Below are positions 1-64,000 of a stretch of DNA of 64,000 nt, one piece after another. Numbering within the stretch: position 1 is the stretch's first letter; the number at the start of each line of letters is the position of its first letter. The notes below the pieces were generated by a model. The model had not been told where the DNA came from. It saw only the letters and a program-made list of their open reading frames with translations, and made no database searches. The DNA lies in NCBI GenBank assembly GCA_963722255.1, contig CAVRJO010000001.1, forward strand, positions 841,775-905,774. The letters are read 5' to 3'. Made by a program: the position numbers and the translations under genes. The stretch comes from Candidatus Babeliales bacterium (GTDB lineage Bacteria > Babelota > Babeliae > Babelales > JANWKD01).

Positions 1-195
1 TTAATCAAAACTATAAACGCTTCATGTTTAATTTGGTATTAAACTCCATATCTGCCTTCTGTGATAGTTTGGTTTTAAGGTAATATGAGTTGAGGCACTG
101 CTTTTTGAGAGTAATAGCTCATTAATTACATAAATTATGTGCTACAATTCCTTCTTAGCTTATTTAGGTTTTTGAGCTATTATCTCTCTTCTTTA

Positions 196-1083
196 TCAAA
201 CATCCAAGAGAAGTTTTGTTTCTGCAGATACGAGATTTTTTAAAACAGCCATGTTTTTTAAATCGTCACTGAGATCTGTTGCCGATTTAGGCGTCTCAAG
301 TATTTTAGGTATATCAAGAAATTTCTCGTCGTTCATAAGCAAGCGGAAAGCTTCAAGACCCATTGCGCCTTGACCTATATGTGCATGGCGATCTACTCGA
401 GAGCCAAGCGCCTTAGCTGAATCGTTGCAATGAAAAGCTTTTAAACGTTGCAGTCCAATGAGATCATCAAAATGATGCCACAGAGCAGTGTACTGTTGTT
501 GGGTGCTAAAAGCATATCCTGCAGCAAATCCATGACATGTATCAAAACAAACCCCTATTCTTTCTTGTGGCGTGACGTTATTGGCTATTGCGGCTAATTG
601 CTCAAAGGTCGATCCTAAGCTTGAACCTTGCCCTGCTGTATTTTCTAAAAGAATCATGGTGTTGCCTGTATCCAGTTTAAGAACCTCAGTTAGGGCTTGT
701 CCGGCATTATCCAAACCTTCTTCAAGAGATGTGTGTGTAAAAGCGCCTGGATGAAGAACAAGGAATGGTATGCCGAGCATGTGACATCGAGTAAGTTCTT
801 CTTTAAGCGCAAGAATCGATTTGCGTCTTAATTCTTCATCAGATGTGCCTATATTAATAAGATAACTTGCATGCGAAATTATGAGCTGGCACGATGAGTG
901 GTTTAGGGTATTTTTAAACAATTGGGCTTGTTCAGGAGTGATTGGCTTTGAGGCCCATTGTCGACTACTTTTTGTGAAGATTTGAAGAGCTGTGCAACCG
1001 ATTTCTTCGCCTTTAATGATGGCTTGTTCAAATCCGCCGGAAATTGATAAATGAGCCCCAAGTAAGAGTTTCTTTTTTGTCAT
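196..1083 (-). CDS. nfo: Endonuclease IV (AP endonuclease 2)
   Basis: GAHLSISGG, HASYLIN, VLHPG, LLENTAGQG, CFDTCH, HCNDS, DRHAHIG and ILETP metal-binding motifs. Confidence 0.96.
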   Translation of the reverse strand: MTKKKLLLGAHLSISGGFEQAIIKGEEIGCTALQIFTKSSRQWASKPITPEQAQLFKNTLNHSSCQLIISHASYLINIGTSDEELRRKSILALKEELTRCHMLGIPFLVLHPGAFTHTSLEEGLDNAGQALTEVLKLDTGNTMILLENTAGQGSSLGSTFEQLAAIANNVTPQERIGVCFDTCHGFAAGYAFSTQQQYTALWHHFDDLIGLQRLKAFHCNDSAKALGSRVDRHAHIGQGAMGLEAFRLLMNDEKFLDIPKILETPKSATDLSDDLKNMAVLKNLVSAETKLLLDV

Positions 1084-1190
1084 GAATTGTTCTTCTGGCT
1101 ATAATGATTAAATATCAGACTATCGATTACAATTGATACAATATTAGTAATATTTATGCTGTTTCTCAGTATAAGGCAAATAAGCTTTAT

Positions 1191-1218
1191 TTGACAAATT
1201 AATAAAAAGAGTTATTTT
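1191..1218 (+). promoter_or_regulatory. Putative sigma70 promoter of the outer-membrane protein gene
   Basis: Perfect TTGACA at 1191-1196; weak -10 (TATTTT) at about 1213-1218. Confidence 0.3.
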
Positions 1219-1341
1219 TTGCATTATCGTTAGTTCATTAAATTCTGTCATTTTTCACAAATAAAAATAGAATTTTGAATGCGCAATGATGTGCACAATA
1301 ATGTCATTCTTAAACATTTTTTCTCAAATAGGTAGGTCCTC

Positions 1342-3561
1342 ATGAAACGTAAATGGTTTGGTCGGTTTGTAGTAAGCTTATATTTAATCAGTAATGTAGG
1401 GATCTATGCGTATGAAGATGAGAAAAATGATATCCACCTTGATGATGATATTCTACTTAATGCATCCCAGCCACTGACCAAAATTGGACGTCCTTATGAT
1501 GTTTTTAATAATGATAATGCGGAATTTGATTTAGCAAACCAAGAGGCTCCGATTAATAATACGGTTGCTGAATCTTATGCTGCAATTGAAACAACTGATG
1601 AGGGTGTAGATTTTTCTTTGCAAGATGCTAATGGTAAAAAAAATTTTACACAAGAGGCCATGAGTTTTGGATGGAAAAACCTAACCGGTAAGTTCCAAAT
1701 TAAATTTAAGCCGGAGACCTTTTTTGCCCGCAATGCTAATTTGTTGAATAATGCAAATCGAGAGGATTTTGTTCAGTTCAGTAGAAGTACGCTTGATGTT
1801 AACTTTGCTCTTGATTATGGCAAAGATTGCTATGGGTATAATGTAGTAGACTTCTTTATGACAATGCGTAACAAGTCAATTTGGGGAAATCCTGAAAGTA
1901 TTGTGCGCTCAACGGTTACAAAAATTAAAACATTAGAGAGTCTAGATTCGGGCCATGCCCATTTCATTACTCGTCAGCTGCTATGGATTCGTGAATTATG
2001 GTTTAATTTTAGCGTTAACGATGCCTTAAATCTGCCTTTTAAATCAAAAATATTTTTCATGTTAGGGGCATTTCCTTTTGAGCTTGGCCGTGGTATTGCG
2101 CTTGGTTCAGCATATGCGGTTAACCCGGGAGTTCTAGGATTTTTCTCTGATAATACTATTGATCAGTATGCATTTGGGTATAAATTGAACTCTGAATTTG
2201 TGCCAAATAAGTTGAGTCTAGATTTGTATGGTGCAATTTTACAAAATAAGGGCGATAGCTTTAATGCAACGGGTGAAAAGATATATGGTCAAAAATTTCG
2301 TCACTTATTACATCCTGCTCGTGGGCCTGGTCATGTAGATTTTGTAATTGCAACTCGTTTAAAATGGTTCCCCAAAAAAACGGAATGCACTGTTATCTCG
2401 TTTGAACCCTACCTTTTATATAATAATAATCCGGAACAAAGTATTGAATTTTTAGCTGATGCGGCATCACGTTTGGGAACAGCCGGTTTGTCAGGAGAAT
2501 TTGTATATAAGAATTTTGAATGTGGCTTTGATGGTGCAAAAAACTTTGGTGAGCAGCTTGTTTGGGGTTGGGATCGCAATGTTATCGATCGTGAAAACAG
2601 AACAGGGGTATTTACCTTAGTAAACAGTCAGGTTGTTACCGCTGATCCTTCGGTAAATCCAAAAGCGCCAAAAGTTGTATTTTCGCCAAATGATGCTAAT
2701 GGAAAAAACATTCAAACCATTATTGATACTTCGGCACAAGATGCTTCTCAAAATGGTAAATTAATCGGCAATGCTATTGATCCGCAAACAGGATTGCCTA
2801 TTCAGTTATTTAATAGTCTTAATAGATTTAGAAATCAGTATCGCAACAAACTCTTAGGATGGATGTTTGTAGCTGATGCAGGCTATTGGTTTTGTGACAG
2901 AACGTTCCGTATTGCCGGTGGTGGCGGAGTTGCTTCTGGAGATGAAGATCCAAATAAAGATATTCATAATCCAAATGATAGTAATGTTGATGGGGATTTC
3001 AAAGGCTTTATTGGCTTGCAGGAAATTTACACAGGTAATGATAGGTTGCAAAGTGTGTTTTTATTAGGTGGTGCCGGAAGAATTCCTCGTCCATTAACGA
3101 CGCCATCGCAAGCATCCAACGTTTTAGTTACGTTACCAACGGTTGTTTCAGGCTTTACCAATATAGTATTTACCGGTGGTTCATTATTGTGGACGCCGAA
3201 ATTTGAAAGTAAACCATTTAAGCTTCGCCCAAACATTTTGTTCTATTGGCAGCAACATGCGACCAAAAAATTTGATATTGCAACAAAAATGAGCTCAATG
3301 GAGTTTGCACGTAACTTCTTAGGCACAGAGCTTAATACCTTCTTTGATATAAACTTGTTGCGTGAGCTTAAACTTTTTGTTGTTGGTTCTGTCTTTATTC
3401 CCGGCGGCCATTTTACCGATATTAAAGGCACACCGCTTAATAGAGATCAGCAAAAGCTACTTGACCTATTGGATCCAACGGGCGTTGATATTGACCCAAT
3501 TCCATTGCTTGGTAATGATACAGCGTATACACTTAATATTGGATTAGAGTATAGATTTTAA
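1342..3561 (+). CDS. Putative outer-membrane beta-barrel protein
   Basis: Signal peptide; alternating aromatic beta-strands; C-terminal YTLNIGLEYRF fits the BamA beta-signal with terminal Phe. Confidence 0.7.
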   Translation: MKRKWFGRFVVSLYLISNVGIYAYEDEKNDIHLDDDILLNASQPLTKIGRPYDVFNNDNAEFDLANQEAPINNTVAESYAAIETTDEGVDFSLQDANGKKNFTQEAMSFGWKNLTGKFQIKFKPETFFARNANLLNNANREDFVQFSRSTLDVNFALDYGKDCYGYNVVDFFMTMRNKSIWGNPESIVRSTVTKIKTLESLDSGHAHFITRQLLWIRELWFNFSVNDALNLPFKSKIFFMLGAFPFELGRGIALGSAYAVNPGVLGFFSDNTIDQYAFGYKLNSEFVPNKLSLDLYGAILQNKGDSFNATGEKIYGQKFRHLLHPARGPGHVDFVIATRLKWFPKKTECTVISFEPYLLYNNNPEQSIEFLADAASRLGTAGLSGEFVYKNFECGFDGAKNFGEQLVWGWDRNVIDRENRTGVFTLVNSQVVTADPSVNPKAPKVVFSPNDANGKNIQTIIDTSAQDASQNGKLIGNAIDPQTGLPIQLFNSLNRFRNQYRNKLLGWMFVADAGYWFCDRTFRIAGGGGVASGDEDPNKDIHNPNDSNVDGDFKGFIGLQEIYTGNDRLQSVFLLGGAGRIPRPLTTPSQASNVLVTLPTVVSGFTNIVFTGGSLLWTPKFESKPFKLRPNILFYWQQHATKKFDIATKMSSMEFARNFLGTELNTFFDINLLRELKLFVVGSVFIPGGHFTDIKGTPLNRDQQKLLDLLDPTGVDIDPIPLLGNDTAYTLNIGLEYRF

Positions 3562-3586
3562 CAGCTTGAATATAAAGGAATTACCC

Positions 3587-3685
3587 ATGTTATTTGTTAT
3601 TGTTTTTTTATTGCAGATGTGTTTGAGTTCATATACAGATTACCGGGAGCTATTTTATTTGGGTTTGAGTTTTGCTAAGAAATAG
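3587..3685 (+). CDS. Possible 32-aa hydrophobic small protein
   Basis: AAAGGA RBS 7 nt before ATG; MLFVIVFLLQMCLSSYTDYRELFYLGLSFAKK; below the ORF-track cutoff. Confidence 0.3.
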   Translation: MLFVIVFLLQMCLSSYTDYRELFYLGLSFAKK

Positions 3686-3699
3686 TTTATAGCAAACTC
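3667..3699 (+). terminator. Hairpin downstream of the OMP gene
   Basis: GAGTTTTGCTA...TAGCAAACTC, followed shortly by a T-run. Confidence 0.45.
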
Positions 3700-3769
3700 C
3701 GTATTTTTTTATGTAATATAAGTCATAATGATAATGGTATAGTGTATAAAAAAATACAAGGAGTTTTTA

Positions 3770-3985
3770 ATGAATAAAATTATTTATAGTTTAGGCTTAT
3801 TGTTCTGTGTGTCAGCGCTTGAGTCTATGCAGCAAGATAAACCGATAAAAGTCTCAAATAATCCAAAAGATAATTCGGTAGTGCTTAATAAAGAAGGACA
3901 ATCGCAGAGAAAAATTAACACAGAATGTGTATGTTGTGGCAAGGACGTAGATCATGTGATGAAGCTCTATCAAGAAAATCGGTAG
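3770..3985 (+). CDS. Small secreted orphan protein
   Basis: AAGGAG RBS; signal peptide ending SALES-MQQ; CVCC near the C-terminus. Confidence 0.65.
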   Translation: MNKIIYSLGLLFCVSALESMQQDKPIKVSNNPKDNSVVLNKEGQSQRKINTECVCCGKDVDHVMKLYQENR

Positions 3986-3991
3986 TTTTGG

Positions 3992-4030
3992 AAGGGCGAT
4001 TAAATTACTACAAAGAAATCGCCCCTTTTA
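3992..4030. terminator. Bidirectional intrinsic terminator
   Basis: AAGGGCGATT...AATCGCCCCTTTT between convergent genes. Confidence 0.65.
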
Positions 4031-4044
4031 ATTTTTTAAGCCTC

Positions 4045-4578
4045 TTACTTGTTAAGCTTTATGAATTCTGAAGCCGCGGGCTCGTCACCTAGTTTTTTGA
4101 TAATATTTGCCACAAAGTTTACGAATTCTTGTTTTGTTTTAAAGCCTGCTGCAGAACGTAACGTGCCTCGAATATTGACTGGAATAAAACCAATTCCTTC
4201 AATATTGAATACAGATTCTTGGTTGCTGGTAAGAAAAATAACAAAATTTTTAAATATAAGATTTTTAGGGGACTGGTTAAGGCGTTTTATTATTTGTTCA
4301 GTTGTATTTTTATCGAAAGGGTAGAGAGGTCTATTAAAAATGTCATTTAAATATCCAGCTAAATCAACTAGTTTGCTACTAATGTTCTTTTCTATCTGAT
4401 ATTTGCCTTCATAAACATATGTTCCTACCTTCATATTTTTAATGTCATTAATGATCACCCCAATTTTAATTAATCTGTTTACAACAAGATTTTCAGGCGT
4501 TTCTTTTTGTCCTGCATTCACTGATGTTATAAGAAGCCCGCTTAGTATAAGGCGCATTAATTTTATAGAATTTTTCAT
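4045..4578 (-). CDS. Secreted hypothetical protein
   Basis: GGAG RBS before ATG at 4578; signal peptide ending SVNA. Confidence 0.65.
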   Translation of the reverse strand: MKNSIKLMRLILSGLLITSVNAGQKETPENLVVNRLIKIGVIINDIKNMKVGTYVYEGKYQIEKNISSKLVDLAGYLNDIFNRPLYPFDKNTTEQIIKRLNQSPKNLIFKNFVIFLTSNQESVFNIEGIGFIPVNIRGTLRSAAGFKTKQEFVNFVANIIKKLGDEPAASEFIKLNK

Positions 4579-4761
4579 GTTAAAATCTCCTGTTTTATCG
4601 ATTAAAATTAGTTTTTTTAAAAGTATATCTATATTTGAGTATAATAAATTATTATTCAAATATTCAATAATACAAACAATAACTCATTATAACTCTGGAA
4701 TTATCAAACTTAAAGATGGTACAATTTTTTGACTGGTTTAAAAGCACAAGGGAACTCTTTT

Positions 4762-5121
4762 ATGAATAAAATACAAGTAATGCTCTTATTAATGATGGTG
4801 TCTTTATCAAAATGTATGGAAAATGAATTTCGGGAAGGTAGTAGTTCTTCATCAAGCACAGAACGCACTCAAGAAGGTTATTTAAGTGAAATTTTGGGTA
4901 GCGACTTGGATACGTTGTCTTCTGATTCTCCGTTAACATCACCACGTGAATGTGATGAAAATCCGGTTGAAAAAACCGCTTTGTTTCCAAAAAAGATAAC
5001 CGATAAAAGCTCGCTTTCTGATCAAGATACCTCATGTATTTGTTGGTTATGTTGTTGCTTATTTTGTGCGACAAGAAAGAATGAGGGGGCGCAAGCGGTC
5101 TACAAGGCCATTGAGAAGTAA
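4762..5121 (+). CDS. Secreted Ser-rich protein with a C-terminal cysteine string
   Basis: Signal peptide then MEN; SSSSSS; SCICWLCCCLFC. Confidence 0.7.
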   Translation: MNKIQVMLLLMMVSLSKCMENEFREGSSSSSSTERTQEGYLSEILGSDLDTLSSDSPLTSPRECDENPVEKTALFPKKITDKSSLSDQDTSCICWLCCCLFCATRKNEGAQAVYKAIEK

Positions 5122-5211
5122 GTTTTATGAGCACCACGTTTTAACTCTTTAAAAAGATGCTATACTAAGTAAGTAAAAAATAATTAATTGTGCTTAGTGT
5201 AGAGAGCAACC

Positions 5212-6981
5212 ATGCAAAAATTTTATAAACGCACGACCGGGTGCGGTTTACTTGATGAGACATTTTTAGGTAAGACTGTTGATATTTCAGGATGGGTCAA
5301 TTCTCGTCGTGACCATGGAGGCCTTATTTTTGTCGATCTTCGAGATCGGAGTGGTTTTATGCAGTTGGTTTTCAATCCTGCATTTTCTGCTGAAGCGCAT
5401 ACACTTGCTCATTCATTACGTTCTGAATTTGTTATATCAGTTACGGGAAAAGTGGTTGAACGTTCTCCAGAAACGATTAATACAGAAATGAAGACAGGTA
5501 ATTATGAGTTAGCGGTAACCGGACTTACTATCTTAAACAAATCAAAAACATTGCCATTTGCTCTTGATGCTGAAAATATTGATGAAGAATTGCGTCTTAA
5601 ATATCGTTATATTGATTTACGCAGACCAAGTATGCAAAATCATCTTTCATTGCGCCATTGGATTGTGTTTGCAATGCGGGCATTTTTGCATGAACAGACT
5701 TTTTACGAAATTGAAACACCCATATTAACAAAAAATACTCCTGAGGGGGCTCGAGAATTTTTAGTACCATCCAGAATAAATGAGGGTTGTTTTTATGCAT
5801 TACCGCAATCACCGCAACTTTATAAACAACTTTTAATGGCGAGCGGCTATGAACGTTATTTTCAGGTAGCCCGTTGTTTTAGAGATGAAGATTTGCGTGC
5901 TGATCGTCAGCCTGAATTTACTCAACTTGATATTGAAATGTCATTTGTCTATGAAGATGATATAATGCGCCTTATTGAAAATCTTTTTGCGTATATTTTG
6001 AAAAATCTTTTTGGTATGGAATTGGCACTTCCACTTCCTCGTATGACCTATGATGATGCTTTTGATGCCTACGGTTCAGATAAGCCCGATTTACGCTTTG
6101 ATTTAAAGATTCATACCTTTACAGAAATTTTCAAAGATACTGAACTTACCTTTTTGAGAAAGATTTTAGACAAAGGAGGCAAGATTGGTGGCTTATATGT
6201 CCATGGTAAAAATTTTACCCGCTCCGAGCTTGATGGACTTGTTGATTGGGCGCAAAAAACATGTAACAGTGGCCTAGTATGGATTCGTGTGGGAGAAAAT
6301 AATAGCTTAGAAGCTCCCGTTGCAAAATTTTTCCCTGCTGATTTTTTTGCTCGTTTGCAAACAGTTTGTCCAACGTTGCAAAAAGGCGATACGCTCTTTT
6401 TAATTGCCGGTGACTATGAAGATGCTTGGACGTATTTGGGTAGATTGCGTTTAGAATTGGCACGCATGCTGAATGTTATTCCTGAAGGGCAACTGCATTT
6501 TTCTTGGGTTACAGATTTTCCTTTGTTTGAATTTGAAAAAGATTCTAAGACATGGAACTCAAAACACCATCCATTTACTTCGCCTGCTGCTGGCTGGGAA
6601 CAACAAGAATCTGGTCAAATGAAAGCGCGCGCCTATGATATTATTTTAAATGGGGTAGAGCTTGGTGGCGGTTCAATTAGAATTTTTGATAAAGAAACAC
6701 AGCACAAAGTATTTAAATTATTGGGTCTTGATGAGCATGCTATGCAAGAAAAGTTTGGATTCTTGCTTGAAGCACAAGAATTTGGCTTTCCGCCTCATGG
6801 TGGAATTGCTTTAGGAATTGATCGTTTAATTATGTTACTTGCTAATGCACAATCGATTCGCGAAGTAATTGCATTTCCAAAAACTGCACGAGGTCATGAT
6901 CCTATGATGCAATCTCCTACTGGTGTTGATGATAAGCAGCTTCGTGATTATGGTCTTAAATTGCTTCATCCTAAAAAATAG
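5212..6981 (+). CDS. aspS: Aspartate--tRNA ligase
   Basis: RRDHGGLIFVDLRD, LPQSPQLYKQ, FRDEDLRADRQPEFTQLD, GGGSIRI, PPHGGIALGIDR. Confidence 0.98.
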   Translation: MQKFYKRTTGCGLLDETFLGKTVDISGWVNSRRDHGGLIFVDLRDRSGFMQLVFNPAFSAEAHTLAHSLRSEFVISVTGKVVERSPETINTEMKTGNYELAVTGLTILNKSKTLPFALDAENIDEELRLKYRYIDLRRPSMQNHLSLRHWIVFAMRAFLHEQTFYEIETPILTKNTPEGAREFLVPSRINEGCFYALPQSPQLYKQLLMASGYERYFQVARCFRDEDLRADRQPEFTQLDIEMSFVYEDDIMRLIENLFAYILKNLFGMELALPLPRMTYDDAFDAYGSDKPDLRFDLKIHTFTEIFKDTELTFLRKILDKGGKIGGLYVHGKNFTRSELDGLVDWAQKTCNSGLVWIRVGENNSLEAPVAKFFPADFFARLQTVCPTLQKGDTLFLIAGDYEDAWTYLGRLRLELARMLNVIPEGQLHFSWVTDFPLFEFEKDSKTWNSKHHPFTSPAAGWEQQESGQMKARAYDIILNGVELGGGSIRIFDKETQHKVFKLLGLDEHAMQEKFGFLLEAQEFGFPPHGGIALGIDRLIMLLANAQSIREVIAFPKTARGHDPMMQSPTGVDDKQLRDYGLKLLHPKK

Positions 6982-6990
6982 TTTAATAAG

Positions 6991-7023
6991 AAAGAGACTT
7001 GTACTTTTTATACAGGTCTCTTT
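6991..7023. terminator. Bidirectional intrinsic terminator
   Basis: AAAGAGACTTGTA...TACAGGTCTCTTT between convergent genes. Confidence 0.7.
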
Positions 7024-7034
7024 AAAAAAGATTA

Positions 7035-7529
7035 TTATAAATTAGCCTTTTTACTTTGCTTGTTTTTGCTTGCTTTTATTTCGATAAATAGTTTGTAGTT
7101 AGGATTAGGCATTGTATCTTCCCATTTATGAAGTGAAGTTTTTTTTGCCAATGATGGATACATCGTATTGAGTATTTCTATTGCTTGCTTTGCATCATTA
7201 ATATTTTGAAAATAGAGTTTGCTTTTTTTAATAGTATCAAAAGAAAGCCCATGTTTGCCTAATTTCCTTATGAGCTCTTTTGCAATTTCATGAGTTTGTG
7301 TATCGGCAGTTTTAGTTAGAACGGGGAATTGTATAATTTCTATTGGTTTTTGTGTTTCAAAGAGTAGTTCATTTTTTACTCTAAAAAGCTCTTCTGCTTT
7401 TTCATATAGTTTTTCTGCAGTATTGATTATCGTATCTTCTATTTTTTTATACATGCCAAAGTTATTGCAATAAACAAAAAATATTAGGATCAATAAGATA
7501 TAGTTGTTAATTATTTTCATGAGTTTCAC
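7035..7529 (-). CDS. Secreted hypothetical protein
   Basis: Signal peptide ending NNFG-MYK; Lys-rich. Confidence 0.6.
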   Translation of the reverse strand: MKLMKIINNYILLILIFFVYCNNFGMYKKIEDTIINTAEKLYEKAEELFRVKNELLFETQKPIEIIQFPVLTKTADTQTHEIAKELIRKLGKHGLSFDTIKKSKLYFQNINDAKQAIEILNTMYPSLAKKTSLHKWEDTMPNPNYKLFIEIKASKNKQSKKANL

Positions 7530-7685
7530 CTTGTGGTACTAAATTAAATTTGATTATACTTTCTTTAATTATACCAAATTTATATATAATTATAAATAGT
7601 ATTATTTTTTTAAGAGCTAAAAAAGCTCTTAGTATGTAGACAAGTGTAATTGAATGCAAAATTTTAAGGATGAATGCTGAAAAAA

Positions 7686-8099
7686 TTAACTGAAGTTAAC
7701 AGATTCTGTCAATTTTTTTAATACAGCATAGTGATTATCTATTTTTGCACATAATTCCTGTGCATTTTCTTCATTGTAAACATGTGTTGTAGCATTACGA
7801 ATTTCAACGATCTCTAAAAGTTGTTCTAATTCTTGTTCATTAATTATCTTATTGTTCATACAAGCTTTAAAAACTGTCTTTGATCCTGTGGTCTCTGATC
7901 CATATTTGTCAAAGAGATATGCTTTATAAAATTTCCATAACATTTCAAAATAAAGTTCAAAATGTTTAATAACAGATGCAGTATATGCTTCTAATTCTGC
8001 TTGTGAGGTACCCGGATGTTTTTTATAGAGCTCTAAAGCTCGCTCAAAAGCCTTTTGTGATTTTATAAGTGCTTTATATTTATATTCTACTTTTTCCAT
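7686..8099 (-). CDS. HEPN-domain toxin (HI0074-like nucleotidyltransferase substrate-binding family)
   Basis: IKHFELYFEMLWK and RNATTHVY (RX4HXY); overlaps the upstream MNT gene. Confidence 0.85.
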   Translation of the reverse strand: MEKVEYKYKALIKSQKAFERALELYKKHPGTSQAELEAYTASVIKHFELYFEMLWKFYKAYLFDKYGSETTGSKTVFKACMNNKIINEQELEQLLEIVEIRNATTHVYNEENAQELCAKIDNHYAVLKKLTESVNFS

Positions 8100-8380
8100 A
8101 CTATTCCATCTTTAACTATATTTTGTTGTAACTCACTGGGTATTGCGTGAAAATCAACAACGTCAGTATTCTGAATAAGATTGAGGCATTCAATCATATT
8201 TCTAATTTTTTGGAGCTCAACGATATCTATTTTATGATCATTATCGATAGCTATATCAATATCTGACCCTAATTTATTTTCCCCGCGCGCATATGAGCCA
8301 AAAAGATATATTTTAGCATTAGGAAAAAACATACTAATTATAGCAATGATTCTGTTTTTTTGTTGTATAGAATTGTTCAC
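8087..8380 (-). CDS. Minimal nucleotidyltransferase antitoxin (MntA-like)
   Basis: IYLFGSYARG...SDIDIAID, DVVD; 97 aa. Confidence 0.88.
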   Translation of the reverse strand: MNNSIQQKNRIIAIISMFFPNAKIYLFGSYARGENKLGSDIDIAIDNDHKIDIVELQKIRNMIECLNLIQNTDVVDFHAIPSELQQNIVKDGIVWKK

Positions 8381-8468
8381 AATGTTCCTTATACTATTTT
8401 AAAGTCTTTTCATTATAGAATAAAAACAACACATAAAACAATTTTTATGTATGGTAATACAGCTAATC

Positions 8469-8768
8469 TTAGTGTTTCTTACTTTTTTTACGGCGTACAA
8501 AAATAGATAATGAGCCAAAAAGGATAGCAATGAATGCATAAAATAAGATTAGTGTTTTAGGTGCTATACCATACGATTTTAAAATATAGTGTAACAAACT
8601 AAATGCAATAAAAGTACCTAGGATAATTAAAGTTAATCTTGGGGTAATTATTTTTTTAAAATCCCATCCAAAGATACGTGATGCACAATATGCAAGAATT
8701 AGTCCAACTGCTGTCCCTAAAATAACGCCTATGATTGATGCAATTGTGTTTAATAAAAGTTGATTCAT
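8469..8768 (-). CDS. Small 3-TM membrane protein
   Basis: Three hydrophobic segments, basic tail; ATGA overlap with upstream gene. Confidence 0.7.
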   Translation of the reverse strand: MNQLLLNTIASIIGVILGTAVGLILAYCASRIFGWDFKKIITPRLTLIILGTFIAFSLLHYILKSYGIAPKTLILFYAFIAILFGSLSIFVRRKKSKKH

Positions 8769-9082
8769 TTATTGTTTCCTTTTTTATAATATTTTTTTGC
8801 TAAAATGACGAAAAAAATAATAATGGCTACTGTGTTTACAACTACAAAAACTGTTTGATAGCGCTGTAAGTTTTGTGCAAAACCAAATTTGCGCGCTATT
8901 ACTTGCAAAACATAGCTAAGCTCACAACCAAGAATAATTAAAAAAAATAAATTGAGTGGCTTTCTTATTTGAAACCCCCATATTTTTGAAGCACTATAAG
9001 CAACCGCATATATGATTGCTGCAAGAATGCATCCTGCTCCTGCCCAAACAAGTAATCCTAGCAAAAAATTGTAGATTTCCAT
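8765..9082 (-). CDS. Small 3-TM membrane protein, probable paralog of 8469-8768
   Basis: ASKIWGFQIRK vs ASRIFGWDFKK; same topology. Confidence 0.7.
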   Translation of the reverse strand: MEIYNFLLGLLVWAGAGCILAAIIYAVAYSASKIWGFQIRKPLNLFFLIILGCELSYVLQVIARKFGFAQNLQRYQTVFVVVNTVAIIIFFVILAKKYYKKGNNK

Positions 9083-9297
9083 TTTTATCCCTTTTTTTCT
9101 TATTTTTACATGCCATTTATTGTAAGCATATCTGATATTTTGGCTTCAATTCAATAATTTATCAATTTTGATATTTTATAGTAGATGAATTATGATTTTT
9201 TCGACTATTGCAAATAGAAACTGTATTTTGATACTCTATTAATTAGATAATTAAAAAAATAGTGCTTTAAAAACAGCCAATAATTGGGGAGGATATT

Positions 9298-9750
9298 GTG
9301 AAGAAAATAGTAGTTATAACTTTTTTAGCAGCAAGTTTGCTTTTACAAAAAAACAATTTTGCGCAAGAAAATCATAAACTTTTGATTGAAAATAAAACTG
9401 ATCAAGAATTATATATCGATGTAGAAAGTTCTTTTAAATGTGTTTCAACATCCCCGAGAACTAACTGCGGCTTTCTCGCAGGAAAAAAAACAATGCTTGA
9501 TTTTTCTCTAGAACCAAAAACAACTAAAGATATACAGGCTGAGATAATAAAAGAACTTAATATAAATCCTCAGAAAATGAAAATAGTGATCGAGTCTATC
9601 GCAATAAGAGGTATTGTTGATAAATTTGATAAAATAAAGATTTATGGAAGTAATAAATTGGTAAGTCCACAAAAAACTCACTACGCTGTAACCATTAGAA
9701 ATAATAAAGAGTATCATGTAGATCAGTTGATAATTGAAGAAGTGAAATAG
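9298..9750 (+). CDS. Secreted beta-rich protein
   Basis: GGAGG RBS, GTG start, signal peptide, IENKT motif. Confidence 0.7.
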   Translation: MKKIVVITFLAASLLLQKNNFAQENHKLLIENKTDQELYIDVESSFKCVSTSPRTNCGFLAGKKTMLDFSLEPKTTKDIQAEIIKELNINPQKMKIVIESIAIRGIVDKFDKIKIYGSNKLVSPQKTHYAVTIRNNKEYHVDQLIIEEVK

Positions 9751-9802
9751 GTAATTAAAAAGATATATGTAATTATAAATGAATTTAATTAAGGAGAATG
9801 AC

Positions 9803-10165
9803 ATGAAGAAGGTTTTTATACTGATCTTGAGTATAATTATAGTGGTTTCATCTCAAATAGAAGCTCAAGTAAAAGGTCATATTTTAAACAAAACGCCTTA
9901 TGATATTTTTCTTATATTGCCATATTCTTCTTATACCAATACTTGGGTTGTTAAAACAGGTTCTAGTAAAGACTTTTATAATGGTGACAACTCAGTTACG
10001 ATTTCTTTTCCACCTTATGTCGATACAAGTGGGTTTGCCAAAGCTCCAGCAGTGAATAATTTGGAAAGCGGGAATTATGTGGTTACATTTGATAAAAATA
10101 CACAGAAGTTTGCTATAACAAAATTACCTATATCAAAAAGCGCAGCTCTTCAGGGTAAAAAATAA
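9803..10165 (+). CDS. Secreted beta-rich protein
   Basis: AAGGAG RBS before ATG at 9803; signal peptide; ILNKTPY motif. Confidence 0.7.
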   Translation: MKKVFILILSIIIVVSSQIEAQVKGHILNKTPYDIFLILPYSSYTNTWVVKTGSSKDFYNGDNSVTISFPPYVDTSGFAKAPAVNNLESGNYVVTFDKNTQKFAITKLPISKSAALQGKK

Positions 10166-10201
10166 TGAACGAAATTAAAATTAAATAAAGGGAGAATAAA
10201 A

Positions 10202-10519
10202 ATGAAGAAGATAGTTATAGTAATTTTAAGTGCATTACTAGTTGTTTCAACGCAAGTTGATGCGGGGACAATTATTAATAATACAAATTATAATGTAAGC
10301 ATTTATGGATATGGTACTATGGTGCTTGCACCTCGAACTACATGGCAAATTCCGCCCACTGCTAAAAAATTATCCGGTATAGAGTTGATGACGAATACTA
10401 ATTTTGAAGGAGATGTGGATCCACGATTTAATTATGAACTTATACTAGATCCTACTAAAAAACAATATGTTATCAAAAAGCTTATGCAGTCTATACAAGG
10501 TTCTGTGGTAAAAAAATAG
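10202..10519 (+). CDS. Secreted beta-rich protein
   Basis: GGGAG RBS; signal peptide; IINNTNY motif. Confidence 0.7.
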   Translation: MKKIVIVILSALLVVSTQVDAGTIINNTNYNVSIYGYGTMVLAPRTTWQIPPTAKKLSGIELMTNTNFEGDVDPRFNYELILDPTKKQYVIKKLMQSIQGSVVKK

Positions 10520-10549
10520 TAAATTTGTGGTTGGATAAGGAATAATTGA

Positions 10550-10951
10550 ATGTGTAGGATTACAAAAAACATTGTTTATGTATTAGTAGTAGCGATTATG
10601 ATTTGGCATACTGGGTCAATGCTTGCTAAGGGTTATATGGCATTAAAGCTTGATGTTGGCTATGAAGCAGAACATCAACGGCCTACAAATGCCATGGGAA
10701 CTAGAGTTGGTGAATCTGATACCAGAAATTTTATCCAAAATTATGGCTTAACGACTAATCCGAATCCAACATACAACAGTATTGAAGGAGCTCAATCATA
10801 TAAAGAGATGTCCGGCGATTATTATGGAGCTGATGAATTTGAAGAAATTTCCGGTTTTACAGAAAGTGAAAGTTCACATCCTTTTGCTCGAGATATTGAA
10901 GAACAAACGCGTGTTTCAGTTGATCACCCCTATGAACATCAATTTGATTAA
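10550..10951 (+). CDS. Secreted hypothetical protein
   Basis: Signal peptide; acidic, polar mature part. Confidence 0.6.
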   Translation: MCRITKNIVYVLVVAIMIWHTGSMLAKGYMALKLDVGYEAEHQRPTNAMGTRVGESDTRNFIQNYGLTTNPNPTYNSIEGAQSYKEMSGDYYGADEFEEISGFTESESSHPFARDIEEQTRVSVDHPYEHQFD

Positions 10952-11044
10952 AATAACTATTTATTGCAAAAAAGATTTTTGATTATTTACACTTAACTTT
11001 ATATAAGCATATTTTTTACTCGTGTAAAGTAGGTAAGGTTTTTA

Positions 11045-12298
11045 GTGAAAATTACCAATGTAAAAGCACGTGAAATTTTTGATTCTCGAGGTATGCCAAC
11101 TCTTGAGTGCCAAATTTTTCTTGACCATGATCATTACGTTTTAGCATCAGTCCCTTCAGGAATGTCAAGGGGTATTCATGAAGCAGTGGAACTACGCGAT
11201 GGAGGATCACGATTATTTGGTAAAGGTGTTTTAAAAGCAAGTCAGATTATAGAAACGGTTTTTGCGCCGCAACTTATTGGCACATCTCCAGATCTTTTAG
11301 TTATCGATACTTTTATGATTGAGGCGGATGGAACGGTAAATAAAGCAAAGTATGGTGCAAATAGCATGCTTGCTGTAAGTATGGCTGTTGCAAAGGCACA
11401 AGCATTGAGTGAGCATATGGAGCTTTATGAATGTATAGCGCATCTTTATGGTGCACAAACGGTAATGCTCCCGTATCCGCTCTTTAATGTAATCAATGGT
11501 GGCATTCACGCAGATAATAATCTCTTTTTTCAAGAATTTATGATTTTGCCTATTGGTGGATCAAATTTTCGAGAGTCGCTTGAATTGGGGGCGCTATTTT
11601 TTTATGAACTAAAAGTCTTATTAAAAAAAACAAACAAACCAATTGTATATGGCGATGAAGGTGGAATTGCATCTTCATTTGAATCAGAATATGAAGCACT
11701 CGATATGATAACCGAGGTAATAGCGCGAATTGGCGATGGCAATCTATTTCGTATAGCTCTTGATGTTGCAGCATCCGAATTTTATAATGTTACAACGCAC
11801 TGTTATGATTTACATGATGAATTCTTAACATCAGAAGAACTAGTCGCTTTGTATGCTAAACTTATTCAAACATATCCAATTTTCTCAATTGAAGATGGAT
11901 TAGCGCAAGATGATTGGCAAGGATGGATGCATATGAAGAGCGTTTTGGGTGACACTATTCAGCTTGTTGGTGATGATCTTTTTGCGACTTCTGCTCAAAG
12001 AATTAAACATGGCGTTATGGTTGATGCCGCTAATGCTGTCATTATTAAACCCAATCAGGTGGGAACGATTACTGAAACATTGCAAACTATTCAATTTTGT
12101 TTCGAACAGGGTTTAAATACTATCATCTCACATCGATCCGGAGAAACAGAAGATACTTTTATTGCTGATTTAGCCGTAGGAACAAGTGCAGGTCAAATAA
12201 AAGCCGGTGGTCTTTCTCGTTCAGAGCGGCTTGCAAAATATAATCGTTTATTACGCATTGAAGATACGTTGTTATCAAGTATGTTGCTCGATGTTTAA
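11045..12298 (+). CDS. eno: Enolase
   Basis: REIFDSRG, EAVELRDG, NGGIH, QEFM, GDEGG, DVAASEF, SIEDG, GDDLF, KPNQ, SHRSGET, QIKAG. Confidence 0.96.
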   Translation: MKITNVKAREIFDSRGMPTLECQIFLDHDHYVLASVPSGMSRGIHEAVELRDGGSRLFGKGVLKASQIIETVFAPQLIGTSPDLLVIDTFMIEADGTVNKAKYGANSMLAVSMAVAKAQALSEHMELYECIAHLYGAQTVMLPYPLFNVINGGIHADNNLFFQEFMILPIGGSNFRESLELGALFFYELKVLLKKTNKPIVYGDEGGIASSFESEYEALDMITEVIARIGDGNLFRIALDVAASEFYNVTTHCYDLHDEFLTSEELVALYAKLIQTYPIFSIEDGLAQDDWQGWMHMKSVLGDTIQLVGDDLFATSAQRIKHGVMVDAANAVIIKPNQVGTITETLQTIQFCFEQGLNTIISHRSGETEDTFIADLAVGTSAGQIKAGGLSRSERLAKYNRLLRIEDTLLSSMLLDV

Positions 12299-14671
12299 GG
12301 GAGCTTCATGCTCTGATAAAGGATTTTCTTGTCCTCGTATCAAATCTTCAAGTTGCCGTATTTTATCACGTTCTTCGCTATGAATCTTGCCAGGGATTGG
12401 AACTTCAGGTCTTTCTGCAATATAGTCATCAATAACATCATGCGCAAAGTTAGGGTCAGGCTTGAAGAACCAACGTGTAATTGGATCACGTAAATCTTCA
12501 AAATTTGAAGACTCTTGAAGATTATTTTCAGCATAGCACAATTTGCTTTCTGTATAAGGATCATAACCACCACCCAGTCGAGGTTTAATGATTTTGGGAC
12601 AAATAAAAATCATTAAGTTTGTTTTTATTTTCACCTTGTTGCGACGCTTGAAGAACCAACCAAATAAAGGAATCTGACTCAAAAATGGTGTATCGTTTTC
12701 AATAGTTTGATCACTAATTTTAACCAGTCCTCCTAAAGCAAGCACCTCACCATCACCTACATTGGCATTAGTTTGCACCAATCGTGTTGCGCGATTGTTT
12801 GCGCTACTTAAAAATTCGTTGACGGTAATGTTGATTTGAAGATTAATATTTTTTGCACCTTCGCTGATGGTAGGTAAAATATCAATCGCAGTTGCAGCAG
12901 TAACATATTCATTTTTTACGGTAATGGATCCGCCATCACTATTTGCTCCACCAGGTAAAAAACGCTGTTGAGCAAGAGAAATTGTTGCTTGCTTGTTGTC
13001 CATAGTTGTAATAAACGGTTGTGTTAATATGGTAGTATTTGCGTACTTATCTAAAATTTGTAAAATATTCCAAATTCCGCTTCCATTTGGGTCATTAAAA
13101 GAAATTATTAGTGAACCAGGTGTTGATTGATTTGCAAAGTTGGCCGTACCATCTAGCTGCAAAAGATTTGCCATCAATGCATTTGCAGGAAATTGATTAA
13201 CAGTTTGACCAAGTTCATTGGTAATTCCAGCGGCTGTAATAATTGGGGTTGTAAGATTTGCCGTTTGAAAATTAATGTTATCTGAGACGCTTGTGTTAAA
13301 ACCACTTTTGTTACGCATTTGCGTTCCAACGATTTGGTTTTTTTGTGACGTAAGATCAACAACTAAAACTTCTATTGCTACCTGTGGTTGAGGCGTATCA
13401 AGTTCTTTTATTAATTTTTTTATACGTATCCAATCTTCTTTACGTGCAGCAACGAGCAAACGGTTGCCTCCTTGTTGTACGCCTTCTGATTGTGCTGCCT
13501 CCGGTTGTCCCTCTACAGCCGTAGGAGCAATTGTTGCAGCAATGCTTGTTTTTTCAGCTTCAACAATAACATCTTGAAAATATCTACGAGGGCCGGCAGA
13601 GACTTGCCCTTGTGATTGAGCTGTGGTGTCTTGTTTGTTAACTAATTGTTGCAATATGGGAGCAAACTCTTCTGCATTTAAATATTGTAGATCATATAAA
13701 TGTAGTATTGATTTTCCTGAATCAAGAGGATGATCGATATATTTTACAATGAATTCTTTAACAATATGAATAGACCGTGTTGTTCCCATAATTACAATGG
13801 TGTTTGTGCGATCTAGCGCAAGAACCTTGGTGTTCGGTGGAAAATAGGTGCTTGATTTTATGGGTGCTTCGCGTGCAACACCCGGAGTAACAGGTACTTG
13901 TGCTGTTGCAAGAAGCTTTTTGAATAGCTCTTCGATAAAAGTTGCTTGCACATGAAATAGAGGAATTACTTGAATATCGTCAGGAATCCCTTCAAGATCA
14001 AGTTGTCGAATTATCGTCATTGCAGCACGTATGATATTTGATTTATCAATAAGGATCAATGCATTTGTTTTAGCATCAGTTTTAATGACCGCAGTAGGTG
14101 AAAGCATTCCTGTTGGTGCTTTTAAAATTTGATCTAAAGGACTATTAGGATCGGTAACTTTTAAATTAGAAAGATAAAATACTGCTTGAATGACTTGTCC
14201 AGTTTCCGGCAAATCTTCTAAAGGAGGATTTATATAGAGTGGAAGTGGTTCACGTTGAATGTTTTGATCGATTTTTAAAAGAGTCAATTGATCATTTTTA
14301 AGTTCCCAACTATAACCAATAAAATCAAGAATTCTACCTAGTTCTTGCCATGCTTGATCGAGTGTAACTTTGTAGGGAAGTGAAAATTTAACTTTTGCTG
14401 AAAGCGCTTGGGACCCCTGAGGTAAAAGCACATTGACTTTCTTTTCTGCTGCGAGTTCATTAATGATGTCTATGAGAGCAACATCTTGATAGTTAAATGA
14501 ATATTTCTTTTCAAAACTTTTTGATTCAGGTTGCTCTTGAGTAACTGATTCTAAGGTAGGTTTTATATTGAGTTTTTCCTCAAGTAGTTGTTTTATTGAT
14601 TCTTCAGGTTGCGCATCAACCTTGACAAAGGTATTCAATAAAAGGAGCATTAAAACTATTTTTAAAACCAT
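12275..14671 (-). CDS. gspD: Type II secretion secretin, second copy
   Basis: N0/N3 repeats (YDLQYLNAEE), LDTPQPQVAIEVLVV, PFLSQIPLFGWFFK, NLMIFICPKII. Confidence 0.88.
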   Translation of the reverse strand: MVLKIVLMLLLLNTFVKVDAQPEESIKQLLEEKLNIKPTLESVTQEQPESKSFEKKYSFNYQDVALIDIINELAAEKKVNVLLPQGSQALSAKVKFSLPYKVTLDQAWQELGRILDFIGYSWELKNDQLTLLKIDQNIQREPLPLYINPPLEDLPETGQVIQAVFYLSNLKVTDPNSPLDQILKAPTGMLSPTAVIKTDAKTNALILIDKSNIIRAAMTIIRQLDLEGIPDDIQVIPLFHVQATFIEELFKKLLATAQVPVTPGVAREAPIKSSTYFPPNTKVLALDRTNTIVIMGTTRSIHIVKEFIVKYIDHPLDSGKSILHLYDLQYLNAEEFAPILQQLVNKQDTTAQSQGQVSAGPRRYFQDVIVEAEKTSIAATIAPTAVEGQPEAAQSEGVQQGGNRLLVAARKEDWIRIKKLIKELDTPQPQVAIEVLVVDLTSQKNQIVGTQMRNKSGFNTSVSDNINFQTANLTTPIITAAGITNELGQTVNQFPANALMANLLQLDGTANFANQSTPGSLIISFNDPNGSGIWNILQILDKYANTTILTQPFITTMDNKQATISLAQQRFLPGGANSDGGSITVKNEYVTAATAIDILPTISEGAKNINLQINITVNEFLSSANNRATRLVQTNANVGDGEVLALGGLVKISDQTIENDTPFLSQIPLFGWFFKRRNKVKIKTNLMIFICPKIIKPRLGGGYDPYTESKLCYAENNLQESSNFEDLRDPITRWFFKPDPNFAHDVIDDYIAERPEVPIPGKIHSEERDKIRQLEDLIRGQENPLSEHEAPLNIEQHT

Positions 14672-14680
14672 GGTTATTTT

Positions 14681-15247
14681 TTACTCCGATTTCTGTAATT
14701 CTTGCTTTGGTTCTAGCGTAGCAATCGTAATTTTTACGTTAATAGCTTGAGGTTTTTTTGCTTTTTCTATTTCAAGTTCTTTTGTATAAATTCTTTCTTC
14801 TTGTTCAATAGCATAGAGCAATTCACTTAATTTTTTTGTATTCAAGTTAGCAAGATTCGCGTAAAGTGTCCATTCGGTATATCCATCAAGCACGTCTTTA
14901 GGTAATGTTTCCGGTTCTTGAGCCTTGTTTGAAGCGATGCCCAACCTTTCAAGAAGATTTTCAAAATATTGTGCAATTTTAAAACTTTTATCTTTTGCTA
15001 AAATTGTATTTACTTCTACTTGTTGCTTTTTGACACGTTCATAGCGTTCAAGCATATTTTGAACATCTTTTCTTTTTTTATTTATAGCACTAATTTTTGA
15101 TTTAAGCTGTCCTGCAGAGCGATAGTAGGTAACAATAAGAAGCCCTAAAAGTAGTATAATGCAACTTAAAGCGATCAGAGCATATTTTTTAAAATCTTTT
15201 GCATCAAGAGTATCAAGATAATTTTTAATGCTGAGGATGAAGTTCAT
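14681..15247 (-). CDS. GspM/PilO-like inner-membrane platform protein
   Basis: Single N-terminal TM, coiled coil, ferredoxin-like C-terminus; follows the GspL-like gene. Confidence 0.65.
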   Translation of the reverse strand: MNFILSIKNYLDTLDAKDFKKYALIALSCIILLLGLLIVTYYRSAGQLKSKISAINKKRKDVQNMLERYERVKKQQVEVNTILAKDKSFKIAQYFENLLERLGIASNKAQEPETLPKDVLDGYTEWTLYANLANLNTKKLSELLYAIEQEERIYTKELEIEKAKKPQAINVKITIATLEPKQELQKSE

Positions 15248-16878
15248 TGTTCATCTCCATTTTTTTTCAATGGTAACGTAATGATAAATTTTGGAGCTTG
15301 CAGACTTGCAATAGAACTAAACAAATTTGATCGTTTAAGTTCTTTTTCTAATATTTTTAAAGCATCAAAATCTCGAACTTCACCATCGAGTATAATATTT
15401 CTTGGTTCCTCAGTGATGCTTAATTTTTTTAGATTAAGCCCGGTGGCTTCGCGATCAATTGCTGCAGTAAGATCTTGCAAGTATTTCAAAAATGAAAAAC
15501 GCGTTTGGCTTGAGAATGCAAACCAAATTGTTTCTTCTTGTTTCACTTTTTCTTCAGATTTTTTTAATGCTTCAGTCAAGGATTTTGCGGTCGTTAATCC
15601 ACGGTGTTTAAGCGTGGAAACAATTGCGATTTCATAATTTTTTAAGGCTTTTTTGAGCGTTCCCAGTTGCCAATAGGTATAAAAGAGAATACCTGCAAAG
15701 GTGAGCACAATAAGCGAAAGCGCAGTAAAAAGTTGTCGATAAAAAAGCCCTGAATCAACAATTGAAAATTCATGTCTTCTTAAATTAAAATTTTCAACAG
15801 TTGGGGTAATAAGCGCTGTACTTAAACTTAAGATGGAAGACTGAGGGATTCTGTTTCCACTTTTTAAGGTTATGAAGTCAGTTTTTAATAGTTCATTGCT
15901 ATCAAAAAGGTTACAGGTGATTCCTAATTGTTGTGTAAAAAATTGTGGTAGGTTAGCAATATCAGAACCTTGGCCTAAAAGAAGAATCTCTTTTATCTTA
16001 TTTTCAGTTTTAGTTTGCGCCGTAAAAGAATCAAGAGTGAATTTAATTTCATTTAAGAACGATGATAATGCTTCTTTGATTGCATCATTAAAGGGTTGAT
16101 CATTATTGTGATTAAAGCCAAACCTAATAATTTTTTCTAAGGCATCATTTGAATTTATACTATTTTTTTGCGCTACTTGTTTAGCCCATTGCAACAATCC
16201 TTTTGCAAGTGTTCGTACAAGAGTTAATTTTCCATCTACAATGAAGGCGATGCGTGTTACATTAAAACCAATATCAATGAGCGCATAGTTTCCTGTCGCG
16301 TCTTTATATTTTGGAATGCATTTATAAAGTCCATAAAGATCAAAGAGATCGACCGTAATGGTTGTAGGACTTACACCTGCTTGTTCAAAATAGCTTATAT
16401 GTTCTGCAATATGTTCTTTTTTAACTGCTGCAGCTAATATAACCGATGATTGTTGTGCAGGATTGCTTTGAGTGATAATAAAATCGATAATGGTTTGGTT
16501 AATGGGAAAAGGTAAAAAGGGTTCAATTTCGTAATTGATAACCATGCTAATTTTTTCAGGATCTGAAAAAGGAAGTGTTAATTCTTTGAATATAGCAATT
16601 GAGCTTGAGATGGATGTTCGTAATGCATCATAGCGATCAACTTTGGTTAAAATAGTAGCAATGGTTTTAGAAACGCGTTCAGCATAAGGAGCGGTTGCTT
16701 CTAATTCTAAAGGCTGATCGATGAACTTTTCGAGCGTAACTTTTTTCCCATGTAATAAGAGTTGTGTAACATGAATAGTTGTTTTACCTATATCAAAGCC
16801 TAAAATTCGCTGTTTAACCAGATAATATGAACCTACTTTTTTGGGGATTAAAACATCAGTAATTAAGCGACCAATCAT
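15244..16878 (-). CDS. GspL / PilM-PilN-like fusion protein
   Basis: ILGFDIG and ALIDIG actin-like motifs, LLLGQGS, FNLR, a TM segment, then a periplasmic domain with ILDGE. Confidence 0.75.
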   Translation of the reverse strand: MIGRLITDVLIPKKVGSYYLVKQRILGFDIGKTTIHVTQLLLHGKKVTLEKFIDQPLELEATAPYAERVSKTIATILTKVDRYDALRTSISSSIAIFKELTLPFSDPEKISMVINYEIEPFLPFPINQTIIDFIITQSNPAQQSSVILAAAVKKEHIAEHISYFEQAGVSPTTITVDLFDLYGLYKCIPKYKDATGNYALIDIGFNVTRIAFIVDGKLTLVRTLAKGLLQWAKQVAQKNSINSNDALEKIIRFGFNHNNDQPFNDAIKEALSSFLNEIKFTLDSFTAQTKTENKIKEILLLGQGSDIANLPQFFTQQLGITCNLFDSNELLKTDFITLKSGNRIPQSSILSLSTALITPTVENFNLRRHEFSIVDSGLFYRQLFTALSLIVLTFAGILFYTYWQLGTLKKALKNYEIAIVSTLKHRGLTTAKSLTEALKKSEEKVKQEETIWFAFSSQTRFSFLKYLQDLTAAIDREATGLNLKKLSITEEPRNIILDGEVRDFDALKILEKELKRSNLFSSIASLQAPKFIITLPLKKNGDEQ

Positions 16879-19700
16879 CCGACAACCTCCTTAGTTTCCG
16901 GTAAAAAATCTGTGATCGACTGTTTCCTTTTGAGCGTTTTCTGATTTTTAAGCTTTGCTTGTGCGATTGAAGCTATTTTTGTTTCATCAGGAGAACCATT
17001 TTGTTTATTAGTAGTACAAAGAGGTATACATTCTGTAGTAGCTCGCTTTCTAATTGGTGCATATTCACTTTCAGGACATTGGCTGATTGGTTGGCATGGA
17101 CGAGGATTTTCAGGTTCACAAAGTTGTGTTACATGATCATCCGGCCCTGGAGGACAACAGCGACATCCTCCAATACAATCGGCGTAATTATTTGGACACA
17201 CAAGAGGAGGACATATTGCTGCCATCTGCGCAGCGATAGAATCTTCTTCATATTCCTGGCCCGTACGGCAGTTGTATGCAAGTGGCATTGAGCAAGCGCT
17301 TACATTATTGATATAGTTTTCAACGATTTCTGTATTTTCGCATGGCGTATCTTTGAAGAACCAACGATGAATAGGATCTCGCTGTTCAGAACAATCCTTC
17401 ATAGAGCACATAACGTCTTCAGCTTCCGAAGCTTTCTTTTCAGTGTATGCGCTCATCCCACCTTGAGGACGTGGTTGAACTATTTGTGGAGAAATAAAAA
17501 TAATTAAATTGTCTTTTAATTTATTTTTATACTTATTTTTAAAGAACCAACCGAATAATGGTATGCGTTGCAAAAGTGGCACACCATTCTGAAGCTCGTT
17601 AATATTGTCTTGTATAAGTCCACCAATTGCTAAAATCTCATTGTTGGCCATATTTGCATTAGTTTTAACCGTTTTTGTATCTTTAGTAGGGTTTATTGCA
17701 TCGGCATTAGTGAAGGTATCAAGACTTATTTCAATAGCAAGATTAATAATGCCGCTGCTGTTTATTTGCGGTGTGATAGCAACCGAAAGATTAGCCGATA
17801 CGTCGCCAAGAGTATTCTGAACAGGTCCTGCACCGGTTACTGTTCCCGTAGCAACACGACGGGTTTCACCAACAGAAACTTGCGCTGTGTATTTATTGGT
17901 GGTTGTTAAAAATGGATGCGATACAACGCTGGTATACGCATAGGTTTCAAGCGCTTGAAAGAGCGCCCAAACGCCACCAACTAAGCTGCTGCCTATTGAA
18001 ATTAATGTTGTCCCGGGGTTAAATCCTGTTGCTAAACTAACCAGATTGCCCATGAGGCCCCCCGCAGGATCAGTAACGATCGAAGTCTGAAGTCCAGGAA
18101 CGCCTAAGCCAGAGGTTTGAAATGCAATATTATCAGTAATTCCAAGTGTGTCTAAACGCTTATTGCGAATTTGTGTTCCAAGAGATTTAATTTTGTTAAC
18201 AGCAACATTAACAATGAGTACTTCAATCGCAACCTGCGGTTGTTTTACGTCCAATTTTTTTATGATTTCTTCTACTTTTAAGTAATCATCTTTTTCTGCT
18301 TTGATTAACAGTTTATTTCCCGAAGGTTCAGCGATAAAGGTCATTGGGCGCAAAAATTTATCTCCATCAAGAACTCCACCATATTTAGCTGCAACACTGC
18401 CTGGTGCAAAATTTGTAACTTTGCTTAAAATTGCAGCCATATTTTCAGCATTCGCATATTGCAATTTATAAACATAAAGAGGCGAATAAGGCTGCTTGAG
18501 GGAAGTGTCAACATATTCAAGAATGAAATTTTCAACTTTTTCTATACCTTCTCTAGTTCCCAAAATGATTAAGGCATTTCCACGAGGCTCAGCAAATAAT
18601 CGAGTATCTTCAGGAAAATAGATGGATGTTGATTGCTTTTTTTGACCAAAGAGCCTTGTTGCTATGGTAGATTTTTCTTCGGTAGATACGAGATTATCAT
18701 AGAGTGCTACGACATCTTGGGCGTTTGCATGTTTTAGTTTTAAAACAGACATACCTTCTGGCATGCTAACGCTATCAAGTTCTGAAATGATTGACATGAG
18801 GGAACGAATATTGGCTGCTTTATCGGTAAAAATTATCGCATTTAAGGCATTGAAAGTTTGAACAATTGCTGTTTTGCTTTTAAGATCTTGAACGAGATTG
18901 GCAAGGTTTGCAGCAGGACCATTTTCAACAAAATAGACGTAGCGAATTTTAGTATCATTGTTTGGCAATAATTTCCAATTTATTCCAACAAATGCAGGCA
19001 AAGCTGCTTGATTTGCAATATCTAAGGGAACTACATTGTATGAGTCGGGAAAATTATTGGTAAAATGAGTAGGTACGAGCGTTAATCCAAAAAGATCAAG
19101 AAAGTTTAAGAAAAGATCCCAAACATTTCGTTTGCTCATGGGCTCATGTGTTCTATACGTTATTAGGTTTCCTGCGACTTTTCCTGCCACAGGTGGATTG
19201 ATTGCATCACCGGTAAGAAATTTAACTTTAAAAATAGATTCGACCCACCCAAGAAGATTGAGAAGCTCTGTTTTATCAAGATTAACCGATATAGTTTTTT
19301 CTGAAGGATTAAATGCTTCAAAAGGCATAAGAGATGAAGGGTTTCTTAACAAATGCTCTTCAGTATCTTCTCGCGATTTAAATGATGAAGCAAGATCTTG
19401 TTGTGAGATTGAAATGTTTTTGGGAATGTCCATTTCATTTGGGACTTTATCTATTTTTTTGGGTTGAGCAGTTTGTGGTAATGGATCTTCAAAGCCTTTA
19501 TTGTTTCGCTGTAATCGTTCTTGCTTTGAAACTCTTCTTTTTTTAACGCGACCATTATCTTTTGTGGAACCTGATGAAGATAACGTAGGTTCTGATGCCA
19601 TAGTGTTGTTCATCGTAGGCAAACAGAGAAAAATAAGCACCAAGAATGTATTGCCAAGAGCTTTATAATAATTTCTAACGTTCATGTATCTTTTCCACAT
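16875..19700 (-). CDS. gspD: Type II secretion secretin with a Cys-rich C-terminal extension
   Basis: LKHANAQD, LQYANAEN, LDVKQPQVAIEVLIV, VPLLQRIPLFGWFFK, NLIIFISPQIV. Confidence 0.9.
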   Translation of the reverse strand: MWKRYMNVRNYYKALGNTFLVLIFLCLPTMNNTMASEPTLSSSGSTKDNGRVKKRRVSKQERLQRNNKGFEDPLPQTAQPKKIDKVPNEMDIPKNISISQQDLASSFKSREDTEEHLLRNPSSLMPFEAFNPSEKTISVNLDKTELLNLLGWVESIFKVKFLTGDAINPPVAGKVAGNLITYRTHEPMSKRNVWDLFLNFLDLFGLTLVPTHFTNNFPDSYNVVPLDIANQAALPAFVGINWKLLPNNDTKIRYVYFVENGPAANLANLVQDLKSKTAIVQTFNALNAIIFTDKAANIRSLMSIISELDSVSMPEGMSVLKLKHANAQDVVALYDNLVSTEEKSTIATRLFGQKKQSTSIYFPEDTRLFAEPRGNALIILGTREGIEKVENFILEYVDTSLKQPYSPLYVYKLQYANAENMAAILSKVTNFAPGSVAAKYGGVLDGDKFLRPMTFIAEPSGNKLLIKAEKDDYLKVEEIIKKLDVKQPQVAIEVLIVNVAVNKIKSLGTQIRNKRLDTLGITDNIAFQTSGLGVPGLQTSIVTDPAGGLMGNLVSLATGFNPGTTLISIGSSLVGGVWALFQALETYAYTSVVSHPFLTTTNKYTAQVSVGETRRVATGTVTGAGPVQNTLGDVSANLSVAITPQINSSGIINLAIEISLDTFTNADAINPTKDTKTVKTNANMANNEILAIGGLIQDNINELQNGVPLLQRIPLFGWFFKNKYKNKLKDNLIIFISPQIVQPRPQGGMSAYTEKKASEAEDVMCSMKDCSEQRDPIHRWFFKDTPCENTEIVENYINNVSACSMPLAYNCRTGQEYEEDSIAAQMAAICPPLVCPNNYADCIGGCRCCPPGPDDHVTQLCEPENPRPCQPISQCPESEYAPIRKRATTECIPLCTTNKQNGSPDETKIASIAQAKLKNQKTLKRKQSITDFLPETKEVVG

Positions 19701-20824
19701 TATGCTTGATGGTTAAGGAGCATATTTAAGTTTCTCCTGTCTCGATTTCCATAATTTACCATCTCACGTTTTTGTTGCATTTTCAACTGATCTAATGTTG
19801 GCGCAAACTGTTTTTGTTTGCGCAAGAGGTCAATTTTTTCTGCCTCTATTTCTTGTAATGATTTTTCTTTACCCAATATAGTTTGCGTTTCAACCGTTGG
19901 TTCTTCCAACTGTTGCAGTGTATACGTTATGTTTATTTCTTGTTGATTACGCAGAAGGGTTACTTCGATGGTACTTCCAAGATCCATTGAAATTATTTTT
20001 TGATAAATTTCAAAACGCGAATCAGTTGTTGTAGCGGGTATTGCATTTATTGATTCGATAATATCGCCTGTTTGCAATCCCAGAGCAATTCCAATTGTTT
20101 TTGGTTGTAACGTACCAATTCGGCATCCAATGCTTTGTCCTTTTTTGTAAACAGTGAATAAATTGAGCGTCTCAATAAGTTCAGCTAAGTTAGGAATCGA
20201 CTGAATAAATGCACGAGGATCAACAAGATAATCAAATGGCCCTTTCTTTTGAACAACAGAAGACCAATTTGCTCGTGATTGCATTTGCTGATCGATTTCA
20301 GCATCATACTGATTTACATAAAGGGTCTCTTGTTGGCCATTTGAGCGTACTAAAATAATTTTATTGGTGAAAATTCTTATGAGTTGTGCATCATCGATTC
20401 TATCACCTACGATATAGTTTTTCGTGATTGAATTCTTACTGTCTTGAATAATGGCAATATTTTCAGATTCATCTGAAAGAGTAATTATTCCCTTAAGAAC
20501 AATCTGTAAAGGTTCTAAAAACTTAGGAGGCAATGCAAGAGGGACTTTTACCGGTTGAGGAGTTGGTGGTTCAGGCATAGTAATTTTTTGAACCTCTTTT
20601 TCTTCCTCTTTTAATTCCTGTGGTTTGTATGTTTCAAAAAGATCATTGATATAAATTTTACTTAAATCAATTTTTGAAACAGCTTTTTTCGGTAATTTTA
20701 TTTCCATTTTTGATGTTAAAGGTACTGGGGTAGGAACTTTTTGTTGTGAAATAAACATGAACCCTACAATCGTTATGAAAACAATAAAAAGTATATCATT
20801 AACGAGCCAAAAGGGATGTTTCAT
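19700..20824 (-). CDS. gspC: GspC-like protein (TM, HR domain, PDZ)
   Basis: N-terminal TM, Pro-rich linker, LKGII..AII..Y.VGD HR domain, GLQTGDIIESIN PDZ; directly upstream of gspD. Confidence 0.82.
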   Translation of the reverse strand: MKHPFWLVNDILFIVFITIVGFMFISQQKVPTPVPLTSKMEIKLPKKAVSKIDLSKIYINDLFETYKPQELKEEEKEVQKITMPEPPTPQPVKVPLALPPKFLEPLQIVLKGIITLSDESENIAIIQDSKNSITKNYIVGDRIDDAQLIRIFTNKIILVRSNGQQETLYVNQYDAEIDQQMQSRANWSSVVQKKGPFDYLVDPRAFIQSIPNLAELIETLNLFTVYKKGQSIGCRIGTLQPKTIGIALGLQTGDIIESINAIPATTTDSRFEIYQKIISMDLGSTIEVTLLRNQQEINITYTLQQLEEPTVETQTILGKEKSLQEIEAEKIDLLRKQKQFAPTLDQLKMQQKREMVNYGNRDRRNLNMLLNHQA

Positions 20825-20953
20825 TAAGCTTTCCTTTTTTAAATTTTATTTTCAAACAATAACCTTGTTGGGTTAGGTTTGTCAAGCGGAAATTTAAGAT
20901 TCTTGAGGCGTTGTCAGCTAAATGAAAAGTGAGAAAATGCATATTAATAACAC

Positions 20954-21940
20954 CTATGGCGTAGGAATGGTGTTAAGAATTATGCGAACAATATCATCCG
21001 ATTCAATTGCTTGACTTTCGGCCTCGTAGGTCAGAATAATTCTATGTCTTAATATTGGCAATGCTACAGCTTTAATATCATCAGGAGTTACAAAATATCT
21101 TTTTTTCAGAAAAGCATGCGCTTGAGCCGCATTGATAAGAGCAATAGTTGCGCGCGGTGAAACACCATATTTTATCAAGTTTTTGAGTTGATTAAGATTA
21201 AATAATTCTGGGGTTCTCGTTGCAAAGACAAGCGCTATGCAATAATTATAAATTTTTTCATCAATATATATATCTTTAATAAGCCGTTGCTGAGTCAAAA
21301 TTTCTTCATGAGAAATTTGCTGTGTAATGGGCAGTTCAAGATGAGTCTTTTTAACAATCTCTTTTTCTTGTTCCATTGTTGGGTAGGTGACGAGGAGCTT
21401 AAACATGAAGCGATCGATTTGAGCTTCAGGTAGTCGATAAGTGCCTTCTTGTTCTACGGGATTTTGAGTAGCAAACACCAAAAATGGTTTTTCAAGATTA
21501 AAGGTTGTAGATCCAATAGTAACTTGTTGCTCTTGCATTGCTTCAAGAAGTGCTGCTTGCACCTTTGCCGGAGCCCGATTAATTTCATCAGCTAAAATTA
21601 AATTTGCAAAAATAGGGCCTTTTTTTGTTTCAAAATCTTGAGTTTTTTGATTATAAATTAAAGTCCCAATTAGATCTGCCGGAAGAAGATCTGGTGTAAA
21701 TTGAATTCGTTTGAATGAAAGGCCCAATGCTTTTGTTATGGCTTTAATCATAGTTGTTTTTGCAACTCCAGGAACTCCCTCAAGAAGGACATGGCCATTG
21801 CAAAGAATGCTTATAAGAATAAAGGTGATAATATCTTCATGACCAACAATAACTTTGCTTACTTCGTGAGCTATGTTGGTAAATTTTTTTTCTTCTTTAA
21901 TGTGTTCTGCAAGGGTAACGCTTGAAACATGTGCTTCCAT
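20954..21940 (-). CDS. moxR: MoxR-family AAA+ ATPase
   Basis: LLEGVPGVAKT, RIQFTPDLLPAD, DEINRAPAKVQAALLEAMQE, ATQNPVEQEGTY. Confidence 0.93.
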   Translation of the reverse strand: MEAHVSSVTLAEHIKEEKKFTNIAHEVSKVIVGHEDIITFILISILCNGHVLLEGVPGVAKTTMIKAITKALGLSFKRIQFTPDLLPADLIGTLIYNQKTQDFETKKGPIFANLILADEINRAPAKVQAALLEAMQEQQVTIGSTTFNLEKPFLVFATQNPVEQEGTYRLPEAQIDRFMFKLLVTYPTMEQEKEIVKKTHLELPITQQISHEEILTQQRLIKDIYIDEKIYNYCIALVFATRTPELFNLNQLKNLIKYGVSPRATIALINAAQAHAFLKKRYFVTPDDIKAVALPILRHRIILTYEAESQAIESDDIVRIILNTIPTP

Positions 21941-22077
21941 TTTTTACCTCACAATACTAAAAATTTTATTACAAAACAGAAAAATATACATGATCATTGT
22001 ACCAAGAGAGTCTCTCTTTGACAAGGAGGATATTTATAATAAAAATTATAGTAGTGAGACATGTTAATGTAGAAAAA

Positions 22078-23919
22078 CTAGCTTCTCTGCATTCTTTTTG
22101 CTCTAACCAAAAGATCTTTTAAGTGAGCAGCAACTCTTTTTAATTCTTCTAATTGTGCTATGAGTTTATTTGTATTTACAGGAGTTCTTGTAGCTATGCT
22201 TCTTTTTCTTTCCTCTTCTTTACGACGTTCTTCTGCTTGCGCGCTGCGTTGAGCTTCGAGTTGTTCTTTTTTTCGTTGTTCTTCAAGAGCTTTTTTGCGC
22301 TGCTCTTCTTTTTGTTTTTTTTCTCGTTCTCTTTGCGCTTCTTCTTGCCGTTTACGTTCGCGCTCTCCTTGCTCTCTTCTTTTCCGTTCTTCTTCTAAGC
22401 GGCGTTGTTCTTCAAGAGCTTTTTTATGCAGTTCCAGTTCTCTTTGGCCTCGCTCTTGTTCAAATTTTTCAATCTTTTCTCTTTCTATACGTTGGGCTTC
22501 AAAAAGGCTTGCTTTTTCTTCTTCTTCTCTACGTTTTTTTCTTAATTCTTCTGCTTTTTTTTCTTCTTCTAGAAGCTTATCAATGAGTTTTGAAATGGCT
22601 TTTTCATCTGCTTCTTTTTGTTTGCCCTTTTGTTCTTTTTTCTCTATTTTTTCTATTAATAGTTTTCTTGTTGCTTTTTCTCTTTCGGCTTGTTTACGTA
22701 TAGCTTCTTGCATTTCTTCTCGTCGTTTTTGTCCTTCCTCTGTAGGAGCTTCTTGAGCAGCTTCTTCGATTTGTTGGTAAAAAAGAATGTAACCGTCTTT
22801 ATTAATCTCTTGTTGGGCTTGTGTCTCTGTAACCCGATTAAAAGCTGAGTCGTTACATAAATACCATTGATTGTTTAATTTTACATAAGCAACATAATGA
22901 CCAGAATTTGCAGCAGGTCCTTGATGATTAATTGCTGCATAAAGATCATATTTTGTATTCTTTGTGCCTTCTATAAATTTCGTCATACTAAGGATGAAGG
23001 GAATTTCTATCTTGTGCGATAATTTTATGACATCGCGGTCATTCTTTTCTGGGTCAAAGCCACTTCCAAATCTCAAAAGGTTGATCAACAATATCGGCGA
23101 TGGTTGCGTTATTTGCTGTTCATAAAGTTGTTTATTTAGCATCTCGGTCAAACTGGCATAACGCTGTATTTTTGATAGAATCTTAATCCGTCCTTTTGAG
23201 CTATAAGCATCTGAAGATTCTCCTCGTTCTACTTGATTAAAATTTAATATTTCATTACCAGCAAACGTCGGTAGAAAAAGCAAAAGTTGTGGTCGAATAT
23301 ATGGTTCTTCTTTTATTTTGAAAAATAAAAGATCTGATATTTTTTTATAGTTTATCGAATCTTCATTGGTGCCTTGTAATGAAGAAATTAATCTATCTAA
23401 AAATTCGCTCGCATCTTGTTCTTCAGCCATTTTTTGAATTTTGTTCAAGAGGATTTTTATTTCTTCAGGATTTTTTTTAAGGGTATTTGCTAATGTTTTG
23501 ACAAGTTCTGATTCCTTGCCTTGTTCTTTTCCATATTGTTTCAAAGATTCTTCAAGAGCTCTCTTTAATTCTATATCTTCTATTGAAGATGATTCTTCTT
23601 CTTTAATAGAAGGTGATTCGCGTTGCTCAGTAGTAGGTACAAGGGAAGAATAAAATGTGAATAAAGAAGCATCGATCGCGTGTTGATCATTGAGTTTAAT
23701 TGAGTTCAATAAGTTTTGAAATTGTTGTGAGATTGGGTCAGTAAATTGTAAAGTTGGTATAAGCTCTGTCAATGGATTAGTTGCATTAAGCGCTTGAATA
23801 ATTGCATTGACATAACAGCTGCTCCCATAATTTCTTAACTTTGGTGGTTGTGTTTTAATTGAAATTGGAAACACAACTAAAAACAATAAACAACTTACTA
23901 TCAAAATAATTTTTTTCAT
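22078..23919 (-). CDS. Secreted USP-family (peptidase C19) deubiquitinase with UIM and C-terminal coiled coil
   Basis: Signal peptide; Cys box LRNYGSSCYVNAIIQAL; QDASEFL; LLINLLRF; His box HQG..NSGHYVAYVK..WYLCNDS; GYILFYQ. Confidence 0.88.
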   Translation of the reverse strand: MKKIILIVSCLLFLVVFPISIKTQPPKLRNYGSSCYVNAIIQALNATNPLTELIPTLQFTDPISQQFQNLLNSIKLNDQHAIDASLFTFYSSLVPTTEQRESPSIKEEESSSIEDIELKRALEESLKQYGKEQGKESELVKTLANTLKKNPEEIKILLNKIQKMAEEQDASEFLDRLISSLQGTNEDSINYKKISDLLFFKIKEEPYIRPQLLLFLPTFAGNEILNFNQVERGESSDAYSSKGRIKILSKIQRYASLTEMLNKQLYEQQITQPSPILLINLLRFGSGFDPEKNDRDVIKLSHKIEIPFILSMTKFIEGTKNTKYDLYAAINHQGPAANSGHYVAYVKLNNQWYLCNDSAFNRVTETQAQQEINKDGYILFYQQIEEAAQEAPTEEGQKRREEMQEAIRKQAEREKATRKLLIEKIEKKEQKGKQKEADEKAISKLIDKLLEEEKKAEELRKKRREEEEKASLFEAQRIEREKIEKFEQERGQRELELHKKALEEQRRLEEERKRREQGERERKRQEEAQREREKKQKEEQRKKALEEQRKKEQLEAQRSAQAEERRKEEERKRSIATRTPVNTNKLIAQLEELKRVAAHLKDLLVRAKRMQRS

Positions 23920-24044
23920 GACCACCCTCATAAACTTTTACTGATGTTTTAGTTTAGGCATAAAGGTGTTCAATAAGTCAATTGTTGTGAGTGTATTTAT
24001 AAAATTAAATAAAAACAAAGCTGTATATTTTTATCAATAAATTA

Positions 24045-24836
24045 TTATGATTTTTTTGTTAATCCTGACATTAGTTCAGTTCCCAAAAAAATCCAACCAA
24101 TTGTAGCAATACTGATTTTCACAGATTTTATAAAAGGAGAAGAACCAATAAAATCTTCTGAAGCCATTAAGCGCCATAACGTACCAATCCCAACTGCACC
24201 ATGAAATGTCGCTAACGCTAGAGATGTTTTTGGGTTTTTTTGCATGAATGCCTTTCGTTTAGGAGAAATGGCAGGTGTTTCTGCAGCTGTTTGCATTGTT
24301 TCATAAAGCCTTTCGGCATAGGCGCGTATTCCTGGAGTAAGTAACAGACTATTTAAAGCAATGCTGGGATATGCATATTCATCTTGCAAGAGATATTCGT
24401 TTTCTTCAAAATTATAATTCCAAACTGTGGCAGAGCCTTTGGAGTTTGCTTCTTCTTTTAAAAATACTTTGTTGATTAGTGAGGCAATGATTTCTTTATC
24501 TTTTTTATATTCTTGAATAATAAATTTTTTTACAGTTTCATGTTGAATGAATTGTTTTAAATTTATAATTTGTTGAGCATGTTCATCATTAATAAGATAT
24601 GTGGGAATACAACGAACAATAACTGTTTTCTTACCTTGATATTCTTCATAAAAACATACATTGTCAGCTAATGATTTTTGTGCTAAAACTTCACCCATTG
24701 CGTCATGGTCTCCAAAATGAGTTGTGAATTCTGTGCTTGGGTTTTGTTGTGATTCTTGCTGTTCCATTGAGTAGCAAAAATTAATTAATGATACTATTGT
24801 TAAAAAAAACAGTGATTTTAAATTAATTTTTTTCAT
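24045..24836 (-). CDS. Secreted orphan with C-terminal hydrophobic hairpin
   Basis: Signal peptide then MEQ; two hydrophobic segments at the C-terminus. Confidence 0.7.
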   Translation of the reverse strand: MKKINLKSLFFLTIVSLINFCYSMEQQESQQNPSTEFTTHFGDHDAMGEVLAQKSLADNVCFYEEYQGKKTVIVRCIPTYLINDEHAQQIINLKQFIQHETVKKFIIQEYKKDKEIIASLINKVFLKEEANSKGSATVWNYNFEENEYLLQDEYAYPSIALNSLLLTPGIRAYAERLYETMQTAAETPAISPKRKAFMQKNPKTSLALATFHGAVGIGTLWRLMASEDFIGSSPFIKSVKISIATIGWIFLGTELMSGLTKKS

Positions 24837-24839
24837 TTT

Positions 24840-25577
24840 TTACTTGCTCAAAATTAAATCGGTATTATCCAAATGATCTCTTATCTCTGTTGCCCATATA
24901 ATTGCTATTTTAACATCTTCAATTTTATTGTTTTTTCTATTGGTTATGCAAGAAGGCAGGTGTTTTTCGATTCTTTCTTTTGTAAAAAAACCTGAAAGAA
25001 TAGTAGATAATCCAAAAATAGTTCCAGCTCCAACTAATTTGAAATCAGTTTCATAGCTGTTAAAACCGAATTTAAAAAAGTAATAACTCGAAATGCCAAG
25101 GATGGTAGTAATGCCTCCGCAAAAAAGTGAATCTATCGCTATTTTTTTAAAAGATTTATTATGTGGGAAATTTGCTTGTTCCCGCAAATAGTTTTGGTAT
25201 TGCCGTAATCCTTCAAGTTCAATTTCAGAATTTTCTTGAATATGCTTTTTTTGTCGTATGAAATTATAAGTATCGTTAATTTTTACCAATTTTGTTAAAA
25301 ATCGCGCTCGTGTTCTGAAATCAACTAATTCTTCATGAGATTTATTTTCATTATTATCTACAGAGCTTGTTGAAGGAGTTAGTAGAAATTGTATCCAAAA
25401 ATAATCAAATAAACAATCAAGAAAGCTTTTATCATTTTTTTGAGTAAGCCCTTTTGCTATTCCTTTTCCTAATTCCTTTCTAAACCCTTTACGAAAATCG
25501 TCCATACCTTTTATAGTGATGCATGAGAGGGATAGTGCAAGGATAATAAAAAAATACTGTATACTTTTGTTTTTCAT
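24840..25577 (-). CDS. Secreted orphan with bilobed hydrophobic segment
   Basis: Signal peptide then MDD; paired TM segments. Confidence 0.7.
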   Translation of the reverse strand: MKNKSIQYFFIILALSLSCITIKGMDDFRKGFRKELGKGIAKGLTQKNDKSFLDCLFDYFWIQFLLTPSTSSVDNNENKSHEELVDFRTRARFLTKLVKINDTYNFIRQKKHIQENSEIELEGLRQYQNYLREQANFPHNKSFKKIAIDSLFCGGITTILGISSYYFFKFGFNSYETDFKLVGAGTIFGLSTILSGFFTKERIEKHLPSCITNRKNNKIEDVKIAIIWATEIRDHLDNTDLILSK

Positions 25578-25594
25578 AAATTTGTCCGTTTAAT

Positions 25595-26725
25595 TTAATA
25601 ATCCCCTTGTAAAATACGACTTCTATACTGCTCCATCAATTTTACCATAAAGTGCAAATTATGAATTGTTGCCAAAGTATAACCTGTTAACTCGTGTGCT
25701 TTGAATAAATGGTGCAAGTAAGCTCGTGTATACTGTTTGCAAGTAAAGCATACACAATTTTTATCAACCGGTTCAAAGCTTTCTTTATTGCTACCATGCA
25801 TAATTTTGAGATTTCCCATCGTAGTAAAAAGCAATCCGTGACGAGCACAACGGGTTGGATGCGAACTATCAAAGGTATCAATACCAAGCTGAATAGCCTG
25901 ATCCAATGAAAGTAGATCCCCAATGCCTAATAAATGATTTGGTTTTTCTTCAGGAATATGAGGCATGATATCGGTAAGCATAGTAATCATCTCTTCACGA
26001 TTTTTACCTAAACTTCCGCCAATTGCATGGCCATCAAAATCAAGCGATCCAAGGATTTGGCAACTTTTTTTGCGCAGTTCAGGATCAATACCTCCATGGA
26101 TAACTGAGTAAATGGCCTGGTTATTTATATTTTTTTTATGTTCATTAAGTGACCGTTCTTCCCAGCGGTGAGTGCGATCAAATGATTTTTTCAGTGCGCG
26201 TTGATCAATATGATAAGGCGGCAGCTCATCAAAGGGGATAATAATATCAGCGCCAAGAGATTTTTGAGCTTGAATAGAAACTTCCGGAGTTAAGAGTAAG
26301 GGCGACCCATCGCGATACGAACGAAAAAGAACTCCCTCTTCAGAAGTTTTAATAACAGATCCTTCAGTCTTTTTGGTGCCGCGGCTTTTAAGCTCATCAT
26401 GAACCGTGCCATAGGCCAAACTAAAAACCTGGAAGCCACCGGAATCAGTAATAATGGGGCCTTTCCGTTTGATAAAAGTGTGTAGCCCGCCGGCCTTTTT
26501 AACAATATCAACGCCGGGTTGAACCATAAGATGGTATGTATTGCAAAACATAAGTTGTATGCCAATTTCATCAACAAGATGGCTATCGATTGCCTTAAGG
26601 GTTCCGTTGGTGCCAACGGCAACAAAATTTGGGGTATCGATAATGCCATGCGGGGTGTGGATTTTTCCTACACGGGCTCGTGATTTTTTTGATTGATAGA
26701 TGCGTTCAAAGTGTAACTGTTTCAT
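25595..26725 (-). CDS. tgt: tRNA-guanine transglycosylase
   Basis: CNTYHL, TDSGGFQVFSL, HLLGIG, DTFDS, C-x-C-x2-C zinc site, TIHNL. Confidence 0.96.
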   Translation of the reverse strand: MKQLHFERIYQSKKSRARVGKIHTPHGIIDTPNFVAVGTNGTLKAIDSHLVDEIGIQLMFCNTYHLMVQPGVDIVKKAGGLHTFIKRKGPIITDSGGFQVFSLAYGTVHDELKSRGTKKTEGSVIKTSEEGVLFRSYRDGSPLLLTPEVSIQAQKSLGADIIIPFDELPPYHIDQRALKKSFDRTHRWEERSLNEHKKNINNQAIYSVIHGGIDPELRKKSCQILGSLDFDGHAIGGSLGKNREEMITMLTDIMPHIPEEKPNHLLGIGDLLSLDQAIQLGIDTFDSSHPTRCARHGLLFTTMGNLKIMHGSNKESFEPVDKNCVCFTCKQYTRAYLHHLFKAHELTGYTLATIHNLHFMVKLMEQYRSRILQGDY

Positions 26726-27389
26726 AAGGCTTTACTCGCGAAATTCTTTTTGAGAACCAAAGGAATGGGGTTGTTCCTGCAATTACCATGAGTTTTATGC
26801 AGTAGCTGATACAAATAACTGGAATTATAGAATCAAGTGTACCATAAAGCCCTAAAAAGCTAAAGAGGATAGTGTCAAGGAGCTGTGAAAAAACCAAAGA
26901 GGCATAATTGCGAAAGACAAGATAGTTATTATGGAGCCTTTTTCTTAGGAGCTCATAAAGAAAGGAGTCTATACGTTGAACAATATAGTAGGTAAATAAT
27001 GAAGCGCAGATTATGCGTGGCATAAGCCCAAAGAGATGGTGAGCGTGATGGTGCATGGTGTCATGCATGCTTGGCATATAGAGAAGATGTATTTGTGAAA
27101 GTAGGGTATAGACGAGCGAAAGAATAAAACTAATGTTAATTGCTTTTTGTGTTATTCTTTTACCATAATACTCTTGTAAAAGATTTAAGCTAAGTACGAG
27201 ACCTATGGTTAAGGCATCGGTAGGTGTTGCTTGAAACCCAAAGAGCATGATTTGTTTGGTTACAAAGAGATTAGAAAGAATTGCAAGTAAACCTATAAAA
27301 GTTATTAATGCTTCTTTGCCCAGATAGAGTGCGCCTAGTGCGCATCCTGTTATAAAAAGAGCATGGAAAACAAAAATAAGTTCATTCAT
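26706..27389 (-). CDS. Queuosine precursor transporter (YhhQ/COG1738 family)
   Basis: SNLFVTKQ, LQEYYGK, PRII.ASL, RNY.S..FSQLLDTILFSFLG; overlaps tgt. Confidence 0.88.
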   Translation of the reverse strand: MNELIFVFHALFITGCALGALYLGKEALITFIGLLAILSNLFVTKQIMLFGFQATPTDALTIGLVLSLNLLQEYYGKRITQKAINISFILSLVYTLLSQIHLLYMPSMHDTMHHHAHHLFGLMPRIICASLFTYYIVQRIDSFLYELLRKRLHNNYLVFRNYASLVFSQLLDTILFSFLGLYGTLDSIIPVICISYCIKLMVIAGTTPFLWFSKRISRVKPYETVTL

Positions 27390-27394
27390 GCTAG

Positions 27395-28192
27395 CTATGC
27401 CTTATTCAAGAGATATGATAATACTGATTGTTTGAACGAAGCTGGGATAAATAATCCCGCAGTTAGCCCCACTAATCCAGTTGCGAGCATGCATGTGCCT
27501 GAATAGTTTTTAAAAAAGCTGCTTTTTTTGTTTAGGTGCTCTGCAGGTATACGTTCCTCGGGTTTTGTTGCTATTGAGGTTGGCTGCAATATTTCAATTT
27601 TAGATTGTAGTAATTTTGCTTGGGATTGCCGAAATTGTTCTTCAATTTTACGGTTTTTTTTGATCAATCTCTCTCTTGTAGCTCGTATATTATCAAGATC
27701 TTTTTGTAGTATTTTATATTCCTCATTTAATATACTTATATCAACTCTTAAGGCTTCTCGTTCTTCCTGTAAATCTTCTTCCGAAAAATCTATGATAGGC
27801 TCAGGAGCTCGTTGATTACTTTGAATATTTAAATGACGCCTAAGGCTTGCTATTTTTCGTATCTTTCTTTCTAATCTATCGCTTTTTGGTTTTTGTAGCG
27901 CATTTATAAACTCTCCAACTTCGATTCCTGTAGTAAATGTTGTTAGCGGTATTGCTTTGAGTTTTTTAAAAATTTCTCCAAGAGTCGGTAACGATATAAA
28001 ATTGGTCGCTTCGTGTGAATTTGAAAAATGAGAAATGTCAGGACGATATGCTGCCGCAGAAATACAGTGTAAGCCATCTCCTGGTTTGGCTTCGTATATT
28101 TTAGACTTTTTGTTCATGGTTTTTGTAACATGAATAGAGCCTAAGCCAATTAGAAATAATAGAAGATTTGAAAAAATTAAAGACTTTTTCAT
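27395..28192 (-). CDS. Secreted coiled-coil protein with C-terminal TM
   Basis: Signal peptide then MNK; coiled coil; TM; ends SYLLNKA. Confidence 0.72.
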   Translation of the reverse strand: MKKSLIFSNLLLFLIGLGSIHVTKTMNKKSKIYEAKPGDGLHCISAAAYRPDISHFSNSHEATNFISLPTLGEIFKKLKAIPLTTFTTGIEVGEFINALQKPKSDRLERKIRKIASLRRHLNIQSNQRAPEPIIDFSEEDLQEEREALRVDISILNEEYKILQKDLDNIRATRERLIKKNRKIEEQFRQSQAKLLQSKIEILQPTSIATKPEERIPAEHLNKKSSFFKNYSGTCMLATGLVGLTAGLFIPASFKQSVLSYLLNKA

Positions 28193-28288
28193 AAAATACT
28201 CCATTTATTATGATTATAATGTATTTTAATATATTTCAAATGTAACATAAATCTAAAAAAAGACAACTTACTATTAAGTGAGTATTCT

Positions 28289-29020
28289 TTAAGCTTTAGT
28301 AAGTAGATATGAGAAAATCGTCTGTTTTACTATAGGTAATGCTAATCCTGTAGCCAAGCCAATAGCTGCAGTAACTAGTGGTATGGAATAGGTGGAAAGA
28401 GGACTCAAATGCTTTTGTGGTATTTGTTGTGTTGTGTTTGGCATCTTTGTACAATTTCTTCTTACTTGTTCAAGATCATTAGGCACATTGGCTGTTCGTG
28501 CTTTTTTAGGATAGGATGGCTTCTTTTTTTCTTTCAAAATAGCCTTGATCGTATTTGTTTTTTCGGCTTTTCTTCCAATTTCTTCCTTTAATTTTCTATT
28601 TTTTGCGATTAGGTTGTTATTTCTTCTTATTAATCTTCTTCTGGTTTCAAGCAGTTTGTCGCGCTCCTCTTTAATTGGTGTTAAAAGAATATTGAAAAAG
28701 TTTTCGAGACAAAGCCTTGAACTATTTCTATTAAAGGCAATCGAAGAAACTGCATTGTTAACTACTTCACTAGTCAAACCAAATTTGTGAATATCGCCAT
28801 AATTTATTGTAAGCATTGTATTGGTATTAAGGCTACCAGCTAAAGTTCGAGCAAGTGCTGTAAAAATTCTTAAATGCTCTTCTTTTTTTTGATATTTTGA
28901 TTTTATTTTAAATGTCAGTTCTTGAACATAATGAGCGACTTCAATTTCCATAGTCATAGATAGCATTGGTATCAAGTTAAGAATTGCCAACAAAGATAAA
29001 GATTTTGCCATTTTTTTCAT
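28289..29020 (-). CDS. Secreted coiled-coil protein with C-terminal TM, paralog of 27395-28192
   Basis: TRRRLIRRN vs TRERLIKKN; ends KQTIFSYLLTKA vs KQSVLSYLLNKA. Confidence 0.72.
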   Translation of the reverse strand: MKKMAKSLSLLAILNLIPMLSMTMEIEVAHYVQELTFKIKSKYQKKEEHLRIFTALARTLAGSLNTNTMLTINYGDIHKFGLTSEVVNNAVSSIAFNRNSSRLCLENFFNILLTPIKEERDKLLETRRRLIRRNNNLIAKNRKLKEEIGRKAEKTNTIKAILKEKKKPSYPKKARTANVPNDLEQVRRNCTKMPNTTQQIPQKHLSPLSTYSIPLVTAAIGLATGLALPIVKQTIFSYLLTKA

Positions 29021-29095
29021 GAGCTATCCTAGAATCAAAAATTTTTTAATAAGATTACGTAAATGTTAAGCTCATTAACTACTTATATAACAGCA

Positions 29096-29473
29096 TTATT
29101 CCCAAGGTGTAACATTCTTTTGAAGGGGAATGATTAAATCATATGTGGAAAGATCATATAAATTTTGTCCTTGAAGAAAGTAGTCTCCTTTAATGCGATA
29201 ATCATACCCATGCCCATTTATAATCAAGAGTGGTAAATTATCTTGAGTAAAAACCTGAAGAATATTTCCCTTTTGTGAGGATATTATTTTAAAGTCATTT
29301 CCATCATATTTTTCATCAAAATTATAATATATCCGACCACCTGTCATGCATATGCCGTTGCCAATGTTAAGACAAAAAATCGGTTTTTGCATACAAAAAA
29401 TTTGAGAGGTGCAAGAGGCAAAGATGAATGCTAAGATTAAACAGATTATTTGTTTGTTTTTTATAGTGTTCAT
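29096..29473 (-). CDS. Secreted hypothetical protein
   Basis: Signal peptide ending QIFC-MQK. Confidence 0.6.
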   Translation of the reverse strand: MNTIKNKQIICLILAFIFASCTSQIFCMQKPIFCLNIGNGICMTGGRIYYNFDEKYDGNDFKIISSQKGNILQVFTQDNLPLLIINGHGYDYRIKGDYFLQGQNLYDLSTYDLIIPLQKNVTPWE

Positions 29474-29554
29474 GCAATCTCACTTTATTCGAATTGGATG
29501 TTTATTGATGCATTAAAGTATAGAATATATCAGAAAAAAATTCTAGTTATACTA

Positions 29555-30286
29555 TTATGAGCAGAACAATCGAATATAATCTTGTTGTGTTTCTTTTACC
29601 ATTGTTGCAATGAAATTGATAAAATTAGAATCATCGCTATGAGCCTTTTCAAGAGCGTTAAAATAATCAGCGCGCATAATTGGCGGAATTATAGTAATGG
29701 TGTAACCATCTTGCAAAAGAGCTAAATTCATAAGAAGTCGTGCAACGCGACCATTTCCATCAATAAAAGGATGAATGAATACAAGTTTTTTATGTACTAA
29801 TGCCGCAAATTCTACGGGATGCATTTGTAAGCGAATCGTCCTGAGCTCATCGATAAAGTCATGCATAAGATTTGGCACATCTTCCGGAACGGGCAAGGGA
29901 TATTTCGAGCCGCTCAAGTATACTTTAACGCTGCGATATTTTCCTGCATTATGCTCATCAATTCTAAAATAAAAGAGATGGTGAAGCTGCTTTATAAGGG
30001 CTTCGGAAATTATTTTTTCTTTGAGATGATCTAATAAAAAGTCAAAAGCATCCGAATGACCAACGGCTTCAAAATGATCCAGCAATCATTTGCCGCCAAT
30101 AGTAATTCCTTCTTCAAGGACAACTTTAGTTTCAGACTCTGTTAAGGAGTTGCCCTCAAGAGCGTTGCTTGTGTATGTTAGACTAATTTTGTAATAATTC
30201 CACATTTGATTAAATGTTGGATCAAGTGGTCTAAACTCATCAATCTGTTTTTTTAGTGCATCAATTTGTTTAAAAATGGTTTTCAT
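29555..30286 (-). pseudogene. Fic-family protein interrupted by an in-frame TGA at 30086-30088
   Basis: SNALEGN in the 5' part; HPFIDGNGRVAR in the 3' part; both halves in one frame (GGK-TGA-LLDH). Confidence 0.85.
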
Positions 30287-30335
30287 TTAAAATAACCCTT
30301 TATTTTTATATTCTAGCGCCACTATGTACGTATCA

Positions 30336-31358
30336 TTAGAAAATATCAAGATATAGATCAGAGTAAAGTTCTTGTTCAGCTTTATAGTTGCCAACAAAAG
30401 CGATCATTGCAGCATTATCGGTGCAATAGTGTCGAGAGGGAGAATAAAATGCTAGGCCTCTCTTTAAACAAAAATCAGATAATGATTTCTTTAAATAGTT
30501 ATTCGATGCAACTCCACCAACAAAGGTAATTGCTTTAACAGCAGAATACTCTTTCAATGCTCGTGTAAGACGCGAAATGAAAATATCTTTAATGCACACA
30601 TGCAGCGAGCTAGCAACCTGTTTTTGAAATTCACTATTTGGTAGTTCAGTAAAATTTTTTGTAGCAATATCATAAAATCCGCGTTTAACAAGATCATACA
30701 TGACCGAAGTTTTGAGTCCTGAAAAACTAAAATCTAACGTCTGAATATTGCCACGGGTATAATGAAAAAAATCTTGAAAATTGACCTCTTCTGCTAGCTT
30801 TTCAAGCAAAGGACCACCTGGATAGGGCAAATGCATCATCTTAGCAATTTTATCAAAAGCTTCTCCGGCTGCATCATCAAGTGTTGTTCCTAATACCGTA
30901 TACTCACCGAAATTATGCATGAGATACAAGGATGTATGTCCTCCTGATGCAGTAAGACAAAGATGAGGGAAAGGAACATTGTTCTCAATACAAGCAGAAA
31001 ATGCATGGCCTTCCAAATGATTGATTCCTATTATTTTTTTTTGTTTTGCAAATGCAAGTGCCTTTGCAAAGCTTAGTCCTACTAATAAAGACCCTGATAA
31101 TCCGGGTTTTGTTGTGACAGCAATGATATCAATATCATCTAATTTTTTTTTTGCTTTAGATAATGCCTCAGACACAATGCTATTAATTTTCTCAATGTGA
31201 GAACGTGATGCTATTTCCGGAACAACTCCGCCATATTGTTTAAGGAGCTCTGTTTGTGAAAACAGGACATTAGAAAGAACGCCAAGATGAGAATCATAAA
31301 TGCACGCTGCAACTTCATCACATGATGTTTCTATTCCGAGGGTGATTCTCTTTTTCAT
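30336..31358 (-). CDS. tsaD: tRNA N6-adenosine threonylcarbamoyltransferase
   Basis: LGIETSCDE, GGVVPEIASRSH, HLEGH, SGGHT, DDAAGEAFDK, FSFSGLKT, CTDNAAMI; ATG at 31358 overlaps the upstream TGA. Confidence 0.96.
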   Translation of the reverse strand: MKKRITLGIETSCDEVAACIYDSHLGVLSNVLFSQTELLKQYGGVVPEIASRSHIEKINSIVSEALSKAKKKLDDIDIIAVTTKPGLSGSLLVGLSFAKALAFAKQKKIIGINHLEGHAFSACIENNVPFPHLCLTASGGHTSLYLMHNFGEYTVLGTTLDDAAGEAFDKIAKMMHLPYPGGPLLEKLAEEVNFQDFFHYTRGNIQTLDFSFSGLKTSVMYDLVKRGFYDIATKNFTELPNSEFQKQVASSLHVCIKDIFISRLTRALKEYSAVKAITFVGGVASNNYLKKSLSDFCLKRGLAFYSPSRHYCTDNAAMIAFVGNYKAEQELYSDLYLDIF

Positions 31359-32110
31359 ATGCGTGTAGAATAATGGCTGCTTACATAACAATTCAAAGGA
31401 TCTCTTACGGAAATAATGCAATTTTGAGCATACGGTTTTGAAGTTTTCGTTACTTTTGTATGCAGGCAGCGTAAATCAATCGCGGCAAAAAGCATTTTGG
31501 TGCTTACATCGCTGAGTATTTTTTCATCAATTGCTTCATCAAAAACTATTTTTGGTAATTTAATGAAGATATCATCGGCTTTCCATTCTTCAGATTCTAT
31601 TTTATTTACAAAGGTAGGGTTTGTATAAAGTATTATAGTATCTTCAGGAATTGCACAAACGAGAACCGCGCCATTTTCATCATAACCGTTAAGTTCATCT
31701 ATTTTCCAATATTCAACATGTTCTGTTGTTAGAATAGGCTTATCATTGGTTGTTGTTGTTATAAGTTCTTTTATCTTTGACTCGCGAGTAAATCTAAACA
31801 AGCGGTATGGTGCTTCAGTTTCTAAAAATTTAAAGTCTGCAGATTCAGGGAATTTTATTTTTTCGGTAATTAAAAGATGAAATTGATTGCAATTATGATT
31901 TTCATATATTTCAAAAACGCCTTTTTTTGAAATATATGTGTCTTTATTAATTTTAGGAGTACAATCGGTTCCTTTATAGAACATAGGATATGGAGAGGGA
32001 TTTTCTATTTTTGAAGGAAATTGTATGGTGCCTAAAAAGACCGATTGAGTTGCATAATTCATTGAATATGTAAATAAGGCTATTGTCAAAAATTTATAGA
32101 GTAAGTTCAT
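31355..32110 (-). CDS. Secreted or periplasmic hypothetical protein
   Basis: GAGG RBS; signal peptide; translationally coupled to tsaD. Confidence 0.65.
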   Translation of the reverse strand: MNLLYKFLTIALFTYSMNYATQSVFLGTIQFPSKIENPSPYPMFYKGTDCTPKINKDTYISKKGVFEIYENHNCNQFHLLITEKIKFPESADFKFLETEAPYRLFRFTRESKIKELITTTTNDKPILTTEHVEYWKIDELNGYDENGAVLVCAIPEDTIILYTNPTFVNKIESEEWKADDIFIKLPKIVFDEAIDEKILSDVSTKMLFAAIDLRCLHTKVTKTSKPYAQNCIISVRDPLNCYVSSHYSTRI

Positions 32111-32243
32111 AGCTTTACCTCACCATTGTATACTTTTTTAAATAAACACTTAATGATAGAATAGCGTAAAGAATCTATTTTTTCAAAAATTTGTGTGAGA
32201 TGGATGAAGGAGATATGATGGTATCTATTTTTAAGGAGATTTC

Positions 32244-33476
32244 ATGAAATCATTACAAGCAGTTGATCCATCCATTCAAGCATTGATCAATCAAGAACTA
32301 GATCGTCAAGAGGCAACTATCGATCTTATTGCATCAGAAAATTATGCAGACGCCGCAGTATTGGGAGCTTTGGCTTCCGTATTTACCAATAAATATGCAG
32401 AAGGATATCCCGGTAAACGCTATTACAGTGGTTGTTCAATAAGCGATGAAGTTGAATTATTGGCGCAGGCCCGGTGCAAACAACTTTTTGGCGCAGAGCA
32501 TGTGAATGTTCAACCGCATGCAGGCTCCCCTGCAAATTTGGCGGTCTATTTTTCTGTTTTGAAACCCGGTGATTTAATTATGGGTATGAGTTTAGCAGAA
32601 GGTGGTCATTTAACCCATGGGCATTCAGTAAATTTTTCGGGTACGATTTATAAATCTGTTTCATATACAGTAAATCCTGAAACTGAAGAGCTTGATTATG
32701 ATGAAATTCATAAACTGGCTCATGCTCATAAACCAAAATTATTGATCGCTGGAGCTTCAGCCTATTCAAAAGCAATTGATTTTACTCGTTTTGCAGCAAT
32801 TGCTGAAGATGTAGGGGCCTTGTTTATGGCAGATATTGCTCATATAGCGGGTCTTATTGCTGCCGGTCTTCATCAATCTCCAGTTCCATTTGCTGATTTT
32901 ATTACGAGCACGACGCATAAAACATTACGAGGTCCTCGTGGTGGATTAATTATGTGTAAACGGCAATATGCAGAAATAGTTGATAAAGCGATTATGCCCG
33001 GTATTCAAGGTGGTCCTTTTATAAATGTTATTGCAGCAAAAGCAGTTGCTTTTGAGCAAGCGCTAAAACCTGAGTTTAAACTTTATCAAGAGCAGGTTAT
33101 TGCAAATGCACGAAGAATGGCCATTCTGTTTCAGGAACGAGGATATAGAATTGTTGCTAACGGGACAGATAATCATCTATTTATAATAGATTTGCGCAAC
33201 CAGCAGATTACCGGTAGGGCTGCTGAGATTGCTTTGGAAAAAGCAGGAATCAATGTAAGTAGAAGTTGTATCCCCTTCGATCCGGCAAAACCTTGGATAA
33301 CCAGCGGTATACGTTTAGGAACGCCGGCAATTACTACGCGAGGTATGAGTGGGCAAGAGGTTGCACAGATCGTGGATTTTATAGATGAGGCTTTGCGAAA
33401 TCACAGTAATGATCGACGACTTGGTGCTTTGAAAGATGAAGTAACCCTTTTTTGTAAAAAATTTCCCATTTATTAA
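32244..33476 (+). CDS. glyA: Serine hydroxymethyltransferase
   Basis: LIASEN, NKYAEGYPGKRYY, GGHLTHG, TTHKTLRGPRGG, SGIRLGTPAITTRG. Confidence 0.98.
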   Translation: MKSLQAVDPSIQALINQELDRQEATIDLIASENYADAAVLGALASVFTNKYAEGYPGKRYYSGCSISDEVELLAQARCKQLFGAEHVNVQPHAGSPANLAVYFSVLKPGDLIMGMSLAEGGHLTHGHSVNFSGTIYKSVSYTVNPETEELDYDEIHKLAHAHKPKLLIAGASAYSKAIDFTRFAAIAEDVGALFMADIAHIAGLIAAGLHQSPVPFADFITSTTHKTLRGPRGGLIMCKRQYAEIVDKAIMPGIQGGPFINVIAAKAVAFEQALKPEFKLYQEQVIANARRMAILFQERGYRIVANGTDNHLFIIDLRNQQITGRAAEIALEKAGINVSRSCIPFDPAKPWITSGIRLGTPAITTRGMSGQEVAQIVDFIDEALRNHSNDRRLGALKDEVTLFCKKFPIY

Positions 33477-33550
33477 ATTCGTCTCTTTATAGTTGTTAAT
33501 TGGTTTAAGTAAACTTGTTTAGAAGAAGCATATTTAATAAGGGGATTATT

Positions 33551-33886
33551 ATGAAGTGGCTTATTATTTTTATTATGGGGATCAGTCTTTTTTGGCAGAT
33601 TAAATTGTTGCCCATGGAAAGCAAAGTGGTTGAGAACGGAGATTCTGAGGCAGAGAGATTTAAACAAATAAAAATAAGAAAACTATCGGGTTTCGATGCC
33701 CTTCGTGATTATAAACCAACATCTCCTCGAACAGCGGCATTCTTTAGCCCTAATTCTCCAAGGGCAGAAGGAAAAGCTTGTTGTTTATGGGATGATTCAT
33801 GTAACTGTTTTTTTTATTACTGTTTGTGCATGCCCCTTTGTTATATGTGTTGTCAAAGTGGGAATGATTCATATAACTCGATGTAA
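33551..33886 (+). CDS. Secreted protein with a C-terminal cysteine string
   Basis: Signal peptide then MES; CCLWDDSCNCFFYYCLCMPLCYMCC. Confidence 0.7.
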   Translation: MKWLIIFIMGISLFWQIKLLPMESKVVENGDSEAERFKQIKIRKLSGFDALRDYKPTSPRTAAFFSPNSPRAEGKACCLWDDSCNCFFYYCLCMPLCYMCCQSGNDSYNSM

Positions 33887-33903
33887 AAATCAGCTAAAAT
33901 ACA

Positions 33904-33942
33904 AAACGGATGAAATAAGTAAAAAACCTATTTCATCCGTTT
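33904..33942. terminator. Bidirectional intrinsic terminator
   Basis: AAACGGATGAAATA...TATTTCATCCGTTT perfect 14-bp stem between convergent genes. Confidence 0.8.
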
Positions 33943-33961
33943 AAAACTTAAAAAGATCTAA

Positions 33962-34312
33962 TTAAAATCTTTTTGGTCTTGGAGAGCCCCAGCCACCGCC
34001 GCCGTTTCCGCCGCGGCTACCGCCTCTGTCGCCACCAAAACGATCACCACCTGGACGAGGTCCACGCGCTTCAGGTGCACGTGCTTCATTTACTCGTAGG
34101 GTTTGTCTGTCTAGTTCATAGCCGTTAAGTTCAGCTATTGCTTGTTGAGCTTCCGCTGGATTAGGCATATCAACGAAACCAAATCCGCGCTTTTCACCGG
34201 TAAATTTGTCAATAATAATCTTAACTGAAGTAACTTCGCCTTTTTCAGCAAACAACTGTCTCAATTGATCTTCTGTAACCGTACGTGCGAGGTTACCAAC
34301 ATAAATATTCAT
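33962..34312 (-). CDS. RRM RNA-binding protein with Gly/Arg-rich tail
   Basis: RNP2 IYVGNL, RNP1 RGFGFVDM, LRVNEA, RGG tail. Confidence 0.93.
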   Translation of the reverse strand: MNIYVGNLARTVTEDQLRQLFAEKGEVTSVKIIIDKFTGEKRGFGFVDMPNPAEAQQAIAELNGYELDRQTLRVNEARAPEARGPRPGGDRFGGDRGGSRGGNGGGGWGSPRPKRF

Positions 34313-34525
34313 CGTATATTAAACTCATAAAAAAAATAAAAAAATAAAAACTCAACAACTTACTATTAACCCTAGAGTAACCACCTTTCGTTAAGATTAA
34401 TGGATTTATATAATATAATGAAGCATACAGCATATTTTTAAAATTGTCTAAGGCTTTTGGTTTTCTCCGTAGTTCGCCTGAAGGGCCTCTTTTTAAGGGT
34501 TTCCTAGTAAATAAGTCCCGAACCC

Positions 34526-35182
34526 TTATTTTTTAATAAAATCAAAGATGATAATCTCTTCTTGGTCCTCAGCGATTAAATAATGGAATGCATAAGCTGC
34601 TAGAATTGCACCAATACAACCGCCTAGTATATAGAGTACAAGATTTGACCATGAAAATGACATACCTGTAACTATTCCATACAGAACAGCGCCTATTGAA
34701 ATAGCCGGGTTAAAGAGTCCCCCTGAAATAGGTCCACCCAAAGCAGCAAGGGCTAAAATGACTAACCCTATAGCAAGACCAAAAATATCATTGCCTTTAT
34801 AGCGCTGAGATGTATTTACAACAAGAATCAATAATACAAAAACGAAAGTTAATAATATTTCCATGATGAGGGCCTGCATATAGGTAACATGAACGCCGGG
34901 TGCAGGTATAGTCATGTGGCCATGAATATAGGCAGTCATGGCAAATGCAGCAAATCCGCCTAGAATTTGAGCAGCGCAATAACGCAAGAATTCATTCCAA
35001 TCTAATTTTCCGCGTAAGACAACTCCAAGTGAAACTGCAGGATTGAAATGGCCGCCTGATACAAAATGAGCGATATATACCCAAGCCATAAGCATCGTTG
35101 CTATTGCAAATTGATCAAAGGTTAAGGCAATGGTAAGAACAAAAAAGAATGTTCCTAGAAATTCAGTAATTAGTTTTTTCAC
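34526..35182 (-). CDS. MIP-family aquaporin
   Basis: EFLGTF, SGGHFNPAVS, GGLFNPAIS; GTG start at 35182 after AGGGAG. Confidence 0.92.
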   Translation of the reverse strand: MKKLITEFLGTFFFVLTIALTFDQFAIATMLMAWVYIAHFVSGGHFNPAVSLGVVLRGKLDWNEFLRYCAAQILGGFAAFAMTAYIHGHMTIPAPGVHVTYMQALIMEILLTFVFVLLILVVNTSQRYKGNDIFGLAIGLVILALAALGGPISGGLFNPAISIGAVLYGIVTGMSFSWSNLVLYILGGCIGAILAAYAFHYLIAEDQEEIIIFDFIKK

Positions 35183-35258
35183 AATTTCTCCCTTTTTAGA
35201 AAAATTTGAATAAGAAGAATGACAACAAAAAAAAATTACTGTTATCACTTTCTATAAG

Positions 35259-36665
35259 TCAAGAATTCAATTTGTTTATTGCTTCAATCTTTTTATTAAT
35301 TTTTTCAACTAATTGAGCAGTAGTATGTAATGGTAATAATTGTAAAAGCGAACAATCTTTGAGATCTTCTAAAGCTTTTTTGTCAGTTTTTGAATGAGCA
35401 AATGCTATTGAGGCAAGTATACAAGGCAGAGTTGGGGACAGTTCATTTTCATAGGGAATACCTTGCTCGCATTTTTGCTTAAAAGTTCCGATTGTTTGAT
35501 TTAATGCTAATGAATAATAATATATTTTGGTCTTTAATATACCCTGTCCTGGAAATTTTTTACTTGGTTTGGCATGAGTGAACTGAACTATGGAATCTTC
35601 TAAAGACTCTAGTTTTTTATTATACAAGTTATACGCGGGTTGTTCGATTTTTTGGAAATTTTTATCAATATTAGAAAGCTCAATTGTTTTAACAATTTGC
35701 CATTTCTTTTCATTGTTATAAACATGGATTGTGATAGTGTTATTTGCATGATTTAAGACTGCAATAGTTTTTGCATCTAAGGAAGGTTTTAGATTTGCTT
35801 TTGCAGTATCTATTTTGCTGATTGATGTTATGTCAAATTTGTTATCGTTGTTGCAAAAAAAGTATTCATCCTCAGTTGTAACAATGAAATTATGAGTATC
35901 AAGGATCAAAACTGTTCTTATGGGTTTATCAAATGTATATTCAATACTAGATTGTTGAAGAGTGGTGGAAATTATTGTTAAATACTTGCCACTTGAAAAG
36001 AGACAGATATTTTCATCTAAAAAATTTATTGTTTTCAAGGAAGAATCAGGATCAGTTTTAAAGCTAATTGATGAGTGTTCGCTCCACACATCACTCTTAT
36101 TTTGGAAAATCTGCATTACGCTATTTTTGCACGCAACAGCTAAATAGTTTTGTTTAGGAGAAAATTTAGTTTCGAAGATATGACCTACAGTGGTAAATGA
36201 TGAGATTCCAACACTAGGGTGATATGGAGCTGCAATACATAATAAGGGTGTAAGGGCAGAAAACAGAGAAATCACAGCGAATTTTGTGTGACTCTCAGCT
36301 AGTGGACTTGGCTTTTTTCTATACTCAACTTTCCATCCTTGTGAATGACAAAGGTAAAAAAGATGTTGTGCAATAAAAGGCTTTAAGTCTTCTGTGCATG
36401 GTTCTAGGAGTTTGTTCAATTGATCACGTTTTTCATTAAGGTTGTATCCATTGATAGTTGCATATAGGGGTAACAAACTTTTAGCAAATTGTCTTCTTGC
36501 AATATCACATAATGATGCTGTTCCGTACCCATTGGTACAAGAATTATAATTTAAATTATAACTTTCTTGAGCTGATTCATCGATGCCGGTTTGTTTCATA
36601 GGGAGGATTGTTGAATTGATAAATAATGTGCAAAAGAGTGAAGAGAGCAGCAAGCTGTTTTTCAT
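35259..36665 (-). CDS. Secreted protein with probable beta-propeller (WD40-like) region
   Basis: Signal peptide then MKQ; FSPKQNYLAVA and SLDAKTIAV blade-like segments. Confidence 0.55.
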   Translation of the reverse strand: MKNSLLLSSLFCTLFINSTILPMKQTGIDESAQESYNLNYNSCTNGYGTASLCDIARRQFAKSLLPLYATINGYNLNEKRDQLNKLLEPCTEDLKPFIAQHLFYLCHSQGWKVEYRKKPSPLAESHTKFAVISLFSALTPLLCIAAPYHPSVGISSFTTVGHIFETKFSPKQNYLAVACKNSVMQIFQNKSDVWSEHSSISFKTDPDSSLKTINFLDENICLFSSGKYLTIISTTLQQSSIEYTFDKPIRTVLILDTHNFIVTTEDEYFFCNNDNKFDITSISKIDTAKANLKPSLDAKTIAVLNHANNTITIHVYNNEKKWQIVKTIELSNIDKNFQKIEQPAYNLYNKKLESLEDSIVQFTHAKPSKKFPGQGILKTKIYYYSLALNQTIGTFKQKCEQGIPYENELSPTLPCILASIAFAHSKTDKKALEDLKDCSLLQLLPLHTTAQLVEKINKKIEAINKLNS

Positions 36666-36697
36666 GTTTATGCCTTTTTTTTATGTATGCATCTATC

Positions 36698-39481
36698 TTA
36701 CTCTAATTCATCTTGATTGACGAGATTTTCGTGTAACTGATCTTCATTTTCTTTATGATCATAAATTTCTATTTTATAAGCTTTCAAACGTCGATTGATT
36801 GATGATCTATTAACGCCTAAAAATGCCGCAACTTTATTTTGATTATGATCAAACTTTTCCATGAGCATCACTAATCGTTTAGGATCCCTCAAGGCATTTT
36901 TACCTAATCGAGCAGCTTCTGCCAAATCTGGATCTGCAATATGAGAGGCTGGATCAAAAGTGACATTATGGTAGATTTCGTTCTTTTTAGATTTTTCGAC
37001 CAGAATCTGATTAATTTTTTTTCTTAAGCCACACATGCTCAGAGAACGAGTTTTCATTAATTGCTCTTTATCACGCGATGTAAATTCAAGAAGATTCTGA
37101 AAATCATTTGCATTGCTCATTTCTTGTTGACTAAATTCTTTAATCAGTTCATCAAGCTCTTCTTGTGTTAAATTGAACAATGATGGCATCATCACAACAG
37201 TTTTGTGTAGTTCATCATACAAAGCTTTTGAAAATTTCTCTTCATTTACGAGAGTTTCTAGATTTTGGCTTGTTGAAAATATAACACGCACGTCAGCAGA
37301 AACACGTTTATTACTCTTACAAACGGTATAATAACCATATTTAAAAAATTCTGCTAATGCCTCCTGAGTACTCATTTCAAGTAGGTGAACATTTTGAATA
37401 AAAAGGGTACCGCTTGGATTAAGTTGCTCTAAAAGTGCTTGATCGAAATTTCCAAAAAGCGGACTTACACCAAAAAGTTTTATTGCAATAGCACCATTTT
37501 TTTCATGAGAATTCATGGTTAATTTATGCATTTTTTCACGCAAACTAATATGGTGGAGTATTTCTGCAGTAGGCTCTAAATCATCCTCAGGCAGATCGAG
37601 CAAAACTGCTTTTTTACTAAGCGCAGCTTTAAGAAGTTCGATTTTGAAATTAAGTAAAGGAACGCTTGAGCCTGGAATCAGACGGTTAATTAATTTACCT
37701 GATTGTGTTGTTTGTAAGTAGAGTAAATATTCCCATTCGGATGGATTACGAAGAATATGTGATTGCAATTTTAAAACATCTGAAATCTCAGGATATGCAA
37801 CGGTGATAATAGTATTGTTTTTTTCTAAATGTGGTAATGCTGTTATTATGAGAGAGTTTCCCTTTGCATCCTGCGCGGTTGTTGATTGGCTGGTTTTGAA
37901 CTCTTCAGCTTGTTTAACAATCCGTTTTATAGATTTGGTTAAGGGGTGACCATCAAGCATATTTATATTAATAGGTATGAGTTCTTTAGATGCTTGATTA
38001 CCAAAAGTAAAATGATGACTTTTGTAAAAGAGTATACCGGTTTGCCGTTGTTTATTATCTCGCAAGAATGATTGAATACTTTCCTTAAATTGAGAATTTT
38101 CATGGTTAGTTTGATAAAGCCGTTCTTGTAAAATTTTATTTTGACTGAGCAGATCTTTGTAATTATTAAGTTGAAGAAGTGTTATTATATGGCCTAAATA
38201 ACTTCCCATAATAAGCATCTGATCGTGCTCTAAATTACTAAAAAGCTCCTGTGCTCTTCGCGATGATGAAGCGATTATGATATATGCGATTAAATTGTTT
38301 TGTTCATAAATTGGTAAAAAAACATCAGCACGAATTTCATTCATAAAATCAAGGATCTCTTTATGAAGAGCCTCTTTTTGATAAAAATTGGTGAACTCTA
38401 TTTCATCATAGAGCAAAATTTGTTGCATACGCATATATTCAAGAAGTTTTTCATGCTTTAGACCATTATTTATTAAACGTTCAACAGCAGCCTCTTCCTG
38501 TGATAATATTTGAGGTTCACGCCTTGTAAGATGTGAGCTTTCGAATGCGATTTGTCTATAATAGATGGCAACTCTATTTGGATCTATGGATAAGGATTCT
38601 CTAAAAAATGTTTTGATTATGTAGTTGATTTCATTAAGGCTTTTTGCCTGTGTAATTGAAGCTAAAAAGTTTTTAAAATGATCAATAAATTTAAATTTTT
38701 GTGGCGATTGTATATTTTTTGAAAAATTTAAAAAACGTAGCTTCATTATTTTACTGATCGAAAAATAGATAGCCCAAGCCAAAAATGAGTTTGAAAGGCC
38801 GATGATTAAATATAATTGTTTATAATAAATTGAAAAATAATCCATAAATTGAGTGATGAGATAAGGAAAGATTAAATATTTTACAAGTATTGATATTTGT
38901 TTTTTTAATATTTTTGGAAATGTATTTTTTTTAATGATTCTGATAGTAAAGTAAAGGCTTGGAAGAACAAGCAAAAATGGTGCAATTAATGCTCCAGTGC
39001 GAATTATTGTTTGTTCTAAGATTCGTTCCTTGGGATCGACCGTATTGAAATGCATAAATGCAATATAAACAAAATAGCTTATCCAAGGGGTTCCAAGATA
39101 AATAAAAAACTTTTGTCGGAATTTGAAAATATAATTTTTTTCACAAAGGCTTTCAATAAAAAATCCTAAAGCTAAAAACAAAATATAATTAATCGCCCAC
39201 GCTATACGAATAATAAATAAAGCTGTTTTATAATCTATACCAAATAAGTGTGTTGCTAGAAAAAGACCGGCTACCCAGGAAAAATCTACAATTAAGCTGC
39301 ATGTTAATACGGTAAGTAATAGTAAGAGTTGTTTTTGGATTTTAGCCGATTTGACTGCAGTTGCTGTTAGAAAAATGAGTAAATAAATTTTAATTGTGCA
39401 TGATAAAACTTCAATAAGCAGCAAAAGATAAGGGCTTTGCAACATCAGATTAAAATATTTATAAAACATCATTTTATCCAA
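36698..39481 (-). CDS. Multi-pass membrane regulator: TM sensor, GAF-like, degenerate sigma54-activator AAA, Fis-type HTH
   Basis: About 7 TM in the first 245 aa; LPIY..LIAYII GAF-like strand; GTLFIQNV and DVRVIFST; HTH NQNKVAAFLGVNRSSINRR. Confidence 0.78.
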   Translation of the reverse strand: MDKMMFYKYFNLMLQSPYLLLLIEVLSCTIKIYLLIFLTATAVKSAKIQKQLLLLLTVLTCSLIVDFSWVAGLFLATHLFGIDYKTALFIIRIAWAINYILFLALGFFIESLCEKNYIFKFRQKFFIYLGTPWISYFVYIAFMHFNTVDPKERILEQTIIRTGALIAPFLLVLPSLYFTIRIIKKNTFPKILKKQISILVKYLIFPYLITQFMDYFSIYYKQLYLIIGLSNSFLAWAIYFSISKIMKLRFLNFSKNIQSPQKFKFIDHFKNFLASITQAKSLNEINYIIKTFFRESLSIDPNRVAIYYRQIAFESSHLTRREPQILSQEEAAVERLINNGLKHEKLLEYMRMQQILLYDEIEFTNFYQKEALHKEILDFMNEIRADVFLPIYEQNNLIAYIIIASSSRRAQELFSNLEHDQMLIMGSYLGHIITLLQLNNYKDLLSQNKILQERLYQTNHENSQFKESIQSFLRDNKQRQTGILFYKSHHFTFGNQASKELIPININMLDGHPLTKSIKRIVKQAEEFKTSQSTTAQDAKGNSLIITALPHLEKNNTIITVAYPEISDVLKLQSHILRNPSEWEYLLYLQTTQSGKLINRLIPGSSVPLLNFKIELLKAALSKKAVLLDLPEDDLEPTAEILHHISLREKMHKLTMNSHEKNGAIAIKLFGVSPLFGNFDQALLEQLNPSGTLFIQNVHLLEMSTQEALAEFFKYGYYTVCKSNKRVSADVRVIFSTSQNLETLVNEEKFSKALYDELHKTVVMMPSLFNLTQEELDELIKEFSQQEMSNANDFQNLLEFTSRDKEQLMKTRSLSMCGLRKKINQILVEKSKKNEIYHNVTFDPASHIADPDLAEAARLGKNALRDPKRLVMLMEKFDHNQNKVAAFLGVNRSSINRRLKAYKIEIYDHKENEDQLHENLVNQDELE

Positions 39482-39555
39482 TTCTTGAAATTAGGTCATA
39501 CAAGACCTATAATGGCAGTAGTTAATTTCTTTTTTTTATATAAGAGGGTATAATT

Positions 39556-39648
39556 ATGTTCAACAAAATTAATTTATTTACTGTTTTGACTGTATGTTTA
39601 ACTCTTGTAGTATTACTCTGTACAGAACAACCACCGCTCGTTTTTTAA
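39556..39648 (+). CDS. Putative 30-aa secreted peptide
   Basis: AAGAGGG RBS 7 nt before ATG; MFNKINLFTVLTVCLTLVVLLCTEQPPLVF; divergent from the regulator. Confidence 0.45.
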   Translation: MFNKINLFTVLTVCLTLVVLLCTEQPPLVF

Positions 39649-39747
39649 ACCATTATTATTCTTGCAATATAGGCTATCATAGTGTTGTTATTTTACAATA
39701 CAGAGAGATAATTGAATATGTTGCAACGATAAAGTTTAAGAGCTGAT

Positions 39748-40281
39748 TTAATTTTTATTAATCGGCTCTTTTTTTATTTTTAATGTATTAAGAAACGTGA
39801 AGACTGTTTTTCGATTTTGAAAAATAAGAATGGCTTTATTTTTTTTGTTCTCTTCTAAGAGCCTGAGAATATCTTTTTTGTATAAACTATTAAAATTCCA
39901 TACATAATTTAAAAAATATAAATCGAACCGTTCATAACATCCATGAGCACTTGATGGTGTTGTTTTATGGTAATATTGTATGGTTCTTTTTAAAATTCTC
40001 CATAAACATATCATTCGTGCAAAATCTAAAAAAATAATTGTATCAGCATGCTTTATTCGTTCCTCAAACGTGCGCGTATAAATTCCTTCAATAATCCAAT
40101 TTTCTTTTTTGCAGAGCAAGGTATGCTCTAATGCAAATTCAGCAAAAGGTCGTGCTTGCCAACCGGGAAGCCAATTATATTGATCCAAATGGTAGACGGG
40201 TAGTTGTAAAATTTTTTGAAGCTGTAATGCAAGGGTCGATTTTCCTGAACCGCTTGAACCTATAATTGCAATTCGATGCAT
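39748..40281 (-). CDS. P-loop kinase (FlaR / adenylate-kinase-like)
   Basis: IAIIGSSGSGKSTLA, HLD, WIIEG.Y, ADTIIFLD. Confidence 0.85.
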   Translation of the reverse strand: MHRIAIIGSSGSGKSTLALQLQKILQLPVYHLDQYNWLPGWQARPFAEFALEHTLLCKKENWIIEGIYTRTFEERIKHADTIIFLDFARMICLWRILKRTIQYYHKTTPSSAHGCYERFDLYFLNYVWNFNSLYKKDILRLLEENKKNKAILIFQNRKTVFTFLNTLKIKKEPINKN

Positions 40282-40352
40282 AGTTGCTCAATGATATTTG
40301 TACAAAGAAAATATGTGCCTGCCAATAGGTTATTTTTGCAGCAGATCAAGCC

Positions 40353-40964
40353 TTATTGTAATTCTTTAATCCAAAAAACAAGAACATTCTCTCGAAGCTC
40401 TGCGTTCTCTTTTTCATCTATAATCGTGATCCATTCATGGTTTATTTTCATAGAGGTCTTTGTATAGCCTAAATGCTTCCATACTTCATCAGAATTCGTG
40501 TAATTTGATGGTTTCAAAGGATGATTTTCTTCTCGTTCAGAAGTTGCTAAACAAATATTCTTATAGCCCCATGATCGTACTTTTTCTTCTAATAATCTAA
40601 AAAGGTTTTTTGCAACTCCTTTGTTCCTATAAGAAGCCAAAACAATGGCATCACTAAGATAGTATGAAAGGGTTGGATCTAGATTAGTAGTTTGAAACAA
40701 AGAAGATATTCCTTTAAAACGTTCATTTGCAAGCAATGGCACTCCTGTTATAAAGCCTGCAAGGTTATCATCCACCTTCGCATGAACTACTAAGCCTTGT
40801 GCATTTGATGCAAAATATTCAAAATATTGTTGTGCTTCTTCAGGAGTTCCTTTGTATAAATAAGGATATTGTTTAAAAGTATTGAGCCACGTTAAAGGAA
40901 TATCGTTTGAAATTCCTAAGATTTGTATTCCAATTAAAATAGTAATTAATGGTGATGCTAACAT
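40353..40964 (-). CDS. GNAT-family acetyltransferase
   Basis: F.QYPYLY.G, VLASYRNKGVA acetyl-CoA motif, HPLKP, W..LGY. Confidence 0.8.
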   Translation of the reverse strand: MLASPLITILIGIQILGISNDIPLTWLNTFKQYPYLYKGTPEEAQQYFEYFASNAQGLVVHAKVDDNLAGFITGVPLLANERFKGISSLFQTTNLDPTLSYYLSDAIVLASYRNKGVAKNLFRLLEEKVRSWGYKNICLATSEREENHPLKPSNYTNSDEVWKHLGYTKTSMKINHEWITIIDEKENAELRENVLVFWIKELQ

Positions 40965-40990
40965 ATTGACCCTTTATAAGAAATTATCCA

Positions 40991-43144
40991 TTACCCAATT
41001 TGTTTCTCGCCGCCTCCTTGGCATGCTAACTGATCAATAGTTAAGGTTAAATGTGCAACAGTTTGTAACCGTTGTAAACTCATAACCGGTTGTGAATTTG
41101 TTTGATTGATTGTCGCAAAAAATGCTTTTAACAAATTTTCATGACCTTTGTCTTGCTTGTCTACTTTTTGATTAAATGATTGTGGTAAGCCAAATCCTTC
41201 AAGCGTTTTATAATCATCCATGATAATTGTTTTACCATCATAATAAAGCTCCATTCGCTCTTTTCCGGCATTTGCGTGACCAAGAGCTGTATACAAAAGA
41301 GTACATAATGAACCATCGGCAAAACTAATTTGCACAGAAAAGTTATCTGTGGCAAATAGAGCATCGGTGTTAGGTTTCATGGTTTCAACAGAAACTGATA
41401 CTGGTTGTGCATCAGTTAAAAAGCAAAAAAGATCAAAAATATGGCATGCTTCGCCAATGATGCGTCCTGCGCCAACCTCAGTTTGTATCCAATGCTCTTT
41501 AGGTATAAAGCCGGCATTCATGCGATAATGCGCTATGATTGGTGTTGATCGTTTTATAATCTGTTGTTTTATCGATTGGATAAATGGTGCAAATGATCGA
41601 TTGTAGTCAACGCACAGAGGGGTTGTGTTGGAAGAAAGAATAGGCATTAGCTTATCAAGTTGTTCAAAGGTAGTTACCATTGGTTTTTCTACAAAAATTG
41701 CCTTATTGTGTTTAAGTGCAGTAATAATTTGATCACAATGAAGCTTGTGTGGTGAAGCAATGACAACCACATCCGCAAGATCTTTTGTATATAATTCTTG
41801 ATCATCAGTTGAAACATGTGCTACAGCATAAGCTCTAGAGCTATTTGTGGCTGTTGCAATATCGGTATCAACTATTGCAGTCAATCTACTATTTTTTATT
41901 CCCGCAACGATGGGCATCAACACTCCTTGCGCAAAGCCACCGGCACCAATAAAGGCAACTCGAATTGAATCTTTGTAAGCAGGAGTAAAGGTAACTTCTT
42001 TTTTCATAGATTCTTTTTGCTCAGTAGTAGGTGTGTCATAGCGTAAGATTATTCCTAATTTTTTTTTGTCTTGTAAGTGGAGATATGCTTTATCTGCTTG
42101 CTCAATAGATATAACATCAGAAATGAGCGGTGAAATAGTAATTTTTCCCGCTTGTAATAAATAAACAAAGGCTTGCATATTGCGATTTTCCGTCCATCGA
42201 ACATATGCGTAAGGATAGTCCACTCCATCCTTTTCATAAGTAGGATCAGATCTACCAGGACCATAGGATGTTGACATAAGAAAGTCGATCTCTTTTTGAT
42301 AAAAAGGAGATCTTTCTAACCCCAATCCAACATCACCAACCAAAACAACTTTACCTTTTTTTCGCGTGATTTCCATAGCTTGTTGCACCAGTGAATTGCT
42401 TTGTGATGCAGCGGTGATAAGTGTAGCATCAACACCGCGATGATTGGTAAAAAATGCAATATCCTTTAGCAGTGTTTGGGATGTAGCAGAAAAAACAGCA
42501 TCAGCTCCTACTTGTGTTGCAAGTTCAAGACGTTCTTGCACTATATCGATGCCAATTACGGTACATCCTGATAATTTTGCAAGTTGAACGGTAATTTGTC
42601 CCAACAACCCAAGTCCTTGAATGCACACAATTTCGCCAAGTTGTGGCGCAGCTCGACGTAACCCTTGTAGTGCAATTGCTCCAAGAGTGGTAATGCTTGC
42701 TTCTTGTAAAAAACTTTCATCTGAAAGCGTAACAACAAGATTTTCAGGAACGCACACGATATCTGCATGGTTGGCATAACCTGCTCCTGCGCATGCAACG
42801 GAATCTCCTATTTTAATATGTTTAATATATTTTCCCACGGCGATAACTTTGCCTGAGCAAGAGTATCCTAATTGAGAAACGCTGCCTGCTAATTTTGCTT
42901 GTATTAGATTTTTAGTTCCATGAATTCCTTGTGCACTAAGCGCATCAAATAATTTCGATATTTTTTTGGGTAGATTATGCAATAATGAACCTTGTGATGC
43001 TTGTGAAACTGTTGATGATTCAGTCCCCGAGCTAATAAAAGAATAGCATACAGATACCATTACTAAATTATCATCAAGAATAGGTTGGCAAACATCTCGA
43101 ACTGCGATTGCCCCTTTATCTATAAAGACTTGTCTCATGAACAT
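40991..43144 (-). CDS. Bi-domain oxidoreductase (zinc-binding dehydrogenase + Gfo/Idh/MocA)
   Basis: ISSGTE, LGYSCSG, GLGLLG, SYGPGR, RWTENRN; IGAGGFA, FVEKP, GEACH. Confidence 0.88.
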   Translation of the reverse strand: MFMRQVFIDKGAIAVRDVCQPILDDNLVMVSVCYSFISSGTESSTVSQASQGSLLHNLPKKISKLFDALSAQGIHGTKNLIQAKLAGSVSQLGYSCSGKVIAVGKYIKHIKIGDSVACAGAGYANHADIVCVPENLVVTLSDESFLQEASITTLGAIALQGLRRAAPQLGEIVCIQGLGLLGQITVQLAKLSGCTVIGIDIVQERLELATQVGADAVFSATSQTLLKDIAFFTNHRGVDATLITAASQSNSLVQQAMEITRKKGKVVLVGDVGLGLERSPFYQKEIDFLMSTSYGPGRSDPTYEKDGVDYPYAYVRWTENRNMQAFVYLLQAGKITISPLISDVISIEQADKAYLHLQDKKKLGIILRYDTPTTEQKESMKKEVTFTPAYKDSIRVAFIGAGGFAQGVLMPIVAGIKNSRLTAIVDTDIATATNSSRAYAVAHVSTDDQELYTKDLADVVVIASPHKLHCDQIITALKHNKAIFVEKPMVTTFEQLDKLMPILSSNTTPLCVDYNRSFAPFIQSIKQQIIKRSTPIIAHYRMNAGFIPKEHWIQTEVGAGRIIGEACHIFDLFCFLTDAQPVSVSVETMKPNTDALFATDNFSVQISFADGSLCTLLYTALGHANAGKERMELYYDGKTIIMDDYKTLEGFGLPQSFNQKVDKQDKGHENLLKAFFATINQTNSQPVMSLQRLQTVAHLTLTIDQLACQGGGEKQIG

Positions 43145-44484
43145 TGTTCCTTATAGGTATTGAGCAGTTCTGTTAATTGAGGATCAAAAGGTGTTATACT
43201 TGTTAAACTGTTTGCAGGCCAAAATAGTTGTTCTTGTTGATCTGTTTTGGTTTGGGGTTGATAGAAGAGCCCACAGAAGTCTAAAATCTTTTTAGATTTT
43301 AAGGTATCTCTATCAAGCGTTTTGAATTGTGTATGATGAACGAGGCAAACGATAATATCAGCATCTTGTATGCCATCATGCAAAGCAACATGCGGTTTAT
43401 TAATGCGTGTTTGAACGATTGCTGTTTCAACATGAGGTTCACAAAGAAGCAATGAAATATCATCCTTTTGTGCGAGTGCGTGAGCAATTTCAAGTGCAGG
43501 TGATTCGCGTAGATCATTAACATCTGCTTTGAAAGTAAGACCTAAAGCAAGAACTGTTGGTTTTTTGCCATTATTTTTTTTGAACTCCTCTACCCATAAT
43601 TCTACGCATGCAACTACTTGATGAGGTTTTTCATCATTAATGATGCGCGCTGCTCGCAGTAATTTTGATTGTTCAGGAAATGTCTCAATTAAAAACCACG
43701 GATCTACTGCGATGCAATGTCCACCAACTCCACAAGAGGGATTAAGAAGTTTAACGCGAGGATGCTTATTTGCAAGTTCAATAATTTCAAAAGGATCAAG
43801 GCCGATTGAATAGGCCATTGAAGCAACTTGGTTAGCAAACGCAATGGCAACATCTCTAGAGCTATTTTCTACAAGTTTTACCATTTCAGCGGCTGTTGCA
43901 TTGGTTAGATATAAACTGCCTTTTACAAATTTTTTATAAAATAGTTTTGCTTGATTCATTGATTCTTTATTAATGCCGCCTATTATTCGTGCATTGTATA
44001 CAAGTTCAAAAAATATTTTACCAGGCAATACTCGTTCAGGACAATGGGCAACAAAGAAATCCTTTCCTGCTTTCATTCCAGTTTCTTGTTCCAAAAGTTG
44101 GGCGCATTGATCGGTTGTTCCAACAGGAATTGTTGATTCAATAATAACCACATCGCCATTTTTTAAAACAGGAATGAGTGCTTTGGTTGCATGAAATACA
44201 TAAGAAAGATCAGCTTTTTTTTCTTCTTTAAATGGTGTTGGAACAGCAATGACAAAACAATCTGCAGCTTCAATAGTTGTTGTTGCTTGTAGTTTTTTTG
44301 ATTCAACTAAAGGTTTGAGCCGTTCATAAACTTCAGGTTCGTCGATAACTGGATCAAAATTATTAATACGCTCTACGCGTTTTGCATCAACATCATATCC
44401 GATTACATCAAAACCATGTTCAGCAGCAACCACTGCGGTTGGTAATCCAATATATCCTAAGCCTATAATACAAATTTTCTTCAT
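43135..44484 (-). CDS. wecC: UDP-N-acetyl-D-mannosamine dehydrogenase
   Basis: GLGYIGLP, AVPTP, ESTIPVG, CPERVLPG, AEMVKLVEN, GVGGHCIAVDP, DLRESP. Confidence 0.92.
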   Translation of the reverse strand: MKKICIIGLGYIGLPTAVVAAEHGFDVIGYDVDAKRVERINNFDPVIDEPEVYERLKPLVESKKLQATTTIEAADCFVIAVPTPFKEEKKADLSYVFHATKALIPVLKNGDVVIIESTIPVGTTDQCAQLLEQETGMKAGKDFFVAHCPERVLPGKIFFELVYNARIIGGINKESMNQAKLFYKKFVKGSLYLTNATAAEMVKLVENSSRDVAIAFANQVASMAYSIGLDPFEIIELANKHPRVKLLNPSCGVGGHCIAVDPWFLIETFPEQSKLLRAARIINDEKPHQVVACVELWVEEFKKNNGKKPTVLALGLTFKADVNDLRESPALEIAHALAQKDDISLLLCEPHVETAIVQTRINKPHVALHDGIQDADIIVCLVHHTQFKTLDRDTLKSKKILDFCGLFYQPQTKTDQQEQLFWPANSLTSITPFDPQLTELLNTYKEQCS

Positions 44485-44516
44485 GCCCAATCCTTCTATT
44501 TTTTTATTATTACTCG

Positions 44517-45698
44517 TTATAAGGTAGGAACTGCACCGCAACAATTATTGAGATTTGCAGGAACGGTACCGTAATAACGTTTGTTATGAATAATTTTAGC
44601 GATCATGTCTGCAGCATATCCTGATCCATAAATTGATGATGCCTTTGAATGCAAATATGATTGTTGCATGCATTGATTCATCGCTTTTATTATTGCATCT
44701 TGGTTGGTCCCAACCAAAGTAGCAAGTTCAGTCCATAATCCTTCAACGCGTTCTGTTTTATCGCGTAATACTAAAACTGGCTTTCCTAAACTTACAGCCT
44801 CTTCTTGTATGCCTCCGGAATCTGTAGCAACCCAATCAGCATTTAAAAGAAGATATACTAAATCTTTATATTGTACCGGGCGTGACAAAAACAATGTTGG
44901 AATTTTTGCAATGCCAACTTTATCAATAGCTTCAAGAACATTAGGATTTGGATGAAAAGGATAAAAAATAAAGATGTCAGGATTTTGGTTAGCGAATTCT
45001 TTAATTGCAGATAAAATTCGTACAATGCCGCCATTGAATGATTCTCTGCGATGTACCGTTAGTAGAACGATCTTCTTATTTTCTAATTTGCATTGCTGTA
45101 CTCGATCAACAATAGATTCATTAATAGTGATCTCTTTATTGAGTATTTGATCTTTAATAATACGCAAAGCATCAACAACTGTATTGCCGGTGCAAAAAAT
45201 TTTTTCTCGCGCAATTCCTTCTGCCAACAGATTTCCTACATTAAGGGCGGTTGGTGCAAAATGGTAATCAGCCACCATGCTGATAAAACGACGATTCATT
45301 TCTTCTGGGTAAGGGCTTTTAATATCATCAGTTCTTAATCCAGCTTCAACATGCCCAATAGGAATGTTTAGATAAAATGCAGCTAAAGCGGCCGTCATGC
45401 TTGAGGTTGTGTCGCCTTGTACCAGAACTAAGCTCGGATTTACTTTATTGAAGAAGATTTTTAATTTTTGCAATGTGATTTCGGTAATATAAAAAAGATC
45501 TTGATTTGGCTTCATAATGTCAAGTTGATAATCAGGAGTTACATGAAATAAATCATATACTTCTTGCAAAAGATCTGAATGTTGATCAGTTGAACACAAT
45601 ACAATTGGAATCTGAAGGCGTTTAAAAGCAAAATAGAGCGGAAGCATTTTAATGCCTTCAGGACGTGTTCCCACTATGAGTACGATTGGACTGGTCAT
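44517..45698 (-). CDS. wecB: UDP-N-acetylglucosamine 2-epimerase
   Basis: GTRPEGIK, VQGDTT, HVEAGLR, PEEMNR, TGNTVVD, HRRES, TDSGGIQEEA. Confidence 0.95.
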   Translation of the reverse strand: MTSPIVLIVGTRPEGIKMLPLYFAFKRLQIPIVLCSTDQHSDLLQEVYDLFHVTPDYQLDIMKPNQDLFYITEITLQKLKIFFNKVNPSLVLVQGDTTSSMTAALAAFYLNIPIGHVEAGLRTDDIKSPYPEEMNRRFISMVADYHFAPTALNVGNLLAEGIAREKIFCTGNTVVDALRIIKDQILNKEITINESIVDRVQQCKLENKKIVLLTVHRRESFNGGIVRILSAIKEFANQNPDIFIFYPFHPNPNVLEAIDKVGIAKIPTLFLSRPVQYKDLVYLLLNADWVATDSGGIQEEAVSLGKPVLVLRDKTERVEGLWTELATLVGTNQDAIIKAMNQCMQQSYLHSKASSIYGSGYAADMIAKIIHNKRYYGTVPANLNNCCGAVPTL

Positions 45699-45812
45699 AA
45701 CACTCTCCGGGTGAAATTATGAGTTCATCTATGTTGCCAATAAGATACCACAGGTGGCAACTTTGGCAAGAGTAGTGTCGCGGTATCTTTAAAAGAGTGA
45801 TAGATCAATTGT

Positions 45813-46007
45813 TTATTTGCAAATCATCTGATTCAGTTGATCTGTAAATTTTTCGACTTCTTTTTCTATGTGTTCAAGTAGGGTATGAAATTTTTCATCA
45901 ATTGCTTTTTTTGCATCATTTTTTGCGTGCATTGTGATAAAGTGTCTAATTTTGCAGAATTCATACATCAATTTTAGCTTATCATAATGGCAATCATTTA
46001 CTTGCAT
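45813..46007 (-). CDS. Small helical hypothetical protein
   Basis: AAGGA RBS before ATG at 46007. Confidence 0.5.
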   Translation of the reverse strand: MQVNDCHYDKLKLMYEFCKIRHFITMHAKNDAKKAIDEKFHTLLEHIEKEVEKFTDQLNQMICK

Positions 46008-46231
46008 ATTATTTTCCTTTTTTTCTATAGATTTTTTTAATACACACGGTAATAATTGTTCCATTAATTGAGTAAAATTTGCAAGAATATTGTGCCTGGA
46101 AAAAATTTGAAGGCTAATGAAAATAATGAAAAAAGTAATGAAAATATTGGCTTCTTTGTTGTTAATAAAATCATTATACTACAAGGAGCTCATTGTTTTG
46201 ATGTTTCATCATAGATTAAAAGGAATCTGAT

Positions 46232-47767
46232 ATGAAAAAAACTCTAGTAGTGCTTTTTGGGATACAAATTGTTTGTTCAAGCTTTGCAATGGAAGAAGAA
46301 AAATCCAAACGCCCTCGAGCTAAGATTTCAGAAACAGCTATCCAAGAAGTTATGGATAGAGGAACCAGACGTGAGCTTCAAGAGGTTCCAGAAGGCCAGA
46401 ATAATGGCCATTATTCTTTTGTTTATGAGGATATTGAAAATGCTATTCGTGATCAAGCAAGCCAACCGAAACCACAAGAAAAAGAATATGCCGATGAAAA
46501 AGAACGTATGTTTGATAAACTTTGTAAAGCTGCTCATGACTGCGATGCTCAAGGTGTTGGTGAATTAATCGAAAAAGGAGCGCCTGTAGAATATAATGAA
46601 AATTCGGCTCTTTTTTCTGTTATTAAAGGCTTCCAGGGAAGATCCTACTGCATTGTTGAGTTGAATGGCAATAAAGAAGGTGGAATACAAGAACATGCAA
46701 AGAAGGCAAAAACGACTCTTTTAACACTCATTGAAGCTGGTGCCGATGTAAATAAAAAAAATAAAGAATGCGAAACGCCTCTTATGCGTGCAGCGTTTTA
46801 TGCGCTCAAGGGTTTGGTTAAACTGTTACTCAAGGCAAAAGCAGATAAGGAGATGGTAAACAAAGAAATTGGGGGCTCTGCATGGTACTACGCAGATGAA
46901 GTTTCAGAAGGGTACCCTCTTAAGTTTTATGCAGCAACCATGGATCCTTATTATCAAATAGCGTTTAGTTATCCGGAATATAAGCTGTATCGGCAAAAGT
47001 GTATTGACCTTTTAAGACCTACTGAAAATTCTCCACTTTTTGAGCAGTATTGCGCTCGCCAAAAGGTGCTAGAGAAACGTGAAAAACTTGAGCAGCTGTG
47101 CAATGCGACAAATAAGTTAGATATAAATGCTGTTAAACAAATACTTGAAACAGGGGTTTCTCTTACTGAAGGTGAGCAGTCTTCATTTTATTATCCTCTT
47201 ACTATGACACTGTGGTTAGCAGTAAATGGTTTTATTCAATCTGTGAGCGAGGTTCGCATAGATAAAAGCATAAAAAAAGAAGCTATTGTTAAAACCATTG
47301 CTGAGTTACGTGAGCGTACAAAAATCATAATAGAACAGTTAGTTAAAAATGGATTCGATATCAATGCAAAGAATTTTGATGGCCAAACAGCATTTATGCT
47401 AGCATTAAGTAGTGCAAACAAGCCTCTTGTAAAGAAATTTTTAGAGCTAAATGCGCGCACTGATATAAAAGATAATGATGGTTATACTGCATCAGACTAT
47501 GCACAACTAGATTCTGCAGTGGTTAAAATTAATTTAAAAAAGAAAAGAATGTTTCACAGATTTGTAGAAAATTATTGTCACGCTCATATGGGTGACCAAG
47601 TTACTGAAGAAATAAACTATTTTGCTCCTGAGGATAGTGGCCAAGATGCAGAAACGACAGCTTTATGGGGTGTAGAGGTAAACTATTCTATAAAGAATAT
47701 GATTTATTATAAAAAAAGGTTAGAGAAAGTTCATTCTCTTTTAACTAAGAAAGCTCAATTGGAATAA
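46232..47767 (+). CDS. Secreted ankyrin-repeat protein
   Basis: Signal peptide then MEE; GADVNKKNKECETPLMRAA; GFDINAKNFDGQTAFMLA; DNDGYTASDYA. Confidence 0.85.
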   Translation: MKKTLVVLFGIQIVCSSFAMEEEKSKRPRAKISETAIQEVMDRGTRRELQEVPEGQNNGHYSFVYEDIENAIRDQASQPKPQEKEYADEKERMFDKLCKAAHDCDAQGVGELIEKGAPVEYNENSALFSVIKGFQGRSYCIVELNGNKEGGIQEHAKKAKTTLLTLIEAGADVNKKNKECETPLMRAAFYALKGLVKLLLKAKADKEMVNKEIGGSAWYYADEVSEGYPLKFYAATMDPYYQIAFSYPEYKLYRQKCIDLLRPTENSPLFEQYCARQKVLEKREKLEQLCNATNKLDINAVKQILETGVSLTEGEQSSFYYPLTMTLWLAVNGFIQSVSEVRIDKSIKKEAIVKTIAELRERTKIIIEQLVKNGFDINAKNFDGQTAFMLALSSANKPLVKKFLELNARTDIKDNDGYTASDYAQLDSAVVKINLKKKRMFHRFVENYCHAHMGDQVTEEINYFAPEDSGQDAETTALWGVEVNYSIKNMIYYKKRLEKVHSLLTKKAQLE

Positions 47768-47903
47768 AACAAATATTCAAATAGGATTTTAATGTTTAAG
47801 ATATTATTTGAATAGAATATTTATTGTTAATTGTTTGATTGATTAAAAGAAATAATTTATTCTCATTAAGAGGGATATTGGTTAATTAGGGTTAGGGAAA
47901 TCT

Positions 47904-48130
47904 ATGTTTAAACTATTTTTATTGCTGATTTTGTGTGTAAGTTTATCGAGTTATTGTATGAACGATGATAAAAAATTAGACCCAGATTATCACCTTTGAA
48001 ATCGGGTAAAGCTGATAGTTCAAAAACAGATAAAATAAAAATCACTTTTGGATGGAGAATGGTTGATTTAGGCAATTCAGGACATATTTTGCAACGTCTT
48101 TATACTTCAAAAACAGTGAATGAAAGATGA
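47904..48130 (+). pseudogene. Frameshifted small secreted protein
   Basis: MFKLFLLLILCVSLSSYC-MND stops at 47999; another frame continues LSPLKSGK...TVNER. Confidence 0.45.
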
Positions 48131-48277
48131 TGAAGAAATTAAAAAAAGTGACAATGATTTGTAAAAATTAAAATATATTTCTATTACTGCTTATTGTAAA
48201 AAAAGTGTAAAATATTTATACTTTTTTTATGATGTGTAAAATTAAAAAGTAGAAGTAAAAGTAGTAAGAGGAGTTGT

Positions 48278-48726
48278 ATGATTGCTCATAAAAAATATTT
48301 AATTTTCTTTATAGCGAGTTTGCTATTTTCATCTAATGTAAATGCCAATGAAGCTATTCAGTCAAATGTTGCATGTGATAAGAATGAAGAAGATGTGATA
48401 CATACGATTGACACAAGCAAATGGCATAAACGCGAATGTTTTTGTTTGGTATTCTTAATGGTTTTTATTTGCCCTTAACCTATGCGTTAGCGCTTGGTTT
48501 TAATCTAATAGATCTTTCTCATCCAGTTATGCAAGAAAATTTACAACCATTTGCAAAAGGTGCAACGCTTGGCATCGGGTGTTGGTTTGCTTATAAAATT
48601 ATTGAATGGTACTTACAAATGGCTGTTTTAAAAACGCTTAATGCTGCTCTGAAAAATCCCGTTATCAATAAAGTTGTGCGTGAGAATGATTTGTTGCAGA
48701 GACGAGAAGAAACTACTGTTGTATAA
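48278..48726 (+). pseudogene. Secreted membrane protein split by a frameshift near 48440
   Basis: Two overlapping ORFs join if one T is added to a T-run. Confidence 0.55.
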
Positions 48727-48749
48727 ATTGAATTGAATGGATTAATGTC

Positions 48750-49378
48750 ATGGGTATACAAAAGGGAATATTATTTGTTTTTTTCACCGGATTTGTTTTT
48801 ACTATGTTTGCAATGAATGTAGAAGAAGATGAGGCTGCTTTGGCAAAAAGACAGAAATTGTTTGAGAATTTGTATGCTGCAGCACGCTCATGTTCTTCAT
48901 CTTTGGTTTTTAAATTTCTCTTACAAAGCAATGAGCAGGTACTTTTTAACCATTGCGGAAATACTCCCTTGCATGAAGTTTCAATAGGGCTTTTTGAAAA
49001 AACATGTAACGTTATGAACGGAATAGTTGAAGATGCTGAATTACAAGTGGGTATTCCTATCGAGAAGCAAAGATATCCCTTTCATATTTCCTTTTAAGGG
49101 GCTATGATGTCAATGTTAAAAACTTTTTTGGTTTGACTCCGCTTATGCTGGTTGCTGCTTTTGGACAAAAAGGTTTAATGAGAAGATTATTAAATGCTGG
49201 TGCAAATACCGATCTTATCGATGAAGCAGGTTATAAAGCATATGACTTAGCGCATGAAGGGGATGGTATGATAGAAAAATTTAATGCCAACCTTGCATGT
49301 TATACTTATAGTGAAATGTACCAAAATAATAAAAAAAAATGTATTAAACTTTTAACTGAAGCTGTTGGGTCAGATTAA
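48750..49378 (+). pseudogene. Secreted ankyrin protein split by a frameshift near 49070
   Basis: Signal peptide then MNV; GNTPLH; the other frame gives GYDVNVKNFFGLTPLMLVA...GANTDLID. Confidence 0.7.
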
Positions 49379-49490
49379 TACATATTAGTATATTTATTTG
49401 TTTAATAAAAATGTATCTTTTTAGACATGGCTATTTGTTTATGATAATTTTATTCATGAGGTTGTTACTATTTATTTGAAAGGATCTCTC

Positions 49491-50051
49491 ATGAATAAAT
49501 TTTTTAATACACTTTTTATTGTTGTATATACTGTTACTGGTTCAATGCATGCTCGTACATGGTGGGATATGGGTAGTAATAGTAGTAATTATGACTATAA
49601 TGATTCCATTAATTTTGATGCAATCAAGAGAATTATTGAACAAGAAATGGATCATTTATTTCAGCCATATTCACAAACTTTAGTTAATCGAAATTATCTT
49701 GCTGAGGTGAAAGAATATGCAAAAAAAGAGATTTCTAAAACAATAAAAAATAGCTGTTCAACGCATACGAAAGCAAAAAAAATGGCAATTAAGCTGACCC
49801 AAGAATTTGCAGTTGACGTACTCGTTGAATGGGCGGCGCATATTGCTCGAGATTTGTTAAAAAATCCACCTGTTAATCCAAGTTACATAAACAAGCAAGA
49901 TATTATTTCAGCAGTTAAACAGATCATGCGATCACAAGCTCAATTAGCATTATTGGAAAAAGATCGTCGTTTAACAAAACTAGTTCAAAATTTAGTTGAA
50001 AATGTTCAAGTTTTAGTTGATCAAGAAATTAAATTTGCTCTCTCCTGGTGA
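49491..50051 (+). CDS. Secreted helical protein, paralog of 52732-53289
   Basis: AAGGA RBS; signal peptide; IEQEMDHLFQP. Confidence 0.65.
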   Translation: MNKFFNTLFIVVYTVTGSMHARTWWDMGSNSSNYDYNDSINFDAIKRIIEQEMDHLFQPYSQTLVNRNYLAEVKEYAKKEISKTIKNSCSTHTKAKKMAIKLTQEFAVDVLVEWAAHIARDLLKNPPVNPSYINKQDIISAVKQIMRSQAQLALLEKDRRLTKLVQNLVENVQVLVDQEIKFALSW

Positions 50052-50073
50052 TAGATTCTAAAAAGGATGTTTG

Positions 50074-52638
50074 ATGACGTTAGAAAACTTTACCACATCA
50101 AGCCAAGAGCTTGTAGCGCAAGCAATTGAATTAGCAAGACAAAATAATAATCCATCGATAACACCGCTGCATTTTTTAGCTGTTGGATTGAATAATGAAT
50201 TTTGTAGATCTTTTTTTGAAGTTTTGCATATTAATCTCGTGCAATTGAAAGCAGTTGTTGATCAAGAATTGCAAAAATTACCTCAGGTTCAAGGAGCTCA
50301 GTTAGCAGTTGATTATTCAACTGAACGATTTTTTCAAGATTTAAAAAAAGAGGCCGATTCGTTGGGAGATCAGTATATTAGTCTTGAACATTTTTTACTG
50401 TGTTGGGCCACTAGTTCTTATCTTCCGCATTCAATTCAGGAATTTTTAAAACAAGCTCATTTCAATCGTTCTGCCATTCTTGCGCATATGCAGCAAGTAA
50501 GGAAGGGAAAAACTGTGAAAGAAAAAAATGCAGAAAAGCAGTATCAAATTCTAGAAAAATATTGCCAAAATATTACAGAGCAGGCCAAGAATGGATTACT
50601 TGATCCAGTTATTGGAAGACACGAAGAAATTCGCAGAGTCTTACAGATTCTATCACGAAGAACAAAAAATAATCCTGTTTTAGTTGGGGAACCTGGTGTT
50701 GGTAAAACCGCAATTGTTGAAGGAATCGCTCAACGTATTATAAATAATGATGTACCAGAAGGTTTACGTAATAAGCAGATTTTTGCGTTAGATATGGGAC
50801 TTTTGATTGCTGGAACTAAATTTCAAGGTGAATTTGAAGAGCGTCTTAAAGGTATTTTTAAAGAGATTGAAGAACGTCCTGATGATGTGATTTTATTTAT
50901 TGATGAATTGCATATGCTCATTGGTGCAGGCCTTCAGGTGGTGGTGGCATGGACGCATCAAATCTATTAAAACCAGCACTAGCTCGTGGCGAATTGCATT
51001 GTATTGGTGCAACGACCTTAAAGAATATAAAAAATATATTGAAAAAGATGCTGCATTGGAACGACGGTTCCAAAGGGTATTGGTTGAAGAGCCTTCAGTT
51101 GAAGATGCAATTTCAATTTTACGAGGCCTAAAAGAACGTTATGAACTGCATCATGGTATTCATATTAAAGATCAAGCATTGGTTGATGCAGTGATTTTAG
51201 CACATAGAAATATTGCAGATCGTTTTTTGCCCGATAAAGCAATTGATTTAGTTGATGAAGCTGCAGCAATGGTTAAAATGGGTATTGATTCACAACCAGA
51301 TGAGATTGATCAACTTGAGCGACGAATTAGTCAACTTGAGATTGAAAAGGTTGCTTTGCAAAAGGAGAAGGACGATGGTGTTTCAAAGCAACGTTTGGAA
51401 GCTTTAGAACTTGAGCTTAATGATCTTAAAGAAAAAAATACACTGTTGTTGAATCAATGGAAAGCTGAAAAAGAACCGCTTGAAAAAATAAATAAAATTA
51501 AAGAAAAAATTGAACTTGCTAATGTTGAATTTCAACAAGCTGAACGTGATGGTAATTATGCAAAAGCTTCTGAGATAAAATATGGGAAGCTTGTGAAGCT
51601 TGAGCATGAGCTTCACATTGCAACAAGAAAAACTAAAAAATTTATCATCGCATATGGTAAAACAGCTGGTTGATGAGCATGATATCGCGAAAGTTCTTTC
51701 CGTTGGACAGGGATTCCTGTTGAAAAATTGCAAGCATCTGAAACAGAAAAATTACTTTCCATGGCAGATATTTTGAAACAGCGTGTTATTGGCCAGGAGG
51801 AAGCTATTCAAGAGGTAACTCATGCAATTCAATTACATAGAGCCGGTCTTGTTGATCCTAATAAACCTATAGGGTCATTTTTATTTTTAGGCCCAACGGG
51901 TGTCGGAAAAACTGAAGTTGCCAAAACGTTAGCTGAATTTTTGTTTAATGATGTAAAAAAATTAATTCGAATTGATATGTCTGAATATATGGAAAAACAT
52001 TCAGTAGCACGTCTAATTGGGGCACCGCCGGGATATATTGGTTATGAAGAGGGCGGACAATTAACTGAAGCAAGTTACGACGAAATCCTTACAGCGTTGT
52101 GCTTTTTGATGAAATTGAAAAAGCACATCCTGATGTCTTTAATATTTTTTTACAGATACTTGATGAAGGTCATTTAACCGATAGCCAAGGCAGGACGGTA
52201 TCATTTAAAAATTGTGTAATAATTATGACTTCAAATATCGGATCAGAGCTTATCTTAGAAGCTGACGATATTAACGCTCAAGTACGTCAGGATATTGAAA
52301 AAATGTTGCATCAAAAGTTTCGCCCTGAGTTTTTAAACAGAATTGATGCGGTAGTTTTCTTTAGACGATTGACTCTTAATGATGTAGAAAAAATTGCACA
52401 ATTGCATCTTAATGAGCTAGAACAGCGTTTAGTTGAAAAGCAGATCAGCGTGAAGTTTGATAAAGAAGTGCTTAAAAAAATAAGTGAACTTGGTTATCAA
52501 AAAGAGTTTGGGGCTCGACCATTAAAACGAGCAATTCAACGGTATATCACGGTGCCGTTATCGCAATTTCTTTTAAGTCATCCTGATACAAAAAAAATAG
52601 ATATTGTTGTTAAGAATGATGCAATAGTTGTTGTATAA
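50074..52638 (+). pseudogene. clpB: Chaperone ClpB with about 5 frameshifts (probably sequencing errors)
   Basis: [40 protein letters not shown], middle-domain coiled coil, [31 protein letters not shown] across shifted frames. Confidence 0.95.
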
Positions 52639-52731
52639 CGCTTTATTGGCTATGCAAGTGATTTGTTTTTCTGTACACTCACCTGTGTTAATACTAATTT
52701 TCTTATTTGCATAAACAGAAGGATTTATACT

Positions 52732-53289
52732 ATGCAAAAAATTTCTGCGTACAGTTTAGCGTTATCAGTATGTCTCGCTTTTTCAGCTTCACTCTATAGT
52801 TCAACGGTTTGGAAATATGATTACACAACCATTGCAGGTCATATTGAAGATGAAATTGATAAACGATTTCAACCAGGCATACAGTCTGAAGCTATGAAAG
52901 TTGAGCTTGCTGCATTCAAGCGAGATAAAAAAACAGCTCTAGCGAGAGCCGTTGAAAAAGAGCATTATCAAAAGCCTTTTAGAACACAGCAAGAAGCAAA
53001 GGCATACGCAACGGAATTAGCTAAAGCTGCATCTAATGAATTTTTTGATAAAATTCTAGAACATAGGATTGCTATGAAAATGGCAAATTTGCCATCCAGA
53101 GCTGGAGTATTTAAAGATCAATTTATTGTGGTTGCAAGAACCTATGTACAAAATAAAGCTTTTCAAGAAGCAACTCAAACTGGTCGCTTAACACACACAT
53201 TAAAAAATGTTGAATACTTAATAACAGAAGCATTAAAAGCGAATTTCGAATGGACATGCGAAGTTTGCACTTGGTTGCGTAACCAATAA
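52732..53289 (+). CDS. Secreted helical protein, paralog of 49491-50051
   Basis: Signal peptide; IEDEIDKRFQP; ends WTCEVCTWLRNQ. Confidence 0.65.
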   Translation: MQKISAYSLALSVCLAFSASLYSSTVWKYDYTTIAGHIEDEIDKRFQPGIQSEAMKVELAAFKRDKKTALARAVEKEHYQKPFRTQQEAKAYATELAKAASNEFFDKILEHRIAMKMANLPSRAGVFKDQFIVVARTYVQNKAFQEATQTGRLTHTLKNVEYLITEALKANFEWTCEVCTWLRNQ

Positions 53290-53303
53290 GATATAAAAAA
53301 TAT

Positions 53304-53330
53304 GGTAGTAGTTTTAACGAAGCTGCTACC
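53304..53330 (+). terminator. Possible hairpin
   Basis: GGTAGTAGTTT...AAGCTGCTACC with G-U pairs. Confidence 0.35.
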
Positions 53331-53359
53331 TTACTAAATTTTTTCAAGAAACGAATTAT

Positions 53360-54832
53360 ATGAATTTCAAGTTATTCTTGTCCATCTCTTTATTCTATTC
53401 TGTTGCAATGTGTGCTATGGAGCAAAAAGCAAAACCTGAAATTGAGCCAACATCTCCACGTTTATGGGTCAATTCACTGAAAGATTTTAAAATTAATAAT
53501 GCAGAAGATAAATATTCTAAGTTTTTGGATGAAGTAATAAAAGTTATTAGTAAACAATTGCCACGTTCTCAATTGGAGCTTTATTCAACAATGATTGAAG
53601 CTGCAGTTGAAATAGAAGATGTTGAGTTAACAGATTCATTATGTGGCCATTTTAGTTCAGTTTATAGTGAGTATTTTCATGGTACTATTCATGAAGCTGA
53701 AACCTTCAGCACCGTTGTTAAACTAAGAAAAATAGTTGAGTTAAAAAAAACACGACATGGCGTTTTAAAATTATTGCATTTCAGTAGCACAGGAGCATTA
53801 CCGCCTTTGCAAGAAGATGTATCTAATCAGGTTTTGAAAACGGCAATTCCTCATAAGAATGATATTCATACATTAGAAAGCTATGAAGAGGTATGCCAAG
53901 AAAAAAATTTTGAAGAGATCTGGTGCGGGGATTGTAACGTATTTGGAACAATTTTTCCATCATTAGCAGTTAATTTTTTTGAAAGTAAAATTATAACGGC
54001 AACTTCTGATGGTTCTATTTTTGTTTATGATTGTAAAGGCAGGTTACTATCAGAAAGCAAAAAACGGGTTAAAAATAAAAAACCGGTTCTTTTATTAGAA
54101 GGTGAATTTACATCACATACTGCTATGTTGAAAGTAAAGCATTTGCGTTCAGGTCATTCTGTACTATATGCACCGAAAGATAAGCATATACACTGTTGTA
54201 TGCTTGGTAAGAATGTGCTTATAGCTGGCAATGTTAATGGCGAGCTTACCTCTGAAAGAATCTTGGAAGAAACTATAACAAGACACGAAGGGCATATTGG
54301 AGCAATTGCGGCTTTATATTCTTTAAGCAAGTCTAGATTCTTATCAGGCTCACATGATGGTTGTATAAAATTGTGGAGTGTAAGAAAAAAAGAATGTAAA
54401 AAAAGCATGAATGTGGGTGCTTCTGTTAATGATTTTACCAAATTTGATGATAATCTTTTGGTTTTATGTAATTACAATCAGATTAGAATGCTCAAAATTC
54501 ATAAACAAAAATCATTACTTCTTTACGAATCGGATGAAACTATTAAAACAATTATAGGGTTTGATGCTTTTTTGATTGCATGCTTAAAAAATGGAAGCTT
54601 ACGGCTTTGGCATCTTGAGAAAGGTTTTGGAAAAACAGTTCTTTTGCATTTAAATCCAGCAATATGCCTTTCTAGAGTGTCTCGCCATGTTAATGATCTT
54701 TTTTGCTTTTATAAGGATGGTATGATCATAAAATTTCCCTATTCATTTCTTTTAAAGGCTTTTACCCAAGCGATGTCTCATAATTTTGATTCGTTAAATA
54801 ATAAGGTTCCTATAATAAAGCTGGAAATATAA
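53360..54832 (+). CDS. Secreted WD40-repeat protein
   Basis: Signal peptide then MEQ; GHIGAIAAL...FLSGSHDGCIKLW; TATSDGSIFVYD; KNGSLRLWH. Confidence 0.8.
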   Translation: MNFKLFLSISLFYSVAMCAMEQKAKPEIEPTSPRLWVNSLKDFKINNAEDKYSKFLDEVIKVISKQLPRSQLELYSTMIEAAVEIEDVELTDSLCGHFSSVYSEYFHGTIHEAETFSTVVKLRKIVELKKTRHGVLKLLHFSSTGALPPLQEDVSNQVLKTAIPHKNDIHTLESYEEVCQEKNFEEIWCGDCNVFGTIFPSLAVNFFESKIITATSDGSIFVYDCKGRLLSESKKRVKNKKPVLLLEGEFTSHTAMLKVKHLRSGHSVLYAPKDKHIHCCMLGKNVLIAGNVNGELTSERILEETITRHEGHIGAIAALYSLSKSRFLSGSHDGCIKLWSVRKKECKKSMNVGASVNDFTKFDDNLLVLCNYNQIRMLKIHKQKSLLLYESDETIKTIIGFDAFLIACLKNGSLRLWHLEKGFGKTVLLHLNPAICLSRVSRHVNDLFCFYKDGMIIKFPYSFLLKAFTQAMSHNFDSLNNKVPIIKLEI

Positions 54833-54899
54833 AAGTATTAATGCTTTTTTTTCTAAAAAAGGATATAACTACTACAAGAGAAAATTTTTAGGAATTGCT

Positions 54900-55646
54900 A
54901 TGCGGAAAAACTATTATTATATCGCAAATTGGAAAATGTACTTTTCATATGCACAAGCATTAGCTTGGTGTAATGAGAATAATGATCAATTAATGCAATT
55001 GGCAAACAATAATAGAATTATACTGTGCCCGTCGTATGATTCTCTTGCTACCGTGCGCCATGAGATTTCCGGTATGTCTCTATCTTTGGGTGCACAAAAT
55101 TGTTCTGAACATTTACGTGGTGCTTATACTGGACAAATATCGGCACAGTCGCTTAAAGAAATAGGTGTTTCTCACTGTATTATTGGCCATAGTGAAACAC
55201 GGACGTATTATGGAGATTCTAATAAATCGTTATTACAGAAATTAAAACGGTTGATTGAACAGGAGATTATTCCTATTTTTTGCATAGGGGAATCATTGGC
55301 AGAATATAAAGATAATGGTACTCAAGCTTGTATTCAAAGACAATTGGAGCCAATTATTGATATATATGGCAATGACGCCATTTCTATGCCTTGTTTTATT
55401 GCTTATGAACCTATATGGGCAATAGGGACCGGAGTTGTAGCACAAAGTGGACATATTAGGCAAGTGCTTGCTATAGTAAGGGATAGAATAAAAGTTTGTA
55501 AAAGCTTTGACCGGTTTCTTTATATCTATGGTGGAACGGTTACAAGCCAAACAGTTAGTGAATTAAAACAAATAGAATTTTTGGATGGATTTTTGATTGG
55601 AAATGCAAGTACCAATTTTCAAGAACTAAAAAAAATTGTATTATAA
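54900..55646 (+). CDS. tpiA: Triosephosphate isomerase
   Basis: ANWKM, GAQN, GAYTG, GHSETR, AYEPIWAIGTG, YGGTV. Confidence 0.96.
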   Translation: MRKNYYYIANWKMYFSYAQALAWCNENNDQLMQLANNNRIILCPSYDSLATVRHEISGMSLSLGAQNCSEHLRGAYTGQISAQSLKEIGVSHCIIGHSETRTYYGDSNKSLLQKLKRLIEQEIIPIFCIGESLAEYKDNGTQACIQRQLEPIIDIYGNDAISMPCFIAYEPIWAIGTGVVAQSGHIRQVLAIVRDRIKVCKSFDRFLYIYGGTVTSQTVSELKQIEFLDGFLIGNASTNFQELKKIVL

Positions 55647-55685
55647 AGAAATCGAATTGATAGTCTTTTTTGCTGGAGTGAAAAA

Positions 55686-56009
55686 ATGTTATTTGGATTA
55701 TTGTTAACGCTGTATATTTTTGTGTGCTTTTTGCTAGTTTTATTAGTTTTAGTGCAAAAAGGTAAAAGCAGTATGGGAATTGGTAATTTAGGCGGCGGCG
55801 TTCAAATGCTTTTTGGCGGTTCAGGTGGCCAGGATATTTTTCAAAAATCTACCTGGGTGCTTGGAGCAATTTTTATGGCAAGTTCTCTTGCATTGTCTTT
55901 ATTAAAAACGCATTCCCTACAGCAATCGAAATATTTGCAAAAACCACGCGCAGCAATAACTGTTCCTCAAAATAATGCGCAGCCAATGCCAGAGCAAACT
56001 CCGCAATAA
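55686..56009 (+). CDS. secG: Preprotein translocase subunit SecG
   Basis: Two TMs with LVQKGKSSMG..GGG..LFG linker; follows tpiA. Confidence 0.92.
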   Translation: MLFGLLLTLYIFVCFLLVLLVLVQKGKSSMGIGNLGGGVQMLFGGSGGQDIFQKSTWVLGAIFMASSLALSLLKTHSLQQSKYLQKPRAAITVPQNNAQPMPEQTPQ

Positions 56010-56038
56010 CATGATATGCTCGCATTAAAAGGGGAGCT

Positions 56039-56812
56039 ATGTTTGAAAATTTTTTAAATTCCATTGGTGCATCGACCTTATCTCTTTGCTCGATGCTTGG
56101 TTCCTTTACTCTTTTCTTGCTTGAGACCATTAGGACAGCATGTATAACGCGACTTAAACTTAGGAAATTTTTTGAACAAACAGAAGAAATTGGGTTTAAT
56201 TCTTTAGTTATAGTAATTTTAACAGGAACTTTTGCAGGTGCCGTTTTAGCGCTGCAAACGTATATTGGTGTTCGTCGTTATGGAGGAGAAGAGTTTGTTG
56301 GTCCTATTGTTGCCCTGAGTATGACTCGAGAGTTGGGACCGGTTATTACCGGCTTAATGGTTACAGGAAGATCAGGCTCGGCAATAGCCGCCGAAATTGG
56401 AACAATGCGCATTACAGAACAAATCGATGCATTAAAAACTGTTTGTATTAATCCTTTGCAATATCTGGTCATTCCCCGCATTTTAGCCGGAACTCTTGTT
56501 ATGCCGCTTTTAACCGTTTTTTCAATGATGTGCGGTATTGTTGGTGGTTATTTCATTGCGACGTCGGTGTTGGGATTGAATGGGAATCAATATATCAATG
56601 GCATAAAAAAATATCTTGAATATTCTGATATTACCAGCGGGCTTATTAAGTCGGCGGTTTTTGGATTTATTTTGACCTGGGTAGGTTCTTTTAAAGGATT
56701 TTATGCATCAGGCGGTGCACGTGGTGTTGGTCTTGCAACAACGCAAAGTGTTGTAATGGGATCTATTTTATTATTACTGGCAAACTATTTTCTCACAGCG
56801 ATGCTGTTTTAA
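56039..56812 (+). CDS. mlaE: MlaE-family ABC permease
   Basis: RELGPVITGLMVTGRSGSAIAAEIGTMRITEQIDAL; GGARGVG.ATTQSVV. Confidence 0.93.
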   Translation: MFENFLNSIGASTLSLCSMLGSFTLFLLETIRTACITRLKLRKFFEQTEEIGFNSLVIVILTGTFAGAVLALQTYIGVRRYGGEEFVGPIVALSMTRELGPVITGLMVTGRSGSAIAAEIGTMRITEQIDALKTVCINPLQYLVIPRILAGTLVMPLLTVFSMMCGIVGGYFIATSVLGLNGNQYINGIKKYLEYSDITSGLIKSAVFGFILTWVGSFKGFYASGGARGVGLATTQSVVMGSILLLLANYFLTAMLF

Positions 56813-56828
56813 CGATTATGAGAACTAT

Positions 56829-57602
56829 ATGATTCAGATCATTAATTTACGAAAACAGTTTGATCATAGATGGGTCACCGATGGTGTTAATCTCGAAATT
56901 CCTGATGGAAAAATGACCGTTATTGTTGGTAGATCCGGAGAAGGTAAATCGGTACTCTTAAAACAGATAATTGGATTAATTCAACCAACGTCAGGGCAAA
57001 TACTTCTTGATGGTGTTGACATTATTTCAGTAGCTCAAAAAAATCCTGATGAAATTTTTAAACAGTTTGGGTATGTTTTTCAGTTTGCTGCCCTTTTGGA
57101 TTCATTAAATGTTTTTGAAAACGTTGGTATATCATTACTTGAAAAAGGGATGGTGCCTTCTGAGGTGCTGCCTTTGGTTGCTGAGCGCTTAAGAATGGTT
57201 AATTTAAAAGAAGAGATTTTATATCGATATCCTTCTGAGCTTTCTGGTGGTATGAGAAAACGTGTCGGATTGGCGCGTACGCTGTTAAGTTATCCCAAAA
57301 TAATTTTATATGATGAGCCAACAACGGGCCTTGATCCGATTACTTCACGAGTTATTCATGAGCTTATGTTTCAGATGCAAAAACAGTTACAAATTACCTC
57401 GGTTGTTATTTCACATGATGTAGAGATCTTTAAATATGCTGATAATGTCGCATTACTTAATGAAGGTAAAATTCGATACTTTGGTGATGCTAAAACTATT
57501 TGGGAATCTGATAATCCGTATATTTTCCAATTTATTCGAGGTCTTACAGAAGGGCCTATTCAAACCGAGCCACAACAAGCTACGTTAAGCCATTCAGAAT
57601 AA
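56829..57602 (+). CDS. mlaF: MlaF-family ABC ATPase
   Basis: GRSGEGKS, PSELSGGMRKRVGLAR, YDEPTTGLDP. Confidence 0.9.
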   Translation: MIQIINLRKQFDHRWVTDGVNLEIPDGKMTVIVGRSGEGKSVLLKQIIGLIQPTSGQILLDGVDIISVAQKNPDEIFKQFGYVFQFAALLDSLNVFENVGISLLEKGMVPSEVLPLVAERLRMVNLKEEILYRYPSELSGGMRKRVGLARTLLSYPKIILYDEPTTGLDPITSRVIHELMFQMQKQLQITSVVISHDVEIFKYADNVALLNEGKIRYFGDAKTIWESDNPYIFQFIRGLTEGPIQTEPQQATLSHSE

Positions 57603-58049
57603 TCTGTTTTTAATTCTGGTATAAAGACCTACAACTTTATATTCGCCATTTTGGTTTTCTTGAATAGTTGAGAAGGTATTATGTAACGTTTTACCAAGTA
57701 AAGCTGTTGATAATGTTCCAAAAAAGATCAAAGCAGGAATTTTACAGAAATATAAGAGAGAGCCTTTTTTTGCTTCTTCTAAAAATAAACCATAGGTAAT
57801 CGTTGAAGAAAAAAATCCAAAAATTCCGTAAAATAGAGCCCCTTCTTTTTTTCCATTCATTTCTATTTCTGCAAGCGCTTGAGCATGTTTACGATTTTGA
57901 TTAGTTGCTAGTTGCTGTCTATAGCCAATTTCTTCTTTTATGCAAGCTAACTCTGCGGGGGTTCCATCTACATCATTATTCATTCCTTGCAATAGATTGT
58001 ACCAAGATATAAGAGCTAATAAGCCTGCTAAAATAGTTATTTTTTTCAT
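57594..58049 (-). CDS. Secreted protein with two-TM hairpin
   Basis: Signal peptide then MNN; bilobed hydrophobic region. Confidence 0.68.
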   Translation of the reverse strand: MKKITILAGLLALISWYNLLQGMNNDVDGTPAELACIKEEIGYRQQLATNQNRKHAQALAEIEMNGKKEGALFYGIFGFFSSTITYGLFLEEAKKGSLLYFCKIPALIFFGTLSTALLGKTLHNTFSTIQENQNGEYKVVGLYTRIKNRLF

Positions 58050-58051
58050 AA

Positions 58052-58450
58052 TCATCCTTTTTTAAAATAATTATAAAATCTAGGGAAGCCATAAATAAGG
58101 GTTTGTGGGTCATTTTGATGAGTTGTTTTTACAGAGAATAAATTATTTATACCAGCACCAACCAAAAGGGTTGTTATAGTTATTCCTGATACAATAAATG
58201 AAGCATTAGGATTTATTTTGTTTGAGTAGTATGTTATGAATCCGACTCCTATGCTTAGAGTAAGATATTGAAGCCCATGCATTTTACGTCTAAATAGTTC
58301 TTTTTTTTGTCTTTGTTCTTCATCAGATGCTCGATCACGAGCAATATCGCTACGAATTTTAGCACTGAATGTCGCTTCAGTGTTGTTCATGCCATACAAT
58401 TGTGAAGCAATAGGAACTAATAAACCAAATAATAATCCAAATTTTTTCAA
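58052..58450 (-). CDS. Secreted protein with two-TM hairpin, probable paralog of 57594-58049
   Basis: TTG start after AGGAG; signal peptide then MNN; same architecture. Confidence 0.68.
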   Translation of the reverse strand: MKKFGLLFGLLVPIASQLYGMNNTEATFSAKIRSDIARDRASDEEQRQKKELFRRKMHGLQYLTLSIGVGFITYYSNKINPNASFIVSGITITTLLVGAGINNLFSVKTTHQNDPQTLIYGFPRFYNYFKKG

Positions 58451-58628
58451 GGGAATCTCCTTAAATAGTAACTTATTTTATTTAAAATATCGCATAATAA
58501 TTCTTATTTGTCAATAAACATTTTATAAAAAGATAGCTGTTTTGTTAGGTTTTTGCCAATTTTTACTCTTTTTGGTACACTATATTTTTATATGGGGTGT
58601 TGAAATAAACAGTATTTTGGAAGTTCTG

Positions 58629-59321
58629 ATGAAAAAGATCTATTTTGTTACTTTTCTTATATTTTTAATAGATAATTCAAAGAGTTGCTTTTCAAGCCCT
58701 TTAAAAGTGGTAGCTTTCGATTGCCATGGGGTGGTCTTTAAGAGTTTGCCCTGGAATGTTCATAAAGAGATAGGTCGTTTCATGTGGAATCATTATGAAG
58801 CTCTCCCTCTTGGGCTTTATCTTGCGCCTCAAATTCTTTATTTTTGCCTTTCTGAAAGCTTAATTACTGTAGAAGGCCTTCTGAAAAAATTTCCTGTGTT
58901 AGAAAAATATCGTGATGAAATATATGGTTTTGTAAAATTGCAAGGTCTTAATGAGGATGTTGTTGCTCTAATAAAAAAATTAAGAGAGCAAGGTGTTATT
59001 ATTGTTTTAGCTTCAAATATTCATGTAGATGCGCTTGTGTATAATAAAAAGCTCATGCCAGAGATCTTTGAACTTTTTGATATTCTCTATACCTGTGCTG
59101 AAAGTAATGGAAATTATAAATCTGAAAAAAACTATTTTGAGCATTTGTATACCTATCTTAGTACCCAGCTTGAAGAGCATAATCTATGTATTGCTTATAT
59201 TGATGATGATTATAGCGCAATAAAAAGCCTTGAGATGATTCAACGTCCAATTCAAGGATTTCATTTTACAACATCGCAAAAGCTCGAAAATGCTTTGCAT
59301 GAATTTGTTTATTTACTGTAG
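58629..59321 (+). CDS. HAD-superfamily hydrolase with signal-like N-terminus
   Basis: VVAFDCHGVV (motif I variant), LASN, K, YIDDD, GFHF. Confidence 0.75.
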   Translation: MKKIYFVTFLIFLIDNSKSCFSSPLKVVAFDCHGVVFKSLPWNVHKEIGRFMWNHYEALPLGLYLAPQILYFCLSESLITVEGLLKKFPVLEKYRDEIYGFVKLQGLNEDVVALIKKLREQGVIIVLASNIHVDALVYNKKLMPEIFELFDILYTCAESNGNYKSEKNYFEHLYTYLSTQLEEHNLCIAYIDDDYSAIKSLEMIQRPIQGFHFTTSQKLENALHEFVYLL

Positions 59322-59415
59322 ATTATAATGAACCCCAGAAACTTGACACGATAAAATTAAAAATGTGTTAGTTTTTAATGAACATGAAAGTGAACATTAT
59401 TATCGGGGAATTTTT

Positions 59416-59691
59416 ATGGCAAGAAGATATAAAAAACATAGTAGTTCATTCAAAGCAAAAGTAGCTATAGATGCTATTAGAGAACAAAAAACTTTAAACG
59501 AACTAAGTCAGGAACATAGCATTGCTCCTGCACAAATCTCTATCTGGAAAAGACATGCTGAAGAAAATATGAGCAACCTTTTTGAGGGGAAACAAGAAAA
59601 GGACCAACAAGAGGAAATTGATAGGCTTTATCGAGTAATTGGTCAAATAACGGCAGAGCGTGATTTTTTAGAACGCTCGCTCAATCGATAG
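59416..59691 (+). CDS. IS3 transposase OrfA (HTH)
   Basis: FKAKVAIDA...QISIWK...LYRVIGQIT.ERDFL. Confidence 0.9.
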   Translation: MARRYKKHSSSFKAKVAIDAIREQKTLNELSQEHSIAPAQISIWKRHAEENMSNLFEGKQEKDQQEEIDRLYRVIGQITAERDFLERSLNR

Positions 59692-59711
59692 ATTTAAAGC
59701 AGCGTAAGGAA

Positions 59712-60593
59712 ATGGTTGAGTGTGTAAATGAAGCAATAGACTTTAAAAGAAAATGTGAACTTTTAGATGTATCGAGAGGATCGATGTATTACAAGCCTAA
59801 ACCTCAAAAAAATAATGATGCAATTATTATGAATGAGCTACGTGAAATTTATCAAGAAACGCCTTCCTATGGCTATCGGCGCATGACAGTAGCTTTAAGA
59901 GAAAATGGTTTTTTGGTTAATCATAAAAAAGTTTTTATGTTGCTTAAGATAGCGGGCATCCAGGCCATTTACCCTCGCAAAAAAACAACCATACGAAATC
60001 AGGGGCACAAAGTATTTCCTTATTTATTGCGTGGGTTGCTTATTAATCGACCAAATCAGGTTTGGCAAGTAGATATAACCTATATAAAAATACGGGGTGG
60101 TTTTGTATATTTGGTTTGCTTAATTGATGTTTTTAGTCGAAAAATCATGGGATGGAAATTGTCAATTTCTCTTGATACAGCGTTATGCATAGAGGCGTTC
60201 AATAGTGCTTTGCAACATGGTATTCCAGAAATTGTTAATAGCGACCAAGGATGTCAATTTACCAGTGCTCTGTGGGTTGAATTAGTGCAACAATATGGAA
60301 TTCAAATAAGTATGGATGGTAAAGGAAGATGGGCAGATAATGTTTATATTGAGAGGCTTTGGCGTACGATAAAATATGAGATGATACATTTGCATAGCTT
60401 TGATACAGTTCAACAGGTAAGAGATGCGCTTGCAAGTTACATTGTTTTTTATAATACACGACGTTATCATTCAAAGCTTAATTATCACGCACCAGACTCT
60501 ATTTTCGCAAAAAAAATTATTCCATCTAAAAAAGAATTATTCGAAAGTTTTATAGCTTCACAAATTTATAAACTTGGAGCCGCTATGATTTAA
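59712..60593 (+). CDS. IS3 transposase OrfB (DDE)
   Basis: YGYRRM, WQVDITYI, NSDQGCQFTS, DNVYIERLWRTIKYE. Confidence 0.93.
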   Translation: MVECVNEAIDFKRKCELLDVSRGSMYYKPKPQKNNDAIIMNELREIYQETPSYGYRRMTVALRENGFLVNHKKVFMLLKIAGIQAIYPRKKTTIRNQGHKVFPYLLRGLLINRPNQVWQVDITYIKIRGGFVYLVCLIDVFSRKIMGWKLSISLDTALCIEAFNSALQHGIPEIVNSDQGCQFTSALWVELVQQYGIQISMDGKGRWADNVYIERLWRTIKYEMIHLHSFDTVQQVRDALASYIVFYNTRRYHSKLNYHAPDSIFAKKIIPSKKELFESFIASQIYKLGAAMI

Positions 60594-60698
60594 ATTTTTT
60601 TTTAATTTCGTGTCTTGACAAAGGGGTTCACTATAGATTGCATCGTCTAATTGGATCTTATTCTTAAATATTTAGTCATTTATCATAGTAAAGATTTG

Positions 60699-60728
60699 TT
60701 GCATTTTTATACGTATGCGTATTATACT
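60699..60728 (+). promoter_or_regulatory. Sigma70 promoter with palindromic operator
   Basis: TTGCAT (60699) - 18 nt - TATACT (60723); near-palindrome ATACGTATGCGTAT at 60709-60722 in the spacer, upstream of the EVE-MarR operon. Confidence 0.55.
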
Positions 60729-60781
60729 TATACATACAATTAGATTTTTTTGAATAAATGCAAGAATAAAAAAGGAGAACA

Positions 60782-61210
60782 ATGACAAAATATTGGATCG
60801 GTGTCGCAAGTAACGAGCATGTGCAAAAAGGAAAAGCTGAGGGCATTATGCAGGTATGTCATGGCAAGCAAGCACCTTTAAAAAGAATGCAACCAAGAGA
60901 TTGGATTATCTATTATTCGCCTACTGAAGTTTTTGGCGAAAAAATACCATGTCGAAAATTTACAGCGATCGGTTGCGTTCAAGATAAGGAGCCGTATCAG
61001 TTTAAAATGGCTGATGATTTTATTCCGTGGCGTCGTGATGTAAAATTTGTAGCATCGAGCGATGCTTTAATAGAACCATTACTCAATCAGCTTTCTTTTA
61101 TTAAAAATAAAACGCATTGGGGAATGGTTTTTAGGTATGGATTATTTGAAATTCCTGAGTCAGATTTTTTATTGATTGCAAAAGCAATGGGAGCAAATTG
61201 TGGCAGATAA
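60782..61210 (+). CDS. EVE-domain protein
   Basis: YWIGVAS..HV..G...QVCHGK..PL.RM..DWIIYYSP; FTAIG; FRYGLFEI. Confidence 0.88.
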   Translation: MTKYWIGVASNEHVQKGKAEGIMQVCHGKQAPLKRMQPRDWIIYYSPTEVFGEKIPCRKFTAIGCVQDKEPYQFKMADDFIPWRRDVKFVASSDALIEPLLNQLSFIKNKTHWGMVFRYGLFEIPESDFLLIAKAMGANCGR

Positions 61211-61670
61211 AGAACTTGATTTTGAAAAAGTAAGTTTATACAAAACTCCTGAAGAAAGCCCCGGCTATTTATTGTGGAAAGTCAGTTTAAAATGGCGTGC
61301 TCTTATTGAAGAAGTCTTAAAGCCATTAGGTCTTACGCATCCACAGTTTGTTGTTTTGGCAACAACGGGTTGGTTAACACGAAACAATAATCTGGTTTCT
61401 CAAATAGATATTTGTAGAGCTTCCGGTTTTGATCCTAATACATTATCACAGATTTTGCGTGGACTGGAGGCCAAAGAGTTACTTAAGCGTGTGCGTTCAT
61501 TAAATGAGCGCAGCAAAAGTCCGCAACTCACAATTCTTGGAAGTGAACTATTGAACAAGGCATTACCTACAGTTGAACAAGCAGATACACGATTTTTTGA
61601 TCTGTTGAATACGTTAGAATTGGCTCAATCAATTGCAATTTTTAATACATTATTAATGGGAAGAGAATAA
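61200..61670 (+). CDS. MarR-family transcriptional regulator
   Basis: SPGYLLW, L.PLGLTHPQFVVLA, SQILRGLE.K.L..R; GTG start overlapping the EVE gene end. Confidence 0.88.
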   Translation: MADKELDFEKVSLYKTPEESPGYLLWKVSLKWRALIEEVLKPLGLTHPQFVVLATTGWLTRNNNLVSQIDICRASGFDPNTLSQILRGLEAKELLKRVRSLNERSKSPQLTILGSELLNKALPTVEQADTRFFDLLNTLELAQSIAIFNTLLMGRE

Positions 61671-61813
61671 AGAGTAAAAGTTTTTTGCAGTAGTTGCCGC
61701 AATTGACGATTCAAACCACGTGAGATACAATTTTGGTTTTTTTTAAACTAAATTGTGCTATTCTGTGTCATGACATTAAAAAATTACTTATAGCTGGCAA
61801 AAAGGAAACTATT

Positions 61814-62257
61814 ATGAAAAAATTCTCATTGTATTGTATTATTTTTGGCGTGTATACAGCTGTCTCTATGGAGCGAGATGGTTCTTCTGCGCATTATGGT
61901 GGTTATCCCGATGAAGAGTTTAGACAATTGGTGGGCAATTTTTTTTATTATAGCAAAGAAGGTGTAACAGAGAACAAAATAGATCCTACAGAAGCAGAGA
62001 GAAAAATAGCTCATATAGTTAACAAAGTGCGGCAGCCAAAACAAATGGAACAAATAATTATACCGCATAATATAAATACACAAGAAAACAGTTGGTGTGA
62101 CGTACCTGGATGTACTGCGAAGATTACCTTATATATTCATTCGGTGGCACATAAAGCATGGCATGAACGTACTAGGTATTTTCGATGTGAAGATTGTCAA
62201 TTAGCGTTTAAACGTATAAGAGAATATGATATTCATATGAAAACCCACAATGCATAA
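61814..62257 (+). CDS. Secreted protein with two C2H2 zinc fingers
   Basis: Signal peptide then MER; CDVPGC-X12-HKAWH and FRCEDCQLAF-X8-HMKTH. Confidence 0.8.
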   Translation: MKKFSLYCIIFGVYTAVSMERDGSSAHYGGYPDEEFRQLVGNFFYYSKEGVTENKIDPTEAERKIAHIVNKVRQPKQMEQIIIPHNINTQENSWCDVPGCTAKITLYIHSVAHKAWHERTRYFRCEDCQLAFKRIREYDIHMKTHNA

Positions 62258-62287
62258 GCGAGAAGTCAAATAATTGAGGAAAAAACA

Positions 62288-62704
62288 ATGATAAAGAATC
62301 TCTTATTGTGTTATGTTGTTTTTAACGTGTGTACTGCATTGCCTATGGAGCAAGGTAAAGGTTGTACGCCGGATGTAATTAATCATTTAATGGTTAGATT
62401 TTTTAACTTTCAAAATGATCCTAGATTTTTACAATATTGCCAGAAAAATCCTACTGCTGGGCATGAAATACCCATATCACCTTCAGTAGAAAAAGGAGTG
62501 GCTGCAAGCTGGTTTAAAGATAAAAGAAGAGTCTTATGGTGCCTTAGATGCAAAGATGGTATGCAGAAATTTCGTAACAATCAAATGGATGCCCATGATG
62601 CATGGCATGATAAAACAAGGCCACATAGATGCGAACCTTGTAGGCTTGCTTTTTCTACTATGCAAACCTATGAATCTCATGGAATTTCAACATCTATAGA
62701 ATGA
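62288..62704 (+). CDS. Secreted C2H2 zinc-finger protein, paralog of 61814-62257
   Basis: Signal peptide then MEQ; CLRC..HDAWH, linker DKTRPH, RCEPCRLAF..YESH. Confidence 0.75.
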   Translation: MIKNLLLCYVVFNVCTALPMEQGKGCTPDVINHLMVRFFNFQNDPRFLQYCQKNPTAGHEIPISPSVEKGVAASWFKDKRRVLWCLRCKDGMQKFRNNQMDAHDAWHDKTRPHRCEPCRLAFSTMQTYESHGISTSIE

Positions 62705-62721
62705 AAAAAAATTAATAGTTA

Positions 62722-63703
62722 ACGTGAACTCGATATAAGAAATACTTAACAAAAAGAAAGATCTGTCGCTAAAATACTCTGTTTAGTTTTCAACAAAAAA
62801 AAAGAGAGATTGAAATGACAGATCTTATATCTATTTTCTGTGAAATTGATGATTTTTGCAAAGAATTTGAACAACAAATTAAAATTGGTAACAAACAACG
62901 CAATAGAAAGATGTGTTTAACAACGAGTGAAATGATGACAATATCTATTTGGTATCATTATTCAGGATATACAACATTTAAAGATTATTACACAAAGCAT
63001 GTTCAGAGAATATATGAAAAATGAATTTCCAGATTTGGTAAGTTACAATCGATTTATTGAGCTAAGAAAAACAATTATAATGCCTATGCTTATTTTTCTG
63101 TGCACAAAAAAATTAAGTTTTTGCACAGGAATATCATTTATAGATAGCTTTCCGACTTGAAGCTTGTAATATTAAGCGATCATCATCACACAAAACGTTA
63201 AAAACATTGCAAAAAAAGGAAAAACTAGCATGGGATGGTTCTATGGTATGAAAGTTCATGTCATTATAAATTACTTAGGTGAGATCGTAACTTTTTACAT
63301 TTCCTCAGGTAATGTTGCCGATAATAACGAGCTTGTTCTTTTTAAAATAACTAAAAATATTATTGGTAAACTTTTTGGCGATAAGGGTTATATGGTTAAT
63401 CCAAAGCGTTTCCAGAAGTTATATGAAAAAGGCGTTCATTTGATTACAAAAATTAGAGAAATATGCAGAATAAACTTATGGATTTAATGATAAATTATTG
63501 CTTACCAAGCGTGGAATAATTGAATCCGTTGGTGATATTTTGAAAGAGCATATGCAGATGGAGCATACACGCCATAGAAGTGTTTGGGGCTTTTTTCTTC
63601 ATATTTTTACTACCCTCATTGCCTATCAAATGCGAGATAAAAAACCTAGTTTATCTGCTGAATTAGCATCAAAAATTAGTAACTGCTTAGATCGAATTCA
63701 CGT
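62722..63703 (+). mobile_element. IS982-family insertion sequence with frameshifted transposase
   Basis: IRs ACGTGAACTCGATATAAG / CTTAGATCGAATTCACGT (16/18); TAGTTA duplication at 62716-62721 and 63704-63709. Confidence 0.9.
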
Positions 63704-63710
63704 TAGTTAG
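62815..63710 (+). pseudogene. IS982 transposase fragments
   Basis: IFCEIDDFC, SEMMTI, GWFYGMKVH, LFGDKGY, KRGIIESV..LK...EHTRHRS in three or more frames. Confidence 0.88.
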
Positions 63711-64000
63711 TATTTTTTATACTAAGTGTGCCAATTTATGCAGCTTCTTTTGTATGGACTATTTGCAATAAAGCTACCTATTTTAGTTGTCAACGCAACG
63801 TGAAAAGTTCCGGTATTTAGCAAAGTAAAAAGTTCCACATCAGGCGTTCCACGGCCGGCGCTACCGGCTTCAACTACTCTCACTAGGGGGCAAAATGTGC
63901 CAAACGTTGGCTATTTTTTAAGGCTTTCTTGGATACAGTCAGATATTTTTTTCTCCTGAATTTGGGGGGTTGGTCGTTGGTAGATTTCGCTAAAAGAAAG

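Follow-up and report, generated by a model that had tools for sequence, protein, structure and literature searches.

In canonical signal peptides, position +1 is normally free apart from Pro, and Met is rare there. Among the closest described systems are the PEXEL of Plasmodium (RxLxE/Q/D), which is cut by plasmepsin V and whose exposed xE/Q/D N-terminus is needed for host export, the +1 Phe rule for proteins of diatom complex plastids (ASAFAP motif), and the +2 rule in the Lol sorting of E. coli lipoproteins. The source organism of the DNA analyzed here belongs to the Dependentiae (Babeliales), which are widespread parasites of protists and almost uncultured. This placement comes from a 16S signature; an AspRS search gave no close record, and SHMT matched distant phyla alone. 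For Bacteroidetes, the report on the Q-rule describes signal peptidase I substrates whose +1 residue is a Gln that is cyclised to pyroglutamate (PMC5837995), and for the one cultured member of the Dependentiae examined, the Babela paper names a type II system as the sole secretion system found (PMC4378268). Our search of the literature returned no description of a rule that places Met first.

The window, a stretch of 64,000 nucleotides, contains 18 leaders for which the original prediction had noted a Met directly after the signal-peptide c-region. All 18 N-terminal strings could be verified by position and strand, as could the count of 16/18 in which this Met is followed by Glu, Asp, Asn or Gln:

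3770..3832, + strand: leader ending in ALES, then Met-Gln; 71-aa ORF, AAGGAG 5' of the first ATG
4762..4821, + strand: LSKC, then Met-Glu; 119-aa orphan, 0 Pfam matches
7449..7529, - strand: NNFG, then Met-Tyr (not of the E/D/N/Q class); GTG start, 164 aa, 0 Pfam matches
24762..24836, - strand: FCYS, then Met-Glu; 263-aa orphan, full-length form in the public record
25500..25577, - strand: TIKG, then Met-Asp; 245-aa orphan, public gene model checked
28112..28192, - strand: VTKT, then Met-Asn; 265-aa orphan
28946..29020, - strand: LSMT, then Met-Glu; 243-aa orphan
29387..29473, - strand: QIFC, then Met-Gln; 125-aa Cys-rich orphan
33551..33619, + strand: KLLP, then Met-Glu; Pro at -1, 111 aa
36594..36665, - strand: TILP, then Met-Lys; Pro at -1, 468 aa, weak beta-propeller match
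46232..46294, + strand: SSFA, then Met-Glu; 511-aa ankyrin-repeat protein (Ank_2, E 5.6e-13)
47904..47963, + strand: SSYC, then Met-Asn; ORF of only 31 aa, probably a gene remnant
48750..48818, + strand: TMFA, then Met-Asn; 115 aa
53360..53422, + strand: AMCA, then Met-Glu; 490-aa WD40 protein (WD40, E 8.6e-8)
57978..58049, - strand: LLQG, then Met-Asn; 151 aa
58385..58450, - strand: QLYG, then Met-Asn; TTG start, 132 aa, AAGGAG upstream
61814..61873, + strand: TAVS, then Met-Glu; 147 aa, weak C2H2 match below the Pfam cut-off
62288..62350, + strand: TALP, then Met-Glu; Pro at -1, 138 aa

In all 18 the start codon (16 ATG, one GTG, one TTG) is followed by a Lys/Asn-rich n-region, a hydrophobic core and the Met at residue 19-28. 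The residue at -1 is small at 15/18 sites, and the other three (33551, 36665, 62288) carry Pro, an unusual residue at a signal peptidase I site. For the gene at 36594..36665 (- strand), the public record also has a version that begins with the inner Met. When reads were matched to the DNA, there was no RNA run among the matches listed, and a small share of words was found in one soil DNA run.

To place these leaders in their genomic context, we defined signal-peptide-like ORFs by a positive n-region and a hydrophobic core of ~10-15 residues, and scanned the whole 1.62-Mb genome for a strict motif, [AGSCT]-Met-[EDNQ] directly after the core. By construction, 677/1643 ORFs pass this heuristic, which also takes membrane anchors and some cytosolic N-termini and misses ~25-30 true cases; the strict motif is found on 200 of the 677 (about 30%). 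Across region shuffles (n=500) the strict motif averaged 26.8 occurrences and never exceeded 45, versus the 200 observed, and the same 13-residue window moved into mature regions yielded 4-6 among 510-657. In the window, 13/29 ORFs of the heuristic set carry the motif versus 8/388 in Dependentiae genomes without the Met rule (binomial P ~6e-15). Met at one position past the hydrophobic core peaks at 74/677 (10.9%) versus a background of 1.7%. When proteins are aligned on this Met (n=306), position -1 is Ala, Ser, Gly, Thr or Cys in 248 (81%) and Pro in 13, -2 is mostly Phe or Tyr, -3 is Leu, Ser, Ile, Val, Ala or Thr, and +2 is Glu, Asn, Gln or Asp in 198; Glu itself accounts for 121, a 6.3-fold excess over background, and Asp is not enriched in this genome (0.87-fold). 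The GAA:GAG ratio at +2 equals that of the genome. Clustering of the 306 proteins yields 237 groups, of which 206 have a single member. The Met motif is real, genome-wide and acting at the protein level, and some 237 protein families of this genome have it in common though they are unrelated.

As in Sec signal peptides cut by signal peptidase I, all 18 leaders have a positively charged n-region and a hydrophobic core, the residues at -1 and -3 are mostly small, and the genome (G000) encodes S26 signal peptidases (two PF10502 genes, both above cut-off). The difference lies at +1, where Met is rare in canonical Sec signals (0/51 in our controls) and conserved here. We judged the cut site by the (-3,-1) rule of signal peptidase I; 223/306 proteins (73%) conform to it directly before the Met, whereas registers shifted by -5 to +5 give 0-29%. 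The Met register is therefore the sole one that fits, and cleavage is predicted right in front of the Met, as originally proposed. A site matrix trained on the set itself proved too permissive, passing 336/371 non-Met proteins, and was set aside. With Leu at -3 and a small -1 residue the leaders recall a lipobox, but -2 is mostly aromatic, and +1 is Met where lipoprotein signals (signal peptidase II) have an invariant Cys. We also discarded the idea of a separate targeting route for the carriers, as signals with and without the motif are alike in core hydrophobicity, n-region charge and the length of the uncharged run.

The motif favors ankyrin, WD40 and orphan proteins over the housekeeping proteins of the envelope, and its carriers are for the most part fast-evolving and presumably host-directed. 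It is present on 19/28 signal-bearing ankyrin ORFs versus 181/649 others (odds ratio 5.5, P = 2e-5), and the other carriers are mostly orphans. In a held-out 400 kb the carriers include 8 ankyrin and 3 beta-propeller proteins, 57/74 have no Pfam match, and BamA, Skp, S41/M23/S8/S9 peptidases and SecD are all without the motif. BamA, Skp, the first secretin and the periplasmic proteases have ordinary Ala/X sites (the slash marks the cut). The envelope proteins said to lack the Met, namely the beta proteins at 9.3-10.5 kb (NFA/Q, IEA/Q, VDA/G), the secretin at 14671 (VDA/Q) and the USP at 23931 (IKT/Q), indeed do so; the second secretin (19685) reads LPT/MNN, though its Met is probably due to chance because the orthologues in two relatives (G001, G003) have not kept it. 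Differences in gene age may account for part of the class bias. Met at +1 is thus not equally frequent in housekeeping envelope proteins, and it is absent from two outgroups, a Geobacter (0/30) and a Clostridium (0/21). With the predicted cut before the Met, and Met rarer in housekeeping and control proteins, neither a displaced cut nor an equal frequency of Met, the two outcomes named beforehand as fatal to the original prediction, was therefore found.

We sampled 15 relatives in 12 families, 40-200 kb each. The Met rule is confined to part of the Dependentiae, being present in 5/12 sampled families and near zero in 7; Met-Asp replaces Met-Glu in two families other than that of the genome analyzed here. 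Orthologues of the window proteins in same-genus syntenic DNA amounted to the secretin only and one weak ankyrin match, and conservation was therefore judged from genome-wide homologues. The motif is inherited within protein families: in this comparison, which is dominated by ankyrin paralogues and draws on 40-200 kb per relative, homologues of strict-motif proteins are strict in 20/31 cases in genomes with the rule and 0/17 in genomes without it, and homologues of other proteins in 7/99 and 0/77, respectively. In families without the rule, ankyrin proteins are also predicted to be exported, on ordinary signal peptides, and the tag would hence be dispensable for export in general.

We then asked which enzyme or reader might track the rule. 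In the genomes tested, neither S26 copy number, secretins, M24 peptidases nor plant-type glutaminyl cyclase co-varies with it. Two S26 genes occur in 7/8 rule genomes, but a dedicated signal peptidase paralogue can be dismissed, since one relative (G014) has the rule (strict motif 11/38) with a single S26 gene, and three others (G058, G010, G005) have two genes without the rule; the S26 tree shows the duplications to be recent and lineage-specific. An extra MetAP/M24 peptidase fares no better, two being found in nearly every genome, with the rule or without, and plant-type glutaminyl cyclase (PF05096) occurs in 0/15 genomes. The suggested link to the neighbouring secretion system did not hold up either, as the tandem double secretin is found in 15/15 genomes, including 7 without the rule.

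Several explanations can be weighed against these data. The conserved residue being Met, one could suspect that translation restarts internally, or that an ancestral start codon has had a signal cassette grafted in front of it, and in 1/5 genes checked the public gene model begins at the inner Met, in which case the signal peptide is lost from the annotation. Both alternatives, raised with the original prediction, are rejected as highly improbable: a Shine-Dalgarno-like motif precedes 49% of first starts, and the share is 1.0% for the inner Mets and 4.6% for internal Mets taken as controls; among 644 non-exported proteins, position 2 is occupied by Lys in 17%, by Asn in 13% and by Glu in 6%, not 40%; leader DNA is similar in just 28/46,665 pairs; and the Met is retained in homologues across families. 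It is also very unlikely that the hydrophobic stretch stays in the membrane as an uncleaved anchor with Met-Glu marking its end. Cleavage is predicted here from sequence, and Pro stands at -1 in three window sites, but the prevalence of small residues at -1 and the agreement with the (-3,-1) rule at this register alone argue against an anchor, and the uncharged run (median 17 residues including the c-region) and the position of the Met (median residue 22-23) are both typical of cleaved signals. A preference of the enzyme, or frozen accident, in which signal peptidase I drifted to Met at P1' and young, fast-turnover genes followed without any downstream role, seems to us improbable as well. The rule does fall inside one clade of the S26 tree, and all 15 S26 sequences of rule genomes have Thr (one Lys) three residues past the catalytic Ser, where P, S, V or D is found elsewhere; this column is however confounded by phylogeny, and one genome without the rule (G016) has Ser there. 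Drift would moreover explain neither the marked preference for Glu/Asp at +2 nor the class bias, and housekeeping envelope proteins of the same cell keep Ala/X, which in G014 the same enzyme would have to cut. A parallel in its favor is that the Bacteroidetes Q-rule likewise is no generic sorting signal (PMC5837995).

Mimicry of the host deserves separate consideration, as the original prediction had proposed a host-like N-terminus. Provided that the cut lies before the Met, the NatB-type sequence (Met, then Asp, Glu, Asn or Gln) is found in 16/18 window leaders and 198/306 proteins genome-wide, and the N-terminus may then be acetylated in the host cytosol or escape the Arg/N-degron pathway. 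MetAP leaves Met in place before Glu, Asp, Asn or Gln, and a Met in front protects an acidic N-terminus that would otherwise be destabilising; eukaryote-type repeat proteins are enriched among the carriers, which also speaks for this view. Against it, NatB acts mainly on chains still emerging from the ribosome, Ala, Ser, Gly and Thr at +1 are equally stabilising and are the usual products of signal peptidase, and homologous ankyrin proteins are delivered without the Met in sister families. The lack of Asp enrichment at +2 weighs in the same direction, and enrichment of Glu but not Asp fits any requirement for an acidic +2 residue as well as it fits NatB mimicry. We therefore regard host mimicry as rather unlikely.

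The leaders are, in our judgement, probably ordinary Sec signals with a lineage-specific extension of the signal peptidase I site, [L/I/S]-[F/Y/x]-[A/S/G], cut, then Met-Glu (Met-Asp in some sister families), with Met-Glu most likely serving as an identity tag after cleavage. Once cut, the protein would begin with Met-Glu, a pair presumably not required for cleavage as such, because the single peptidase of G014 would also have to cut Ala/X. On host-directed proteins, the tag may act in onward sorting out of the periplasm or in the stability of the new N-terminus. More tentatively, Met-Glu/Asp might be a proteolytically exposed effector tag, by analogy a bacterial counterpart of PEXEL or of the +1 Phe rule in diatoms. 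It would then be uncovered by signal peptidase I on ~200-230 proteins (12-14% of all genes), and would route them from periplasm to host or fit them to the host N-terminal machinery. A sequence mark parting eukaryote-like from envelope proteins would give a direct effector predictor and, if the effector tag is true, make the effector repertoire of uncultured parasites readable from sequence. As the rule is limited to part of the families, the factor reading it could be traced by comparing genomes.

Compared with known systems, the Met rule resembles PEXEL in outline, in that an intracellular parasite would use proteolysis after ER/Sec entry to expose, on hundreds of proteins bound for the host, a short N-terminus whose second residue is acidic or an amide; organism, protease and motif are different, and neither RxL nor Arg at -3 is seen here. 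The +1 Phe and +2 rules, in which further sorting depends on a residue exposed at the cut or beside it, are analogies only, belonging to eukaryotic plastid import and Lol lipoprotein sorting, both unlike the setting of the Met rule. No Gln peak was seen at +1 in this genome, and some non-Met envelope proteins start with Gln (VDA/Q, NFA/Q). The Met rule also has a likeness to the Q-rule, a phylum-restricted, conserved residue right after the signal peptidase I cut on unrelated exported proteins. There the residue is Gln, on most substrates, whereas here it is Met followed by Glu/Asp, on about 30% of signals, and the Met rule, unlike the Q-rule, favors host-directed and orphan proteins, in 5/12 sampled families. 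It would be the second example, after the Q-rule, of lineage-wide selection on the post-cut residue.

We found all 18 N-termini listed in the original prediction exactly as claimed. They start with ATG (16), GTG (1) or TTG (1), most with a purine-rich ribosome-binding motif upstream, and run from a Lys/Asn-rich start through a hydrophobic core to a Met at residue 19-28. Sixteen had been said to carry Met-E/D/N/Q, and E, D, N or Q indeed follows the Met in 16/18; Pro occupies -1 in 3/18. The envelope proteins named as exceptions do have ordinary sites (VDA/Q, NFA/Q, IEA/Q, IKT/Q; the slash marks the predicted cut). Thirteen of the 17 Met-type proteins (those with a post-signal Met) scanned in the window lack a Pfam match; of the remaining four, one matches ankyrin and one WD40, while two give weak matches, to beta-propeller and to C2H2 respectively. 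Almost no homologue of the 18 proteins was detectable, same-genus syntenic DNA included. The window (33-37% G+C, in a two-contig genome of 1.62 Mb and 34% G+C that is read as belonging to the Dependentiae, Babeliales) also carries housekeeping genes (AspRS, enolase, SHMT, TGT), a type II/type IV-pilus-like block (two secretins, PilM, a GspC-like gene, a MoxR ATPase) and many short genes without a Pfam match. Individual loci are:

12275-14671 (-), long secretin, about 800 aa
16875-19700 (-), long secretin in tandem with the former, about 940 aa; PilM and the GspC-like gene lie between or beside the pair
22078-23931 (-), ubiquitin C-terminal hydrolase (UCH, E 3e-31), 617 aa, signal peptide ordinary and non-Met (..ISIKT/QPP), hence a eukaryote-type enzyme outside the Met rule
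35259-36665 (-), gene listed in public records as a 468-aa form with signal and a 446-aa form from the post-signal Met (NCBI/ENA sources); the other four genes checked there have the full form only
47904-47999 (+), leader plus Met-Asn-Asp with a stop after 31 codons, apparently what is left of a Met-type gene

The same arrangement, a Met directly after the predicted signal peptidase I cut and typically followed by Glu or Asp (the Met rule), pervades the genome. From a crude set of 1643 non-overlapping ORFs, 677 (41%) passed a signal-peptide heuristic (Lys/Arg within residues 2-8, together with a 10-residue window that is uncharged and averages at least 1.9 on the Kyte-Doolittle scale), close to the 44% given for a cultured phylum member (PMC6561590). 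Past the hydrophobic window, Met peaks in 74/677 ORFs (10.9%) at a single position, versus 1.7% in mature regions. The strict motif, [AGSCT]-M-[EDNQ] just past the core, occurs in 200/677 signal-like ORFs; shuffling each 13-residue region 500 times yielded a mean of 26.8 and a maximum of 45, and moving the window 40, 80 and 120 residues on yielded 6/657, 4/607 and 6/510. It was also seen at residues 16-35 of 42/966 "non-signal" ORFs, many of which are clearly signals missed by the heuristic. In an unbiased dipeptide count over a held-out 400 kb, Met-Glu ranks first (35 observed versus 1.2 expected). When 306 proteins are aligned on the Met, A/S/G/T/C stands at -1 in 248, F/Y is frequent at -2, and L/S/I/V/A/T predominate at -3; Glu stands at +2 in 121 (6.3 times background), with Asn and Gln enriched about 2-fold and Asp not enriched. 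The predicted cleavage falls immediately before the Met, as the original prediction had it: the (-3,-1) rule is satisfied there in 223/306 proteins, against 0-29% at shifts of -5 to +5. With a median length of 22 residues to the Met, and core hydrophobicity and n-region charge equal to those of other signals, these leaders are built like cleaved Sec signals, which suggests that they are indeed cleaved.

Simpler origins of the Met were rejected. An internal restart is contradicted by the Shine-Dalgarno-like motif (4 bases or more of AGGAGG), present at 1.0% of the inner Mets versus 49% of the first starts of the same genes; the values are 28% for first starts of 644 non-exported genes and 4.6% for 6404 control internal Mets. 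An ancestral start codon is contradicted by position 2 of non-exported proteins, which is Lys in 17%, Asn in 13% and Glu in 6%, versus 40% Glu after the post-signal Met (and below 5.3% after internal Mets). Common descent does not account for the set either, the 306 mature regions forming 237 blastp clusters with 206 singletons, nor does a shared DNA cassette, as leader DNA is similar in just 28/46,665 pairs; the Glu codons at +2 (95 GAA, 26 GAG) keep the genomic ratio.

The Met is biased towards a protein class. In the held-out 400 kb, on the other contig, 17/74 Met-type proteins match Pfam: eight ankyrin, three WD40/beta-propeller, and one each TPR, GH1, SAM_HAT, weak synaptobrevin, M48 and EamA, the last two being membrane proteins and false calls. 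Among the 86 other signal-like proteins, 32 have matches, including BamA, Skp, S41, M23, S8 and S9 peptidases, SecD, FKBP, two GH1, several cytosolic false positives and three ankyrin proteins, one of them a Met-type protein outside the scoring window. Over the whole genome, Ank_2 is matched by 33 ORFs, of which 28 pass the signal-peptide heuristic. The strict motif is found in 19/28, compared with 181/649 among the remaining signal-like ORFs (odds ratio 5.5, P = 2e-5). Five further ankyrin proteins also show Met at +1 when judged by eye; in these, either the +2 residue differs or the heuristic missed the signal.

Strict-motif ORFs per signal-like ORFs in the source genome (G000), 15 Dependentiae relatives and two outgroups (same script, 40-200 kb per genome; f, family)
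G000 (held-out 400 kb), f1: 48/165
G001, f1: 15/71
G004, f1: 8/27
G003, f1: 9/44
G014, f11: 11/38
G020, f17: 34/107
G022, f19: 12/81
G062, f3: 6/38
G057, f6: 3/100
G058, f12: 2/69
G016, f13: 0/61
G010, f7: 1/36
G027, f4: 0/37
G008, f5: 1/36
G005, f2: 1/42
G040 (40 kb only), f19: 0/7
Geobacter, outgroup: 0/30
Clostridium, outgroup: 0/21

Based on these counts, the Met rule is present in 5/12 sampled families and is therefore not due to A+T content or a parasitic lifestyle. Families f17 and f19 pair the Met with Asp, not Glu (Met-Asp in G020, 21 observed versus 0.5 expected). When best matches of mature regions only were scored, a strict-motif protein had a strict homologue in 20/31 cases in rule-bearing genomes (of the other 11, three are the secretin and several have Met then His) and in 0/17 in rule-less genomes, where the leaders of the corresponding ankyrin proteins finish at ordinary sites; for homologues of other proteins the figures are 7/99 and 0/77. 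Because ankyrin paralogues make up most of the pairs, the agreement is one of protein families, not of strict orthologues. In the rule-less G057 (L233-L242), homologues of the G000 Met-type ankyrin proteins have a lipobox-like leader end, ..A-V-S-C/S-[EQ]-Q, which suggests another N-terminal mark, perhaps lipidation, on the same protein class. In a tree of type I signal peptidases (S26), every rule-bearing genome falls in one well-supported clade, together with two rule-less genomes in an unresolved polytomy, and a second clade (f4, f7, f12) holds no genome with the rule; the pattern would fit either a single origin followed by losses or a small number of gains.

None of the candidate partner genes (S26, the double secretin, M24 peptidases, plant-type glutaminyl cyclase) tracks the Met rule. 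The loci concerned on G000 contig C2 are:

C2:137986-138699 (-), S26 signal peptidase
C2:701964-702665 (+), S26 signal peptidase
C2:230993-231685 (-) (L194:10993-11685), methionine aminopeptidase, outside the window
C2:253056-253670 (-), second M24 peptidase, Xaa-Pro type, one in-frame TAG within its Pfam match

S26 is present in two copies in 7/8 rule-bearing genomes and in one in G014; rule-less genomes have 1, 1, 1, 1, 2, 2 and 2 (relatives' loci L285, L309-L322). The duplicates are recent, so a dedicated paralogue for Met sites is ruled out, and since G014 combines the rule with a single gene, its sole enzyme must process ordinary and Met sites alike. One S26 column, three after the catalytic Ser, separates the groups: Thr (once Lys) in 15/15 sequences from rule-bearing genomes; Pro, Ser, Val or Asp in rule-less genomes and Geobacter. 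This column is confounded by descent and offers only a lead. In the f4, f7, f12 clade, Ala replaces the Met adjoining the catalytic Ser, and N-terminal extensions reach about 400 aa. The tandem double secretin is kept in 15/15 Dependentiae genomes tested, with or without the rule; a third, shorter secretin (457-618 aa) occurs in 5/7 rule-less genomes. M24 peptidases number two almost everywhere, and plant-type glutaminyl cyclase was found in 0/15 genomes. The G000 methionine aminopeptidase appears broken: its Pfam match crosses 16 stops with pieces in at least four frames, its DNA is 73% identical to the intact G001 gene with 26 gap openings, and a search of G000 for a second copy found none. 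Either the gene is a pseudogene or the assembly is locally at fault; in 14/14 relatives, among them bearers of the Met rule, it is intact (~260 aa).

Collectively, the motif is selected at the protein level, class-biased, lineage-restricted and located at a predicted signal peptidase I site. Cleavage there would leave a Met-Glu/Asp N-terminus. Since the motif is not required for the cut, Met-Glu/Asp probably works after it, tagging the protein for sorting or stability; its role may lie in sorting or on the host side (NatB, N-degron), or the motif may be a mere optimum of the enzyme. No published description of a Met rule was found in the literature searched, and the available portions of the Chromulinavorax (PMC6561590) and Babela (PMC4378268) papers report many signal-bearing ankyrin proteins with no mention of the +1 residue. 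Among known cases, the closest in logic to the Met rule are the Q-rule of Bacteroidetes (PMC5837995), PEXEL processing in Plasmodium and, in plastid proteins of diatoms, the Phe at +1.

Follow-up and report, generated by a model that had tools for sequence, protein, structure and literature searches.

A predicted exported ubiquitin-specific protease, probably directed at the host, in a Babeliales parasite of protists

On the minus strand of the window analyzed here (the whole 64,000-nucleotide stretch of Babeliales DNA), a ubiquitin-specific protease (USP) gene is followed by genes for a MoxR AAA ATPase, a GspC-like protein and a secretin. The features of the USP gene, with residues numbered along the longer reading frame, are as follows.

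22078..23931, minus strand: USP open reading frame, 617 amino acids plus stop
22078-23919, minus strand: probable USP coding sequence, 613 amino acids, its start Met being residue 5 of the 617-residue frame
23925..23929, minus strand: Shine-Dalgarno-like GAGGG, 5-6 nt upstream of the ATG at 23919, read from the sequence
23851..23919, minus strand: predicted Sec signal peptide, residues 5-27, with n-region MKK, h-region IILIVSCLLFLVVF and c-region PISIKT
22777..23838, minus strand: USP (peptidase C19) catalytic domain, residues 32-385, matching PF00443 at E 3.3e-31
23788..23838, minus strand: Cys box LRNYGSSCYVNAIIQAL, with the oxyanion Asn34 at 23830-23832 and the catalytic Cys39 at 23815-23817
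23536..23583, minus strand: ubiquitin-interacting motif (UIM)-like helix IEDIELKRALEESLKQ, residues 117-132; the flexible insertion that carries it separates the Cys box from the QDA box
23401..23418, minus strand: QDASEF box, residues 172-177, with Asp173 and Glu176 conserved
22846..22908, minus strand: His box NSGHYVAYVK and WYLCNDS, with His345 at 22897-22899, gatekeeper Tyr346, and Asn360/Asp361 at 22849-22854
22201..22740, minus strand: stalk of charged helix, residues 398-577 (180 residues), either a coiled coil or a single alpha-helix
22084..22173, minus strand: C-terminal amphipathic leucine-heptad helix, residues 587-616, LxxLxxxLxxLxxxL

The start at 23919 (MKKIIL...), which the first-pass annotation had proposed, is the likelier one for this reading frame. 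The spacing of the GAGGG agrees with it, as do P0002, a near-identical database copy with the same MKK Met start, and the aligned relatives, 24 of 24 of which begin at the aligned Met; the column of this residue (M5) is invariant in alignment A1 and nearly invariant in A2.

Assignment of the catalytic domain was examined by profile, sequence and structure comparison. A search against the Pfam UCH/USP family, proposed in the first-pass annotation as a check on its USP call, bore the call out, with a match of 109.3 bits (cut-off 23.9) over essentially the whole profile (positions 3-254 of 254); at the genome level, PF00443 matched this same gene and no second copy. When compared with PDB sequences by phmmer, the protein matched 71, at least 60 of which are USPs, these being all among the matches listed, and the best were USP21, USP36, USP4/15 and USP2. 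In the USP21 alignment, the Cys box LRNYGSSCYVNAIIQAL pairs with LRNLGNTCFLNAVLQCL, and SGHYVAYVK ... WYLCNDS pairs with GHYTALCR ... WHVYNDS. The intact Cys box, QDASEF box, GHY of the His box and ND pair named in the earlier annotation were all recovered, the Cys39 codon falling exactly at 23815-23817. Among 25 relatives at 22-60% identity, C39, H345, D361 and D173 are invariant, and N34, Q46, E176 and Y346 are nearly so; an aromatic gatekeeper beside the catalytic His, here Tyr346, is described as a criterion for USPs (PMC10643670).

An AlphaFold2 model of the protein (mean pLDDT 81, core mostly above 90) superposed by VIA-align on USP46 (5l8h_A) with Z 29.1 and rmsd 2.7 Å over 257 of 311 residues (model range 26-389). 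Z scores for USP7 and USP2 were 28.4 and 27.8, with rmsd values of 2.4-2.8 Å over 251-257 residues for the three, and 460 of the 997 chains aligned to the model reached Z of at least 8; the Foldseek match to USP7 had an E value of 1.2e-15. On these superpositions the modeled protein has the thumb-palm-fingers fold, as in eukaryotic USP46/12, USP7, USP2, USP21 and USP14 (Z 27-29), with which it shares the Cys, QQD and His boxes. It differs from the eukaryotic enzymes in carrying a bacterial signal peptide and in being only 20-29% identical. Beta strands at residues 204-251 separate the palm from the thumb helices, and the size of the predicted domain (∼360 residues, 250-265 of them aligned with canonical USPs) argues for intact Fingers. 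Past the signal the protein has just two cysteines, C39 and C359, neither in the Fingers region, and a zinc ribbon is thus absent. As judged from sequence and model, the USP/C19 domain is canonical and complete, with the triad residues, the oxyanion Asn, the aromatic gatekeeper and the acidic QQD..E motif.

The earlier reading of a signal peptide directly ahead of the Cys box was likewise upheld as a prediction, based on visual inspection and a hydropathy rule. Likely cleavage lies at T27|Q28, ahead of a conserved QPP, with Pro at -6, Ile at -3 and Thr at -1 (by eye), and 11 residues separate the end of the signal from Cys39. The hydrophobic run spans 14-18 residues, the model places a helix at 2-20 followed by coil, and P29 is invariant and P30 nearly so among the 25 relatives. 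The hydropathy rule flags 758 of the 1596 open reading frames of the genome, and a signal-like N terminus alone says little in such a genome. A lipoprotein signal (IVSC, residues 11-14) was considered and rejected: this Cys is not conserved among the relatives and, counted from the likely start, has only nine residues ahead of it.

The neighborhood of the gene on the downstream side contains the following features.

20954..21940, minus strand: MoxR-type AAA+ ATPase (PF07726 AAA_3, E 1.6e-65), between the USP and the secretion genes
12275..20824, minus strand: type II secretion/type IV pilus-like cluster, from Pfam matches
19700-20824, minus strand: GspC-like protein (PF11356 T2SSC, E 5.9e-8)
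16875-19700, minus strand: first secretin, 941 amino acids (PF00263 Secretin)
15244-16878, minus strand: PilM-like protein (PF11104 PilM_2)
within 12275..20824, minus strand: 188-residue protein, listed between the PilM-like protein and the second secretin
12275-14671, minus strand: second secretin, 798 amino acids (PF00263 Secretin)

The first-pass annotation had tied the USP to this secretion operon. Its gene order, with the USP two genes upstream of gspC, stands; the tie itself does not hold up well, with MoxR in between and the adjacency retained in one of five related genomes examined, that of the same genus. Regions of ∼19 kb around the USP gene in the four other Babeliales genomes contained no homologues of MoxR or the secretion genes. 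Gaps of ∼130 bp bound both the USP and MoxR genes, while from GspC through the second secretin the genes touch or overlap. Promoter-like sites (33, with 32.5 expected) and terminator-like sites (6, with 5.9 expected) were at chance level. The link between the USP and the secretion genes is therefore weak. Type II secretion machinery genes are present in the same genome, which encodes two T2SS-E ATPases and two T2SS-F genes besides two signal peptidase I genes; the secretin/T2SS-like genes would fit a type IV pilus just as well.

The description of bacterial USP-type deubiquitinases as uncommon, also from the first reading, applies to the characterized ones, of which the available text of two reviews names only four, TssM and SnUSP1-3 (PMC10719079, PMC13720258), but not to this phylum: the gene type was matched in 57 of 201 Babeliales/Dependentiae genomes sampled. 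The layout, in which a Cys box comes no more than 70 residues behind a hydrophobic N terminus, recurs in at least 84 of the best 150 database clusters. Judged by these sequence matches, the Sec-signal USPs of Babeliales are probably among the largest families of bacterial USP deubiquitinases. A first scan of the genome collection, with the single USP protein as query, had returned no relatives, and a second scan with alignment A1 returned only distant USP fragments in records of Cardinium, Chlamydiae, Parachlamydiales, Acidobacteriota and Cytophagales. In a quick tree of 41 rows, hand-picked out of 150, 34 signal-bearing USP rows stood apart from seven eukaryote-like rows with SH-aLRT support of 97. 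P0001 and P0003 grouped with P0008, P0030 and P0033 (support 84) and not with P0023, a placement that touches the orthology of the syntenic gene in G001. The ESM Atlas was set aside as a clue to the origin of the gene, its best feature scores (0.87-0.89) lying below the 0.9 lead level and belonging mostly to giant-virus USP clusters.

The syntenic USP gene of the same-genus genome is 32.5% identical, as compared to 65-81% for its six neighbors. The USP diverges far faster than the adjacent genes, a rate that looks new, and such fast divergence in conserved synteny suggests conflict with host ubiquitin defenses.

The charged coiled coil of about 230 residues noted earlier behind the USP domain was confirmed in extent and composition: residues 388-617 (230 residues) are 65% Glu, Lys, Arg or Gln, with long modeled helices at 398-434, 443-577 and 587-616. 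The length of the stalk is polymorphic, the near-identical P0002 lacking 43 residues between two KKALEEQR repeats, and residues 398-617 matched no Pfam family. The leucine-heptad helix forms the extreme C terminus in 24 of 25 aligned relatives; in the other, P0026, it is internal. A profile of this tail matched 43 of the 84 layout-sharing clusters at E≤0.01, 23 of the 43 having been in the set from which it was built. In the genome, a USP-type tail was clear on three of 1596 open reading frames, namely the USP, a NUDIX-like protein with a NADAR domain, and a NUDIX protein, with a profile that included all three of those tails. When a profile built from USP tails only was applied to NUDIX/NUDIX-NADAR homologues elsewhere, scores of 18.5, 15.1 and 8.1 bits were obtained among 10 open reading frames and of 12.0, 11.5 and 9.5 bits among 12, against a background of only four of 1596 genome tails at 8.1 bits or more. 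These sequence comparisons indicate that the predicted tail helix is common to USPs and to one loosely related NUDIX group. Its presence in three independent families was weakened as an idea by a resemblance between the N-terminal part of the NADAR protein and the NUDIX protein (BLASTP E 0.008). A role as a general secretion signal was also rejected: the USP-tail profile gave nine C-terminal matches at E≤1 as compared to 11 on reversed tails and seven on internal windows, and a broader profile reached 10 bits only in its three source proteins; four reversed tails likewise scored at least 10 bits, none of them reaching 12.

The role of the leucine-heptad helix is probably localization or assembly rather than catalysis. 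More tentatively, the distribution of the tail could reflect a portable Babeliales address or docking tag that sends exported USP and NUDIX/NUDIX-NADAR erasers to a common site or scaffold at the parasite–host interface. If so, the tail would act as a sorting or assembly signal not yet described, on top of Sec export. A tail common to the USP and to ADP-ribose-type hydrolases hints that two host marks may be removed in concert and that a targeting step is involved. A literature search on Dependentiae and Babeliales found nothing on the tail helix of the USPs, a weak negative, and none of the 12 articles listed out of 1,851 hits on secretion signals and effectors dealt with this phylum; the conserved USP tail helix, also found on exported NUDIX/NADAR enzymes, appears to be undescribed.

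USPs are themselves anticipated in this phylum. The 2015 genome paper on Babela massiliensis reported three secreted C19 hydrolases with predicted T2SS export (PMC4378268). Like the protein described here, these belong to the C19/USP class of the same phylum, with a predicted signal peptide, a type II route and a reading as interference with host ubiquitin (PMC4378268). In the available text of that paper, the genes are listed without architecture, family analysis or assay, and the comparison is by description alone (PMC4378268). This kind of gene has been known in the phylum since 2015, and the present USP adds a member; the basic classification, anticipated then, is unchanged by the new points.

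TssM of Burkholderia pseudomallei/mallei is a USP-type deubiquitinase and a T2SS substrate (PMC10719079), and so resembles what is proposed here: a bacterial USP-class enzyme on a type II route rather than on a T3SS, T4SS or T6SS (PMC10719079). As described there, TssM lacks Fingers and carries a “Littlefinger” loop along with an Ig-like domain at its N terminus (PMC10719079), a contrast drawn by description. In the Babeliales USP, 250-265 residues align with full-length eukaryotic USP domains, and the catalytic domain follows the signal directly, leaving no room for an Ig domain before the Cys box. TssM was absent among the listed Foldseek and VIA-align matches of the model. The Simkania negevensis enzymes SnUSP1 and SnUSP2 are active, linkage-promiscuous deubiquitinases (PMC10643670). 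SnUSP1–3, from an amoeba-associated intracellular bacterium, are described as conventional complete USP domains in which no active-site residue is missing and an aromatic gatekeeper adjoins the His (PMC10643670); the domain is likewise complete here. However, SnUSP1–3 are large, with internal hydrophobic regions and catalytic domains that begin at residues 60-187 (PMC10643670), whereas the Babeliales protein consists of a predicted Sec signal, the domain at once, a stalk and a tail helix; SnUSP2 also has a predicted type III secretion signal, in contrast to the Sec-type signal here (PMC10643670). The compact Babeliales USP would be a clean first candidate for biochemistry of the family.

Parasites of protists, the Dependentiae/Babeliales are widespread but have hardly been cultured, and their control of the host is known only from gene lists. 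The source organism of this DNA is such an obligate intracellular parasite; the nearest named homologues of its Tgt, at 72-75% identity, come from Candidatus Babeliales. We favor, at a probability of roughly 0.75, the interpretation that the gene encodes an exported ubiquitin-specific protease (MEROPS C19) of this Babeliales (Dependentiae) parasite, directed at the host via Sec and a type II-like route. The host-directed effector proposed in the first-pass annotation remains the best reading given a canonical USP domain, a Sec-type signal, the parasitic lifestyle and the genome context, which includes two tandem F-box-like genes and no ubiquitin gene at the Pfam cut-off (one weak match of 22.1 bits, as compared to 25.4, over 29 of 72 positions).

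The precursor would enter the Sec pathway by its N-terminal signal peptide, and cleavage by signal peptidase I before QPP would leave Cys39 ∼12 residues from the mature N terminus. The enzyme may then exit in outer-membrane vesicles or through the type II-like secretin machinery, the sole secretion system reported for the phylum. Once in the host cytoplasm or on the bacterial surface, it would use its Cys39-His345-Asn360/Asp361 center to cleave after the C-terminal Gly of ubiquitin, with the 180-residue charged helix as a putative spacer and the UIM-like helix possibly adding a second ubiquitin contact. Removal of ubiquitin from the parasite, its compartment or host proteins would blunt ubiquitin-dependent autophagy or degradation; the vacuole, named as a target in the first-pass annotation, is a putative site of such stripping. 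A type II system carries proteins across the bacterial envelope only, and for a parasite inside a host membrane compartment a further step would therefore be needed for the exported USP to meet cytosolic ubiquitin.

By analogy with TssM, whose Sec/T2SS-type export is similar and which has a preference for ester-linked ubiquitin and reverses RNF213-mediated ubiquitination of LPS (PMC13720258, PMC10719079), the USP could be an esterase-type or surface-acting deubiquitinase that stays on or near the bacterium, takes ubiquitin off non-protein targets, envelope lipids or sugars for example, and does not diffuse as an effector toward host proteins. The long stalk and conserved terminal helix would suit such tethering. 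We regard this as unlikely, as the modeled fold here is that of a full-length canonical USP (257 of 311 USP46 residues, Z 29), whereas TssM lacks Fingers, and no sequence feature of the protein predicts a preference for esters. Specificity for some other GlyGly-terminated modifier (NEDD8, for instance, or a protist Ubl) in place of ubiquitin seems less likely again. USP18-ISG15 is among the top structural matches (Z 27.9), SnUSP2 is reported to react with an ISG15 probe (PMC10643670), and USPL1 cleaves SUMO (PMC10719079); however, the acidic QQD..E motif and gatekeeper Tyr of ubiquitin-directed USPs are conserved, and the best PDB sequence matches (USP21, USP36, USP4/15 and USP2) are ubiquitin directed.

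It is highly improbable that the N terminus is an uncleaved signal anchor, with the protease facing the periplasm and acting on bacterial proteins, or that the domain is a noncatalytic, ubiquitin-binding remnant. A hydrophobic run of 14-18 residues is at the upper end for signal peptides, as an anchor would have it, but the Pro six residues before the proposed cut, the small or uncharged residues at -1 and -3 and the family-conserved QPP that follows speak for cleavage. To our knowledge, no substrate bearing a GlyGly modifier exists in the periplasm. All catalytic residues are invariant in a family that diverges to 22% identity, which argues for a selected catalytic function.

One further feature of this putative deubiquitinase lies in the insertion that separates its Cys and QDA boxes. 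The segment IEDIELKRALEESLKQ fits what we take to be the UIM consensus (an acidic run, then hydrophobic-x-x-Ala-x-x-x-Ser), and was modeled as a helix at 117-134 in a stretch with pLDDT below 50; a Pfam hmmscan of residues 100-150 at E values up to 10 did not report UIM (PF02809). Nine of 25 family members, the query and eight others, have a core pattern, [LIVMT]xxA[LIVMK]x[DEQSA]S, at the corresponding site, and a UIM-like helix inserted in the USP domain looks new.

The window encodes a predicted exported USP (C19) deubiquitinase, whose reading frame and N terminus are as follows:
22078..23931, minus strand, USP ORF, 617 residues encoded
From 23919, minus strand, N terminus: MKK, a 14-residue hydrophobic core, PISIKT, then the conserved QPPKLRNYGSSCY

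Translation probably starts at the second Met (23919), because GAGGG precedes it in the sequence at the proper spacing and because all aligned relatives, as well as P0002, a near-identical copy stored in the database, begin at the same Met. The signal peptide was assigned by eye; if this predicted Sec signal is cleaved, the catalytic Cys would lie about 12 residues from the mature N terminus. A crude hydropathy rule flagged 758 of the 1596 ORFs of the source genome as signal-bearing, consistent with the 44% of genes that one account gives for Chromulinavorax (PMC6561590), and a signal-like N terminus is thus unremarkable here when taken alone.

Membership of the USP family was apparent at the level of sequence and of predicted fold. 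Residues 32 to 385 matched the whole of PF00443 (UCH, the USP domain in Pfam) at E 3.3e-31, scoring 109 bits where the cut-off is 23.9. A phmmer search of PDB sequences returned 71 matches, with USPs making up all of the 60 listed; in the best of them, USP21 (E 2.8e-12), the Cys box and the His box each align position by position. An AlphaFold2 model built from a family alignment of 25 sequences (mean pLDDT 81, pTM 0.62, catalytic core mostly >90) produced 301 Foldseek matches in the PDB at E<=0.001, and VIA-align superposed model residues 26 to 389 on USP46 (Z 29.1, rmsd 2.7 A, 257/311 residues), USP7 (Z 28.4) and USP2 (Z 27.8). C39, H345, D361 and D173 are invariant across 25 relatives of 22–60% identity, and N34 (oxyanion), Q46, E176 and Y346 (gatekeeper) are almost invariant. 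Domain match, fold and invariant catalytic residues together bear out the eukaryote-type USP proposed in the first-pass annotation. The mature protein contains only two cysteines, C39 and C359, indicating Fingers without a zinc ribbon.

The stretch from the Cys box to the QDASEF box includes an insertion (residues about 100–140) of low model confidence, within which the helix IEDIELKRALEESLKQ fits the UIM consensus. A similar core occupies the equivalent site in 9 of 25 relatives; since Pfam reported no UIM in the insertion, a putative UIM is a lead. The 230 residues following the USP domain form a charged stalk (65% E/K/R/Q), modeled as helices 398–434 and 443–577, and its length is polymorphic, as 43 residues flanked by two KKALEEQR repeats are absent from a database copy that is otherwise near-identical. 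The final 30 residues constitute an amphipathic leucine-heptad helix, which is the extreme C terminus in 24 of 25 relatives regardless of the preceding region; in short family members, after the catalytic domain come about 10–20 residues and then this helix.

The 40 C-terminal residues of each of the 1596 source-genome ORFs were searched with a profile of the USP tails. Overall the profile did not outperform controls made of reversed tails or internal windows, and a general export tag was therefore rejected. The top non-USP matches were two signal-bearing enzymes that end in the same leucine-heptad helix:
G000 C2:149094-150335, source genome outside the window, NUDIX-like+NADAR protein (L025)
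G000 C2:170763-171671, source genome outside the window, NUDIX protein (L026)

Homologues of these enzymes at L028, L031, L032, L039, L041, L044 and L049 also end in such a helix. With a USP-only profile, homologues in other Babeliales genomes scored 18.5, 15.1 and 8.1 bits (3/10 ORFs) and a second homologue set 12.0, 11.5 and 9.5 bits (3/12 ORFs), with 4 of 1596 source-genome tails at >=8.1 bits as background; the motif is low in information and these homologues, coming from related genomes, are non-independent samples. The NADAR and NUDIX proteins are loosely related through their NUDIX-like N-terminal part (E 0.008), so the tail is common to two lineages rather than three. That the helix serves as a shared address or docking tag is a tentative idea drawn from these sequences, and on balance a doubtful one. 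In G001, a genome of the same genus, two NUDIX-like genes come directly after the NADAR gene.

On the minus strand, the gene order is tgt, two unknown exported proteins, USP, a MoxR AAA ATPase, GspC-like, secretin, PilM-like, a 188-aa protein and a second secretin. Genes from GspC through the second secretin overlap or abut, gaps of about 130 bp set off USP and MoxR each, and a promoter and terminator scan gave sites at chance level. The entire tgt–USP–secretion arrangement is retained in G001, where neighbors are 65–81% identical, in contrast to 32.5% for P0023, the USP-family product in the same position. As P0023 is also not the closest relative of the window USP in a quick tree (41 rows), it is an orthologue that has evolved very fast or else a paralogue occupying this slot. 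No MoxR or secretion genes were found in the ~19-kb regions around the USP gene of four other Babeliales genomes (G003, G004, G020 and G032), making adjacency weak evidence of functional coupling; the tie to the neighboring secretion operon drawn in the first-pass annotation does not really hold. By gene content, the source genome is equipped for export, with signal peptidase I, T2SS-E ATPase and T2SS-F genes present twice each. In the 941-aa secretin (16875-19700, minus strand), about 150 residues rich in Cys and Pro extend the C terminus beyond the secretin domain.

The source genome (1.62 Mb, 93% complete) contains a single USP gene, and the closest named homologues of the neighboring Tgt are from Candidatus Babeliales MAGs (72–75% identity). 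The family profile matched 18 of 41 related genomes, source genome included, all four genomes of the same family, and 57 of 201 in a phylum-wide sample (E<=1e-10), many of these with several copies. Spread was patchy by taxonomic family (22/28, 15/23 and 4/9 versus 4/67, 0/14 and 0/13). In a representative library of 1.84 billion proteins, 98 matched at E<=1e-30, and at least 84 of the 150 best matches combined a hydrophobic N terminus with a Cys box within 70 residues, as counted by our own hydropathy and regex rules, the regex missing a few more. Five library representatives are letter-identical to ORFs of G001, G004, G020 and G032, which ties this layout to Babeliales. The remainder of the 150 were mostly long eukaryote-like multi-USP chains. 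Top-scoring non-family matches (P0022, P0025, P0027, P0031, P0034, P0036 and P0038) consist of nearly identical USP domains strung in tandem into very long chains, with up to 30 matched stretches, and look like eukaryotic tandem gene arrays fused into single gene models. In the related Babeliales genome G033, a 3751-aa open frame (C17, about 7600-23700) with at least three separate USP-domain matches may encode a giant multi-USP protein. The quick tree, comprising hand-picked rows with an arbitrary root, split 34 signal-bearing from 7 eukaryote-like rows (SH-aLRT 97), and is compatible with, and does not demonstrate, a single old acquisition and later diversification.

Sequence and model are best read as those of an exported, host-directed deubiquitinase, with a probability of roughly three in four. 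This is a predicted function only, and one already anticipated for the phylum. The Babela massiliensis genome paper reports three secreted C19 hydrolases, predicts their export by T2SS and gives type II as the only secretion system detected (PMC4378268), the TssM structure paper presents the type II-secreted TssM as the sole described bacterial USP-type effector (PMC10719079), and a 2026 review adds SnUSP1–3 of Simkania (PMC13720258), with SnUSP1 and SnUSP2 reported as active and linkage-promiscuous (PMC10643670). Given these precedents, the kind of gene is already known, and the family-wide architecture and shared tail helix are the parts worth following.

Two tandem F-box-like ORFs (~300 aa, above the Pfam cut-off; G000 C2:565227-566351, outside the window) are further candidates for manipulating host ubiquitin. 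None of the OTU, C48 and U-box profiles had a match in the genome, a result uninformative as to absence for the two that were also blank in every control genome, and the ubiquitin profile gave one partial, sub-threshold match. Other features of the window, including two eukaryote-like candidates for host interaction (ankyrin-repeat and WD40-like), are:
46232-47767, plus strand, signal-bearing ankyrin-repeat protein
53360-54832, plus strand, signal-bearing WD40-like protein, its WD40 match below Pfam cut-offs
24045-25577 and 27395-29020, minus strand, four ORFs of 243-269 aa without Pfam match, with signal-like N termini and C-terminal segments that are hydrophobic; the pair at 27395-29020 has similar ends (SVLSYLLNKA / TIFSYLLTKA) and a charged, helical middle
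7686-8380, minus strand, HEPN/nucleotidyltransferase pair
29555-30085, minus strand, Fic-domain protein
59365-60593, plus strand, IS3-type transposase pair (HTH_Tnp_1 + rve)
50071-52638, plus strand, ClpB-type chaperone gene broken into four overlapping or adjacent ORFs

The ClpB pieces comprise Clp_N+AAA, AAA_lid_9 and two AAA_2 halves plus ClpB_D2-small, reflecting either a pseudogene or assembly frameshift errors.
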